Origin: a virus
Lineage: Duplodnaviria > Caudoviricetes
IMG/VR virus record: IMGVR_UViG_3300048599_000711
Location: 1-43,481 of that record
DNA: 43,481 bases
Reading direction: 5' to 3' (one strand)
In this document: positions 1 through 43,481 of the stretch, one piece after another
How positions within the stretch are numbered: position 1 is the first letter of the stretch
Layout: each line of letters opens with the position of its first letter
Translations under genes and position numbers: made by a program
Notes under the pieces: generated by a model
Databases searched by the model: none
What the model was told of the DNA's origin: nothing
What the model saw: only the letters and a program-made list of their open reading frames with translations

Positions 1-3000
1 GTGACCATTGTTGATGAGATCAAATCACGGATTGATATCCTGGACGAGATCGGCGCAAGCGTCAAGTTGAAACGAACCGGGAAGAATCATGTGGGACTTT
101 GCCCGTTTCACCCGAATTCACGGACGCCCGCCCTGGCCGTTTTCCCTGGCACACAAACCTGGAAATGTTTTGGCTGTGAGAAAGGCGGAGACGTTTTTGA
201 TTTTGTGATGCTGCGCGAGGGCTGGGATTTCAAAGAGACGATGCGTTACCTGGCCGGGAAAGCGGGTATTGAGCTGAAGCCGCTGACACCGGATGAACAG
301 CAGCGCCTGGACGCGAAACGGGAACGGGAAGCCATCTTTGGCGCAGCAGCCGACTATTTCAGAAAGCAATTGGGCGCGCCGACGATGCTGCCGGTGCCAG
401 CCAGCGCAATGAACCCGGGCCTGGTATATGCCTTATATGAACGGCGTTGGACCACCGCCACCCTGCGCGACTCGTGGACCGGTTATTTTGGTAAAGATTG
501 GAATGGGCTGCGGGCGCACTTCCAACAGACCGGAATCAACCTGGAAGCACCCGCCGCGGTGGCGTTGATCGGCTTTCAGGGAGATGTGGCCGCCTGGGGG
601 CAGCGCTGGGGCGTGAAAGTAGCCGCCGGGTGGGTAGAAGATCGAAAGATTCCAGCGATGCCGCCCAACATGTTAATTTATGTCCACCTGGTGCGCGGGC
701 GAGTGATCTACCTTTCCGGGCGCAAACTGGAAGTAAAAGAGGACCAGGCCAAGAGCTGGAACCCGCCCAGTGAGCTGGTGGGCGACCGATCGGTATATTT
801 CAACCAGGTGTGGTGGGGCGAGAAAGAGTCGAAATTTCTGGTGATCGTCGAAGGGCAGGCAGACGCCAAGACCCTGGGGCAATGGAACATCCCAGCCGTA
901 GCACTGTGTGGATCGTCGATTTCTTATGAACACAGCGATAAAAGCGAGGACGGCGGAAAACCGCCCAGTTCCGATAATCTTTTATTATCGGAACTGAGAC
1001 GAAAAACGGGCAAAACTGGGCGAATCGTGGTCGGTCTGGACCGGGAAGAAGAGCAAAAGAAGGCCCTTGCCATCCACGAAAAGACTAAAAAGCTTATACA
1101 AGATCTTTCCGGCAGCGGGTTCACCGTCGTTCAGCTTGCCAGGGTGGAATGGCCGCTGCATGACGCCAACGCCTGGCTGCAAGACGGCGGCACGGCAGCG
1201 GCAGCCAACCTGCTGGTAAGCCGCGCAGAAACTGTCCTGCAAGACCTGATCGCCAACGCCGAACCCACCGGCGACTCGACTGAGGGCGGCAAGAGCGACG
1301 AAGAGGCGGTACAAAAGCTGTTCGCCGAACTGGCCCGGCTGGGCCCGTTTGATGTGGAGCGGGTGCGCGATGAAGTTACCGACCGGCTGCGCCTGCGGAA
1401 GCGCATGTTTGATGGGCTGCTGAAAGCCGCCCGACGCGACGCCGGGCGCAATGATGACGGCGAGCCCGCGTATTTCGTCGAGGGGGGAAGAATTTTTGCC
1501 AGGTACTTCGACCAACGCGGGGGAGAAACGGTCGAAGCCCTGTGCAACTTTTCCGCGGCGATTCAGGGCGATGTGCTGCGCGATAACGGGCAGGACATTA
1601 TCCGTGAGTTTCATATTCGCGGCACGATTGGGAAGTTTAACCTGCCGCTGGCGCGAGTGCGCGCAGAAGATTTCTCGAAGATGGACTGGGTGCTGAGCAG
1701 TTGGGGGAGCCGGGCCATCATCGAAGCGGGCTCTCGGCGGCGGGATCAATTGCGGGCTGCCATTCAACACCTGAGCCCGGATGTGCAGCGCATGGTGGTC
1801 TATACCCACACCGGATGGCGGGATATTGACAGCGGAACGGGTAACAAACGGATTTACCTGACCGCGGCCGGGGCCGTGGGCGGCGACCATGTGGATGTTG
1901 AGCTGGACCGGGATCTTGAGCTATACGCAGTCCCGCCGATTGCGAAAGACCCGGCCGACGCGATGGCGCTGAGCCTGACCTATCTGGACATTGCGCCCGA
2001 CCGGGTGGCCTTTCCGCTGTGGGCCGCCATGTTCCTGCCCCCACTGCGGGACCTGGTGAATGTAGCGTTTGCGCTGTGGATTTATGGCGCCAGCGGAACG
2101 ATGAAAAGCACCTACGCAGCGCTGGCGCTGAACCATTACGGGCCGCAGTTCGACGACAAGCACCTTCCAGCCAACTTCACCGACACGGCCAACCGGCTGG
2201 AGCAAAAATCGTTTGTCGTCAAAGATGCGCCCCTGTTGATCGACGATTTCGCGCCGCAGAAGGACCAGCGCAGCTATACCGAATACACCCGCACCGCACA
2301 CCGCATTGTACGCGCCGCCGGGAACCTGGCTGGCCGCGGGCGGCTTTCGGCGGACTCGACGGCCCGGGCAACCTACGATCCGCGCAGCCTGGTGATGATC
2401 ACCGGCGAGGACCTGCCAGAAAGCGAAAGCCTGGTTGCGCGGTTGTTTGTGGTGGAGGTGAACCGCGGCGACGTGGATAAGGCGAAGTTATCCGCGCTCC
2501 AGGCAAAGCGGGAACGGTTGAGCCACGCGATGAGCGGGTACCTGACCTGGGCCAGCCAAAATTGGTCCACCTGGACAGAATCCGTACCGAAACAATGGCG
2601 AACGTACCGGCAGGAAGAATTTGAGGCCGGGTATCATCTGCGGCTGCCTGAAGCAGTCGCTGGGCTGATGATCGGGACCGAAATGGGGCTGCGCTACGCG
2701 CTCACCCTGGGCGTGATTAACTCAAACAAGTTTCACCGCCTCACGGAGCGCGCGCGGGTTGCTCTCCGAGAAGGCGCGCAAGCCATGAGCAACCGGGTGA
2801 AAGAGGAAAAGCCCGAGATGCTGTTCATCCGCACCATCAGTGACCTGCTGGTCCAAGGGAAGATCTACTTCCGAGGGATTAATGAAATGTACCCTCCCAT
2901 CGGCGGTCCTGCTGAACACTCGGAAATGCTGGGATGGTATGACCTCGACCGGTTCTATCTATTGCCTGAAGCGACCTATAACCGGATTTCAAAGCATTTT

Positions 3001-3198
3001 CGGGACCAGGGCAATGTATTCCCGGTCCGAGAGGTTACGCTGCGGAAGATGCTGGCCGAAGCCGGGATGATTGAAATGGAAACAACAAAGGATGGTATTT
3101 CCCGACGAACCAAATCCATCAATGTCGAAAAGGCCTCAAGGCGCGTCATGGTGCTGCGGCGTTCTTTACTCCAGGAACAGGAAGGAGAGGAGAAATAG
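1..3198 (+). CDS. Phage primase-helicase fusion (CHC2 Zn finger, TOPRIM, DUF927-like/SF3 helicase)
   Basis: N-terminal CPFH...WKCFGC, VEGQADA TOPRIM motif, Walker A GASGTMKST, Walker B LLIDD. Confidence 0.88.
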   Translation: MTIVDEIKSRIDILDEIGASVKLKRTGKNHVGLCPFHPNSRTPALAVFPGTQTWKCFGCEKGGDVFDFVMLREGWDFKETMRYLAGKAGIELKPLTPDEQQRLDAKREREAIFGAAADYFRKQLGAPTMLPVPASAMNPGLVYALYERRWTTATLRDSWTGYFGKDWNGLRAHFQQTGINLEAPAAVALIGFQGDVAAWGQRWGVKVAAGWVEDRKIPAMPPNMLIYVHLVRGRVIYLSGRKLEVKEDQAKSWNPPSELVGDRSVYFNQVWWGEKESKFLVIVEGQADAKTLGQWNIPAVALCGSSISYEHSDKSEDGGKPPSSDNLLLSELRRKTGKTGRIVVGLDREEEQKKALAIHEKTKKLIQDLSGSGFTVVQLARVEWPLHDANAWLQDGGTAAAANLLVSRAETVLQDLIANAEPTGDSTEGGKSDEEAVQKLFAELARLGPFDVERVRDEVTDRLRLRKRMFDGLLKAARRDAGRNDDGEPAYFVEGGRIFARYFDQRGGETVEALCNFSAAIQGDVLRDNGQDIIREFHIRGTIGKFNLPLARVRAEDFSKMDWVLSSWGSRAIIEAGSRRRDQLRAAIQHLSPDVQRMVVYTHTGWRDIDSGTGNKRIYLTAAGAVGGDHVDVELDRDLELYAVPPIAKDPADAMALSLTYLDIAPDRVAFPLWAAMFLPPLRDLVNVAFALWIYGASGTMKSTYAALALNHYGPQFDDKHLPANFTDTANRLEQKSFVVKDAPLLIDDFAPQKDQRSYTEYTRTAHRIVRAAGNLAGRGRLSADSTARATYDPRSLVMITGEDLPESESLVARLFVVEVNRGDVDKAKLSALQAKRERLSHAMSGYLTWASQNWSTWTESVPKQWRTYRQEEFEAGYHLRLPEAVAGLMIGTEMGLRYALTLGVINSNKFHRLTERARVALREGAQAMSNRVKEEKPEMLFIRTISDLLVQGKIYFRGINEMYPPIGGPAEHSEMLGWYDLDRFYLLPEATYNRISKHFRDQGNVFPVREVTLRKMLAEAGMIEMETTKDGISRRTKSINVEKASRRVMVLRRSLLQEQEGEEK
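971..991. repeat. Dif-like palindrome copy 1 (intragenic, 7-nt spacer)
   Basis: CCGATAA TCTTTTA TTATCGG; inverted arms extend to CAGTTCCGATAAT/ATTATCGGAACTG (966-996). Confidence 0.85.
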
Positions 3199-3404
3199 TG
3201 AATCAACAATTCGATGACCTAAAACAAACCTTCCAGAAAATTGCCTCGATGTCTCAAGGTGAGCGTTACGACCTGCTGAATGAATTGGCGAAGAAAGGTT
3301 TTGTGATCACGATCACCCTACAGACTGACGACGAAGGCGTTTTGCATGAATCAATCTTCTTCCAGACAAAAGAAGAAGTTGTGAATACCAGAACCGGTAA
3401 TTGA
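3198..3404 (+). CDS. Hypothetical protein
   Basis: 68-aa ORF coupled to the primase stop, with GGAG upstream. Confidence 0.6.
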   Translation: MNQQFDDLKQTFQKIASMSQGERYDLLNELAKKGFVITITLQTDDEGVLHESIFFQTKEEVVNTRTGN

Positions 3405-3413
3405 TGTTATCAG
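3394..3413. repeat. Dif-like palindrome copy 2
   Basis: CCGGTAA TTGATG TTATCAG, overlapping a stop codon just upstream of parB. Confidence 0.75.
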
Positions 3414-3425
3414 AAGGAGTTCGAA

Positions 3426-4355
3426 ATGAGTAAGAAAGCAAAGTCAACGACTTTATCAACCGCACCGACGCCCACGCCTGCCGCATCTTTGAATGGCCTG
3501 GTCGAAATGCCTCTGGAGTTGATCTTGCCCAATCCCGAGCAGCCCAGGGTTACATTCAACCCAATGGAGCTGGATGACCTGGCGCAATCGATTCGCGAAA
3601 ACGGTGTGATCCAGCCGGTGATTGTTGAACCCGCCGAAAACGGAATGTATTACCTGCATGCCGGTGAACGGCGAACCCGGGCAGCCCGCCTGGCCGGCCT
3701 GACGACCATTCCAGCCGTGATCACTCCCCGCCTAAATGGCCATGGCAGCCAGGATCGGCTGGTGCGGGCGTTGGTAGAAAATCTTCAGCGCGCGGACATG
3801 AACCCGGTAGAAGAGGCGAAAGGATATCAACGGTTGGTCGAAATGGGTTTTTCGATGAATGATATCGCGCTGAAAATGGGGATCAGTTCCGCCCGGGTCG
3901 CTTCGCGGTTGAAAATTCTGGAACTGGATCAACCAATTCAGGACTTAATTCAATCCGGCAAGCTTTCAAAGGACAACCGTCTCACGGCTGCACTGATGGA
4001 CATTCCTGACTCAGCAGCTCGTGTGAAAATGGCGAAAACGCTGGCAGACCGGAACGCATCAATCACTGCCGGGCTGGAAGCCTGCGACCGGCTGAAGCAT
4101 TCTCTGCAAGCGAAAAAAATCAGCTCGAACGAAATTCCTGCGATCCAATTAGCCAGCCAAAAGGCGGGCGCCGTGAATCGGCCGATCTGGAATGCCTTTT
4201 CTTCCGTCGGAAAGGTACCGCCCTGGCCGCTGATGGAGATCTCTGTAAGGGATACCTGTAACCGGTGCGGTTTGCGCGATGTGGCCAGTGAAACCACCTG
4301 TAACGGATGCGCGCTTGTGGAACTGCTGCGCCAGATGATCGGAGCGACCCAATGA
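3426..4355 (+). CDS. ParB/RepB/Spo0J family protein
   Basis: PNPEQPR, GVIQPV, AGERRTRA, ENLQRADMNPVEEA motifs plus HTH; C-terminal CxxC...CxxC. Confidence 0.92.
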   Translation: MSKKAKSTTLSTAPTPTPAASLNGLVEMPLELILPNPEQPRVTFNPMELDDLAQSIRENGVIQPVIVEPAENGMYYLHAGERRTRAARLAGLTTIPAVITPRLNGHGSQDRLVRALVENLQRADMNPVEEAKGYQRLVEMGFSMNDIALKMGISSARVASRLKILELDQPIQDLIQSGKLSKDNRLTAALMDIPDSAARVKMAKTLADRNASITAGLEACDRLKHSLQAKKISSNEIPAIQLASQKAGAVNRPIWNAFSSVGKVPPWPLMEISVRDTCNRCGLRDVASETTCNGCALVELLRQMIGATQ

Positions 4356-5293
4356 GCGATTTAGATCAATTGATCGGAACGATTGTGAGTGATGCGCAGA
4401 TCAGCACGGGAGCCCCGATTGAATGGATGCAAGCCAGGAATCTGGTTGCCCGGCCAACGCAATCTGAAACAAAACAGAAACACCAGGCGTGGACAGAAGA
4501 GGAGGAACAGTTTTACCTGGAGAACGCCGGCAAACTCTCTCTTGAAGATATTGCATCTGCCTTGGGACGGACAGAAAACGCTATCAAATGTCATTGGTTT
4601 AAGAAAGGACTGCCGCCGCCTACCAAACAACCGGATTACCTAACCACTCACCAGATCGCTGTTCTTTTGGGCGTTGATTCCCACAAGACTCCGACCTGGG
4701 TGGATCAAGGTATTCTGCCGGGGGCGAAAATCCCAGGATTCACACAACCGATCCGGCGAGTGAAGTGGATACACTTCAAAATGTGGCTGGTACGGCCAAC
4801 ATCCTGGGTCTATTTTGATGTGCAGAAAATCAAGAACGCTTCGCTCCGACGATTCGTTCAAGTCGCCCAGCAACGCTGGGGGGATGAATGGTGGACCACG
4901 CGCCAGGTTGCCGATTATCACGGGTGTTTACCTCAAGATATCAAACGGTTTATCAAGCGAGGAGAATTACCCGCTTTCCGTGCTATCGGAATGGGCGGAC
5001 GGGCGAAAGATCAGTATTGGGCCTACTGGTTTGTGAAGCGCTCAGATGCTCTGAATCTGAAGATTAAGCGGAAATCGAATCCCGCAGAAACATGGGAAAC
5101 AAAAGCATGGAGCCAGCGGGCGGATGATTTTATCCGCCGGATGAGAGCAGAGGGGAAGAAATATTCCGACATCGCTCGGATGATGAAATGGTCGGTCAAA
5201 CAGGTCGAATATCGCGCACTATGCATCTCAGACACAGGGAACTGGGCAAAACGAGCAAGGAGGAATGGGCGTGAAAACCAAAATGACTTATGA
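4352..5293 (+). CDS. Multi-HTH DNA-binding protein
   Basis: WTEEEEQF...IASALGRTENAI Myb/GcrA-like repeat, excisionase-like HTH segments (LTTHQIAVLLGV, WTTRQVADYHG); ATG overlaps the parB stop. Confidence 0.65.
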   Translation: MSDLDQLIGTIVSDAQISTGAPIEWMQARNLVARPTQSETKQKHQAWTEEEEQFYLENAGKLSLEDIASALGRTENAIKCHWFKKGLPPPTKQPDYLTTHQIAVLLGVDSHKTPTWVDQGILPGAKIPGFTQPIRRVKWIHFKMWLVRPTSWVYFDVQKIKNASLRRFVQVAQQRWGDEWWTTRQVADYHGCLPQDIKRFIKRGELPAFRAIGMGGRAKDQYWAYWFVKRSDALNLKIKRKSNPAETWETKAWSQRADDFIRRMRAEGKKYSDIARMMKWSVKQVEYRALCISDTGNWAKRARRNGRENQNDL

Positions 5294-5852
5294 GAAAGCA
5301 TTGAAACTGGCGGACGATTTCCGCACGGTGTTGGCGCCAGGGTGTGAACGGATTGAAATCGCCGGCAGCCTGCGGCGAGCGAAAGAAGAGGTTGGCGATA
5401 TTGAGTTGGTGGCAATACCCAAAGTCGAACCTGTGACCGGTCTATTCGGGGAAGCTGTGGCTCAACGGTCCATCCTGGATGAGATTATTTCGACTCATTA
5501 TGTCCTTCAGAAGGGTGACCAGAAATATAAGCAAATTGATCTTGGTGAGATCGTTTGTGATCTTTACATTGCCACACCAGAAACCTGGGGCGTGATTTAT
5601 CTCATCCGAACCGGCTGCGCGGAATTTGCCAAATGGATGGTGACCGAACGGCAAAAAGACGGCGCCCTGCCAAGTTTTTTAAAAGTCCATGAGGGACGAA
5701 TCTGGTCAAAGTCGCATCCTGGTTATGCGCTTCCCTCTCCGGAAGAGGAAGATGTTTTTACCATATACGGTCTTCAGTGGATTCCTCCAGAGGAGCGGAT
5801 TTGCGGCTTTTGGGGAGAATTGGGAAAGTTTTTGAAGAGGGGCACGAAATGA
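5283..5852 (+). CDS. Minimal DNA polymerase X/beta-family nucleotidyltransferase (palm-thumb)
   Basis: IAGSLRR...GDIELV, YLIRTG and EEEDVF...WIPPEER PolX motifs. Confidence 0.85.
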   Translation: MTYEKALKLADDFRTVLAPGCERIEIAGSLRRAKEEVGDIELVAIPKVEPVTGLFGEAVAQRSILDEIISTHYVLQKGDQKYKQIDLGEIVCDLYIATPETWGVIYLIRTGCAEFAKWMVTERQKDGALPSFLKVHEGRIWSKSHPGYALPSPEEEDVFTIYGLQWIPPEERICGFWGELGKFLKRGTK

Positions 5853-6178
5853 AAACAGAGGAGCGTATTTTGATTGGCGCGGAATCCATACTTCAGGTGC
5901 CAAGAACCGTCGCGGTTTGTCCTTATTGCGACGGGCAACTTACAGTTTATTTCGATGGGTTTGATCAACAAGATGATGGAACCTGGGCTGCTGCTTCTCT
6001 GAATGTTGAGTGCGAGACGGAACCAGCCGTTGAAAGTAAAAATTGGGACGACTGGTTCGCGTCGCACTCTGATATGCCCTATGTGTATCAATTACCGGTT
6101 GATGAGGAAATAAAAGCATGGATCAACAAGAATTTCATCTTTGAAATCGAGAATGAAACAGGGGACAAACGAAAATGA
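5849..6178 (+). CDS. Hypothetical protein (CPYC motif)
   Basis: ORF overlaps its neighbours in ATGA fashion. Confidence 0.6.
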   Translation: MKTEERILIGAESILQVPRTVAVCPYCDGQLTVYFDGFDQQDDGTWAAASLNVECETEPAVESKNWDDWFASHSDMPYVYQLPVDEEIKAWINKNFIFEIENETGDKRK

Positions 6179-6744
6179 GTACACCAGACAGCATTATTTC
6201 ACGGCTTCGGGCAATCAAAAATTTGATGTCTGATCCCGCGGCTACCTCCGGGGAGAGAGAAAACGCTTCAGAATTACTCCAAACCCTTTTAAAGAAGTAT
6301 AGCCTTACCGAAAAAGATCTTCTCAGTGAAGAAACTGATGTAATCAAGTTTGATGTTTCAGATGAATATGAGCGGAAGCTTCTCGTTCAGATCGTTTGTC
6401 AAGTTGTTGGAGTTGGGAAAATTACATGCTGGTCAAGAAATCCGTATTCTGGACGAACAGCCAAAAATCATATGTGGTTCGAATTAACGAAAGTGCAGAG
6501 TAAGGAGGTTACTACCCTTTATACACATTATCGAAAAGATCTTCAGAAAGGACTGATGAAATTTTTTAAAGCTTTCGTTCAAGCAAATAAGATTTTCCCA
6601 GCAGAGGCAGACAATGCTGAAAGTGCAATGCTTTCACCGGACGAAATCCAAGAGCTCTTGGAAATTCTTGCTTTGACGAAGTCCATAAAACCCAATCCAT
6701 TACCCCAAAAATATTCTCTCCTAGAGGATGGAAAAAATGAATAG
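6175..6744 (+). CDS. Phage protein with DUF2786-like N-terminus
   Basis: IISRLRAIKNL...GERENA...LLKKY pattern. Confidence 0.6.
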   Translation: MSTPDSIISRLRAIKNLMSDPAATSGERENASELLQTLLKKYSLTEKDLLSEETDVIKFDVSDEYERKLLVQIVCQVVGVGKITCWSRNPYSGRTAKNHMWFELTKVQSKEVTTLYTHYRKDLQKGLMKFFKAFVQANKIFPAEADNAESAMLSPDEIQELLEILALTKSIKPNPLPQKYSLLEDGKNE

Positions 6745-7000
6745 CTCATTCGAAGAATCAATTTGCTCTTATAAGATAGGCGATATGGTCCAATGGACTC
6801 ACCGTCGAGATCGCGGGCGCACAATCCAATATTTTGCCATGGAAGGCAAAATACTAGAGATCAACGGAAATCTAGCGGTAATCAAACGAACGGGATCCGG
6901 AAGGAAATATACTGTTGCGCTGACGCGGTTACGGTCGATCGATGAGGTCAACGAGTTGACTGAGTGGGTATTGGGCAAAAAGAGCAGAACCGATAAGTAA
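6737..7000 (+). CDS. Hypothetical SH3-like small protein
   Basis: YKIGDMVQW...GKILEI pattern; coupled ORF. Confidence 0.55.
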   Translation: MNSSFEESICSYKIGDMVQWTHRRDRGRTIQYFAMEGKILEINGNLAVIKRTGSGRKYTVALTRLRSIDEVNELTEWVLGKKSRTDK

Positions 7001-7009
7001 CCTTATCGG
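6990..7009. repeat. Dif-like palindrome copy 3
   Basis: CCGATAA GTAACC TTATCGG overlapping a stop codon. Confidence 0.9.
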
Positions 7010-7030
7010 CATAACCAAGAGGGGAAAAAA

Positions 7031-7702
7031 GGCTATTCGGAATAGTGTGTGGAATTCCCCCTTCGGAATAGTTGTACATCAAGGTCAAAAAGCGGAATAA
7101 CGTGTGGAACTAACAGGAGTTTGATATGGATACCTCTGATGGTGTTTTGAGCAAGCAAGGGCTTTATCTGAAGTACATCATTCAGCATACTGATGGTCAT
7201 CCGGTTGACCCCAACGCGCTATATTTCGTGCTTCGCTACGATGAGGACACCGAGTGGAGCCGGATTGGGCGCGAATCGCTTTGGGCAATGTGCAAGCGCA
7301 TTGAGAAAGAAGCCCCATCTCTGGTGGCTGACATTCGGGCGAAAGTCAGCCAGGTAGGCTTGTGGCGCATTTTTTCCAATGATGTTGACACGTTTGTCGC
7401 TATGGATATGGACGATCTGCCGGATGTTTACCAAATGCACTACGGGGAAACTATGACCAGCATGGACGAAGAGTTAGAGAACTGGTCAGAGATTGATCCC
7501 GACAAGCTAATGACCATCTGGTGTGAAGGAGATGATTACAACCCGGAAGACCCTCAGTATCCACCAGAAGCGGAAGTGACCCGCAAGGAAGGCGACTGCC
7601 GGGTGTATATCAAGGCTACCGGCCGCGCCTGGGCAAAGGCAAATGGACGCGGCTTTCTATGCTCAACGGAGTATTGAATTCCACACGAAAATCCGAATAA
7701 CC
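7031..7702. mobile_element. Inverted-repeat-bounded single-gene cassette A
   Basis: Left GGCTATTCGGAATAGTGTGTGGAATTC vs right reverse complement GGTTATTCGGATTTTCGTGTGGAATTC (22/27 match); GAAAAAA immediately outside both ends. Confidence 0.6.
7126..7677 (+). CDS. Hypothetical protein (cargo of cassette A)
   Basis: CAGGAG RBS; stop codon overlaps the right inverted repeat. Confidence 0.75.
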   Translation: MDTSDGVLSKQGLYLKYIIQHTDGHPVDPNALYFVLRYDEDTEWSRIGRESLWAMCKRIEKEAPSLVADIRAKVSQVGLWRIFSNDVDTFVAMDMDDLPDVYQMHYGETMTSMDEELENWSEIDPDKLMTIWCEGDDYNPEDPQYPPEAEVTRKEGDCRVYIKATGRAWAKANGRGFLCSTEY

Positions 7703-7741
7703 GAAAAAAGAATCCCCGGATTGACAATTGAAGGACACTCT

Positions 7742-9004
7742 ATGAAATGGAAAGAACTTGAAATTGAACAGGCGAAAAGCTTGGATTATAAGCTTCAAAT
7801 AGCTTGCAGCATTATTGCCCAAGCATTCAATACAGCTCAACGACCAGCACTAGCCTACAGCGGTGGCAAAGATAGTCATGTGCTGGGCGACATGATTCGC
7901 CGCTTCTTCCCTGACCAGTTCACCCGTTTGGCCGTGATCTTTGGCAACACCGGGGTTGAGTTTCCCGAAAGCGTAAAGTTTGCGCGCAAAACCGGACAGG
8001 AATGGAATTGTGAGTTCCACGAGGCTCGTCCTGGTAAAACTAGTGAGCCCGGTTTCAAATATGCTGGCCAACGTCGGATCTGGGAACGGTTAATCGCAGA
8101 TGGAACTATCTCGGAAGCGCTTAAGCCAGATGGAAAGCTAAAAAGTACCGAAGCTTTAGAGCGCATGTGCCCTGCTAATTTGCGTACAGAGATGGAACAC
8201 GAACGGCTGATATGGCCTGCTGGTACCATGATGAGTTATTGGTGGTGTGCTGACCAATACGGTTGGCCTCTCCTTGGTAAATCCTGGTCACTGCTCGACG
8301 CACGTCGAATCAATATCGATACGTTTATGCGCTTCTCTAAAAGTGAATCCAGAAATCAAAAGCTGCTCAATTATTACGCAATTCTACGCCATGCCAAAAT
8401 CAGTCAGCATTGCTGTAAGGTACTGAAGAAAGAGCCATCTGAGCGTGTACAAGAAGCTATAGGGGTAGATCTAATCTTCAAAGGCCTGATGGCTTCAGAG
8501 AGCCGGTCGCGCACGAAAAACTTCTTAACACGCGGCTATCTGTTCGAAGGTCGAAGGAGAGGATATCTACACGGTGACCCATTCTTTCACTGCCAGCCCT
8601 TAGCAATTTGGACAGATGAGGATATCTGGGCTTATATCAAGCGATTCAGTGTTCCTTACTCGCCGTTATATGACATTACCTACATAACAGAAGATGGACA
8701 TAGGCAGTGTATAAAGCGCAATGGTTGTTTGGGCTGTGGAACAGATTTCGGTTTTAAAAGCAACCATCTATCAATTCTGCGGCAGACGCACCGAACAGCA
8801 TGGCGTACCATCATGCGCGCCGGAATGGGGCAAGAGATCCGCAATCTACAACGTGCCATGAAAGCTGGCCAGATGAACATCTTTGACACGGTGGACACAA
8901 ATGAATTGATTGACATACAACCTTGCGTATTCGACGATATAGACGGGCTGGGCGGAGCAAGTTCGCCAGATGGATTGATATACGACCCTGAGACTGATGT
9001 TTAA
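7742..9004 (+). CDS. PAPS reductase-family (PP-loop) protein
   Basis: AYSGGKDS, NTGVEFPE, CCKVLKKEP, PLAIWTDEDIW, RNGCLGC; start chosen at the ATG after GAAGGA. Confidence 0.88.
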   Translation: MKWKELEIEQAKSLDYKLQIACSIIAQAFNTAQRPALAYSGGKDSHVLGDMIRRFFPDQFTRLAVIFGNTGVEFPESVKFARKTGQEWNCEFHEARPGKTSEPGFKYAGQRRIWERLIADGTISEALKPDGKLKSTEALERMCPANLRTEMEHERLIWPAGTMMSYWWCADQYGWPLLGKSWSLLDARRINIDTFMRFSKSESRNQKLLNYYAILRHAKISQHCCKVLKKEPSERVQEAIGVDLIFKGLMASESRSRTKNFLTRGYLFEGRRRGYLHGDPFFHCQPLAIWTDEDIWAYIKRFSVPYSPLYDITYITEDGHRQCIKRNGCLGCGTDFGFKSNHLSILRQTHRTAWRTIMRAGMGQEIRNLQRAMKAGQMNIFDTVDTNELIDIQPCVFDDIDGLGGASSPDGLIYDPETDV

Positions 9005-9051
9005 TCTGAACCCGAAACCAATAAATAGTTATCAACGGAGGAAATACTGGA

Positions 9052-9531
9052 ATGAAAGCTCTCACACTCACACAACCGTGGGCTTCATTGATTGCAATTG
9101 GAGCAAAACAAATCGAAACACGCAGTTGGTTCACAAAGTATCGTGGTCCCTTAGCAATTCATGCGGCGAAAAGCTTTCCACATTGGGCGCAAGAATTTTG
9201 TCTTGATGAACCCTTCTTTTCCGCATTCATAAAAGCAGGCATCGTTCACGAAGGAAATTGGATTACTGATCTCCCCCTGGGGGAAGTCGTAGCCACCTGC
9301 AATCTCTTTGATTGTGTAGAAATTCCTCCAATGGGATTATTTAGCCATAAAAGAAAGACCATTCGCCATGGAAACACCACCTTCCTTGTTCCACCCAAAG
9401 CTCCAGAACTTACTTTTGGGAATTATGATGTTGGCCGTTTTGCATGGTTATTAACAGATATCTCTTCTTTCGTGGAACCGAAACAAGCAAAAGGCGCTCA
9501 AGGATTATGGGAATGGATTCCTCCAACCTAA
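9052..9531 (+). CDS. ASCH domain protein
   Basis: MKALTLTQPWASLIAIGAKQIETRSW...YRGPLAIHA...KGAQGLWEW. Confidence 0.9.
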   Translation: MKALTLTQPWASLIAIGAKQIETRSWFTKYRGPLAIHAAKSFPHWAQEFCLDEPFFSAFIKAGIVHEGNWITDLPLGEVVATCNLFDCVEIPPMGLFSHKRKTIRHGNTTFLVPPKAPELTFGNYDVGRFAWLLTDISSFVEPKQAKGAQGLWEWIPPT

Positions 9532-9734
9532 CTTACCCCTATCTATGGAGAGTCAGGACCCGGTTGCCAGATCGATTTGGTCAGCGATGCCGGGTCCTGG
9601 TCCGCGGCGGAATGAATTCTTGCCTGGTGGAATTCGAAGATGGATATCAGGTCATCACCAGCCGAAATTATCTTCGAAAGGCAAAAACGGAGCGCAAGGT
9701 TTTATCAGGTATGGAGGTAAAGAAAGATGTTTAA
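9513..9734 (+). CDS. Small phage hypothetical protein
   Basis: GQRCRVLVRGGMNSCLVEFEDG...TSRN; overlaps both neighbours. Confidence 0.6.
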   Translation: MDSSNLTYPYLWRVRTRLPDRFGQRCRVLVRGGMNSCLVEFEDGYQVITSRNYLRKAKTERKVLSGMEVKKDV

Positions 9735-10413
9735 ATATTTCGGTATTTATATCCAGGAGCATCGGGATCGAGCACGCGCTTGGTGGTCTCTCAGTAAGGG
9801 TCACGCGGATCGGCAGGCTGCCGAAAGCCTCTTTATTTTGAATCGGTTGGCTAAAGGGAGAGGTGTACCAGCAGATATCGTTTACCAATTGAAGAACCAG
9901 GCCGTTCGTCTGTTTTACCAGAAAGGATACTGCACCCGGGTGACAAAAAGCGTTCAAGAGATGGAATGCTGGCACACGCAACGTTATCTTGACGGTGAAA
10001 CGGATTATTGCCCAAAATGCGATAACACGGGCGTTTATCGCCGCTATGCACTGTATTCTTTCGTTTTTTATATCGATGGGAAGCGGTTTAACTGGCATCA
10101 ACCAGAGGGGATGGTGACCTGGCCTGTGATGCTCAATGAGGGTATTGAGATTTACAGCGGTGAACGATCCAACGCAGTGGGTGCAAAGCAAGACGTGAAC
10201 CGGGCTGTCTGGGTGGTTTATCAATGGTTGAGGCAGAACGAAGTAGCGGGAGAGGATTTACCCAGACAGCGAAACCTGCTTCAGGCGCTTCAAATCGATC
10301 TGATTGTGATCCGCGAAGGATGGATTTACCAGATACACCAATGGGCGGAATATCGGAATGGGCCGGTGGCCAGGCGAATCCGTGAGTGGGAGAGGGAAAG
10401 GATACCGTTTTAA
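9727..10413 (+). CDS. Hypothetical protein
   Basis: GGAGG RBS, CPKC motif, F..HQP motif. Confidence 0.7.
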   Translation: MFKYFGIYIQEHRDRARAWWSLSKGHADRQAAESLFILNRLAKGRGVPADIVYQLKNQAVRLFYQKGYCTRVTKSVQEMECWHTQRYLDGETDYCPKCDNTGVYRRYALYSFVFYIDGKRFNWHQPEGMVTWPVMLNEGIEIYSGERSNAVGAKQDVNRAVWVVYQWLRQNEVAGEDLPRQRNLLQALQIDLIVIREGWIYQIHQWAEYRNGPVARRIREWERERIPF

Positions 10414-10507
10414 AGGGTTTCCAGATTCCTTGATTGAAGCCTGAAAACTGATCGTAAACCGGCGAGATATAAAAACGGATTAGCTGATTGAAAAGATAGG
10501 ATATAAG

Positions 10508-10696
10508 ATGGTAAATGATGCTGAATTTGATGGCATGGTAGATTACGCGTACTGGTGCATGGACCAGGCAGGATGGAAGTCAGTCGAGTGCCCAAATTGT
10601 GGATGCCCTCGTTATCAGAAAGGCCACATCCTAGAACAATGCCCGGAATGCGGAGACGAAGAGACTGACCTCTCAATGATAAGGCCTGTGCCATGA
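10508..10696 (+). CDS. Small zinc-ribbon protein
   Basis: CPNC...CPEC. Confidence 0.55.
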   Translation: MVNDAEFDGMVDYAYWCMDQAGWKSVECPNCGCPRYQKGHILEQCPECGDEETDLSMIRPVP

Positions 10697-10702
10697 AAAA
10701 AA

Positions 10703-11274
10703 GCCTATTCGGAATAACGTGTGGAAAGGAATGATTGAAAATGTCACTTGACGTATATCTTGAAATGCCAATCAGCCATGAGGCCGAACCAAAGATTTTT
10801 ATTCGTCGCAATGGCGCGAATGTGGAGATAACCCGCGCCGAATGGGATGCGCTTTACCCTGAGCGTGAACCACTCGTAACCAATCACGGCGAATCCAACG
10901 AGGTCTTTTGGGCGAATATTACCCATAATCTCGGTGGAATGGCAGACGCCGCCGGCATCTATCATGCCTTATGGAGACCTGATGAGGTTGGGTTCTCCAA
11001 AACCCAACATCTAATTGGGCCGTTACAGGAAGGTTTGAAGCGTCTAAAAGAGAATCCTGGGGAATTCCGCAAGTACAACCCCACCAATGGATGGGGAACA
11101 TACGAGGATTTGATTGATTTTGCTGAACGGTATCTGGCTGCATGTGAGGAGTTTCCGGATGCTGATGTACATGTATCGAGATAGACAAACAAACCAGTAG
11201 AGAGCAATCTACATGAGGAGATTAATGCGTGAAACCAAACATCAACGGATTTCCACACGAAAATCCGAATAGCC
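10703..11274. mobile_element. Inverted-repeat-bounded single-gene cassette B
   Basis: Left GCCTATTCGGAATAACGTGTGGAAA vs right reverse complement GGCTATTCGGATTTTCGTGTGGAAA (21/25 match); A6-7 tracts outside both ends; same ends as cassette A. Confidence 0.6.
10741..11184 (+). CDS. Phage hypothetical protein (cargo of cassette B)
   Basis: MSLDVYL...ANITHNLGGMA...NPTNGWGTYE, typical phage protein pattern. Confidence 0.75.
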   Translation: MSLDVYLEMPISHEAEPKIFIRRNGANVEITRAEWDALYPEREPLVTNHGESNEVFWANITHNLGGMADAAGIYHALWRPDEVGFSKTQHLIGPLQEGLKRLKENPGEFRKYNPTNGWGTYEDLIDFAERYLAACEEFPDADVHVSR

Positions 11275-11391
11275 GAAAAAATGCTGGCTTTTCAAGAAAA
11301 TCACTTGGGAAAGCCTCGTTTTAAACCTCGTTATAATATTTTATAAGCATTCCTAAGATTGCTGAAAACTGTTTCTCTGGAGAGGAAAAAT

Positions 11392-11628
11392 ATGAATCTG
11401 TATCGTCTAAACGTCAGTTGGTTTGGAAAGGAACACCTTGGACAGTTCATGACTCTTGAAGAGTATTCCCGACTTCGAGATGAGTCCGGTAATACAGCGC
11501 CAATATCACCTGATGTACCTGATGCTCCGGCTTATTTTAATGATGGATCGGGAGTCGAAATTCTTACCTCTGCTGATGTTTTATGGAAAGAAGCCCATCC
11601 ATCTTTCCATAACAATTCATCTTGTTAA
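11392..11628 (+). CDS. Hypothetical protein
   Basis: GGAGAGGA RBS; AT-rich upstream region containing TATAAT. Confidence 0.6.
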   Translation: MNLYRLNVSWFGKEHLGQFMTLEEYSRLRDESGNTAPISPDVPDAPAYFNDGSGVEILTSADVLWKEAHPSFHNNSSC

Positions 11629-11702
11629 CAGTTATATAAAAAATCAGCATGAATTATCCTAATAAAGGAAAAATGCCATAGTTACCCAGGTCAATTGTTA
11701 TT

Positions 11703-11722
11703 CCGATAACCTTTCTTATCGG
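11703..11722. repeat. Dif-like palindrome copy 4
   Basis: CCGATAA CCTTTC TTATCGG (TCCG/CGGA extension). Confidence 0.9.
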
Positions 11723-11741
11723 ACCTAAATAACTCATTCAC

Positions 11742-11778
11742 CCGGATGTTTTCACCCTTACCAGATGAGAACATCCGG
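11742..11778. terminator. Hairpin between convergent genes
   Basis: CCGGATGTTTTCA...TGAGAACATCCGG followed by T-rich sequence. Confidence 0.55.
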
Positions 11779-11786
11779 ATTTGTAT

Positions 11787-12059
11787 TTATTTACCCTCAG
11801 CCAAACGATTTTGAAGGACTTGTAGCTGTTCTCGTAAGCGGATCGCCTCTTTGTGCTCTTCCAGGAGCATCGCCAGGAGAAATGTCTCCATTGGCAAAGA
11901 ATTCGCAGCATAGGCAGCCGCAGCTAGGTGATTACGAGCCTCTACAAATAATTCATCCAGCGCGAGCTGGTCCTGGCGGCGTAATGCGCGACGAAAGCGA
12001 CCGAAGGCAGCCTCCTCTTCATGAAATGATTGTGTGATTGATGGCATTGTACGTCCCAT
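11787..12059 (-). CDS. Small helical protein resembling the MGRT-family (arCOG07300-like) partner of PolB2 damage-response operons
   Basis: MGRTMPS...FRRALRRQDQLALDELF...LPMETFLLAMLLE; strong RBS AAGGAGG on the minus strand. Confidence 0.6.
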   Translation of the reverse strand: MGRTMPSITQSFHEEEAAFGRFRRALRRQDQLALDELFVEARNHLAAAAYAANSLPMETFLLAMLLEEHKEAIRLREQLQVLQNRLAEGK

Positions 12060-12213
12060 TGATTATTCCTCCTTTCTGGAAAGTATGACATAGAGGCATC
12101 TTGATGCCCATTCTCCATTCAGGGGATGAACGGGGGATATGATGGGTTCCCCCATAGGAGGACCCATATTTAGGGCCAGAGAAGTAAATAGCCCGAAGAT
12201 CTGCATCATCCTA

Positions 12214-12248
12214 GAACGCTTGTTTCCCGATTCGAACCGTGATATGAT
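12214..12248 (+). promoter_or_regulatory. Sigma70-like promoter for the late operon with an overlapping LexA-like box
   Basis: TTGTTT-17 nt-TATGAT with extended TG; GAACGCTTGTTT resembles GAAC-N4-GTTC. Confidence 0.45.
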
Positions 12249-12317
12249 GAATCGGGTAATTTATTATTACCTAAATTAATATTTTATTTCTACTAATATT
12301 TAATTTAGGAGGTCCTA

Positions 12318-12746
12318 ATGATCGTCCCAGTTGTTGCCCAATATGTTGCTCATGGAGCTGCCGGCATCCAACAGGGGTTTCAGTGGTCATCCCTGGAACA
12401 GTATCTCCCTATCCTGTTCGGGCCGCAGGTTGTTGCGCTGCTGGCGCTGATTGCTGCGCAGGTGCTGCTGGCGGTTGCCCTGGCGCTGAAGAAGGAAATC
12501 TTCGATTGGAAGCAGCTCCCCAACTTCTACAAGACGATGGTCTTGCCCCTGGTAATGGGTTGGGTCGCTTGCTCCATCCTGGCCAAGTTTGCGACGCCGG
12601 CCGTTTTAGGTCCCGAATATGGGAACCTGGCAGCCGAAAGCATTAGCGGCATCGCCTACCTGGCCATCGTCGCGTCTCTGGGATCTCGGATCATCACCAC
12701 CGCAAAAGAACTGTACGGTGAGATGACCTCGCCGTTTGGGGGGTAA
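12318..12746 (+). CDS. Putative holin
   Basis: About three hydrophobic helices, AGGAGG RBS, first gene of the late operon. Confidence 0.65.
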   Translation: MIVPVVAQYVAHGAAGIQQGFQWSSLEQYLPILFGPQVVALLALIAAQVLLAVALALKKEIFDWKQLPNFYKTMVLPLVMGWVACSILAKFATPAVLGPEYGNLAAESISGIAYLAIVASLGSRIITTAKELYGEMTSPFGG

Positions 12747-12749
12747 TTT

Positions 12750-13184
12750 ATGCCAGGTGTGACGATCCTGGATGTTATTGGCGCCATCGGCGGCTTAGGG
12801 GGAGCCGCCGCATTTTTATCCGTGCTGATGGACCGGCGGCTGCGGCGAGCCCAGGCGCGCAAGACCGAGGCAGAGGTAGCAGGGACGATTGTCGACTCTT
12901 CCGGCGACCTGGTCGATCAGTATCGCAAATTGGCAGAGGAATCACGCTGCGAAGTAGCCGAGCTTAAGAAGACTCTCAACCAGCATTCCGGTCAGATCGG
13001 GCTGCTCAACCGGACGGTCGAGCGCTACGCTCAGCGCATCACCTACCTGATGGGCGGCATTTCCCAACTCATCCAGCAGATTGTTGGTCTCAACGCCACG
13101 CCCATCTGGACACCAGACCGCTGGACCGGCGATGAGGAGCTGCACGACGGCCCCTTCCCTCCCCGTACCCCACCCAGCAGTTAA
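12750..13184 (+). CDS. Membrane-anchored coiled-coil protein (lysis accessory-like)
   Basis: N-terminal TM segment followed by coiled coil, adjacent to the holin. Confidence 0.55.
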   Translation: MPGVTILDVIGAIGGLGGAAAFLSVLMDRRLRRAQARKTEAEVAGTIVDSSGDLVDQYRKLAEESRCEVAELKKTLNQHSGQIGLLNRTVERYAQRITYLMGGISQLIQQIVGLNATPIWTPDRWTGDEELHDGPFPPRTPPSS

Positions 13185-13237
13185 AAGAGATTCCTTAAAA
13201 GGCGAAACTCCGATTTTTCCGATTTTTGAGGTTATTC

Positions 13238-13840
13238 ATGGCGAAATCCCCACACGACGATGAAAAAACCGCTTTCCCGGCGTCTGAGGCAACGCCTGGT
13301 CAGGCGGAGAGTCGCCAGGCGCGCCAGGCGTTTTTGGAGAAGTCGGAGGACTGCCCGTGGTTACAGGATTATCTGGAACTGCGGCTGGAGGGTTGGGATT
13401 GGCGCAAGGCAGCTTACATTGCCTGGGCATCCAGCCCAATGGCGGACCGTTGGCCGGAGAACCAGCAAAAGCTGGCGGTAGAAATTTTGGGGCTAAAGAG
13501 CGACCGCACCATCCGCACCTGGCGTGAGAAGGATCCGTCGATTGATGAACGGGTGGCGCGTTTGCAGATTGAGCCGCTGATGCAGCACCGGCGCGATGTA
13601 ATCATGGCGCTGATTGATTCCAGCAAGATCATTGGCAAGAACGGCGCGTCCGATCGGCGCACCTATTTGACTCTCACCAAGGATCTCAAGCCAGGCAAGG
13701 CCAATGATAACGACCGGGATGGGAAGCACTCCCCATCGCCATTCGCCAGCATGGACGATGATGAGCTGGAGCGTGTCATTCGCAATTTGCGGGCGGCAGC
13801 AGGAGAGGAAGAGGATGACGACACCGGGGATGATGAATGA
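13238..13840 (+). CDS. Putative terminase small subunit
   Basis: HTH (LAVEILGLKSDRTIRTW), acidic tail, immediately upstream of TerL. Confidence 0.7.
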   Translation: MAKSPHDDEKTAFPASEATPGQAESRQARQAFLEKSEDCPWLQDYLELRLEGWDWRKAAYIAWASSPMADRWPENQQKLAVEILGLKSDRTIRTWREKDPSIDERVARLQIEPLMQHRRDVIMALIDSSKIIGKNGASDRRTYLTLTKDLKPGKANDNDRDGKHSPSPFASMDDDELERVIRNLRAAAGEEEDDDTGDDE

Positions 13841-15524
13841 CCGCAGACGGCTGCAACAGGAGAACCTGGCGGCTGCCCTGGCGGAGCGTAACCGGCGCTC
13901 CTCAGCTCAGCGCACCGACCTGCTGACCTGGTCCATCGTTCACCGGGCAAACCTCAAGCCCGGTTTGCCGTTTAATCTGACCGACCATCCTTACCTGACC
14001 CAAATCTACCAGGATACTTCACGGATCATGGTCCTGTATAAAGCCAGCCAGATGGGCGCCAGCGAGTACGCGGTGTCTTATGCGCTTCAGGCAGCCGATG
14101 AACGCCTGGCAACCATTCTGTATGTCTTCCCCACAGACACCCATGTTTCGGATTTTTCCTCTGCCCGCATCGGTCCCGCCATTGAAGCCAGCCCGTACCT
14201 GGACCAGATCATCATTGAAGGCGGCGACGCCGGCGGGAAACGCGGCGCGGACCGGGTGACGCTGAAGCGCGTGCGGGACCGCTTTATCTATCTGCGCGGC
14301 GGGCAGGTCAAGCCGAATGGCCAGGCGCCACAGCTCAAATCCATCGACGCGGATGTGATCATCCTGGATGAAGTGGACGAAATTGACCCGCGCGCTCCTT
14401 TCATCGCCGAGAAACGCCTGGGACACTCCGCCATTGCCGAACAGCGCTGGATCTCCACCCCCACTTATCCGGGCGTGGGCATCCATGCCAAATGGCTGGA
14501 GAGCGACCAGCGCGAATGGTTTATACGCTGTGAGCACTGCGGCGAGCGGCAGCCGATGACCATCCACCAGGTGGTGCAGGAATGGGATGAGTTGGAGCGG
14601 CCTGTGAAGTGGCGGGACGATGTGGCCTGCCGGAAGTGCGGCAAGGCGCTGGACCGGTTAGCGACCGGCGAATGGGTGCCTACCTTCCCGGATCGGGAGA
14701 TCGCTGGGTTCCACCTGACCAAGTTATTTTCACCCACCGCGCACCTGGTGGAGCTGGTGAAAGGGCTGATCACCACCGATGAAACCAAGCGGCGTGAAGC
14801 TTTTAACCAGGACCTGGGCGAGACCTATACCCCGCGCGGCGGGCAGATCACCGATGCCACCCTGGACGAATGCCGCCGGGATTATGGCCGCGGACCGGCT
14901 GCCGGTGAGAAAACGGTAATGGGCGTGGATGTGAACAAGACTCTCAACGTGGTGATCCGCGGGCCACAGCACAAAGAGACCGGCGAACGGCCGCTGCGGT
15001 TTGCCGCGGAGGTCGAGTCTTTTGAAGCCCTGGGGTATTTGATCCGCCAGTATAAAGTTGGCCGCTGTGTGATTGACGCCCTTCCGGAGACGCGCAAGGC
15101 GCGCGAGATCCAGGATGCGTTTGCACCAAAGACGCGGAAAGAAGGTTTGATCGTTCCGGATTTCGAGCATGGCATCATCTGGCTGGCCTATTACGTTAAC
15201 CAGCAAACCGGCTCGAAAAACGCTGATCTGGCTGCCTGGGATAAGGACAAGGGCGTGGTGAACATCGACCGCACGCGCTCATTGGACACAACCTTCAGCC
15301 GCTTCTACGATCACCTCAACACCCTGCCCGGCGATGCCCGGGAACTACCTCAATACTATGCGCAGCTCAAAGCGCCGGTCCGCTCAGTGAAAAAGGACTC
15401 GACCGGTCAGCCGGTGGCGCATTACGTAGAAAGCAGCCCAGACCACTATGCGCACGCGGAAAACTACTGCACGGTGGCCGGTTTGGATATCCCCACCCGC
15501 CGCGCTGGCACCTGGGGACGGTAA
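13815..15524 (+). CDS. Terminase large subunit (lambda GpA-like family)
   Basis: KASQMGAS Walker A variant, IILDEVD Walker B, ISTPT, CEHC...CRKC, MGVDV nuclease, DHYAHAENY. Confidence 0.93.
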   Translation: MTTPGMMNDRRRLQQENLAAALAERNRRSSAQRTDLLTWSIVHRANLKPGLPFNLTDHPYLTQIYQDTSRIMVLYKASQMGASEYAVSYALQAADERLATILYVFPTDTHVSDFSSARIGPAIEASPYLDQIIIEGGDAGGKRGADRVTLKRVRDRFIYLRGGQVKPNGQAPQLKSIDADVIILDEVDEIDPRAPFIAEKRLGHSAIAEQRWISTPTYPGVGIHAKWLESDQREWFIRCEHCGERQPMTIHQVVQEWDELERPVKWRDDVACRKCGKALDRLATGEWVPTFPDREIAGFHLTKLFSPTAHLVELVKGLITTDETKRREAFNQDLGETYTPRGGQITDATLDECRRDYGRGPAAGEKTVMGVDVNKTLNVVIRGPQHKETGERPLRFAAEVESFEALGYLIRQYKVGRCVIDALPETRKAREIQDAFAPKTRKEGLIVPDFEHGIIWLAYYVNQQTGSKNADLAAWDKDKGVVNIDRTRSLDTTFSRFYDHLNTLPGDARELPQYYAQLKAPVRSVKKDSTGQPVAHYVESSPDHYAHAENYCTVAGLDIPTRRAGTWGR

Positions 15525-15532
15525 ATTTAGTA

Positions 15533-15552
15533 CTGATAATTGGTCTTATCGG
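15533..15552. repeat. Dif-like palindrome copy 5
   Basis: CTGATAA TTGGTC TTATCGG between terL and portal. Confidence 0.85.
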
Positions 15553-15571
15553 TCATAGGAGAAGATGAAAT

Positions 15572-16978
15572 ATGGCTGACACAGTGGGAGAACGAGCTTT
15601 ATCAGACAGTGAAATCGTGGTCATGTCTTCGCTGATTGGCAGAAGCATGCTGGCCAGAGCCATTCACGGCGGCACACAGTTCGACGGCCGGCGGGACCTT
15701 TACAATATTTTGGGGTATCCTCCTGAGATTCACTTTCAGGACTACGTCGAAAAATATCGCCGGCAGGACATCGCCGGGAAGATCGTTGACCTACCACCCC
15801 AGGATACCTGGCGCAAACCGCCGGTGATTACGGATGGCGATGAAGACACGACTCTCCCCACCCCGCGCAGCGCATTCCTTCAGGGGGTCAAATTTCTGGT
15901 AGAGAAACGGCGCTTATGGCATTACCTGCAACGGGTGGACCGCCTGGCTGGCGTCGGCCGATATGCCGTGCTGCTGGTTGGTACGCGCGGAGACAGCGAC
16001 ATCAAGGACGATCTCGCGCCGAACAGCCTGAGCGGTCCAGGCGACGTGATTTACCTGTCCGTTTTCTCTGAAGGCTCCGCTCAGATTACGAGTTTACAGC
16101 GCGATCCGCAGAGTGAACGCTTTGGGCTGCCGCTGCTCTATACCCTGAACCTGGGCGAAGGATTAGGCAGTGTGACAGCCCACTGGAGCCGGGTGCTGCA
16201 CGTGGCGGAGGATCTGCTGGAAGATGAAATCTATGGTATGCCGCGCCTGGAGCGCGTTTACAACCGGCTGGAGGATCTGCTTAAGGTGATTGGGGGCGGC
16301 AGTGAGGCCAGTTGGAAGAACATGGACCGCGGCATCCATGCGGACGTGCGCGACGGATTTGCGGACCTGGACGAGGACTCAGGGAAAAAGCTTAGCGATG
16401 AGATAGACGAATACATCCATGGGCTGCGCCGCTTCATCCGCACCCAAGGAGTGGACCTAAAACCTTTGGGCAGCGACGTGGTTGACCCAACCGGCATTTT
16501 CAACGCCACCATTGCGCTGATCTCCGCGGCCTGCGATATTCCCCAGCGCATTTTAATGGGCAGCGAGCGCGGTGAGCTGGCCAGCAGCCAGGACCAGGCC
16601 AACTGGGCCGGGGTGATCGCATCCCGCCAGACGCAGCACGCCGAACCGGCCATCCTGCGTCCCTTCCTGGACCGGCTGATCCTGTCTGGCGCGCTGCCAA
16701 AACCATCCAGCGGGATCTATGGGGTACAGTGGGCGAGTCTCTTCGAGCTCAACGAGCTGGAGAAAGCAAAGATCGCTGAGACCTATGCCAACGCCATTGC
16801 CAAGGTGGCTCCAGCCGGATCCGCGGATATCATCGTGCCGCCTGATGAATTCCGCGAAAAGTTCCTGAACCTGTCCCCCCGCCGGGCAGAGCAGGATTTG
16901 CTGGATGAAGAAGATGCCCTTAACCTGGACGATGAACCCGAGGAGGACGCCAATGGCAACCCGGCCAATCAAGAGTGA
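15572..16978 (+). CDS. Portal protein (DUF1073-type)
   Basis: YRRQDIAGKIVD, RFGLPLLY, HWSRVLH, IPQRILMGSERGELASSQD; position after TerL. Confidence 0.88.
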   Translation: MADTVGERALSDSEIVVMSSLIGRSMLARAIHGGTQFDGRRDLYNILGYPPEIHFQDYVEKYRRQDIAGKIVDLPPQDTWRKPPVITDGDEDTTLPTPRSAFLQGVKFLVEKRRLWHYLQRVDRLAGVGRYAVLLVGTRGDSDIKDDLAPNSLSGPGDVIYLSVFSEGSAQITSLQRDPQSERFGLPLLYTLNLGEGLGSVTAHWSRVLHVAEDLLEDEIYGMPRLERVYNRLEDLLKVIGGGSEASWKNMDRGIHADVRDGFADLDEDSGKKLSDEIDEYIHGLRRFIRTQGVDLKPLGSDVVDPTGIFNATIALISAACDIPQRILMGSERGELASSQDQANWAGVIASRQTQHAEPAILRPFLDRLILSGALPKPSSGIYGVQWASLFELNELEKAKIAETYANAIAKVAPAGSADIIVPPDEFREKFLNLSPRRAEQDLLDEEDALNLDDEPEEDANGNPANQE

Positions 16979-17222
16979 TATCAGCGTCAGCGCGATCCCT
17001 TACTTCTGCCCCAACTGCGGCGCGCGGGTGGGTGAATTCGTTCCGGTGGATAACGAAGTGCTGCTGGATGCAGGCGGCTGGCTGATCGGGGATGGCAAAC
17101 GTCACTGCCACCGGTGCGGGCGGCTGATCCACATCAAATCCCCCAAAGATCCCTGGGCTACACTGGTGCAGCGCTATATGGAGCGGCTGCGCCTGGCAGG
17201 TTTAGAAAAGGCGGCTGCATGA
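16953..17222 (+). CDS. Com-like zinc-ribbon protein
   Basis: CPNC...CHRC, AGGAGG RBS. Confidence 0.6.
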   Translation: MATRPIKSDISVSAIPYFCPNCGARVGEFVPVDNEVLLDAGGWLIGDGKRHCHRCGRLIHIKSPKDPWATLVQRYMERLRLAGLEKAAA

Positions 17223-18094
17223 CACTCATCACCAATGCCCGAACGGTGGAGGCGCGGCGCGACCCGACGCGCACCGCGGTGCTGCGCGATCAGTACACCA
17301 GCGCGGTCACAAAACGCTTTGTACAGATCAGACGTTTGATCCGCAAAACGGTGGTCGATAACGATGCGTTGATGCTGGAAGACCGGCGTGGAACGCTGCG
17401 CACCCTGGCCGCGCAACCAGCGCAGCGTTACGCCTTTCCCAGTGACCCGGCGGGCAAAGCGGATGCGTTCATGGCCTGGCTGATGGACGCGGTGGACCAG
17501 GACATACTGGAAGTGACCCAACGGGATGGGCGCAAGATCGCCAACCACAGCGCCTGGCAGAACCTGTACGTCAAGACCGCCTACACCAAGGGCATCTCCC
17601 GAGCGGACCAATTACTGGAGAAAGCTGGGCTGTTCGTTCCACCTGACCGTGAGATCTGGCAAATTTTTCAGCAGCCGATCCATGCCAACACGCTGGCCAT
17701 GCTGTATACCCGTAACTTCGACGATTTACGCGGCATCACCGAAGCGATGGGCACGCAGATCTCGCGCACGCTGACCATGGGCCTGGCACGCGGCTGGGGC
17801 ATGGCCCCGATTGCCCGCGCGCTGACCAAGGACGTAGACGGCATCGGGATCCGCCGGGCGACGCTGCTAGCGCGTACAGAGATCATCCACGCCTTTGCAG
17901 AGTCGACACTGAACCGCTTTGAAGAAGCAGGCGTTGAGGAAGTGGCTGGGGAAGTGGAGATTTCAACAGCCGGGGATCACCGGGTGTGCGAGGTTTGCAA
18001 GGGGTTGGTAGGGAAGAGATATACGATTAAAGAGGCCAGGGGGTTGATTCCGGTGCATCCGCAGTGCCGGTGTGCGTGGGTACCGATCTTATAA
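17219..18094 (+). CDS. Minor head / head morphogenesis protein (SPP1 gp7, Mu gpF family)
   Basis: RATLLARTEI...DHRVCEVC...PVHPQCRC. Confidence 0.9.
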   Translation: MTLITNARTVEARRDPTRTAVLRDQYTSAVTKRFVQIRRLIRKTVVDNDALMLEDRRGTLRTLAAQPAQRYAFPSDPAGKADAFMAWLMDAVDQDILEVTQRDGRKIANHSAWQNLYVKTAYTKGISRADQLLEKAGLFVPPDREIWQIFQQPIHANTLAMLYTRNFDDLRGITEAMGTQISRTLTMGLARGWGMAPIARALTKDVDGIGIRRATLLARTEIIHAFAESTLNRFEEAGVEEVAGEVEISTAGDHRVCEVCKGLVGKRYTIKEARGLIPVHPQCRCAWVPIL

Positions 18095-18275
18095 ATTGAA
18101 AAAATTTTCGAGTTTATACGAGCTTGATTTACCGTATTCCTTATTTCATTAATTCCATTTTTAGCAGAATAAATACGTGAATTAATTATTCAATTCATCC
18201 TGTGGTCAGAAATTAGTTCATCCTTTCAAAATAGAACAAATTTCCATTTCGTCCAATACTGTCCAAGAAAAGCCA

Positions 18276-18304
18276 TTGAAAAACCGAAACAAATGAGCTA
18301 AAAT
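18276..18304 (+). promoter_or_regulatory. Promoter of the ATPase-protease insertion
   Basis: TTGAAA-17 nt-TAAAAT; GTCCAA repeated at 18251, 18261 and 18324. Confidence 0.55.
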
Positions 18305-18348
18305 AACCTAGATATACAAGCTTGTCCAAAAAAGGGAGTAATTATCGT

Positions 18349-19506
18349 ATGAAAGCTGAACTGATTATTAAGCTTGTAGAGGCACATAGTATTGGTAATG
18401 AACGCTTGTTCGAGGGGGCGCTTTTAGAATTAGCTAATGACGAAGAGCGGAAAGGTAATTTTTCGTTAGCAACCCTTTTGAAAAGGGCATATTCATCAGA
18501 TAGAAAACCTATTGCATCCCTTTCAGATAGCCCTTTATCTTCCACTATGACATTTTTGCCACAAAGCATTCCATCAATTCCAAAAGATAAAGACAGCACT
18601 TTGGAATTGGTTGAAATTATGCAATCAAATGTAGGATTATCAGATGTGGCTTTATCTGAAAAAAATTTTAAAGCTTTAAGCCAAATAATTAAGGAACAAA
18701 AAAACGCGAAAGAATTGTTGGTTAAAGGCATAACTCCAACAAATAGAGTCCTTTTTTGCGGTCCTCCAGGATGTGGAAAAAGTCTTACAGCAAATGCTTT
18801 AGCTGGTGAATTGAATATTCCTATTGCTTATGTAAAACTCGACGGTTTAGTTTCTTCATATTTGGGTCAAACTGGAGCAAATATTCGAAAAATCTTTGAG
18901 TTTGTTAAAAACAAACGGATTTTACTCTTTCTTGATGAATTTGACGCCATTGCAAAAATGAGGGATGATTCTCATGAATTAGGTGAATTAAAACGAGTAG
19001 TCACTACCTTACTTCAAAATCTTGACGCAATGCCTGCCAACGTTTTTTTAGTAGCAGCTACAAATCATCATCATTTATTAGATCCTGCTATTTGGAGACG
19101 TTTCGATATTTCCATTTTGATGGAACTACCAGATAAAGTACAAAGGCAGCAAATAATTAACAAATTTATCAATGACCATCTTGGAGGTAATTTTCTAAAT
19201 AGTAACTTATTATCAGTACTCACTAATGGTATGAGTGGTGCCCAGGTATGCAGTTTCATGCAATCCTTAGTTAAGCACTCCATTATGAATCGCACTGACA
19301 TAGACAACATTTCTATTGATGAAATAGCTGATGTATGGTTGCAGCAATCAACACTCTTTATTAGCGATGACAAAAAAGATTATATGAAAGCTATATCTGA
19401 ACTCCATTTGAATGGGGTTCCTATTCGAACTCTTGAAAAAATTACCGGAATTCCTAAATCCACTTTAAACTACCGACTAAAGAAGGAGGTTAATGCAAAT
19501 GAATGA
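18349..19506 (+). CDS. AAA+ ATPase, IetA-like, with C-terminal HTH
   Basis: GPPGCGKS, LFLDEFDA, AATNH...LDPAIWRRFD; coupled to an S8 protease; AT-rich. Confidence 0.88.
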   Translation: MKAELIIKLVEAHSIGNERLFEGALLELANDEERKGNFSLATLLKRAYSSDRKPIASLSDSPLSSTMTFLPQSIPSIPKDKDSTLELVEIMQSNVGLSDVALSEKNFKALSQIIKEQKNAKELLVKGITPTNRVLFCGPPGCGKSLTANALAGELNIPIAYVKLDGLVSSYLGQTGANIRKIFEFVKNKRILLFLDEFDAIAKMRDDSHELGELKRVVTTLLQNLDAMPANVFLVAATNHHHLLDPAIWRRFDISILMELPDKVQRQQIINKFINDHLGGNFLNSNLLSVLTNGMSGAQVCSFMQSLVKHSIMNRTDIDNISIDEIADVWLQQSTLFISDDKKDYMKAISELHLNGVPIRTLEKITGIPKSTLNYRLKKEVNANE

Positions 19507-21709
19507 GAATAGAAAACAACATCTTTGGATACCTGATGAGGAAATTAATCAAGTACCCAAAACGCCTACTTCAAGAAATAAACCTCGTGATGAAGTTTTT
19601 TCTGAACATGGCCGAAAGTTGAGTACAAGCCTACAAACCATCAAAGAAATAATTGAGGAAACTATTGAGGATAATTCACTAGCAGATAGTAACTTATATA
19701 TATTTAGAGTAGAGTTACCGGAAGGAGAAAAGGTCCAGTATAAAAAAGATATACTCGAAAAAAATGGTATGAAACTCCATTTGGTAAATGATGAAAGAAA
19801 CGCCGTTGTTTCCACAACAAAGGGAAAGTTTCAAATGCTCAAAAACAGAATCGATGCTTACACCAAAAATGGAGAAAGAAAAACATACTTTGACTACATT
19901 GGAAATTTTCTTCCTTTTATAGGAATCGAAAAGAATTCATCAGAATTAAGAAAAATAGTATATTTACAACAAGCCCCAGAAAACATTGATGTTCAGTTAA
20001 TGTTTGTACCAAATTTAGATATTGAAACTTATGACATTGTCATAAAAAAAGTGATCTCGAAAATAAGACAACATAATGGCCATTTACAAGCAGAACCATA
20101 TTATCTTTCAGACCATACGCCTGTAATTAGAGCCATTATTCCATCCTCAATGTTGGCTAGATACGAAAACGATCCAGCAATTTACAGAATTGAAGAAACC
20201 CATTTTTTTAATGCAGGGACAGATATTACCAACAATTTTTCAGCATATTCATATTTTTTAGATAATGAGATCGACATTGATTCTTTGCCAATTGTAGCGG
20301 TGCTTGATTCTGGAATTAATTTTGTCTCTCCATTAGATTCGTTAATAATGGAACATTGGTTACCACCTATGTCTTCCGGTGGAAATTGTGAACATGGGAC
20401 AGAAGTAGCAAGCCGGGTCGTTTTTAACTATTTAGGTGACCAATTAAGAAATAATAAATTAACTCCAAGAGCGAGAGTCATAGACTGTAATATTCTTGAC
20501 GGGGCTGTTCCAGAAAATGAATTCATCAGTAGAATACAAAAAGCAGTAGAGAGCTTTAAGGATGAAGCAAAGGTTTTTAATTTATCAGCTAACGCAAACA
20601 GCCCAATCGATGGTAGTGAAATAAGTATTATTGGTTATGAACTCGATGTATTGCAGTTAAACAATAAGGTTCAATTTGTCGTATCAGCTGGTAATCATAA
20701 TCTATGGAGTGTGGAACCAAGTATTGAAGAAATTTTGGATGATGATGACTCTCAAATATCTGCCCCTGCTGATTCTATGTTATCAATAGTAGTAGGATCT
20801 GTCGTAGGAGAAGACCATGTTGGTAGTCTATCTGAAAAAAATATTATTGCGCCATATAGCAGAAGAGGCCCAGGTTTTGCAGGTTTTACTAAGCCAGATA
20901 TAACTGCCTATGGCGGAACAGTAGTTATTAATGGAAATGGTGAACAAATTCCTATTGATGATTACTCACTGGTTTTGACCAGAGATGGTAATTTTATCCC
21001 TGATGCAGGAACAAGCTTCACAGCTCCTATCGTTGCTGGCGATTTGGCTGATATTTTAAGCATTACACCAGAAAACAATATACTACTTGCAAAAGCATTG
21101 CTATATCATAATGCAAAGCCTATTTGGGAAGAGGACAATATTGAGGATGAGGAATTAGCATTTGCTCATAATTTATATGGGAAAGGTCTTTCCTCCGTTA
21201 CAGATAGTAAATACTCTTCCCCATCACGGGTTACATTTGTGAGAACTGGTACATTAAATCGCCTTACAAAAGAACGTGTAAAGATCTATATGCCGCCGAT
21301 TTTGGCAGCACAAACAGGTCGTAATGTTGCTAGAGTATCAGTTACCTGTTTGTCTTTGCCACCAGTAGATAGAACTAAAGGAAGTCAGTATCTTGGCGCT
21401 TATGTACGTGCATCATTAAAAAAATCCCATCCAGATGGCAAACTTTTACCTGTTGAACCAAAAACAAGTGAAGGTAGAAAAAAATGGGATGTATGCCATC
21501 AATTTTCGAGAACCTTTTCCCAATTTCACGCTGGCGATTGGCAAGTTTGGCTTGAGTTGTTTTCACGTTGGGATGATCAAGATATTGATGTCCCTTATGC
21601 TCTTGTAGTTACAATAGAAGATATAAGTAAAACTTTAGATGTATATAGTGAAATTGAGGCACTAAACAGATATAGAGCTCTTAACACAATCAGGCTAAGA
21701 GTAGATTAA
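19499..21709 (+). CDS. S8 subtilisin-like serine protease, IetS-like
   Basis: Catalytic VAVLDSG, HGTEVAS and GTSFTAP motifs, SAGN oxyanion motif; no signal peptide. Confidence 0.9.
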   Translation: MNENRKQHLWIPDEEINQVPKTPTSRNKPRDEVFSEHGRKLSTSLQTIKEIIEETIEDNSLADSNLYIFRVELPEGEKVQYKKDILEKNGMKLHLVNDERNAVVSTTKGKFQMLKNRIDAYTKNGERKTYFDYIGNFLPFIGIEKNSSELRKIVYLQQAPENIDVQLMFVPNLDIETYDIVIKKVISKIRQHNGHLQAEPYYLSDHTPVIRAIIPSSMLARYENDPAIYRIEETHFFNAGTDITNNFSAYSYFLDNEIDIDSLPIVAVLDSGINFVSPLDSLIMEHWLPPMSSGGNCEHGTEVASRVVFNYLGDQLRNNKLTPRARVIDCNILDGAVPENEFISRIQKAVESFKDEAKVFNLSANANSPIDGSEISIIGYELDVLQLNNKVQFVVSAGNHNLWSVEPSIEEILDDDDSQISAPADSMLSIVVGSVVGEDHVGSLSEKNIIAPYSRRGPGFAGFTKPDITAYGGTVVINGNGEQIPIDDYSLVLTRDGNFIPDAGTSFTAPIVAGDLADILSITPENNILLAKALLYHNAKPIWEEDNIEDEELAFAHNLYGKGLSSVTDSKYSSPSRVTFVRTGTLNRLTKERVKIYMPPILAAQTGRNVARVSVTCLSLPPVDRTKGSQYLGAYVRASLKKSHPDGKLLPVEPKTSEGRKKWDVCHQFSRTFSQFHAGDWQVWLELFSRWDDQDIDVPYALVVTIEDISKTLDVYSEIEALNRYRALNTIRLRVD

Positions 21710-21717
21710 ACAGTATT

Positions 21718-21737
21718 CTGATAATAGAACTTATCAG
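21718..21737. repeat. Dif-like palindrome copy 6
   Basis: CTGATAA TAGAAC TTATCAG, 8 nt after the protease stop. Confidence 0.88.
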
Positions 21738-21750
21738 TTCTAATTTTTGA

Positions 21751-21779
21751 TTGAATTACCCGAACGGCTGTGCTAGAAT
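21751..21779 (+). promoter_or_regulatory. Sigma70-like promoter P1 with LexA-like box in the spacer
   Basis: TTGAAT-17 nt-TAGAAT, extended TG; GAACGGCTGTGC. Confidence 0.65.
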
Positions 21780-21785
21780 CTGGTT

Positions 21786-21866
21786 ACAACCCTTCGGGGA
21801 TATCAACACGGTTTTCCCGGAAGTACCGCCCGGCGACTCGAATTGAGCCGCCGGGCGTTTTTTATT
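21786..21866 (+). ncRNA. Structured leader RNA with intrinsic terminator, copy 1
   Basis: CCC-TTCG-GGG hairpin, CGGT...CCGGAAGTACCG, stem CGCCCGGCG...CGCCGGGCG plus T6; paralog at 25736. Confidence 0.6.
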
Positions 21867-21884
21867 CTCAATAAGGAGTTTCCT

Positions 21885-22505
21885 ATGGCCAGTGGAATGT
21901 ATGCAAACGCCTTTCTGAAGGTTTTCAACAAGGAAATTGACTGGGACAGCGACACGATCAAGTTGATGCTGCTCACTTCATCCCACACCCCCAACCTGGA
22001 CACCCATGCTTATAAGTCGGATCTGACGAATGAGGTCTCCGGAACCGGTTATACGGCCGGCGGTGCGACTCTGGCATCGAAGACCCAGACCGTGGTAGCC
22101 GCCAATAGCTGGAGCACAGCCCGGGCAAATTCAACGGCTTACCAGGTGGGCGATGTGGTCCGACCAGCAACCGGAAACGGTCATCTCTATCGCTGTATCG
22201 TCGCCAGCACTTCGGGCTCCTCCGTTCCCACCTGGCCGACCGTATCAGGGCAAACGGTGACGGATGGATCGGTTACCTGGTCCGAAATCGGGCGCGCTGT
22301 GATCGTTTTTGACGCCGCGGACCCATCCTGGGCAAACTCGACCATCACAGCTCGCTATGGGGTCGCTTATGACGATTCCCCTGCGACAGATGCAACCAAG
22401 CCGCTCCTCGCACTGTACGATTTTGGCGCTGATCAGATCAGTTCTAATGGGTCGTTTTCTCTAACCATCGCCGCTTCAGGCGTTTTTTACATCGCCGTGC
22501 CATAA
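21885..22505 (+). CDS. Virion structural protein with inserted carbohydrate-binding-like domain
   Basis: DTIKLMLL...EVSGTGYTAGG...FDAADPSW core with AYQVGDVV...YRC...PTWPT...TDGSVTW insert; AAGGAG RBS. Confidence 0.65.
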   Translation: MASGMYANAFLKVFNKEIDWDSDTIKLMLLTSSHTPNLDTHAYKSDLTNEVSGTGYTAGGATLASKTQTVVAANSWSTARANSTAYQVGDVVRPATGNGHLYRCIVASTSGSSVPTWPTVSGQTVTDGSVTWSEIGRAVIVFDAADPSWANSTITARYGVAYDDSPATDATKPLLALYDFGADQISSNGSFSLTIAASGVFYIAVP

Positions 22506-22526
22506 TCGCCCGATCAGGTATTTATC

Positions 22527-23984
22527 GTGAGCCTTCCTGCAACTGAATCCTTTGATTATGCCAACTGGACAGACCTCACCAGCGATAACCCTGCCTGGCA
22601 GTTGATGATCGGCGAGACGATTTATATCCTGAGCAGCCAGGCAAAAGGGAGCGGCGCCGAATGGGATGTGGCGATTTGGGGAACTGACCCGTTTAACGCA
22701 AACCAATACGCTCAGGTCGCCGGATCAACCTGGGGAGATTGGGCGCCTTGCGGGGTAGTCGTGCGCGCATCGCCTGGTTCTGGCGGAAGTTTTTACGGCT
22801 TTCTCTCAGATGCCCAAATGGGCGCCATGCTGATCAAGTATGCCAATGGGACGGTAACAACGTTGGCATCCACTGGCACATCACTGCCTGCCAATGCGTT
22901 GATGCGTTTAGAGGCAGAAGGTACGACGCTGCGGGCCTACTCAAACGGCACATTGATGAGCTGGGGCGCCATCACTGATTCCTCTTTGTCAAGCGGATCC
23001 GCCGGAATTGCGTTTAATGGATCGGCTAATGGCGCACTCTTAGACAATTGGGCGGGGGGAAACCTCAGCAGTGGAAGCGTAAACGCATCTGTGGCGCTTT
23101 CCGCAGTGGGAACCTTTGGCCAGACAAAAAGCGCCGCTGTACAGGTTATAAGATCTGCATCCGTTGTTATTCAGCCGATCCCCGTTGGTGGAAGGCCCGG
23201 TCTTTTTGCTGTCTCCACTGCAATCCATCGCTTAATCCCTTTGGCGGCTGTAGGAGCTGAAGCCGGGTTATCTTCTGGCCTGATTAACACCAGCGAAAAT
23301 ATATCCGTCCTGCTAACAAAAGTCGGCTTATCCGGCCAGCCAGGTCTTTTGACTGCCTCGCCCTCGATCAACAGCGTTGTGACGTTACCGGCTGTTGGCG
23401 CTATCGCCGATTCAATCTCTGGCAGGGCAAATACTTTTCAAAGTGCATCCATCCGGCTTGAAGCGCTGGGGAGCCGGAGCAGTCTATCACCGGAAAGAGT
23501 CCTTGCCTCAACAAACATCCAGATCGCTCTGCCTTCCTCTCTGGCCGCTGGTTATTTTTCCCTGCCTGCCGCGCTCACGACTGCGAATGCCGATATAAAA
23601 ATGGCTGGCTTGGGAGTCGGCGCTTTACTGGCCATTTCCAATGTCTCCATCTCTCGGGTTGTGGAAATCGTCCCGGTCGGGAGCATTGCTGCCGTCGGCA
23701 ACGCGATTTTATCGAACGCGGTAAACGTGGCCATCCCACTGGTTCCTGTCTCAGCCATTGCGCAGAACTCTCCGCTCTCCATTGAAGCGGTCGCTTATGC
23801 AATGATTGAGCTGGACCAGGTTGGCGCGATTGTTCACCCATCCCCGCTTAATGTCCTGGCTTTCCAGGAGGGCGATCCAATTTTCACGCTCCTGTTTTCC
23901 CTGGCAACAGGAGCGATGTTAATTTCTGTGGAGCCAAAATGGCAGCTATCACTTCGATTAACGAGCAATCGACTGGAACTCTGA
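22527..23984 (+). CDS. Putative virion appendage/fibre protein
   Basis: N-terminal beta-sandwich-like domain followed by A/S/V-rich repeats. Confidence 0.5.
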   Translation: MSLPATESFDYANWTDLTSDNPAWQLMIGETIYILSSQAKGSGAEWDVAIWGTDPFNANQYAQVAGSTWGDWAPCGVVVRASPGSGGSFYGFLSDAQMGAMLIKYANGTVTTLASTGTSLPANALMRLEAEGTTLRAYSNGTLMSWGAITDSSLSSGSAGIAFNGSANGALLDNWAGGNLSSGSVNASVALSAVGTFGQTKSAAVQVIRSASVVIQPIPVGGRPGLFAVSTAIHRLIPLAAVGAEAGLSSGLINTSENISVLLTKVGLSGQPGLLTASPSINSVVTLPAVGAIADSISGRANTFQSASIRLEALGSRSSLSPERVLASTNIQIALPSSLAAGYFSLPAALTTANADIKMAGLGVGALLAISNVSISRVVEIVPVGSIAAVGNAILSNAVNVAIPLVPVSAIAQNSPLSIEAVAYAMIELDQVGAIVHPSPLNVLAFQEGDPIFTLLFSLATGAMLISVEPKWQLSLRLTSNRLEL

Positions 23985-24265
23985 CCGTTTCCTGTCTCAA
24001 TAAATCCGGTCAACCATCCACCCCTATTGCACTTACCTGGGAAGCTGTCGATCTCACCAGCGGGACAGTCTTACAGGCAGCCACAGCGGTAACTGTGACC
24101 GGGGCAACCATTGAGATTGAAATCCCAGCGATGGTCAACCGGATCCTCAACCCAGCGCGGCAGTATGAAACACGCCTGGTCACTGTTCGAGCCCAGTATG
24201 GTGAAAACGACTTCTGCAATGAGGTCTTTGCTTACACGGTAAAGAACCTGAAGGCTGTTTCATAA
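23939..24265 (+). CDS. Small structural adaptor-like protein
   Basis: Beta-rich ORF overlapping the previous gene, GGAG RBS. Confidence 0.5.
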   Translation: MAAITSINEQSTGTLTVSCLNKSGQPSTPIALTWEAVDLTSGTVLQAATAVTVTGATIEIEIPAMVNRILNPARQYETRLVTVRAQYGENDFCNEVFAYTVKNLKAVS

Positions 24266-24269
24266 GCAG

Positions 24270-24289
24270 CCGATAAGAAGGATTATCGG
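24270..24289. repeat. Dif-like palindrome copy 7
   Basis: CCGATAA GAAGGA TTATCGG at the left edge of the AT-rich insertion. Confidence 0.9.
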
Positions 24290-24403
24290 AACAAAAAGTT
24301 TTCCCTAAAAAACCCCTCTTCTTTTCAGGATAAAAAAGTTATTAAGTGTCATAATAAATTTATTCAAACAGTTAATTCAATAAAATGGAAAATGGAGGTA
24401 GCT

Positions 24404-25681
24404 ATGGAATACAAGAAACTTTGGGAAGATGATAGTAACCGGCGTAAAGATGCTCAAGAAATTATTTCTTATTTACTTCATGAATGTAGTCAACCTTCCC
24501 ATACTAACAGTGTAAAAGAAAATTTTTCAGTTTCAGAATTAATTTTATTGAGCAAGGAAAAAAAGTTATCAAATGATCAAATATATAAAATTATCTTCGA
24601 TATGATTGACAATAATTTGTCCAAAATAGATGATTTTGAAATACTTTATTCTCAAGAATGCGTCCAGGAATCCTCAGAAAGTGATTCTTCAAAAACTTAT
24701 TGGAAATTTTATCTTCATTATAGCATTTCTAATTTACCCCAAAATTTTGAAGATATAAAATTTCATTTCTTAGGGAACGATTTTTCTTTTGTTAGTGCAA
24801 ACACTGCTTTCAATTGCTTAAGCATAGAAAGCAAAGATAACTTTCTTAAAAATAAAAATGTTTACAAAACTGGTGGTATAGAATTTAATGATAATTTAAA
24901 TTCGGCTGTTTATTTCATCTTTACAGAAAATGGATATACAAAAGAAGAAGCATGGGAAAAAGTAAATTATTCATTTAGAGGTTTCAGAGGGGCTATAGAA
25001 TTCTTAACTCCATTTGAGCCCGAATACTTTTATTTTTCTTCTGATATTCCGAAAACTTTTTCCAGAAATGGAATTCCAAATCCAAAATGGATGTTTGTTG
25101 AACCAATAGGTAATATAAATAGGTTTACAGGAACTACAGGATGTATAAAAGGTAATATTGATAACCGGTTCATTGGCTCTATAACGGAAAATTTCTTTTT
25201 TTTAGAAAATCGTCCCTCACAAAAATCTATTCAAAATCTTATTTCTGATTGTCTTAATTTGTATTCACAAGCAGCTGAAGCTAGTTCACTAGAAGATTAT
25301 TTTTTAACCTTATGGCAAATCGCTGAAAAAATTACTCTTTCAAAAGACTTTTCTGGAAAAACCGACGATGTGAGAAAGAGATTATCGTTTTTATGCAGCG
25401 AAATAAGTTTGGTTGGTTCGGGCTTTAAAGAAACTCTAAAGGATATTGCTGAAAAACGTAATAATTTAGTTCATCAAGGACTCGTACAAATAAATCAAAA
25501 CGATAATTACTTTCTACGAATTCTTTGTGATAAAGCTCTCAAATGGGTAATAAGTAGACAAGACTTAATTCCATCAAAGTTGACCTTATCAAAAATCTTC
25601 GAATATTCTAGTCGAGGCGATGAGGATAAAGTAGCAATTAAAGAGGCAATTAAGTTTTTTGATGCGCATAAAAAAGCATAA
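24404..25681 (+). CDS. HEPN-domain protein (ApeA-like), putative anti-phage RNase
   Basis: FLTLWQIAEKI helix and RNNLVH (Rx4H) motif; very AT-rich; GGAGG RBS. Confidence 0.7.
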   Translation: MEYKKLWEDDSNRRKDAQEIISYLLHECSQPSHTNSVKENFSVSELILLSKEKKLSNDQIYKIIFDMIDNNLSKIDDFEILYSQECVQESSESDSSKTYWKFYLHYSISNLPQNFEDIKFHFLGNDFSFVSANTAFNCLSIESKDNFLKNKNVYKTGGIEFNDNLNSAVYFIFTENGYTKEEAWEKVNYSFRGFRGAIEFLTPFEPEYFYFSSDIPKTFSRNGIPNPKWMFVEPIGNINRFTGTTGCIKGNIDNRFIGSITENFFFLENRPSQKSIQNLISDCLNLYSQAAEASSLEDYFLTLWQIAEKITLSKDFSGKTDDVRKRLSFLCSEISLVGSGFKETLKDIAEKRNNLVHQGLVQINQNDNYFLRILCDKALKWVISRQDLIPSKLTLSKIFEYSSRGDEDKVAIKEAIKFFDAHKKA

Positions 25682-25698
25682 AATTTACACACAAACAA

Positions 25699-25727
25699 TT
25701 GCATACGCTGAACATTCGTGCTAGAAT
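25699..25727 (+). promoter_or_regulatory. Sigma70-like promoter P2 with LexA-like box in the spacer
   Basis: TTGCAT-17 nt-TAGAAT, extended TG; GAACATTCGTGC. Confidence 0.65.
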
Positions 25728-25735
25728 TTTGATAT

Positions 25736-25814
25736 CAACCCTTCGGGGGATATAGATCTCGGTCATGCCGGAAAGTACCGCCCGGCGGCTCGCAATGAGC
25801 CGCCGGGCGGTTTT
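25736..25814 (+). ncRNA. Structured leader RNA with intrinsic terminator, copy 2
   Basis: CCC-TTCG-GGG, CGGT...CCGGAAAGTACCG, perfect stem CCGCCCGGCGGCTC/GAGCCGCCGGGCGG plus TTTT. Confidence 0.6.
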
Positions 25815-25847
25815 GCGTTAACCCACCAGGAGGAACCATGTAAACCC

Positions 25848-27632
25848 ATGAAGACCGAACTTGTTTTATCGACGAACCAGATCCAAACAGTCGTCCGCCA
25901 CGAAACGTTAGGAGGGCGGGACTATCTTGTTGCTCCGGTGGTGGCGATCCGCGCGGGGGTGCTGAATAACGAACTGGCCCCGGTGGAAGAAATCGCGCGG
26001 TTCGTCGAGTCCTGGAACGGCATCCCGGTTCCCCTGGGGCACCCGGCGCGGAATGGGCTGCCGATTTCCGCCAACTCTCCAGAGTTGGAAGCGAGCAGTG
26101 TGGTTGGCCGATTCTGGCGCGCGGAAATGGTGGATGACCGGCTGCGTGGGGAGATCTGGATCGACGTTGAGAAGGCCAGGACGATGGGGGGAGATGCAGT
26201 GGTTGCGATGGAGCGGATTGAAACCGGAGTGGGGATCGAGGTTTCAACCGCTTACCATCGTGAATTGGAGCCAACGCCTGGCGTGATCAACGGCCAGCGT
26301 TATCAGGGTATTCAACGGAACATGCGCCCTGATCACCTGGCGCTGCTGCTGCACCAGATTGGAGCGTGTTCCTGGAAGGACGGCTGTGGCGTGCCTAGAA
26401 CGAACGCAGAAACCAGCAATTTAACTAATCACCAGACTGGTGTGATGGTGGCCTTGTTCCCCTCTCCGGAAGCGGCCGCATCAATGGCGATTAATGCCGA
26501 TGGGCTGCCCTCCGGCGCGATTATCACACCGGCGAACGAGATCCATCTCACCCTGGCTTACCTGGGTGACCTGGACAAAGGGGAAGTAACCATCGAACAG
26601 GGAGAACTGCTGCAGCGGGTGATGGATTGGGCAGCGAATACGCCGATCGTGCGCGGGATGGTATCCGGGTATGGACGGTTTACCACCCCAAACAGCGAAG
26701 GCCTGCATCCCATCTTTACACTGTACGACTGTGAATACCTGGCAGGCTGGCGCTATTGGCTGATGGATTGGCTGCCGATGAAAGCCAACCACGGATTTAC
26801 GCCCCATATCACCCTGGCCTATATTCCAGCCGCGGCGCCGATGCCGAACCTGGCTATAGAGCCGCGAGAACTGGTCTTCGACCGCATCGGCATCGGCTGG
26901 GGCGGTCAAATCACCACCTTCCCATTGCAGGGAGAAGCCGCGGAAGTGGGAGCTGCCAACGCCAAATCGTCTACCAACCCCATCGCTGGAGCTCGCCAGA
27001 TGTTTCGCAAGCTGGCCCAGGTTTTGGGATTCCCAGCCCATACGGAAGAAACTTCAGGGTCTACCCCTGTCAACAACCAACATATCCAAACCGAGGAGGG
27101 TTCAATGGATAAAAAGGATTTAATCGAAAGCCTGGCTGCCAACAAACGGCACCCATTCACCAAAGAAGATTTGGACGCCATGCCGGAAGCGGCCTTGACC
27201 CGGCTGAGCCAGGCGGTGAATGCCGGTGGGTGCGGCAGCGCCGCCGCACCGGCTGCCAGAACCGATCAATCTGCGCCCGCGCAAAACGCCAAGGCGGGAG
27301 ACGTGCAGGTCCCGGCCGAGCTTCAGGCGCTGGCTGCATTCGTTCAGGATCTGGGCGGGCTGGATGGCGTGAAGAGCGCGTTATCGACCATCCAGGCGAA
27401 TGCCGATTCGCAAAAAAGCAGCCTGGTCGATGAGCTCAAATCCAATGAACGCTGCGCTTTCACTGAGGACGAACTGAAGGCCATGCCTGTTGCTCAGCTC
27501 TCCAAACTGGCCGCCAGCCTGCGCGGCGTGAGTTATGCCGGCCGCGGTGGTCCGCGGGGCAACAGCCGCCAGGACGATGACGGGGTCCCTGCTCCTCAGC
27601 CGGTGATCCTGGCCAAGGTCGAAACGAAATAA
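25848..27632 (+). CDS. Prohead protease (DUF2213-like) fused to a 2H phosphoesterase and scaffold region
   Basis: WNGIPVPLGHP, IEVSTAY, PDHLALL...GACSWKDGCG; internal HLTL and HITL motifs; helical C-terminus. Confidence 0.8.
   Translation: MKTELVLSTNQIQTVVRHETLGGRDYLVAPVVAIRAGVLNNELAPVEEIARFVESWNGIPVPLGHPARNGLPISANSPELEASSVVGRFWRAEMVDDRLRGEIWIDVEKARTMGGDAVVAMERIETGVGIEVSTAYHRELEPTPGVINGQRYQGIQRNMRPDHLALLLHQIGACSWKDGCGVPRTNAETSNLTNHQTGVMVALFPSPEAAASMAINADGLPSGAIITPANEIHLTLAYLGDLDKGEVTIEQGELLQRVMDWAANTPIVRGMVSGYGRFTTPNSEGLHPIFTLYDCEYLAGWRYWLMDWLPMKANHGFTPHITLAYIPAAAPMPNLAIEPRELVFDRIGIGWGGQITTFPLQGEAAEVGAANAKSSTNPIAGARQMFRKLAQVLGFPAHTEETSGSTPVNNQHIQTEEGSMDKKDLIESLAANKRHPFTKEDLDAMPEAALTRLSQAVNAGGCGSAAAPAARTDQSAPAQNAKAGDVQVPAELQALAAFVQDLGGLDGVKSALSTIQANADSQKSSLVDELKSNERCAFTEDELKAMPVAQLSKLAASLRGVSYAGRGGPRGNSRQDDDGVPAPQPVILAKVETK
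27105..27632 (+). CDS. Nested in-frame scaffold protein (internal start)
   Basis: GAGGAGG RBS before the in-frame ATG (MDKKDLIESL); duplicated FTxxxLxAMP helical repeat. Confidence 0.6.
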   Translation: MDKKDLIESLAANKRHPFTKEDLDAMPEAALTRLSQAVNAGGCGSAAAPAARTDQSAPAQNAKAGDVQVPAELQALAAFVQDLGGLDGVKSALSTIQANADSQKSSLVDELKSNERCAFTEDELKAMPVAQLSKLAASLRGVSYAGRGGPRGNSRQDDDGVPAPQPVILAKVETK

Positions 27633-27638
27633 CCAGTT

Positions 27639-27658
27639 CCGATAATCACCGTTATCGG
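27639..27658. repeat. Dif-like palindrome copy 8
   Basis: CCGATAA TCACCG TTATCGG. Confidence 0.9.
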
Positions 27659-27694
27659 CATTGTTTTCCATCTATTTATCAGGAGAAATAGGAA

Positions 27695-28156
27695 ATGGCC
27701 TCTCCCAAAACTGTCATTTTGAAAGGCGATCCGATCCGGAAGGAAGGCATTGCGCATGCTGCAATTACCCCCGGACATTTGCTGAACTTCTACACAGATG
27801 GCACGCTCCAGGCCCATGCCACGGCCGGTGGTAATGCGGCGCCGCGTTTTGCCGTGGAAGAAGATTTTGTTGGCGACGATATCACGACCGCCTACGCGGC
27901 CGGCGACCAGGTGCAGTATATCGTTGCCCGGCCAGGTGATGAGGTATACGCCATCCTGACCACCAGCCAGACCATCAAAAAAGGCGATGCGCTGGAGTCC
28001 GCCGGGGATGGCGCCCTGCGCAAACACACTGCCCAGGCGGTCGCAGAGTCCGGGTCAGCCTCCTACACCATCTATACCGATGCTGTGGTGGGCTATGCCG
28101 CCGAGGATCTGACGACCACATCCGCCGCGGCGCGCATTCGCGTCGAAGTGGCCTAA
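27695..28156 (+). CDS. Capsid decoration/cement protein
   Basis: Ala-rich 153 aa, AITPGHLL...GDALESAGDGAL; between scaffold and capsid. Confidence 0.7.
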   Translation: MASPKTVILKGDPIRKEGIAHAAITPGHLLNFYTDGTLQAHATAGGNAAPRFAVEEDFVGDDITTAYAAGDQVQYIVARPGDEVYAILTTSQTIKKGDALESAGDGALRKHTAQAVAESGSASYTIYTDAVVGYAAEDLTTTSAAARIRVEVA

Positions 28157-28200
28157 TACTACATCCACTCGTCACTTATTTCGTTTTCGGAGGAACAAGA

Positions 28201-29181
28201 ATGGCTCCAAATGATAACGCTTCACTGACCTCGCTTAACTCGTTCGCCGGATCTGCCCCGGCGCGCCTGTTAAACGCTGGTTTTGCGATCAATGCCCTGC
28301 GCACCAACGCCCTGCTGCGCCACGAGGAATGGCTGGAGATCGACCGGGCCGTGGTCGATGTGGCGCGCCAGACGCTGGTCGGCATCGCCGATCTGCGCCA
28401 ATACGGGTTGATCCAGACCCTGGGCGGCCTGGGCACCATGCTGTCGGGGTATGAACAGCAAAGCGATATGACCGACGCCAACATGGACATGAGCGGCGTC
28501 ACTCCAGGCGAAGAGGACAAGCTGGACTTCAACCCGGTGAATGTTCCTGTGCCGATTATCCACAAAGATTTTCGGTTGAACATTCGCCAATTGGACGCCT
28601 CTCGCCGCATGGGAGACGGGCTGGATACCACTCAATCTCAGGTTGCCACCCGTAAGGTTACCGAAAAGCTGGAAGACCTGTTGTTCAACGGGACTTCGAT
28701 CAAGCTCAATGCGAACCCGATCTACGGCTATACGACTCACCCCAGCCGCAATACAGTGAATGCCGCCGGGGATTTTGGCGATATCAGCAAGATCTTCCCC
28801 ACCGTGAACAGCATGGTGGCTGAAGCAGAAGCGGACGGTTACTATGGCCCGTATGGTCTGTATGTCGCCAATACCCAATACTCCGAAATGCGCGCCATTT
28901 ACACCGATGGGTCTGGCCAGAGCGCCCTCACGCGCTGCCGCGAGAACATCCCCAATCTTCAGTACATCAAGCCATCGGGCCGCCTGGCCGCGGGCAACCT
29001 GGTGCTGGTGACTCTGATGCGGGATGTGGTGGACCTGGCAGTGGGACAAGATATTGTGCCGGTCGAGTGGGATGAAAAAGGCGGGCTGGAGCAGCATTTC
29101 AAGGTGCTGTGCGCCATGGTTCCGCGCATCAAAGCCGACGCTGAAGGGCACTCTGGCATCGTCCACGCCACCGGCGCGTAA
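28201..29181 (+). CDS. Major capsid protein (HK97 fold, linocin/encapsulin-like)
   Basis: LLRHEEWLEIDRAVV, VPIIHKDF, EDLLFNG, YGPYGLYV; position; GGAGG RBS. Confidence 0.85.
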   Translation: MAPNDNASLTSLNSFAGSAPARLLNAGFAINALRTNALLRHEEWLEIDRAVVDVARQTLVGIADLRQYGLIQTLGGLGTMLSGYEQQSDMTDANMDMSGVTPGEEDKLDFNPVNVPVPIIHKDFRLNIRQLDASRRMGDGLDTTQSQVATRKVTEKLEDLLFNGTSIKLNANPIYGYTTHPSRNTVNAAGDFGDISKIFPTVNSMVAEAEADGYYGPYGLYVANTQYSEMRAIYTDGSGQSALTRCRENIPNLQYIKPSGRLAAGNLVLVTLMRDVVDLAVGQDIVPVEWDEKGGLEQHFKVLCAMVPRIKADAEGHSGIVHATGA

Positions 29182-29208
29182 GATTATTTTCCATCACAAC
29201 TTTACCCA

Positions 29209-29235
29209 GGGGCATTCCGGCGTTCCGGATGCCCC
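29209..29235 (+). terminator. Stable hairpin after the capsid gene (terminator or mRNA stabiliser)
   Basis: GGGGCA(T)TCCGG-CGTT-CCGGATGCCCC; no U-tract. Confidence 0.5.
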
Positions 29236-29254
29236 GGTAGATTAAGAGGACGAT

Positions 29255-29752
29255 ATGAAATCATACAGACTGACGGCTGACCGGCATGTGCGCTTCGATG
29301 AAAAAGGCCAGGTCATTATCCTGCGCAAAGGCGACATCTTCAAAGCGACCGAAGCTGAACTGAAGGCCTTTCGGGATCGGCTGGAGCCAGTGGAAGTGGA
29401 GGAATCGCTTCCAGGAGACGATCTCAGCACTTCTGGCGAAGAAAAGCAAGACGAAACGCCTGATCAAAACGCCACAATCGATTCTGGCAATGAACCTGAC
29501 GCCGGCGAAGGGAGCGAGCAGGCGCCTGACGGCAAAAACGATCCTGAAACGTCTCTTGACCACCTGATGAAACCGGAAATCTTGAAAGCGCTGGAAGCCG
29601 CTGGCATCCACTCTATGGATGTGCTGGCGAAGGAACTGGCAAACGATCCGGATCTGACACGAGTCAAGGGGATTACGAAGACCAAAGCCAAACAGATCCG
29701 TGAAGCCGTGCTGGCCATGCAGGCCAAAGAAACATCCACCGAGGAAGCGTAA
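29255..29752 (+). CDS. Head-associated protein with acidic linker and C-terminal helix-hairpin-helix
   Basis: DLTRVKGITKTKAKQI HhH motif. Confidence 0.6.
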   Translation: MKSYRLTADRHVRFDEKGQVIILRKGDIFKATEAELKAFRDRLEPVEVEESLPGDDLSTSGEEKQDETPDQNATIDSGNEPDAGEGSEQAPDGKNDPETSLDHLMKPEILKALEAAGIHSMDVLAKELANDPDLTRVKGITKTKAKQIREAVLAMQAKETSTEEA

Positions 29753-29755
29753 ATT

Positions 29756-30127
29756 ATGGCCGAACTGACCCCTGGGACGCGCGTCGTCGGTGAACAGGTA
29801 AGAGATATTATCAGCACCAGCCTGACGGATGGCCAGGTGAATGCGATGATTAACACCGCTCACCTGGTCGTCGAACAGCACCTGGGAACAAAGAACCTGG
29901 CGCCTGACCTGCTGGAGCAAATCGAATTATGGCTGTCAGCGCACTTTGTTTGCATGCGCGACCCGCGAAAAAAACAGGCGAAGATCGACGAGCTGTCGGT
30001 CACGTTTCAGGGTGAAGTCGGTCTCGGTTTGCATGGATCCATGTATGGACAGCAGGCAATCGCCCTGGACCCCACCGGCAGCCTGGCCAGCACCACGTTG
30101 AAACGCGCTGTGATCAAGGTGGAGTAG
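29756..30127 (+). CDS. Head-tail adaptor
   Basis: IELWLSAHF...SMYGQQAIALDPTG; position. Confidence 0.72.
   Translation: MAELTPGTRVVGEQVRDIISTSLTDGQVNAMINTAHLVVEQHLGTKNLAPDLLEQIELWLSAHFVCMRDPRKKQAKIDELSVTFQGEVGLGLHGSMYGQQAIALDPTGSLASTTLKRAVIKVE
29795..29814. repeat. Dif-like palindrome copy 9 (degenerate, intragenic)
   Basis: GAA-CAGGTAA GAGATA TTATCAG; two mismatches in the left arm. Confidence 0.45.
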
Positions 30128-30129
30128 CC

Positions 30130-30510
30130 ATGTTCAATGATGAAGAACTGGCCGGGTATCGCCGAATGCAGGAAGAAGCAATGCTGGAAACCGCTGAGGT
30201 GTACCGAAACACGCTCAGCAATAAACCATCTGGCGGATTTAGCCAGACTGAGCAGCTTGTGATGGCCACACGATGCCGGGTCAGCGTCACCGGCCGCTCG
30301 CCGGAGGAAAAGATTATTGCCGAACGAGCTGGCGTCACAATGGCGTACACGCTCACCTTTCCAGCAGGTACGGAGATCCGAGAAGCGGACCGAGTTGTGA
30401 TCACAGCCAGCGGGACCGGCATGCCTGTGCCCAGGAAATTTGATGTCATCGCTCCAGTCCGCAGGTCCTATGAAACCGCCCGGCGAGTCGTTTGTGAGGA
30501 AAAGCTCTAA
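30130..30510 (+). CDS. Head closure/stopper protein
   Basis: SGGF...FPAGTEIREADRV pattern; position. Confidence 0.7.
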   Translation: MFNDEELAGYRRMQEEAMLETAEVYRNTLSNKPSGGFSQTEQLVMATRCRVSVTGRSPEEKIIAERAGVTMAYTLTFPAGTEIREADRVVITASGTGMPVPRKFDVIAPVRRSYETARRVVCEEKL

Positions 30511-30722
30511 TGTCAGCAAATTCTATGAATTTAACCCTTAAAGAGCGACAACTGATGCAGCAGGCCAGTCTTAAGGTACATGTCCATTTCAAACCAGATT
30601 GGCGCGTCCATTTGGGAATAAAGGTTATTGAAATAGGCGCCTGGTTAGCGGGAATTGGGCGAACCAAGATTGTCCAGGAGGATCTTACAAATGATCGGTC
30701 GAGTCGTTCTGGTCACCAATAA
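30510..30722 (+). CDS. Hypothetical protein
   Basis: 70-aa ORF coupled TAATG to the previous gene. Confidence 0.5.
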   Translation: MSANSMNLTLKERQLMQQASLKVHVHFKPDWRVHLGIKVIEIGAWLAGIGRTKIVQEDLTNDRSSRSGHQ

Positions 30723-31206
30723 CTTTCCCATCATGGTTGAGCGCATGCCCAAAGCCGTCCGGAAGATTGTCTGGCGCACTGCTAATAAGGTGCGAACCCG
30801 GATGATCAACAGCATGAGCGGGCCGAAACATGGCCGAACCTACAGGCGCAACGCAATTACCCGCAAGTATTCTTCCAAAGGAAAGCGCGGGAAGCAATAT
30901 GCTGATGCCGGTTTCAAAACCAGCCAGACCGCTGACCAGATTATCGTCACTGTCGGTTACCGATATCACCGCGCATCGGCGCCAGGCGAAGCGCCCGCGG
31001 TGGACCTGGGCAACCTCAAAGGATCAATCAGCGCGGAAATGACCGGTGAAACAACGGCCGTAGTGGGGGTCTCAGCGGAATATGGCATTCCGTTGGAATA
31101 CGGCACCCGGAAGATCGCCAAACGCCCGTTTGCACGGCCGGCGGTCGAACAAGAAGAGGGTGATTTCATCGCCGCAATGAAGAACCTGGAGAACGATCTG
31201 AAATGA
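30691..31206 (+). CDS. HK97 gp10-family neck/tail completion protein
   Basis: APAVDLGNLKGSI...YGIPLEYGTRKIAKRPFARPA; AGGAGG RBS. Confidence 0.85.
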   Translation: MIGRVVLVTNNFPIMVERMPKAVRKIVWRTANKVRTRMINSMSGPKHGRTYRRNAITRKYSSKGKRGKQYADAGFKTSQTADQIIVTVGYRYHRASAPGEAPAVDLGNLKGSISAEMTGETTAVVGVSAEYGIPLEYGTRKIAKRPFARPAVEQEEGDFIAAMKNLENDLK

Positions 31207-31628
31207 CCGCCAGCAGCCTGACCCCAGCGGAATGGGTGATTGAAACATTGAAAGCGACCAGCGCAATTGCCGCGGCAGTAGACAGCCGGATCTACCGCAA
31301 CCAGATCCCCAACCAGGCGCATCCGGTCTTCCCTTACATCGTGGTCACCAAGGTGCCTGGGGAGCCAGTGACCAATGCCAGCGCCGACATCATCATGATG
31401 AACGACCTGGTGGATGTAGATATCTGGGACCAGCAGGCAGACGATGAAAGCGTAGGGCTGCTCCTGGACCAGGTCATCACTGCACTGCACAAAGCCGCCG
31501 GCAATGCCATTCGCGGCGGGGTAGTGATCTGCTGCACCTTCGAAGGCGAAGTCCCCCAGGAGCCAGAGATTGAAGGGCTGACGATCTATCAACATAAGCT
31601 CGGTGAATTCCGAGTGTATTCGCAATAA
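31203..31628 (+). CDS. Tail terminator (DUF3168-like)
   Basis: RIY...FPYIVV...VDVDIW...LDQVITALH. Confidence 0.75.
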   Translation: MTASSLTPAEWVIETLKATSAIAAAVDSRIYRNQIPNQAHPVFPYIVVTKVPGEPVTNASADIIMMNDLVDVDIWDQQADDESVGLLLDQVITALHKAAGNAIRGGVVICCTFEGEVPQEPEIEGLTIYQHKLGEFRVYSQ

Positions 31629-31638
31629 GGAGCAAGGC

Positions 31639-32610
31639 ATGTCCGAAAAAGCAACCATTTTCCAAACTGTGCAACTTGCCATCGAGACCACCCCTGGGAC
31701 GGCGGTTGCGGCCAACAAGAAGCTGCTGGCCACCTCAATCGAGGTCCAACCGCAAACCGCAGCGGATAACTTCCGCGCCGCGGGGAACAAATATGCCAGC
31801 TTTGTGACCATGAACAAGGAATGGACAAACCTGGCGCTGAGCGGAAAGTTGACCTACAACGAAATTTTATACCTCCTGGCGTCTCTGCTCAGCCTGCCGA
31901 CCCCTACCCATCTGGGGACCGGCGCCGCTTACAAATGGACCTTTGTCAGCGACACCGATGGACCCGATGCCGGGAAGACGCTGACCATCGAGCAGGGAGA
32001 CGCGAACACCGCCTGGCGCATCGCCGGCGCGCAGGTCAGTGGACTGACATTCACCTTTAACCGCAATGAAGTGAGTATTTCCGGGGCAGGAATAGGGCAG
32101 GCGATTGCCACGGGCATCACGATGACCGCGTCCCCGACCGCGCTGAATCCTCTCCCTGTTTTACCCGGGCATGTGAAATTTTACATGTCCGACTCTCAAA
32201 CTGGCCTGGATGCCGCCACGGCATTGTCACGCGGTTTCAGCCTGACCTGGGGTCTCAGCGACAAAATTGGTTTGGTCTGGCCCGTAGGCCAGAACCCCAT
32301 TACGGTTGAAACAGAACCCAAGACCGAAAGCAAGCTGCGCCTTGCGACTGATACGGTCGGCATGGGGGTGATCTCTACCATGCGCAGCGGCGCCACGAAA
32401 TGGTTCCGCATTCAGGCCATTGGGGCATTGATCGAAGATACCTACTCCAACACCTTCCAGTTGGACTTTCCTGCCCAGGTTAGTGAGTTAGGCGGCTTTG
32501 ATTCGGAGGATGGTATCCACGTCGGTGAATTTGGTCTGACTCCCATCCATGACGCGACCTGGGGCAAGATGTTCCAGATCGACGTTACCAACGCTGTGCA
32601 GGCTCTGTAA
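31639..32610 (+). CDS. Major tail tube protein
   Basis: VQLAIETTPGT...LTIEQGD; position; AAGGAG RBS. Confidence 0.75.
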   Translation: MSEKATIFQTVQLAIETTPGTAVAANKKLLATSIEVQPQTAADNFRAAGNKYASFVTMNKEWTNLALSGKLTYNEILYLLASLLSLPTPTHLGTGAAYKWTFVSDTDGPDAGKTLTIEQGDANTAWRIAGAQVSGLTFTFNRNEVSISGAGIGQAIATGITMTASPTALNPLPVLPGHVKFYMSDSQTGLDAATALSRGFSLTWGLSDKIGLVWPVGQNPITVETEPKTESKLRLATDTVGMGVISTMRSGATKWFRIQAIGALIEDTYSNTFQLDFPAQVSELGGFDSEDGIHVGEFGLTPIHDATWGKMFQIDVTNAVQAL

Positions 32611-32615
32611 CAGTT

Positions 32616-32635
32616 CCGATAACAGGAATTATCAG
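32616..32635. repeat. Dif-like palindrome copy 10
   Basis: CCGATAA CAGGAA TTATCAG; spacer doubles as the RBS of the next gene. Confidence 0.85.
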
Positions 32636-32637
32636 CC

Positions 32638-32955
32638 ATGAAACTTTCTGACTTACGCAAAAAAACCAAGAAAATCTCCATTGAAATCCAGGGAGATACC
32701 CTGAATGTTGAATACCGTCTGAACGTTGTCACCCCTTTATTTCTGCGGGAACTCGGGTCCATCGAAGACAGCGACGAAAACATTACCCGGCAGCTTCAGG
32801 AAGTGGTCGCCAGTTGGGATCTCCTGGACGATGAGGGCAAGGAGATCAAACCAACCGTTGAGTTAGTCCAATCCATTCCGCGGCCGTTCTGGATGAAGCT
32901 TTTTGACATCATTCTGGAAGATATGAAGGCGTCTGTCGAACAAAAAAAAGCTTAA
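32638..32955 (+). CDS. Tail assembly chaperone (G-like)
   Basis: VVASWDLLDDEG motif; between tail tube and tape measure; ends at an A8 slippery run. Confidence 0.8.
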   Translation: MKLSDLRKKTKKISIEIQGDTLNVEYRLNVVTPLFLRELGSIEDSDENITRQLQEVVASWDLLDDEGKEIKPTVELVQSIPRPFWMKLFDIILEDMKASVEQKKA

Positions 32956-33164
32956 AGGCGCACCTGGTCGCGCCGGATCTGTACGAAAAGCCGGAAGCAG
33001 AGACCATTTATATTTATAACCTTTTCCAACTTAGTAAATGGTGCCCATCGGTCAAGCCCTGGGAGTGGGTAGAGCAACCGGCTTTTTGGATGGACTGGGG
33101 AGAAGCCTGCATGAAAGCCGACCTGGCTATAGAACAAGCCGATATGAAGAGGCCGAAGAGGTAA
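32943..33164 (+). CDS. -1 frameshift extension of the tail chaperone (GT-like)
   Basis: A AAA AAA at 32943-32949; -1 frame open to TAA at 33164 (SLKAHLVAPD...KPWEW...KRPKR). Confidence 0.75.
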   Translation, partial: KKSLKAHLVAPDLYEKPEAETIYIYNLFQLSKWCPSVKPWEWVEQPAFWMDWGEACMKADLAIEQADMKRPKR

Positions 33165-33166
33165 TA

Positions 33167-36064
33167 ATGGCGATTACTGCCGCAAAATTACGAGTTGAAA
33201 TTGGCGCGGACACTCAAAACGCAGAAGCCGGGATGAATCGCGTTCAGGCCGGGATGCAGAAATTAGGCACAGTTGGCCAGGTTGCCCTGGGGACCGTACT
33301 GGGCAGCGCCGTGAAAAAGGCAGGCGAAGAAATCCTGGGTCTTGGCGGGCAGGCCCTCGATGCTTATTCCGGATTTGAGCGGATGGGAATGAGCATGCAG
33401 CAGCTCGTGGCGAAGGAACAGCTCAACACAGGCGCTGCAACCGATATGGCTTCCGCCCTGGGGATGAGCGCCGATGCAGCCCAGGGATTGCTCAAATGGA
33501 ACCAGCAACTGGCCATTGACAGCCCGTTTACGAGCAAGGGCGTCAATGACGCTTTCAGTATGGCCATGGCGTATGGATTTAACTCCAAACAGGCCAAACG
33601 GTTAACTCAGGACCTGATTGATTTCTCCGCCGGTGCAGGAAAGTCCGAAAACACAATGCAGCGGGTTGCCCTGGCTCTGGGGCAAATAAATGCAAAAGGA
33701 AAGTTGGCTGGTCAAGAAGTTCTTCAACTCACTGAAGCAGGCATCAGTGTAGACCAAATATTAGCCAAAGCATTTAATAAATCCACGGCAGAAATCGTTT
33801 CGATGCGCGAGGATGGACTGATTCCGGCCGACCAGGCAATCGAAGCCATTGCGCAGAGCCTGGAGAAGGACTTCGGCGGCGCCGCCAAACGCCAGGCTGA
33901 ATCGTTCAGTGGGTTGATCTCCTCCCTGGAAGACATCAAGGAAATTGATTTACGCGAGGCCTTCAGCGGTGTTTTTGAAGAGTTCAAACCAGACCTTATC
34001 CAAGTTGTGGACACCTTGCAAGATCCTAAGGCCCTGAATTCAATACGCGCCTGGGGGGAGAGTTTCGCAAAAAGCGCGAGGGAAATGGTTAATGGAATAA
34101 AAAATATCCTTGGATGGTATAACAACCTTGAAAATGGAACACAGACCACAATCATCGGGTTAGGTCTATTAGCGCTTAATGCTAAGACTGTGAGCACCGC
34201 AATCAACGGTATTGTGACAATCGCTTCTGGACTGCCTACTTTAATCAACGGATTATCTACCTCATGGGCCTGGTTAAATACAGGGTTTAGCCTCACCACA
34301 TCCCTACAGGAAGGAATGGGGCTGTCGAGCATGGCCATTTCACTTGGCGCCGTGGGGTTGGCTGTTGGAGGAGTCGCCGCTGCCTGGCTTGTATGGAATG
34401 AAACCATTGGAAAAACGAATCGCATTGTTTCAGAAAAAGTCTCACTCGGTCTAGAAAAAGATCTTGGTCTTGTAGCCCAAAAAACCAAAGATAATACTGC
34501 CCTCCTGGATGAATTCATTACTAAATACAAGGAATTTAAAACAGAAGCGGCGAAAGAAAGGAATACCCCTGAATTTCTATTAAACAACAAAGAAATTGCC
34601 ACCTCAGCATTAAAAGAATTTAGTGATTCTTTGCTTAAACTTAGTGGCGATTATGAAACCTACCAACGGATGATGCTTAAAGCTGCTGATGCAACAGGAG
34701 TGATGAATAATCGTTCTGCGCAATTAATTATGTCTGGTACCAATGTAGCACTTAAAAACCAGTACATGGCGGATACTCTTTCGATTCTTACGAAAGAACA
34801 ATGGGCAGCAACGCGGGCGGTTGATCCTTTGGCACAAAGTTATAAGGGCCTTGATAGATATCAACGAGCCGCTATCGATTCTATGTATGGCATGACCGCT
34901 TCTTTTCTCCAGCAGTCGATGGCCGCCCATAATACGATCCCTATTATCAGCAGCTATAACGAGGCTATGGGGAAAGTTACCGAAGCGCAGAATAAATTTA
35001 ACGAATCATTCGGTGATAAAGTCGTTCAGAAAATGGATCAATTAGGTATTAAAGGAAAAAAATATACTGACGTTCTGGGTTTATTAGACGAAAAAAACGG
35101 GACAAATTTATTAGCCCAGTATCAAACAAACCAAAGTCTTGATGACCTGATGAAAAAATATTATGCAGGAACTATCAGTCTTGAGGATCTTGGCACTGCC
35201 TTGGAAACTAACAAAACCCAGTGGGAAAAGCTCGATGAAGGAATTCAAGCAGCCAAAGATACCTGGGATTCATTCATCCGCAGCATCGCTTCAGCAGATG
35301 GGATGCACGTCACCATCACAGCCGATGTCTCTTCATCAGGCGGCTCGTCCGGAGGAAGCAAGGGATCAACCGGGTCCGGCATAGCAAAATGTTTTATCGG
35401 TTCGACCCTGGTTGATACCCCCCAGGGTCCGCGGCCGATCAGCGCCCTTTCCGCTGGCGATGAAGTGCTGCTGCTTAACGAATACCAGGAACTGGAAATC
35501 ACCCAGGTTGAGGATGTGATTACCGGTTATCGGGATGACCTGGTTTCAGTCGAAACGAGTAATCGCCAGGTGTTCCACTGCTCTCCCAACCATCCATTCA
35601 AAACACCAGATGGCTTTATCTGGGCGGGCACGCTTCAGCCAGGAACCGAATTGATATCAACCGATGCGTCGGTTTCTGTTCTATCGGTCACTCCATACCC
35701 GGGTACGTTCCGGGTATTTGATATCCGAGTCTACCATCCAGATCACACGTTTCTTGTGGGCGGGATTTGTGTGCATAACAAGGAGCCAGTCGAGACCCGG
35801 GCCAGTGGTGGACCAGGTTATAAAGGTGATTGGTACCTGACCGGCGAAGAAGGTCCAGAACTTATTCGGTTTCCTCGCAATGGGACGGTCTTTACCAACC
35901 AAGAGACCCAGGGGATCTTGAACTCTTTGCAGTCCATAGCGCAAGGCGCCACCGGCGCTTCGATCAACGTCAACATATACCCACAGCAAGCATCCACCGA
36001 ACTCGATTACTACTCGATAGCTTACACCGCTGCCGGAATCATCAAGCGGAAGATGAATTTATAG
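33167..36064 (+). CDS. Tape measure protein with Hint domain
   Basis: LRVEIGADT start, SPF...ALGQINAKGKLAGQEVLQLTEAG tape-measure domain, ASGG...GEEGPEL C-terminus; Hint at 35390-35779. Confidence 0.9.
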   Translation: MAITAAKLRVEIGADTQNAEAGMNRVQAGMQKLGTVGQVALGTVLGSAVKKAGEEILGLGGQALDAYSGFERMGMSMQQLVAKEQLNTGAATDMASALGMSADAAQGLLKWNQQLAIDSPFTSKGVNDAFSMAMAYGFNSKQAKRLTQDLIDFSAGAGKSENTMQRVALALGQINAKGKLAGQEVLQLTEAGISVDQILAKAFNKSTAEIVSMREDGLIPADQAIEAIAQSLEKDFGGAAKRQAESFSGLISSLEDIKEIDLREAFSGVFEEFKPDLIQVVDTLQDPKALNSIRAWGESFAKSAREMVNGIKNILGWYNNLENGTQTTIIGLGLLALNAKTVSTAINGIVTIASGLPTLINGLSTSWAWLNTGFSLTTSLQEGMGLSSMAISLGAVGLAVGGVAAAWLVWNETIGKTNRIVSEKVSLGLEKDLGLVAQKTKDNTALLDEFITKYKEFKTEAAKERNTPEFLLNNKEIATSALKEFSDSLLKLSGDYETYQRMMLKAADATGVMNNRSAQLIMSGTNVALKNQYMADTLSILTKEQWAATRAVDPLAQSYKGLDRYQRAAIDSMYGMTASFLQQSMAAHNTIPIISSYNEAMGKVTEAQNKFNESFGDKVVQKMDQLGIKGKKYTDVLGLLDEKNGTNLLAQYQTNQSLDDLMKKYYAGTISLEDLGTALETNKTQWEKLDEGIQAAKDTWDSFIRSIASADGMHVTITADVSSSGGSSGGSKGSTGSGIAKCFIGSTLVDTPQGPRPISALSAGDEVLLLNEYQELEITQVEDVITGYRDDLVSVETSNRQVFHCSPNHPFKTPDGFIWAGTLQPGTELISTDASVSVLSVTPYPGTFRVFDIRVYHPDHTFLVGGICVHNKEPVETRASGGPGYKGDWYLTGEEGPELIRFPRNGTVFTNQETQGILNSLQSIAQGATGASINVNIYPQQASTELDYYSIAYTAAGIIKRKMNL

Positions 36065-36066
36065 AA

Positions 36067-36086
36067 CCGATAATGGAGATTATCAG
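36067..36086. repeat. Dif-like palindrome copy 11
   Basis: CCGATAA TGGAGA TTATCAG; spacer doubles as RBS. Confidence 0.85.
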
Positions 36087-36089
36087 AAT

Positions 36090-37511
36090 ATGGCGCCGCA
36101 TTTATTACGGTTCACAATAGACCTTGATTCAATCGATTTGACCAGTTCTCCCTACTGGCTGATGCACTATGTGCCATCATCTCCCGATATTTCGGCCGTG
36201 GACGCCGTCAGTGAACTTGAGGATGGCGGTGAACGCATTCGAACGACCCGCCGGAATGTATCCGAAACCATTGAGGTCATGTTACGACCCGGTTCTGGCT
36301 TCACCATGGCTCAGGCTCAAAGCGAAGTTCAACGTCTGGAAAACCTCTTTCGGCTCGCAGAAGAAAGACAAGACAATAAGGCGACCATTCCGCTTTATCT
36401 TGAATTCCAACCCAAAGATACTTCAGCAATTTTTCGATCAGAAATTCTTTCGGGTAAAGTTGTTATTGATGACGATGGATTATCAACCTGGGCCATTAGT
36501 AAAACTGTTCTCATACAAATCCTCATCACACGGCGGTTTTACTGGGAGCAATCCAGTGAAGTGGAACTGCCATTATGGTCGACTGCCAATCCTGCGCCTG
36601 CTACCACAGGAGGTGTAATCGTAAACAATCGATGCGACTCAGGATATAGTAACTGGGTTTACGCCGCTGGAGGATACATTGGAGGATCTATTCCATCCCC
36701 AATAAGATTGGAGATCAATAACAATTTTAATAATACAACTCGATTTACCAAAATGTGGGTTGGTCAGAACATTTTCTCCAGTATGAATATCTCTAACCTC
36801 ATAGAAGCTGAAACAGCAGATCATGGAACTTCTTCTACTGTGGTTGATGTTGCAGGTACCAGCGGCGGGAAAATTCTTCAGTGTCAGGTGTCCAGCTCCG
36901 CATATCAGGTAATTTGTGGATGGGATTTGACATCCTCGATGCTCAGTCAATACAAGGGAAGATTTTTTCGGATTTTTGCAAAATTCGGGTCAAATCCTCC
37001 GATTAACGGTCTCTACACTCAGTTCAGGCTGTATTTTCCTTCCGGAACCTATCTAACTTTGGTCGGGCAAACACCTGAAGTAATGCTCAGCACATCCTAC
37101 ACCTATCAAGATCTCGGGACCATCCAACTGCCTCCATGGCTAACCAATGAAGACAATTTGACAGCTCTACGGTTAGGTATGTTTGTTCGATCCGCATCCA
37201 ATACTCTCGCAAATCTGGCGTTTGATTACATCCATATCACACCACTCGATGGCTTCCGAGTCTTAGACCCTGTTGGCTATGGTACTCCTTACGGATATAC
37301 CCTGACTGATGATGCGATGAATCGGTCTCTATTTGTCACTGATGGGACAACAAAGGCAGGCTATTATGTCGGCTATGGAAATCCGCTCATGGTCTGGCCT
37401 GGCCATAATACAAAATTTTATTTTATGGCCAGAAATGACTTGGATGCCTTCGAATTAACAAGAACTTATCGAATCAGGTTATTTTATCGACCAAGGAGAC
37501 TGACCGTATGA
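36090..37511 (+). CDS. Distal tail protein (Dit-like, with inserted domain)
   Basis: Position after the tape measure gene; GSIPSPIRLEI...YRPRRL ending. Confidence 0.6.
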   Translation: MAPHLLRFTIDLDSIDLTSSPYWLMHYVPSSPDISAVDAVSELEDGGERIRTTRRNVSETIEVMLRPGSGFTMAQAQSEVQRLENLFRLAEERQDNKATIPLYLEFQPKDTSAIFRSEILSGKVVIDDDGLSTWAISKTVLIQILITRRFYWEQSSEVELPLWSTANPAPATTGGVIVNNRCDSGYSNWVYAAGGYIGGSIPSPIRLEINNNFNNTTRFTKMWVGQNIFSSMNISNLIEAETADHGTSSTVVDVAGTSGGKILQCQVSSSAYQVICGWDLTSSMLSQYKGRFFRIFAKFGSNPPINGLYTQFRLYFPSGTYLTLVGQTPEVMLSTSYTYQDLGTIQLPPWLTNEDNLTALRLGMFVRSASNTLANLAFDYIHITPLDGFRVLDPVGYGTPYGYTLTDDAMNRSLFVTDGTTKAGYYVGYGNPLMVWPGHNTKFYFMARNDLDAFELTRTYRIRLFYRPRRLTV

Positions 37512-39046
37512 AGGCGCTATATCCAGTTTTCTTCCAACGTGATTTTTCCGAAAAACTTACAAATCCTGCTGAAAAAATGATCATTAATCCATATTCGGCG
37601 AAATCAATAGGAGGAAATGATCAATTAACTATTACCGCTTTCGGCAACAAACAGCAACTTTGGGCATTGACGGATTGGCTTCGCGTCCCTGTAGAAATAT
37701 GGGATTGGCGAGGTGAAGCAGTTTGGTGGGGTTTCGTCAAAACGGTTACTGTCAGAATCGGGAATCTAGAGATAGGGGTATCTCTTGATAACATGTATAA
37801 CCGTGTTGCAGTCGCCTACGCAGAAGAAGGGGGAAGTGGAAAACGAGCGACAACGAGTTGGGTCCAGGATGACACCAGTGTTGCGACCTTTGGAAAAAAA
37901 GAGCTACTTTATTCTCAATCTTATGGGAACGAACAATCAGCAAACTCTTTACGAGATCGGATTCTCTCTGAGCGTAAAAATCCACAATCTAAAATTACCG
38001 TTCTACCAGATGTTAATGGTATCTCTGCAACGATGGAGTGTGTTGGTTGGTGGGAGGCGCTGGACTGGGTCTATTATAGCCAACCTGCCGGTCTGGAAGA
38101 ATACACAGATTCAGGAACCGGAACCCAAGAGCTAGGAAAGTCATCTTCCAACCAGAAGGTTGCACAAAGTTTTAAATCCTCTCTTTCATGGGATGCAGCT
38201 TCAATCGAGATCAGCATCTCAAAGGTCAATAGCCCAACAGATGCTATCCAAATCGATTTATGTTCAGATTCTTCTGGTACACCAGGCATTGTTTTAGCCC
38301 ATGGGCAAGTTCCAAACTCTGATATCGATTCGGGCTCGAATATGGTCAAAGCGTCACTAGACGTCCAAGTCCCAATAAGCGCCGGGGTCACATACTGGAT
38401 TGTTATTTATAGATCAGGCTCTCTGGATACATCCAATTGTTATCGGATTAACTGTAACGAAGAAGCTGCTTATGCTAATGGGATTTTCCGGATTTTCAAC
38501 GGCACAACCTGGTCCCCCCGTGATCCAAATGCCGATATGAATTTCCGTGTAAATGGCGCTCGTGAAAACACGATGCAAATGCAAGATATGGTTAGCGCCA
38601 GCCAGTTCTTTACAAGTTTCACAGTCGACCAGGGATCAGGGATTAAATCCAGCCAGTATCGTGATGGAGACACCACCATCAGAACAGAACTTGAGTCTTT
38701 GTTGAAGACAGGCAAAGCCAATGGAACCAGATATCTTGCGGCTGTCAGCCAAGCCCGGGTTATTCGAGTCTATCAAGAGCCTTTTTATTTAGAAGATGAT
38801 GTTGATATCTTAATGTCATCTACTGGAGATCTTGAAGGGAAACTACAAACATCCATTCTGAGGCATACCTGCCCAGTTGCCGCCTGGGTGAAATTAAAAG
38901 ATGTTATTCCAAACAGTTCAGGTTCTCAGTTTATTACCGATGTTGGGCGTTTTTTCATCGAACGAGCTGAGTATGATCCTGTATCGGAAAGGCTCTCCCC
39001 AGAACCAAGGGGGAGCGATAGTACCTGGGATATTTTAGGGGAATAG
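37508..39046 (+). CDS. Tail hub/tip protein
   Basis: WWGFV...LDNMYNRV...SVATFGKKE; VAQSF...GVTYWIV beta domain. Confidence 0.6.
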   Translation: MKALYPVFFQRDFSEKLTNPAEKMIINPYSAKSIGGNDQLTITAFGNKQQLWALTDWLRVPVEIWDWRGEAVWWGFVKTVTVRIGNLEIGVSLDNMYNRVAVAYAEEGGSGKRATTSWVQDDTSVATFGKKELLYSQSYGNEQSANSLRDRILSERKNPQSKITVLPDVNGISATMECVGWWEALDWVYYSQPAGLEEYTDSGTGTQELGKSSSNQKVAQSFKSSLSWDAASIEISISKVNSPTDAIQIDLCSDSSGTPGIVLAHGQVPNSDIDSGSNMVKASLDVQVPISAGVTYWIVIYRSGSLDTSNCYRINCNEEAAYANGIFRIFNGTTWSPRDPNADMNFRVNGARENTMQMQDMVSASQFFTSFTVDQGSGIKSSQYRDGDTTIRTELESLLKTGKANGTRYLAAVSQARVIRVYQEPFYLEDDVDILMSSTGDLEGKLQTSILRHTCPVAAWVKLKDVIPNSSGSQFITDVGRFFIERAEYDPVSERLSPEPRGSDSTWDILGE

Positions 39047-39048
39047 AA

Positions 39049-39069
39049 CAGATAATATGGACTTATCGA
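39049..39069. repeat. Dif-like palindrome copy 12 (7-nt spacer, degenerate)
   Basis: CAGATAA TATGGAC TTATCGA overlapping a start codon. Confidence 0.6.
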
Positions 39070-41120
39070 AACTAGCTTCGGATATCAATCCCTATATTAA
39101 ACCATTCGTGGTCCGCTGGATCGGTGAAATTCAATCCACGAGTCGTGGAGCGCCCACCCCACACGATCTTCAATCAAAACACCATACAGGATCAATCTCG
39201 GATGCCCAGGGACCGCAATTTCTTAAATCTGATGGCAGCAGGCTATTATCAGGGAGCCTGGATGTATCACCTGGAATCACAATTGATGGCGTTGACCTGA
39301 GTGAATTTTGGACAGCATATCAAGCCCATTTGTCCTCTGATAGCCATACTAAATATGCCAGTGCAGCAGGCTCTGGCATATTACGCCCGGCTGAAGCACT
39401 CTCGAAATCTGTAAATGCAGGATGGGGTTTATCTGGAGGTGGGACATTAACAGATGATGTTGATATATCAGTGGATGCTAGCAGCGCTCCAGGATCAACT
39501 TCCCAAGTTTTGAAAACCAATGAAGATGGAGAAATCATTCTGAATCGTGTAGTTTCCGACGCTGGTTTCTTTCCAACATTTCCAGACACAGCAGATTTAG
39601 GATCTTCCTCAAAGCCTTTCCGGAAGGGATGGCTGTCAGAGATGGATGCGGTCCTATTCTCAAAAAACACAATGACCCTTCTTGGGGGGTGGTTCCGTGT
39701 ATCAAAAAATGAAGGTGTACTTCCAACTGACTTAACTGAAATCATGACAACTTATGATTTCGGTCAATCTATGACCGTTGGCGATTTTGTTTTAATGAAA
39801 TCGCCATTGCAAATGGAATATGTCCAAATTGGATCTTTGGTTAATGGAACCATATATAACCTTACGCGGAATCTTGATGGCTCAGGTGTAAATTCCTGGC
39901 CAGCCGGAACCCTTTATGTTGTTAATGGACAAAATGGGGATGGATGGATCGAGTTTAATGCTTACGATACCCCCCGTATGTCTATCTTCCGGCAAGGTTC
40001 AACTTATTCATCACAGACTGAAAATTATCGCGCCGGTGACCTTATTGGAAATTGGGGCTATCTCGCATCGGCTTTTGGCATTGCGATTGGAGAATATGCA
40101 AATAACAAACCGAACTTGACCATTGATTCAACAAACGGATTTCGTATTAGAAACTACTCGACGACCGTGATCCAATTAGATACAGCAGGAAACGCGGACA
40201 TAACTTCAAAGTTAAGGCTGCCTGGAACTGGATCCGCGCTTGCAATCGGATCAACACCGCCAACAAGTTCATCTTCCGGTACAGGAGGCTGGATTGATCG
40301 AACTGGTTTTTATGGTTTAGCGGCAAATACCGTACAGGCAAAATGGGATTTTGGGACCGGAAAAATTACTGCTGGAGCAGGCGCAGTCATTTTAGACCAA
40401 ACCGGCCTGGGCCTAGTCAAAACACCCAGTCTGATCCAGGGATTTTATCAGCCCGCGTCGATCACCTGGTGGACCGACAACAAGGCGTCTATCGTAGCGA
40501 CAATGGGGCCAATTGTGGACACGGCGGGGTCCATCGGTCTCTCTTTTTGGGGCGAGGGCGGCGCGGGCGGCACACACTATCTCGGCGTACTGGATTATGC
40601 GGCATCCGTGATCAACACGATCAAATTAAACACCGGCGCCATCATTGCGACCAGTCTGAGCGCGGACGGCTCTGGCGCGCTGGCGCCTACCAACAGTGTG
40701 TCAGCCACAAATCTCTATGGTACTCATATCGTCAAAAATGGTTACGAAGGATCGATATTTGTCCCGCTGCAGAGCCCATATACCAACACGAGCTGGGACG
40801 GGGACTCTAAATCAACGACCGGCAAAACACTGATCGGCCTCAACTCGTTTGGTGTGCCATCCGTCGCAAAGGCAATTGCGTGCTGGGTCGAGGTCAAGGA
40901 TTCGGGAAGCAGCACTACGGATAACTGGATCTGCCTATCGCCAAACGCAACCGCCTACAGCGGCGTCTATGTATCGTCTTATGGGATGCCAAACGACCGT
41001 CCGAACCGTGAGTTTTTGATCGTGCCCTGCACAGCGGGCGGCGATCTGTATTATCAGACACTCGCGTCAGGTGCGGGAACACTGGATGTTGTTATTCAGA
41101 TTTGGGGTTACTGGATTTAG
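39057..41120 (+). CDS. Tail fibre / receptor-binding protein
   Basis: G/S/T-rich mosaic protein, last tail gene, ends IWGYWI. Confidence 0.7.
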   Translation: MDLSKLASDINPYIKPFVVRWIGEIQSTSRGAPTPHDLQSKHHTGSISDAQGPQFLKSDGSRLLSGSLDVSPGITIDGVDLSEFWTAYQAHLSSDSHTKYASAAGSGILRPAEALSKSVNAGWGLSGGGTLTDDVDISVDASSAPGSTSQVLKTNEDGEIILNRVVSDAGFFPTFPDTADLGSSSKPFRKGWLSEMDAVLFSKNTMTLLGGWFRVSKNEGVLPTDLTEIMTTYDFGQSMTVGDFVLMKSPLQMEYVQIGSLVNGTIYNLTRNLDGSGVNSWPAGTLYVVNGQNGDGWIEFNAYDTPRMSIFRQGSTYSSQTENYRAGDLIGNWGYLASAFGIAIGEYANNKPNLTIDSTNGFRIRNYSTTVIQLDTAGNADITSKLRLPGTGSALAIGSTPPTSSSSGTGGWIDRTGFYGLAANTVQAKWDFGTGKITAGAGAVILDQTGLGLVKTPSLIQGFYQPASITWWTDNKASIVATMGPIVDTAGSIGLSFWGEGGAGGTHYLGVLDYAASVINTIKLNTGAIIATSLSADGSGALAPTNSVSATNLYGTHIVKNGYEGSIFVPLQSPYTNTSWDGDSKSTTGKTLIGLNSFGVPSVAKAIACWVEVKDSGSSTTDNWICLSPNATAYSGVYVSSYGMPNDRPNREFLIVPCTAGGDLYYQTLASGAGTLDVVIQIWGYWI

Positions 41121-41129
41121 GAGGAAAAT

Positions 41130-41381
41130 GTGGATGTTAACCGTTTGAAAGAGATTCAGGGCGAATATGAGGCTGAGTTTCAACGTCTTTCCCAAAAAGA
41201 AGCTCAATTGCAAACCCAGCTTGCAACGACTCAACAGCAAATTATTGCAACGGCTGGCGCAAAAGCGGCCATAATCTGCCTCATTCAAGAAGAACAAGCT
41301 GCGACTACTCCTCAAGTTGTCTCCGCTGCCCCAATAGAGCCCAATGAAGAGGCTAATAAAAAACCAACAGAGGAACAATGA
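41130..41381 (+). CDS. Small coiled-coil protein
   Basis: AGGAGG RBS, heptad pattern. Confidence 0.6.
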   Translation: MDVNRLKEIQGEYEAEFQRLSQKEAQLQTQLATTQQQIIATAGAKAAIICLIQEEQAATTPQVVSAAPIEPNEEANKKPTEEQ

Positions 41382-42469
41382 CAACGCCATTTGCAGGGAA
41401 AAGCATTTTTGTCTGGGAGAATGAAGCTATTCTCAATAACCAGCCGAATCTAATCGCCCAAAAACTGGCAAATGCCGGCTTTGAGACTGTTTACCTACAC
41501 ATTACCGACGGGCTTTATATCCCCTGGGTCGGATACCCAGCGGTAAGGAACGGTCGCCCCAACCGCGTTAACATTGACCTGGTCTCCGCGTTGAAGGCCA
41601 GAGGGCTGCACGTGTACGGCTGGGGCGCCGTTTATAATGCCGACCTGGTGCGCCAGGCGCAATTGGCCGCGCAGCGCTGCGCCGAGCTCGGCCTGGATGG
41701 CCATATTTTCGACGCAGAAGGCGATTTTGAAGAACCCGCCCAGGGCGCCAATTCCCGAGCGGTACGCCTGATAATGGAATTCAAAAAGATTTCCACACTT
41801 CCGGTTGCCTGGTGCTGGTGGTCCCACTACCAACCTCCATCCGGATCCGGAACCTGGCACCCAAAGGACATCCTCAGAGCTGTGATGGAGATCGCAGACG
41901 CGGGGATCATTATGGCTTACTGGTCCTGGGGCGATGCAGAGAAAGATGTTCTAAGATATCTGAATACCAGCCTGGATCAATGGGAAGTGTACACCAAAGG
42001 CAAGCCGATCATAGCAGCCGGCCGGGCGTATGTGGGCGACGGCGGAACCCCAACCACCGCATCAATCGCCGCTTTCCATAACCTGGCGGTGGCGCGCGGC
42101 TGCGCCGGCGTAAGCTGGTGGAGTCTGGAACATGCGCTCAAACTACCTGATATCTGGGCGGCTTTGTCGGCCCTTCCAGGATTTAAAACGGAACAACCGC
42201 CGGTTGTCATTCCTCAACCAGAACCCGAGCCAGAAAATCCGGTCATCACCAATGGTATCCAGATGCGAATTATCTGCCCCTGGTCCTTGCGCCTGCGAAA
42301 CAAGCCGGGAACCGTTGGGACCAATCTCATCCGCTGGCTGCAACCAGGAGATGAATTTATCGTTCAGGATATCGCCTACGCGACCAATGGCGCATGGGTT
42401 TATAACGGCGAGGGCTGGGCCTGCGCAGAAGACTCCAGCACAGCGTACATGGAACCTATCGCTGCATAA
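41378..42469 (+). CDS. Putative endolysin (glycoside hydrolase TIM barrel plus SH3b-like domain)
   Basis: VYGWG, HIFDAEG, GVSWWS; PQPEPEP linker; LRLRNKPG...GW C-terminus. Confidence 0.7.
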   Translation: MTTPFAGKSIFVWENEAILNNQPNLIAQKLANAGFETVYLHITDGLYIPWVGYPAVRNGRPNRVNIDLVSALKARGLHVYGWGAVYNADLVRQAQLAAQRCAELGLDGHIFDAEGDFEEPAQGANSRAVRLIMEFKKISTLPVAWCWWSHYQPPSGSGTWHPKDILRAVMEIADAGIIMAYWSWGDAEKDVLRYLNTSLDQWEVYTKGKPIIAAGRAYVGDGGTPTTASIAAFHNLAVARGCAGVSWWSLEHALKLPDIWAALSALPGFKTEQPPVVIPQPEPEPENPVITNGIQMRIICPWSLRLRNKPGTVGTNLIRWLQPGDEFIVQDIAYATNGAWVYNGEGWACAEDSSTAYMEPIAA

Positions 42470-42472
42470 CCG

Positions 42473-42492
42473 CCGATAATAACAATTATCCG
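42473..42492. repeat. Dif-like palindrome copy 13
   Basis: CCGATAA TAACAA TTATCCG between lysin and recombinase. Confidence 0.8.
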
Positions 42493-42493
42493 T

Positions 42494-42530
42494 ACTAAAA
42501 AAAGTCTCGGTTGCCCGAGACTTTTTTAGT
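42494..42530. terminator. Bidirectional intrinsic terminator
   Basis: ACTAAAAAAAGTCTCGG-TTGC-CCGAGACTTTTTTAGT between convergent genes. Confidence 0.85.
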
Positions 42531-42548
42531 TGATTGTCTGCTCTCTTC

Positions 42549-43481
42549 TTACAATTTCCAATTGTCCACCGGGCTGGCGATCCGATGACCGCGCTGGAGA
42601 TCCGTGTTAGCCAGGTCCAGGTATGTGCGCACCATGTCCATGGAGGTGTGCCCCAACATCCGCTGAAGGGTGTAAGCATCCCCGCCATTCCGCAGGTAGG
42701 TAATCGCGAAGGTGTGCCGGAAGCGATGCGGATGGGTATCCTGCACGCCGGCTCTTTTACCGGCAGCCACCAGTAATTTCAGCAGCTGCCCACGGTCCAT
42801 CGCTCGCCCTTGTGATGTGACAAACAGCGGATTGTTCACCGGCTCGCTTTTTCGGGTGACCAGGTACTTAAACACTGCCTGCCCGGTCCGCGCAGAAAAC
42901 GGAATGATCCGTTCTTTGTCCCCTTTTCCGAAAGGCTTGATGTAATAATTGCGCAGATCCATATCCGCGATTTTCAGCCCGCAAATTTCGGACGCCCGCA
43001 TGCCTGTGTCCAGCAGGAGCAGAACGATTGCTTTGTTGCGGTCGGCATCCTTCAGTTTGTGGCGAGACGCTCGTTTGCCTGGCCGGCAGTAGGTCCGGGT
43101 ATAAACCAGGGCGTCCAGGATACGCTTCACGTCATCCTCTGTGAACGGAACGATGACCCGCTTCTCTGGATCCGGCGGTTCGACCTGGTGAACGATGTGC
43201 TCCGCAGCATAGTGGAACTTAACCGCCCAGGTCCACAGCGCAGCCAGACCGGTGTGGTAGTTCAAACAGGTTTTCTTGGAAACGGTTTGCGCCGCCAGGA
43301 ACCCTTCAATCTGCGTATGGGTGATTTTGGACAGGGGAAGATCTTGCTTCAGGTAATCAGCGAATTTCCGGAAGGTATTGAGGTAATCCGCCACGGTATG
43401 TTCGCTGAGATGCCTGGCTTTCAGATTCAAGGTAAAACCCGCTACCGCTTCCGAAAATGTGAGGTCAATGATCGTGTCCAT
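42549..43481 (-). CDS. Tyrosine recombinase/integrase, Xer-like
   Basis: TGMRASE (R), GKGDKER (K), HPHRFRH, LGH, VRTY catalytic motifs; 310 aa with no obvious arm-binding domain. Confidence 0.93.
   Translation of the reverse strand: MDTIIDLTFSEAVAGFTLNLKARHLSEHTVADYLNTFRKFADYLKQDLPLSKITHTQIEGFLAAQTVSKKTCLNYHTGLAALWTWAVKFHYAAEHIVHQVEPPDPEKRVIVPFTEDDVKRILDALVYTRTYCRPGKRASRHKLKDADRNKAIVLLLLDTGMRASEICGLKIADMDLRNYYIKPFGKGDKERIIPFSARTGQAVFKYLVTRKSEPVNNPLFVTSQGRAMDRGQLLKLLVAAGKRAGVQDTHPHRFRHTFAITYLRNGGDAYTLQRMLGHTSMDMVRTYLDLANTDLQRGHRIASPVDNWKL

Follow-up and report, generated by a model that had tools for sequence, protein, structure and literature searches.

The window, i.e. the whole 43,481-nt stretch of viral DNA that was analysed, belongs to a temperate phage and was trimmed at the primase, so that the integrase of this prophage was not seen in it. 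Its genes include those for a ParB-like protein with a C-terminal Cys4 (3426..4355, + strand), a multi-HTH protein (4307-5293), a likely small terminase (TerS; 13226..13840, + strand) with an HTH and a weak likeness to phBC6A51/2AO9 (Foldseek E 0.54; Z 5.2, rmsd 8.9, 110 aligned), a large terminase with GpA-type domains (TerL; 13704..15524, + strand) and a 310-aa XerC/D-like tyrosine recombinase (42549..43481, − strand), in which the catalytic R, HxxR, H and Y motifs are present. The labels Dit, hub, fibre and lysin, proposed in an earlier note on this DNA, found no support in PHROGs or Pfam, and of the two insertions that it had assigned to defence one matches the IetA/IetS system, while the other (24392-25681, GC 29%) matches no family in the searches run.

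Thirteen dif-like sites are spread over these genes, all exactly where the earlier note had placed them; each consists of 12+6/7+12 bp, with a spacer of 6 nt except at 971 and 39049 (7 nt). Site 1 (966..996, 7-nt spacer) lies within the primase-helicase gene, site 2 (3389..3418) covers the stop of ORF 3198-3404 ahead of parB, site 3 (6985..7014) covers the stop of ORF 6728-7000, and site 4 (11698..11727) is intergenic, with the nearest stop 36 nt away. Site 5 (15528..15557) marks the terL/portal boundary, and site 6 (21713..21742) directly follows the IetS-like gene and ends the widest gap (6185 bp), which contains the 3.4-kb low-GC IetAS insertion. Site 7 (24265..24294) has a left arm ending at 24276, which is a homology edge in a close relative; site 8 (27634..27663) separates the DUF2213 protease gene from the decoration gene; site 9 (29790..29819) is within ORF 29756-30127 and has same-locus counterparts in two relatives (G942 and G750). 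Site 10 (32611..32640) is found past the tail tube gene, site 11 (36062..36091) covers the stop of the tape measure gene, site 12 (39044..39074, 7-nt spacer) that of ORF 37508-39046, and site 13 (42468..42497) that of ORF 41378-42469, with the end of the recombinase gene 52 nt away. Thus, 10 of the 13 sites overlap a stop codon or sit at most 4 nt from one, as noticed earlier for ten copies (random positions: 5%), and two, sites 1 and 9, are intragenic.

The pattern with the 6-nt spacer occurs in 11 copies, compared to a mean of 0.015 and a maximum of 1 in 200 dinucleotide shuffles, a check which the earlier note had proposed. A looser core, G(A/G)TAA-Nn-TTA(T/C)C, yields 11 copies for n=6, 4 for n=7 and 0–2 for the other 18 spacings. 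Among 168 arms, the inner TAA and TTA next to the spacer are nearly invariant (control spacings: 0–2 per record), and the sites exhibit the core-site geometry of tyrosine recombinases, i.e. inverted arms of 11–13 bp, a spacer of 6–8 bp and a conservation peak beside it. They are polar rather than symmetric as described previously; the spacers of the 13 window sites are mutually distinct, as claimed, and a XerD arm of the TTATGT type is absent from the window. The sites are double-stranded DNA sites, in agreement with the earlier reading of a DNA site as opposed to an RNA stem: sense-strand arm pairing reveals no preference for G-U (104 positions, vs 88 for A-C; 93 sites, 9 records), and the arms are less complementary than shuffled pairs (669 vs 704±11), which rules out an RNA hairpin or terminator.

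The lattice is common to about two dozen uncultured relatives, with at least three such sites or kindred variants in 26 of the 60 related phage records, and no description of such lattices was found in the literature searched. Lattice phages carry 7–20 sites with a phage-specific period of about 2–7 kb (2.2–6.6 kb); the core TAA-N6/7-TTA is constant among them, and the arms vary by phage. Thirty capsid-related loci at 30–55% identity contain 0–2 loose matches each, and 50 viral records chosen by one perfect core have 1–2 copies each of the strict pattern. On the bacterial side, where a scan of the host chromosome had been suggested, of the 201 genomes searched from the presumed host order, 5 contain the polar consensus (controls: 19 matches); among 301 Chloroflexota genomes the symmetric core occurs in 38, at 1–3 copies each; and a loose dif-like pattern, applied to 5 genomes, matched 9 times vs 18 times for the controls and pointed to no candidate. 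The lattice motif is lacking from the genomes searched, for which a host dif or a host nucleoid protein is therefore ruled out, and a single matching chromosomal site, as expected of host Xer/dif, was not found there.

The lattice accompanies one TerS clade despite differing TerL, head, tail and replication modules. This association is among the points in favour of the circularisation reading given below. A possibility that we regard as very unlikely is that the small terminase itself recognises the sites, which would together amount to a pac signal spread over the genome and label phage DNA for packaging. A single clade (support 100/99) unites the first 7 site-bearing records that have this TerS, 24 outgroup-TerS loci hold no window-type site, and 13 outgroup-TerS records have no lattice. 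However, the clade marks the lattice-bearing phages without its sequence tracking that of the arms (TerS distance vs motif: 0.22, P=0.09; partial 0.04), one clade member (G953) is devoid of a lattice, site clusters also occur in two records that lack this TerS (G744 and G004), and the fixed TAA-N6/7-TTA core is the geometry of a recombinase.

The best candidate binder is likely the 42549-43481 enzyme, which is probably not the prophage integrase: in ten lattice records a XerD-like enzyme stands beside a longer integrase (integrase tree built with FastTree), i.e. the recombinase is separate from integration, as in the Cre/loxP system. The catalytic residues are intact in the window enzyme, encoded near the sites, and among 14 enzymes compared the HxxR and H...Y motifs are present in all and the first R motif is matched in 11. 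The distance between motifs follows the distance between recombinases (Spearman 0.65, P=0.002, 14 records), also as a partial correlation on TerS (0.63, P=0.001) and in the main clade (0.68, P=0.007, 11 records). We consider it probable that the phage's own XerD-like recombinase binds the lattice sites. The earlier proposal of a homomeric tyrosine recombinase, either of the phage or the host Xer, thus survives in its first part; the latter is disfavored by the host genome counts, and the window enzyme falls below both family cut-offs that a host XerC or XerD would exceed (XerD 155 bits vs 329.6; XerC 148.5 vs 335). Several observations count against the assignment: over the 6 records sharing both proteins, the correlation with the motif is higher for the primase (0.88) than for the recombinase (0.22), no XerD-like gene was found in lattice record G748 (46 kb) or in G004, a XerD-like enzyme goes with only 2 sites in the complete record G746 and with 1 site in the 16.7 kb examined of L160, and G976 has a truncated enzyme copy and no sites. 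Neither of the other two binders suggested earlier follows the lattice. ParB is ruled out: the window type was found in 9 of the compared lattice records and does not track the site, whereas a ParB/KorB operator lattice would have it in every lattice phage, and the closest relatives of the window ParB are lattice-negative. The same is true of the closest relatives of the multi-HTH protein (Mantel -0.07, 7 records).

Binding need not imply recombination. In a reading comparable to MrpR on SPBRE, the recombinase or another phage protein would act as a repressor, a roadblock or an organiser across the whole genome, or would stop or unload DNA-tracking motors; we deem this distinctly unlikely. MrpR, a protein of the tyrosine-recombinase fold, does bind ten sites in SPbeta, the even spacing would suit a roadblock, the sites of G949 and G954 are mostly co-oriented, and an FtsK-like ATPase is encoded in 14 of the 26 site-bearing records vs 3 of the 34 others (P=0.0003). 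Against this, the catalytic motifs lost in the promoter-binding MrpR are retained here, the sites lie at gene ends rather than ahead of operons, and a close relative contains a crossover-like junction. Its sequence is homologous to the window up to 24276, the last base of the left arm of site 7, and continues with a different spacer, a right arm that matches the consensus, and different cargo, a switch seen in runs X1 and X2. The arm/spacer edge is where strand exchange would be expected, so that this junction lends indirect support to strand exchange.

Could the lattice be a grid for module shuffling and cargo capture, similar to pdif, at whose sites the recombinase would exchange blocks among co-infecting relatives or insert genes? 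Besides the exact switch at 24276 and the placement of most window sites at gene ends, the G963 group speaks for it: homology begins at the first base of a site in two places, and a third place has unlike flanks around a retained spacer and inner arms. Yet the exact junction is one among about 13 breakpoints in the close relative, where the other 12 or so are away from sites and contigs cross 6 other sites unbroken; same-locus spacers differ by 0–4 of 6 bases among relatives, contrary to the expectation that they would be conserved per locus. Intragenic sites and a regular phage-specific period are not predicted by shuffling either, and the orientation alternates in only 60 of 155 neighbour pairs (12 records), i.e. 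there is no C/D alternation of the kind that pdif modules require. As the reason for the lattice, shuffling therefore appears unlikely; of the module exchange postulated earlier there remains one swap starting exactly at an arm/spacer edge. Contigs of 4 runs, which drop rare forms, reveal no joint linking two lattice sites.

The window sites are spaced more evenly than random gene ends would be (P=5e-5), and even spacing was found in all 13 records tested (CV 0.19–0.52, P≤0.036), with a median gap of 4.8–15.4% of record length; the gap spanning the record ends is 1.3–7.6 kb in 12 of them. The best reading, which we advance tentatively as a real possibility, is that the lattice puts a crossover site into any terminal redundancy, thereby allowing headful genomes to circularise, and that module exchange is a by-product; headful packaging with circularisation as the selected purpose of the lattice is a hypothesis. 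On this view the phage's own XerD-like recombinase would use the repeats for crossover. Given their even spacing, one of them would fall within the terminal redundancy of any circularly permuted genome packaged by the headful mechanism. After injection, the two copies of the redundant site would recombine to yield circular DNA, wherever the genome had been cut. Since a spacer is shared by the two copies of one site and by no others, deletions and inversions between neighbouring sites would be avoided; orientation and the identity of spacers between phages would then be irrelevant. No identical spacer pair was found in 1416 within-genome pairs, a uniqueness which is statistically not significant (0.6–2.3 expected), and near-identical pairs give P of 0.82, 0.028 or under 0.001 depending on the null model. 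Counted against the circularisation reading are the largest window gaps (6.2 kb, 14% of the record) and, with respect to headful packaging, the TerL, whose nearest cultured matches (24–26%) are enzymes of Bacillus, Thermus and Vibrio phages. For the portal, the nearest relatives are halovirus and ES18-like portals, and the TerL and portal neighbours point to no single packaging mode. Annealing proteins over the cut-off (ERF, RecT, Sak4, Rad52-type) occur in 0, 1, 1 and 0 of 49 records; their lack, which is seen with and without a lattice, does not discriminate.

Multimers arising during replication would be resolved by this chemistry as well, and cargo would occasionally be acquired or exchanged at a site. 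That the lattice serves multimer resolution only, activated by the FtsK-like ATPase of the phage and unrelated to virion ends, seems highly doubtful to us. Such a role has a precedent in Cre, which resolves P1 into monomeric circles, and the XerD-like enzyme, the FtsK-like ATPase and polar sites do co-occur, but one site suffices for dimers, 7–20 even copies with a phage-specific period are unpredicted, and the distance between the FtsK-like ATPases does not track the motif (-0.06). Returning to circularisation, it is quite possible, though somewhat less likely than not, that a clade of temperate Chloroflexota phages has turned a single lox/dif site into a genome-wide ruler of 7–20 orthogonal sites, spaced to the headful overhang, from which a phage Xer-like enzyme could circularise every permuted virion genome without homologous recombination, and that co-evolution of the arms with the enzyme yields a natural library of orthogonal recombinase–site pairs. 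If so, headful phages would have a third route to genome closure in addition to annealing proteins and a single loxP, and terminal redundancy would become readable from sequence, as the period should not exceed the overhang. As a source of mosaic junctions in phages the lattice can also be put to the test, and at least 8 arm types, which have candidate enzymes and each tolerate many spacers, offer starting points for orthogonal recombinase tools.

Among known systems, chromosomal Xer/dif with FtsK resembles the lattice in its polar 28–30-bp site with a 6-bp centre, an FtsK-like ATPase being encoded in many lattice relatives, and in the dif site of F. alni the left arm likewise ends with CCGATAA before a 6-nt centre; dif, however, is single and chromosomal, whereas here a phage-wide lattice would be served by one enzyme. 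The pdif sites of Acinetobacter plasmids are also numerous, polar and Xer-type, with 6-bp spacers and positions at gene borders. They are served by host XerC/D, have a fixed XerD arm, alternating C/D orientation and repeated spacers, and their reactions require identical or near-identical spacers, whereas the lattice has phage-specific arms, no alternation of inverted sites, no spacer repeated within a genome, and hosts without the site. The IntA/att system of Rhizobium etli exhibits the arms TCCGATAA and TTATCGGA and a 7-bp centre, as in site 1 of the window, but there is one site per plasmid; kinship between IntA and the window enzyme is not detectable (pairwise E=0.056). MrpR of SPbeta is, similarly, a recombinase-fold phage protein with about ten dispersed sites (SPBRE); it has lost its catalytic residues and binds promoters, while the catalytic motifs of the window enzyme are intact and the lattice sites are at gene ends, so the features of a MrpR-type repressor are not found here. 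A parallel to the proposed circularisation is Cre/loxP of P1, a phage with headful packaging and terminal redundancy. Cre circularises P1 virion DNA whose redundancy contains loxP, of which P1 has a single copy. Both systems would rely on a simple phage-encoded tyrosine recombinase distinct from integration, with the difference that P1 possesses one loxP with an 8-bp spacer and the lattice 7–20 evenly placed sites, with 6- or 7-bp spacers that all differ, and an enzyme that is XerC/D-like.

All 13 sites that the earlier note had reported across the window are present. The 6-nt-spacer pattern occurs in 11 copies, against 0.015 in 200 shuffles, and a weight matrix recovered the same 13 sites together with one weak candidate at 25158, which was lost on refinement. 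A stop codon is no more than 4 nt away at 10 of the sites, and 2 are located inside genes. The gaps between sites (2156–6185 bp, CV 0.31) are more even than those of random points (0/20,000 as even) or of 13 random gene ends (P=5e-5), and the widest contains the low-GC IetAS insertion, an IetA/IetS-like anti-phage pair (18322–21709, GC 35%) placed in the head module with no lattice site of its own.

The provirus record spans 43,481 bases, cut back to the primase start at one end and to the recombinase start at the other. It encodes a primase-helicase, ParB, terminase, portal, head and tail proteins, the IetA/IetS-like pair and a 310-aa XerC/D-like recombinase (42549–43481, minus strand). The host is likely a member of Chloroflexota, because the nearest prophage sharing this layout resides in a Chloroflexota genome and the named relatives of ParB and TerS come from Anaerolineales and Chloroflexi; a close relative is present in anaerobic digester runs. 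ParB (3426–4355) belongs to a phage subfamily with four invariant C-terminal cysteines (97 aligned sequences), possibly a zinc-binding domain, and the tape measure protein (33038–36064) shows at aa 785–914 a HINT (intein-like) domain scoring below the Pfam cut-off. Two single-gene cassettes (7025–7709, beginning 10 nt past site 3, and 10697–11281) have the same 30–34-bp terminal inverted repeats at their borders; in the digester runs the end 11220–11271 belongs to a contig of greater depth, and 10730–11220 is bypassed by a joint, as for a small mobile element.

Analysis of 93 sites from 9 records revealed lower complementarity between the two arms of one site than between shuffled pairs (669 vs 704±11) and no excess of G-U over A-C at the pairing positions (104 vs 88); these are therefore double-stranded DNA sites rather than RNA stems, as had been proposed. 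The proposed symmetry did not survive: a two-orientation model outperformed re-paired arms (gain 49.6 vs null 23.8±5.0, maximum 42.1 in 100), hence the sites are polar. The outer YAG motif favors one of the two arms, both orientations relative to transcription occur, and neighboring sites do not alternate (60/155).

Among 60 records or record pieces, collected with a single motif scan and with searches on TerL, ParB, the recombinase and TerS, 20 exhibit a clear lattice. In 3 more (G963, G970, G960) the lattice is a variant whose core reads CAA/TAA-N7; another three (G744, G750, G004) contain 3–4 sites each, and 34 have none or 1–2. Independent site-bearing records number about 23, since G950 is nearly identical to G527 and G963 is 94% alike to G970. 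The core is fixed, the arms are lineage-specific (at least 8 types), spacer length is 6 or 7 nt, and median periods span 2.2 kb (G948) to 6.6 kb (G955), with even spacing in 13/13 records tested. In G051 the lattice is confined to the prophage (17 sites in 44 kb, none in 20 kb of host flank), and the chromosomes of Chloroflexota rarely contain the site. Unrelated elements, too, can have the symmetric core on its own, in one or two copies (an estimated ~410 stretches; 1–2 copies each in 50/50 records). The filamentous prophages L173, L174 and L175 carry two CCGATAA-N6-TTATCGG sites ~7–9 kb apart flanking their core, and the spacers match in L173, where the two sites are inverted, as well as in L175, where they are direct; L173 and L174 have a 428-aa integrase. 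The record G757 (L032, L421) displays another spaced palindrome, GCGTCGC-N8-GCGACGC (at most 1 mismatch per arm, 22 counts vs 0.46 expected). In the record G748 (L245:12049–16428) a prophage RAMP-family gene adjoins a PAPS-reductase gene, an arrangement reminiscent of a type IV-B CRISPR locus.

As to the protein partner, ParB was rejected, as its closest relatives are lattice-negative and its tree scatters the lattice phages. TerS marks the lattice clade (7/7 in one branch of the TerS tree). Of 80 further TerS loci, 4 were re-finds and 3, missing the N-terminus, were set aside; window-type lattices occur at 22 clade loci, and 31 clade loci carry mostly variant ones (62 TAA-N6-TTA vs 4–18 at other spacings). 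Window-type sites are absent at 24 outgroup loci (37 vs 14–26), 4 of which branch within the clade in a FastTree tree. G953 (L530–L532, 56 kb) has a clade TerS and an FtsK-like gene and no lattice was found in it, either by natural loss or because its variant went unrecognised. By sequence distance, the arms follow the XerD-like enzyme rather than TerS (0.65 vs 0.22 in 14 records; partial correlations 0.63 vs 0.04). The primase tracks the arms more closely where it is shared (0.89 on 8 records; 0.88 vs 0.22 for the recombinase on 6), but it cannot be the general binder, because replication in G747, G748 and G051 relies on different modules. The XerD-like enzyme retains the catalytic motifs and is encoded in full in 12 lattice records >36 kb; G945 has a cut copy at its end, and the gene was not found in the lattice record G748. 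A longer integrase is present additionally in 10 lattice records and likewise in 4 lattice-negative ones (G746, G972, G976, L160). An FtsK-like ATPase, absent from the trimmed window, is associated with the lattice (14/26 site-bearing vs 3/34 other records); it has a likely C-terminal HTH (e.g. L235:1–981, L409:1–1524, L247:2152–3487) and is encoded also in G028 and G756, with 1–2 strong sites each. The lattice is real and widespread in one phage clade, and its sites are most likely those of a recombinase.

Could the lattice serve module shuffling? Contigs of a close relative in two sequencing runs of one study (X1, X2) match the window, with 15 mismatches over 777 bases, as far as 24276, where the left arm of site 7 ends. 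Past this point come a spacer different at 6/6 positions, a right arm of consensus sequence and then unrelated DNA to ~25709–25773; the switch lies at the expected cleavage point of a tyrosine recombinase. Within the G963 group, two stretches of homology (28351 and 36824) start at the first base of a site; at 21143 the context is conserved and the spacer alone is changed. The sites may therefore act as swap points. However, ~12 other breakpoints of the relative in X1 and X2, whose contigs bridge sites 5, 6 and 8 to 12, lie elsewhere. Shuffling would need spacers conserved per locus, which holds only among close kin (0–4 of 6 bases differ between relatives at 79–90% identity). It does not explain the regular, phage-specific period, kept even inside genes. 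The region that differs contains a 429-aa gene with no family match (24392–25681, GC 29%), in whose place the close relative has other DNA; of a terminator-like 47-bp repeat (21816–21862 and 25768–25814, 87% identical), the second copy lies at the right border of this cargo.

The best-fitting candidate purpose is the circularisation of permuted genomes. Under putative headful packaging, a period not exceeding the terminal redundancy would place both copies of one site in the ends of every packaged molecule, a single recombination between them would close the molecule, and differing spacers would block reactions between neighboring sites. Site periods amount to 5–15% of the genome, within or somewhat above the known range of terminal redundancy. 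Cre is known to close virion DNAs whose redundancy includes loxP and is not known to close others. The model predicts even spacing, continuity over the record ends (the gap across them is 1.3–7.6 kb in 12/13 records), free orientation and drifting spacers, as well as an association with packaging genes and a recombinase separate from the integrase, all of which are observed; annealing-protein content and spacer uniqueness did not discriminate. Headful packaging yields permuted genomes with redundant ends (PMC11769102), Cre makes P1 into monomeric circles (PMC3424569) and pdif reactions depend on spacer matching (PMC13141974).

In the full texts searched, largely open-access, no description of such a lattice was found for the motif with a recombinase, for loxP, terminal redundancy and headful packaging, or for permuted phage genomes with many regularly spaced recombination sites, nor among the listed matches on Cre cyclisation. 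The site matches two known recombinase targets, the IntA att (PMC4928290) and the F. alni dif (PMC3025954). MrpR/SPBRE provides a non-catalytic precedent (PMC10516654). The lattice is similar in appearance to pdif, but on the features tested it fits neither host Xer/dif nor pdif modules; under the proposed circularisation it would work like a multiplied version of Cre/loxP.

Follow-up and report, generated by a model that had tools for sequence, protein, structure and literature searches.

Two phage genes between ISL3-type ends: probable transposase-less insertion cassettes in a provirus

Homologous and illegitimate recombination are the usual explanations for the movement of phage accessory genes. 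Mobile insertion cassettes are units in which IS ends and a target duplication surround passenger genes, the transposase being absent and acting in trans, and IS231 is a member of the IS4 family; with a pdif module or an integron cassette, the empty locus keeps the recombination site, and the target is not duplicated. A mobile insertion cassette with IS231 ends, MIC231 of Bacillus cereus, is mentioned in the accessible part of PMC4133298, which also presents TIMEs and TIME-COMP as Tn3-derived non-autonomous elements and puts MITEs at about 30-300 bp. For the ISL3 family, excerpts of PMC3735179 and PMC4133298 describe ISPpu12 as an element with passenger genes, and solo TnpB between DDE-transposon ends is described in PMC10691335, whose main text, as far as available, makes no mention of ISL3. 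Among the titles and abstract openings searched, mainly of papers outside the subscription journals, none dealt with transposase-less phage cassettes with ISL3 ends.

We analysed a 43,481-nt stretch of DNA (the window), Caudoviricetes record IMGVR_UViG_3300048599_000711, for which a preliminary description had proposed two unrelated single ORFs packaged in the same inverted-repeat ends. It is very probable that these two units, A (positions 7031-7702, 672 bp) and B (10703-11274, 572 bp), are transposase-less cassettes with ISL3 ends that carry one phage gene each, and that they most likely arose by separate insertions catalysed in trans. A pattern scan of the window with TATTCGGA-N5-GTGTGGAA returned four exact matches, at 7034 and 10706 on the plus strand and at 7699 and 11271 on the minus strand, together with a fifth copy bearing three mismatches (7089, plus strand). 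Five copies compare with a mean of 0.37 in shuffled sequence, and none of 100 shuffles gave as many; with a 6-nt spacer instead of the actual 5 nt, the pattern had no match in the window. Both cassettes are bounded by 24-bp imperfect inverted ends, at 7031-7054 (plus) and 7679-7702 (minus) in A and at 10703-10726 (plus) and 11251-11274 (minus) in B, the last lying within a right end module of about 55 bp (11220-11274, minus). The left ends of A and B are 90% identical over 30 nt and the right ends 94% identical over 34 nt, flanking A-tracts counted in, so that the described likeness of left to left and right to right holds. The inner copy of the motif in A (7086-7109, plus), absent from the preliminary description, is a direct repeat 55 bp inside the left end; such copies are typical of the ISL3-ended family, and in the elements L012, L016, L021, L181 and that of phage Bcep22 they are found 45-56 bp inside the end next to the cargo. 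It is likely a second, putative transposase-binding site.

All four ends align with those of elements encoding an ISL3 transposase, the left end of A with L012, L021 and Bcep22, and the left end of B is identical at 23 of 24 positions to the transposase-side end of autonomous L012, an end also found in L038. Likeness between the cassettes and autonomous elements is limited to about 24-36 bp at the ends. Three of the four ends are ISL3-type imperfect repeats of about 24 bp that start with GG (GGC, GGT and GGC), and the left end of B starts with GCC. Among 116 ends compared, GGC occurs 91 times, GGG 15 times, GGT (the right end of A, where GGC or GGG is usual) twice, and GCC only once, in B. Both A and B carry a non-consensus terminal base. 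The right end of B was also found joined to other internal sequence in metagenome contigs (11220-11278 with one difference, 11220-11271 with five), and in one contig, from one study, the ends of B enclose 963 letters of other sequence and are flanked on each side by CTATGGTG.

The partner of these ends is identified as, putatively, an ISL3-family DDE transposase. The end motif lies at both ends of five viral elements that encode DDE_Tnp_ISL3, zinc-ribbon and HTH domains (L009, L012, L016, L021 and L038), and the L012 transposase scores above the cut-off for NCBIfam NF033550. The IS annotated in Burkholderia phage Bcep22 (GenBank AY349011) has the motif at its ends as well; this IS contains two passenger genes and is flanked by a duplication of GTTCTTCT, and both its ends and its inner repeat can be aligned with those of A and B. 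In intact ISL3 elements with these ends, the cargo lies upstream of the transposase. Among 401 genomes of the likely host family, Anaerolineaceae, the exact end pattern occurs in two, both times at an ISL3 transposase element. The suggested search for an autonomous IS with the same ends was successful, and the proposal of mobile insertion cassettes is supported. The transposase (PF01610) is missing from the record, a provirus judged 63% complete, as had been noted for the window; since the cargo ORFs, in addition, have no Pfam match, neither cassette is an autonomous IS.

The cargo genes are indeed unrelated and fall in different PHROG families; neither has a Pfam, NCBIfam or PADLOC match, and their matches in the structure Atlas are unnamed viral clusters. 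Cargo A (7126-7677, plus strand; 183 aa) is a phage-type protein of unassigned function whose stop codon ends one base before the right repeat. Its residues 9-78 match phrog_9572 (E 1.6e-7), five other homologs share 46-74% identity, and by predicted structure its halves match separate viral clusters, which apparently makes it a two-domain protein. No related viral locus was found for it, whether the query was the single protein or an alignment of six sequences. Cargo B (10741-11184, plus strand; 147 aa) belongs to a large phage protein family (phrog_4019, E 6.7e-15; 3601 matches by homology search). None of 80 viral loci with a cargo B homolog has it bracketed by ISL3-type ends, and the gene is normally a plain phage gene outside cassettes. 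The closest locus (L296, 80% DNA identity) retains a degenerate left motif only, with no right end, and could be a decayed cassette or a native gene. The cassettes, of 572 and 672 bp, are 78-82% coding and present in one copy each in the record; identity with MITEs, which are short, multicopy and free of an intact passenger gene, was rejected on these grounds. A Shine-Dalgarno-like AGGA directly follows the left repeat of B. A consensus promoter scan of 6800-11500 gave three sites where 7.4 were expected, and the ends of the cassettes had none; an end-borne promoter is thus shown for the L012 lineage only.

Cassette A is flanked by GGAAAAAA and GAAAAAAG, with an exact 7-bp duplication, GAAAAAA, at 7024-7030 and 7703-7709; this is either a 7-bp duplication or, by inference, the 8-bp GAAAAAAG minus one junction G. 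The flanks of B, GAAAAAAA (10695-10702) and GAAAAAAT (11275-11282), agree at seven of eight positions. The target duplication put forward earlier is therefore exact for A and imperfect for B. Across 58 paired insertions, A and B included, 32 have a perfect 8-bp duplication, five a perfect 7-bp one (as in A, four others showing this length), four match at seven of eight positions and 17 have none. Perfect, AT-rich 7-8-bp duplications thus occur in 37 of 58 pairings against 14 of 3306 cross-pairs, the former figure being approximate because the pairing rule favoured the duplication-giving right end where several were on offer, one insertion was counted twice (L050/L074) and some elements with variant ends were omitted. 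The duplications are 77% AT, compared with 51% for the loci. Targets in the family are often A-tracts (e.g., GAAAAAAT, GAAAAAAG and AAAAAAAT), and the window contains GAAAAAA 25 times.

Signs of movement come from relatives. Vibrio phage K303 has a single GAAAAGAG and no end motif where K256 has a 2484-bp element with GAAAAGAG on both sides, and the same element recurs in K251 g2 (99.9% identity) between copies of GAAAAAAG. This is the same 8-mer as the right flank of A. In four of nine multi-member clusters, one transposase-less element occupies two sites whose perfect duplications differ (L075/L090, 99.8%; L007/L018, 97.6%; L073/L093, 95.4%; L042/L079, 88.9%). As for their origin, in L050 the start of the transposase is fused to the element's final 48 bp, and L114 retains the last 31 transposase codons. 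A 201-bp left end containing TTGACA-16/17-TATAAT is common to L012, L038, L114 and L323, and the cargo behind it differs among the first three. At the level of sequence, the relatives show that some transposase-less elements arose by internal deletion of the transposase, with cargo exchanged behind a common left end. The proposed search for other cargo within the same ends yielded AcrIF10-Aca2, AcrIF11, methyltransferases, toxin-antitoxin pairs and TnpB, the last as sole cargo in several relatives of A and B; Mom-like and NADAR proteins are also identifiable. Related cassettes occur in other phages and in bacteria. Neither anti-CRISPR cassette was present in full in the GenBank phage set, and the junctions of BcepIL02 and BcepMigl, which lack the Bcep22 element, are too diverged for a single target copy to be read.

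The empty site sought earlier was thus found, exactly, for a relative; for A and B themselves, neither an empty site nor a second copy turned up in contigs, viral loci or the 401 Anaerolineaceae-family genomes, the contigs coming from three runs of a single study, with two samples at most, and spanning only parts of the A-B region. A DNA search of the same genomes revealed no syntenic relative of the region. One related phage contig has 195 other letters in place of 5840-9040, which does not amount to precise excision, and keeps 9040-9607. Excision of about 3.6 kb between like ends, previously suggested, was not seen in three contig sets and is a geometric possibility only.

The identical G-A6 tract at all four flanks means that the duplications alone cannot prove two separate events, and it is unlikely, if conceivable, that the left end of A and the right end of B moved the 4244-bp block 7031-11274 at once as a composite transposon, in the manner of ISPpu12 pairs and TIME pairs. 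Such a block has GAAAAAA at both outer flanks, A and B lie in direct orientation with near-identical right ends, and composite movement has been published for ISPpu12 (the part of PMC3735179 available); the contig without 5840-9040 also speaks for it. The same contig, however, retains 9040-9607, inside the supposed composite, the tract recurs at the inner junctions, as separate insertions predict, and A-tract targets are frequent in the family. The block would include PAPS-reductase-like and neighbouring genes. The ends would remain ISL3 ends on this account, and only the unit of the last jump would differ.

Still less probable is that the motifs serve a site-specific recombinase, such as the tyrosine integrase at 42549-43481, in pdif-like or integron-like cassettes or in a shufflon. 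Two conserved halves around a variable 5-nt spacer, tightly packed cargo and the presence of that integrase in the window speak for it, but flanks vary among insertions and are duplicated, the K303 empty site is a single target without motif, and intact members encode an ISL3 DDE transposase, not a recombinase, inside their ends. A pdif module or integron cassette was rejected on the K303 empty site and the variable duplications, and the gene-shuffling sites of the preliminary description are not supported. We give least credence of all to transcription-regulator binding sites that flank two genes by chance. In several elements the motif does lie just upstream of the cargo start, and putative transposase binding there might also alter cargo expression; against this, the motifs come as inverted pairs with target duplications outside them, at frequencies that contradict chance flanking, and the exact pattern is confined to the two transposase elements among the host-family genomes.

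For the separate insertions that we favour, an intact cargo-bearing ISL3 element would have lost its transposase, and the transposase-less element would have acquired, between its two ends, a phage gene of the ordinary kind. The transposase of an intact relative, for example of the lineage on phage contigs and in Anaerolineaceae genomes, would then bind both ends and insert the unit into an intergenic G-A6 tract, no reading frame being broken. B would now be decaying in place, as its altered terminal bases and imperfect duplication suggest. The cassettes are probably ageing, and for this window alone the result is two genes of unassigned function. A and B probably travel on a widespread shuttle of genes that relies on the transposase of intact ISL3 elements. 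Such single-gene units, transposed by an ISL3 enzyme from elsewhere, would constitute a third route for phage accessory genes, and relatives offer sequence evidence for each step: an intact element with cargo, transposase deletion, cargo exchange, new insertion and an empty site. Since AcrIF10-Aca2 and AcrIF11 operons are also found between these ends, the route bears on the spread of anti-CRISPR genes, and the short motif with its duplication can be used to look for uncharacterised phage genes selected for mobility. It is possible, if rather doubtful, that the standard ends of one ISL3 subgroup, supplying promoter and ribosome-binding site, form a cross-phylum phage gene shuttle that takes up single genes, sheds its transposase and reaches unrelated phages, and that unassigned cargo, that of A and B included, represents new counter-defence genes minable by end motif alone. 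Such cargo would make a candidate counter-defence list because anti-CRISPRs, methyltransferases and Mom-like and NADAR proteins are among the cargo that could be identified.

Among described systems, A and B are like mobile insertion cassettes in combining IS-type ends, matched by those of autonomous IS elements, with a duplication, a passenger gene and no transposase. They are unlike MIC231 in that the ends are of ISL3 type, not IS231 or Tn3, the replicon is a prophage and the cargo a phage gene. With TIMEs, as characterised in the available text of PMC4133298, they share AT-rich targets and non-autonomous ends for the mobilisation, putative in A and B, of unrelated DNA in trans, but TIMEs have 38-bp Tn3 ends and 5-6-bp duplications, and TIME-COMP consists of two whole miniature elements, in contrast to single ends set tightly around one gene. 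Several relatives of A and B resemble the solo TnpB elements in the part of PMC10691335 available, whereas A and B themselves are without TnpB. By its description, as partly available, ISPpu12 likewise has imperfect inverted ends of 24 bp, with the 8-bp duplications usual in the family; it and the Bcep22 IS encode their own transposase, and A and B do not.

The motif TATTCGGA-N5-GTGTGGAA has four exact matches in the window, forming two inward-facing pairs, and a fifth, degenerate copy at 7089; five copies were reached in none of 100 shuffles. The pairs bound cassette A (7031-7702), which shows an exact GAAAAAA duplication at both flanks, and cassette B (10703-11274), flanked by GAAAAAAA and GAAAAAAT. 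Each contains one ORF (7126-7677 and 10741-11184, both +) spanning ~80% of its length. The preliminary description of single-ORF cassettes between paired inverted ends, with GAAAAAA on both sides of A, is thus upheld. So is its statement that no transposase is present, since no ISL3 (insertion-sequence family) transposase was found in the record, a provirus judged 63% complete and identical to the window. Among the 116 ends of the matches listed, B's left end is the only one to start with GCC and A's right end is one of two starting with GGT. Both may be inactive.

Scans with the end motif matched 38 viral, at least 125 metagenome and at least 126 genome loci. Named hosts among the matches listed are Bacillaceae, Acinetobacter, rhizobia, Caballeronia, Gemmataceae and two Anaerolineae MAGs. 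Every transposase found between or against such ends, again among the matches listed, is ISL3 (DDE_Tnp_ISL3 in L009, L012, L016, L021, L038 and L067). That of L012, an autonomous element with cargo, scores above the cut-off of NCBIfam NF033550 and has tblastn matches in 57 GenBank phage records. In phage Bcep22, depositor-annotated 24-bp IS boundaries enclose two hypothetical genes and a transposase, and A and B align with these boundaries and with a repeat further in. The autonomous IS with the same ends that had been sought is therefore represented by ISL3 elements such as L012 and the Bcep22 IS. These ISL3 elements place their cargo upstream of the transposase; the cargo-side end has an inner direct motif copy 45-56 bp in, an arrangement also seen in A's left end.

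Relatives provide the evidence for transposition. The 58 distinct end pairings among the matches listed, A and B included, comprise 32 with perfect 8-bp duplications, 5 with perfect 7-bp duplications, 4 matching at 7/8 positions and 17 without duplication; the pairing script preferred a right end giving a duplication where several were available, one insertion (L050/L074) is counted twice, three doubtful pairings were retained, and the strict filter left out elements with variant ends. When a left flank was paired with the right flank of a different element, a duplication appeared in 14/3306 cases. The duplications are 77% AT, their inner six positions being A/T. Clustering of 72 elements among the matches listed yielded 61 clusters, nine with more than one member: four of these hold a transposase-less element that occupies two sites, each with its own distinct perfect duplication, one has its members at the same site, and in the other four perfect duplications are limited to a single member or absent. 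Vibrio phage K256 (OZ195684) carries a 2484-bp methyltransferase and ISL3 element with GAAAAGAG at both sides, and K303 (OZ195676), with a single GAAAAGAG and no element, is its empty site. K251 g2 (OZ195767) has the same element at another site, between copies of GAAAAAAG, and K242-type phages (OZ195722) are 2492 bp shorter than K251 g2, as expected of an empty site in a comparison by length alone. This element is 99.9% identical in 17 records from two co-sampled Vibrio phage lineages, at different sites, with siblings lacking it, and is a case of a methyltransferase recently moved from phage to phage on a transposon.

A and B have the structure of mobile insertion cassettes (MICs), as first proposed, with ISL3-type ends, and judging from sequence they very probably moved as MIC-like cassettes. 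The other early proposal, recombination sites that shuffle genes, did not hold up: A and B are not recombinase cassettes, and K303 keeps a single GAAAAGAG where the element is absent. Empty sites, also looked for, were thus found for relatives (K303 versus K256), but neither an empty site nor a second copy was found for A or B. That one composite event moved both together is conceivable because all four flanks are G-A6, but A-tract targets are common in the ISL3-ended family and the window holds 25 such tracts, making this quite improbable. Autonomous IS elements were rejected for want of an ISL3 transposase in the record, and MITEs because each cassette holds one ORF over most of its length.

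As for the origin of such MIC-like cassettes, L012 and L038 have 98% identical transposases and different cargo; L114 has their 201-bp left end, another cargo and a transposase reduced to its last 31 codons; and in L050, 124 bp of left end and transposase start are fused to the last 48 bp. This lineage displays the steps by which cassettes arise. The common left end contains TTGACA-16/17-TATAAT, and L012, L038 and L114 diverge immediately beyond this end. The L012 lineage is likewise present in an Anaerolineaceae MAG and on a contig of genome G160. Its transposase-side end matches the left end of B at 23/24 positions, which makes it a candidate donor. On a metagenome contig from one study, 26 bp from the left of B and 52 bp from its right enclose 963 other letters, with CTATGGTG at both sides. 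Cargo could be captured by recombination between shared ends, or by transposition using one end and a nearby look-alike. Two loci have stacked ends: L010:58-826 shows a single left end and two tandem right ends, each preceded by its own ORF, and in L009:1613-5973 a methyltransferase cassette stands immediately ahead of an ISL3 transposase unit.

The interest of A and B rests mainly on this family and its cargo. Their own products match nothing in Pfam, NCBIfam or PADLOC. Cargo A (183 aa) has five homologues and a weak N-terminal PHROG match, and the family that includes cargo B has 3601 matches. Since these ends bracket none of the 80 viral loci that have a B homologue (17 have scattered matches at 3-4 mismatches), cargo B is an ordinary phage gene packaged between ISL3 ends. 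An 80% identical copy (L296:1-600; G215:C325), immediately preceded by an end-like motif in degenerate form but lacking a right end, is either a decayed cassette or a native gene. Anti-CRISPR genes are found in transposase-less relatives that share these ends and have perfect 8-bp duplications, namely AcrIF10 with an Aca2-like gene (L020:1042-1936) and AcrIF11 with a 60-aa partner (L007:710-1469; L018:2998-3757); an Acinetobacter parvus locus (L175:4001-4760) resembles the latter by its length (760 bp) alone. Further cargo comprises DNA methyltransferases, Mom-like, NADAR and PAPS-reductase-like genes, toxin-antitoxin pairs and TnpB, and many ORFs had no match. TnpB is the main ORF between such ISL3-type ends in L051, L054, L060, L081, L089, L091, L111 and L213 (cluster mates L086 and L105), with perfect duplications in L060, L086, L089, L091, L105 and L213; the L054 and L091 proteins are unusually long (704 and 773 aa). 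Because Bacillaceae cassettes carry host-type cargo (MerR and MarR regulators, ABC transporters, NUDIX), the family is not confined to phages.

The window encodes a primase, a ParB-like protein, a terminase and, at its right end, a tyrosine integrase. An Anaerolineae bacterium is the probable host, since a DNA search matched region 5200-13200 in 121 of 401 genomes from the family of an Anaerolineaceae MAG, nearly all on a 90-codon ORF (11787-12059, -). This ORF, without a Pfam match, is either a conserved gene of the host that the prophage carries or a gene often shared between host and prophage. A palindrome, CCGATAA-N6-9-TTATCGG, likely an operator bound by a repressor from phage or host, occurs mostly between genes, with five exact copies (971-991, 6990-7009, 11703-11722, 24270-24289 and 27639-27658; none in 100 shuffles), the second immediately left of cassette A, and degenerate copies with mismatches near 3390, 15526, 21714, 36063 and 42472. 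Amid the head genes is inserted a low-GC IetA/IetS-type pair (18322-21709; AAA ATPase and S8 peptidase), a prophage-borne anti-phage system (PADLOC E 5e-100 and 1e-70; NCBIfam IteA/IteS below cut-off). Two GC-rich 47-nt hairpins, 87% identical, each follow a low-GC island: 21816-21862 this pair, and 25768-25814 an orphan gene (24392-25681) whose 429-aa product matched nothing in Pfam, NCBIfam or PADLOC.

Among published systems, ISPpu12 has 24-bp imperfect repeats and 8-bp duplications and forms composite transposons (PMC3735179), ISL3 has been called replicative (PMC13216065), and solo TnpB between DDE-type ends has been described in a paper whose main text does not name ISL3 (PMC10691335). 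ISPpu12a is an ISL3 element with passenger genes, and MICs and MITEs are elements moved in trans (PMC4133298). Our literature search, mostly outside subscription journals, found no description of ISL3-ended, transposase-less phage cassettes. The MIC principle is already known: A and B share with MICs the transposase-less layout and most likely movement in trans, but their ends are of ISL3 type.
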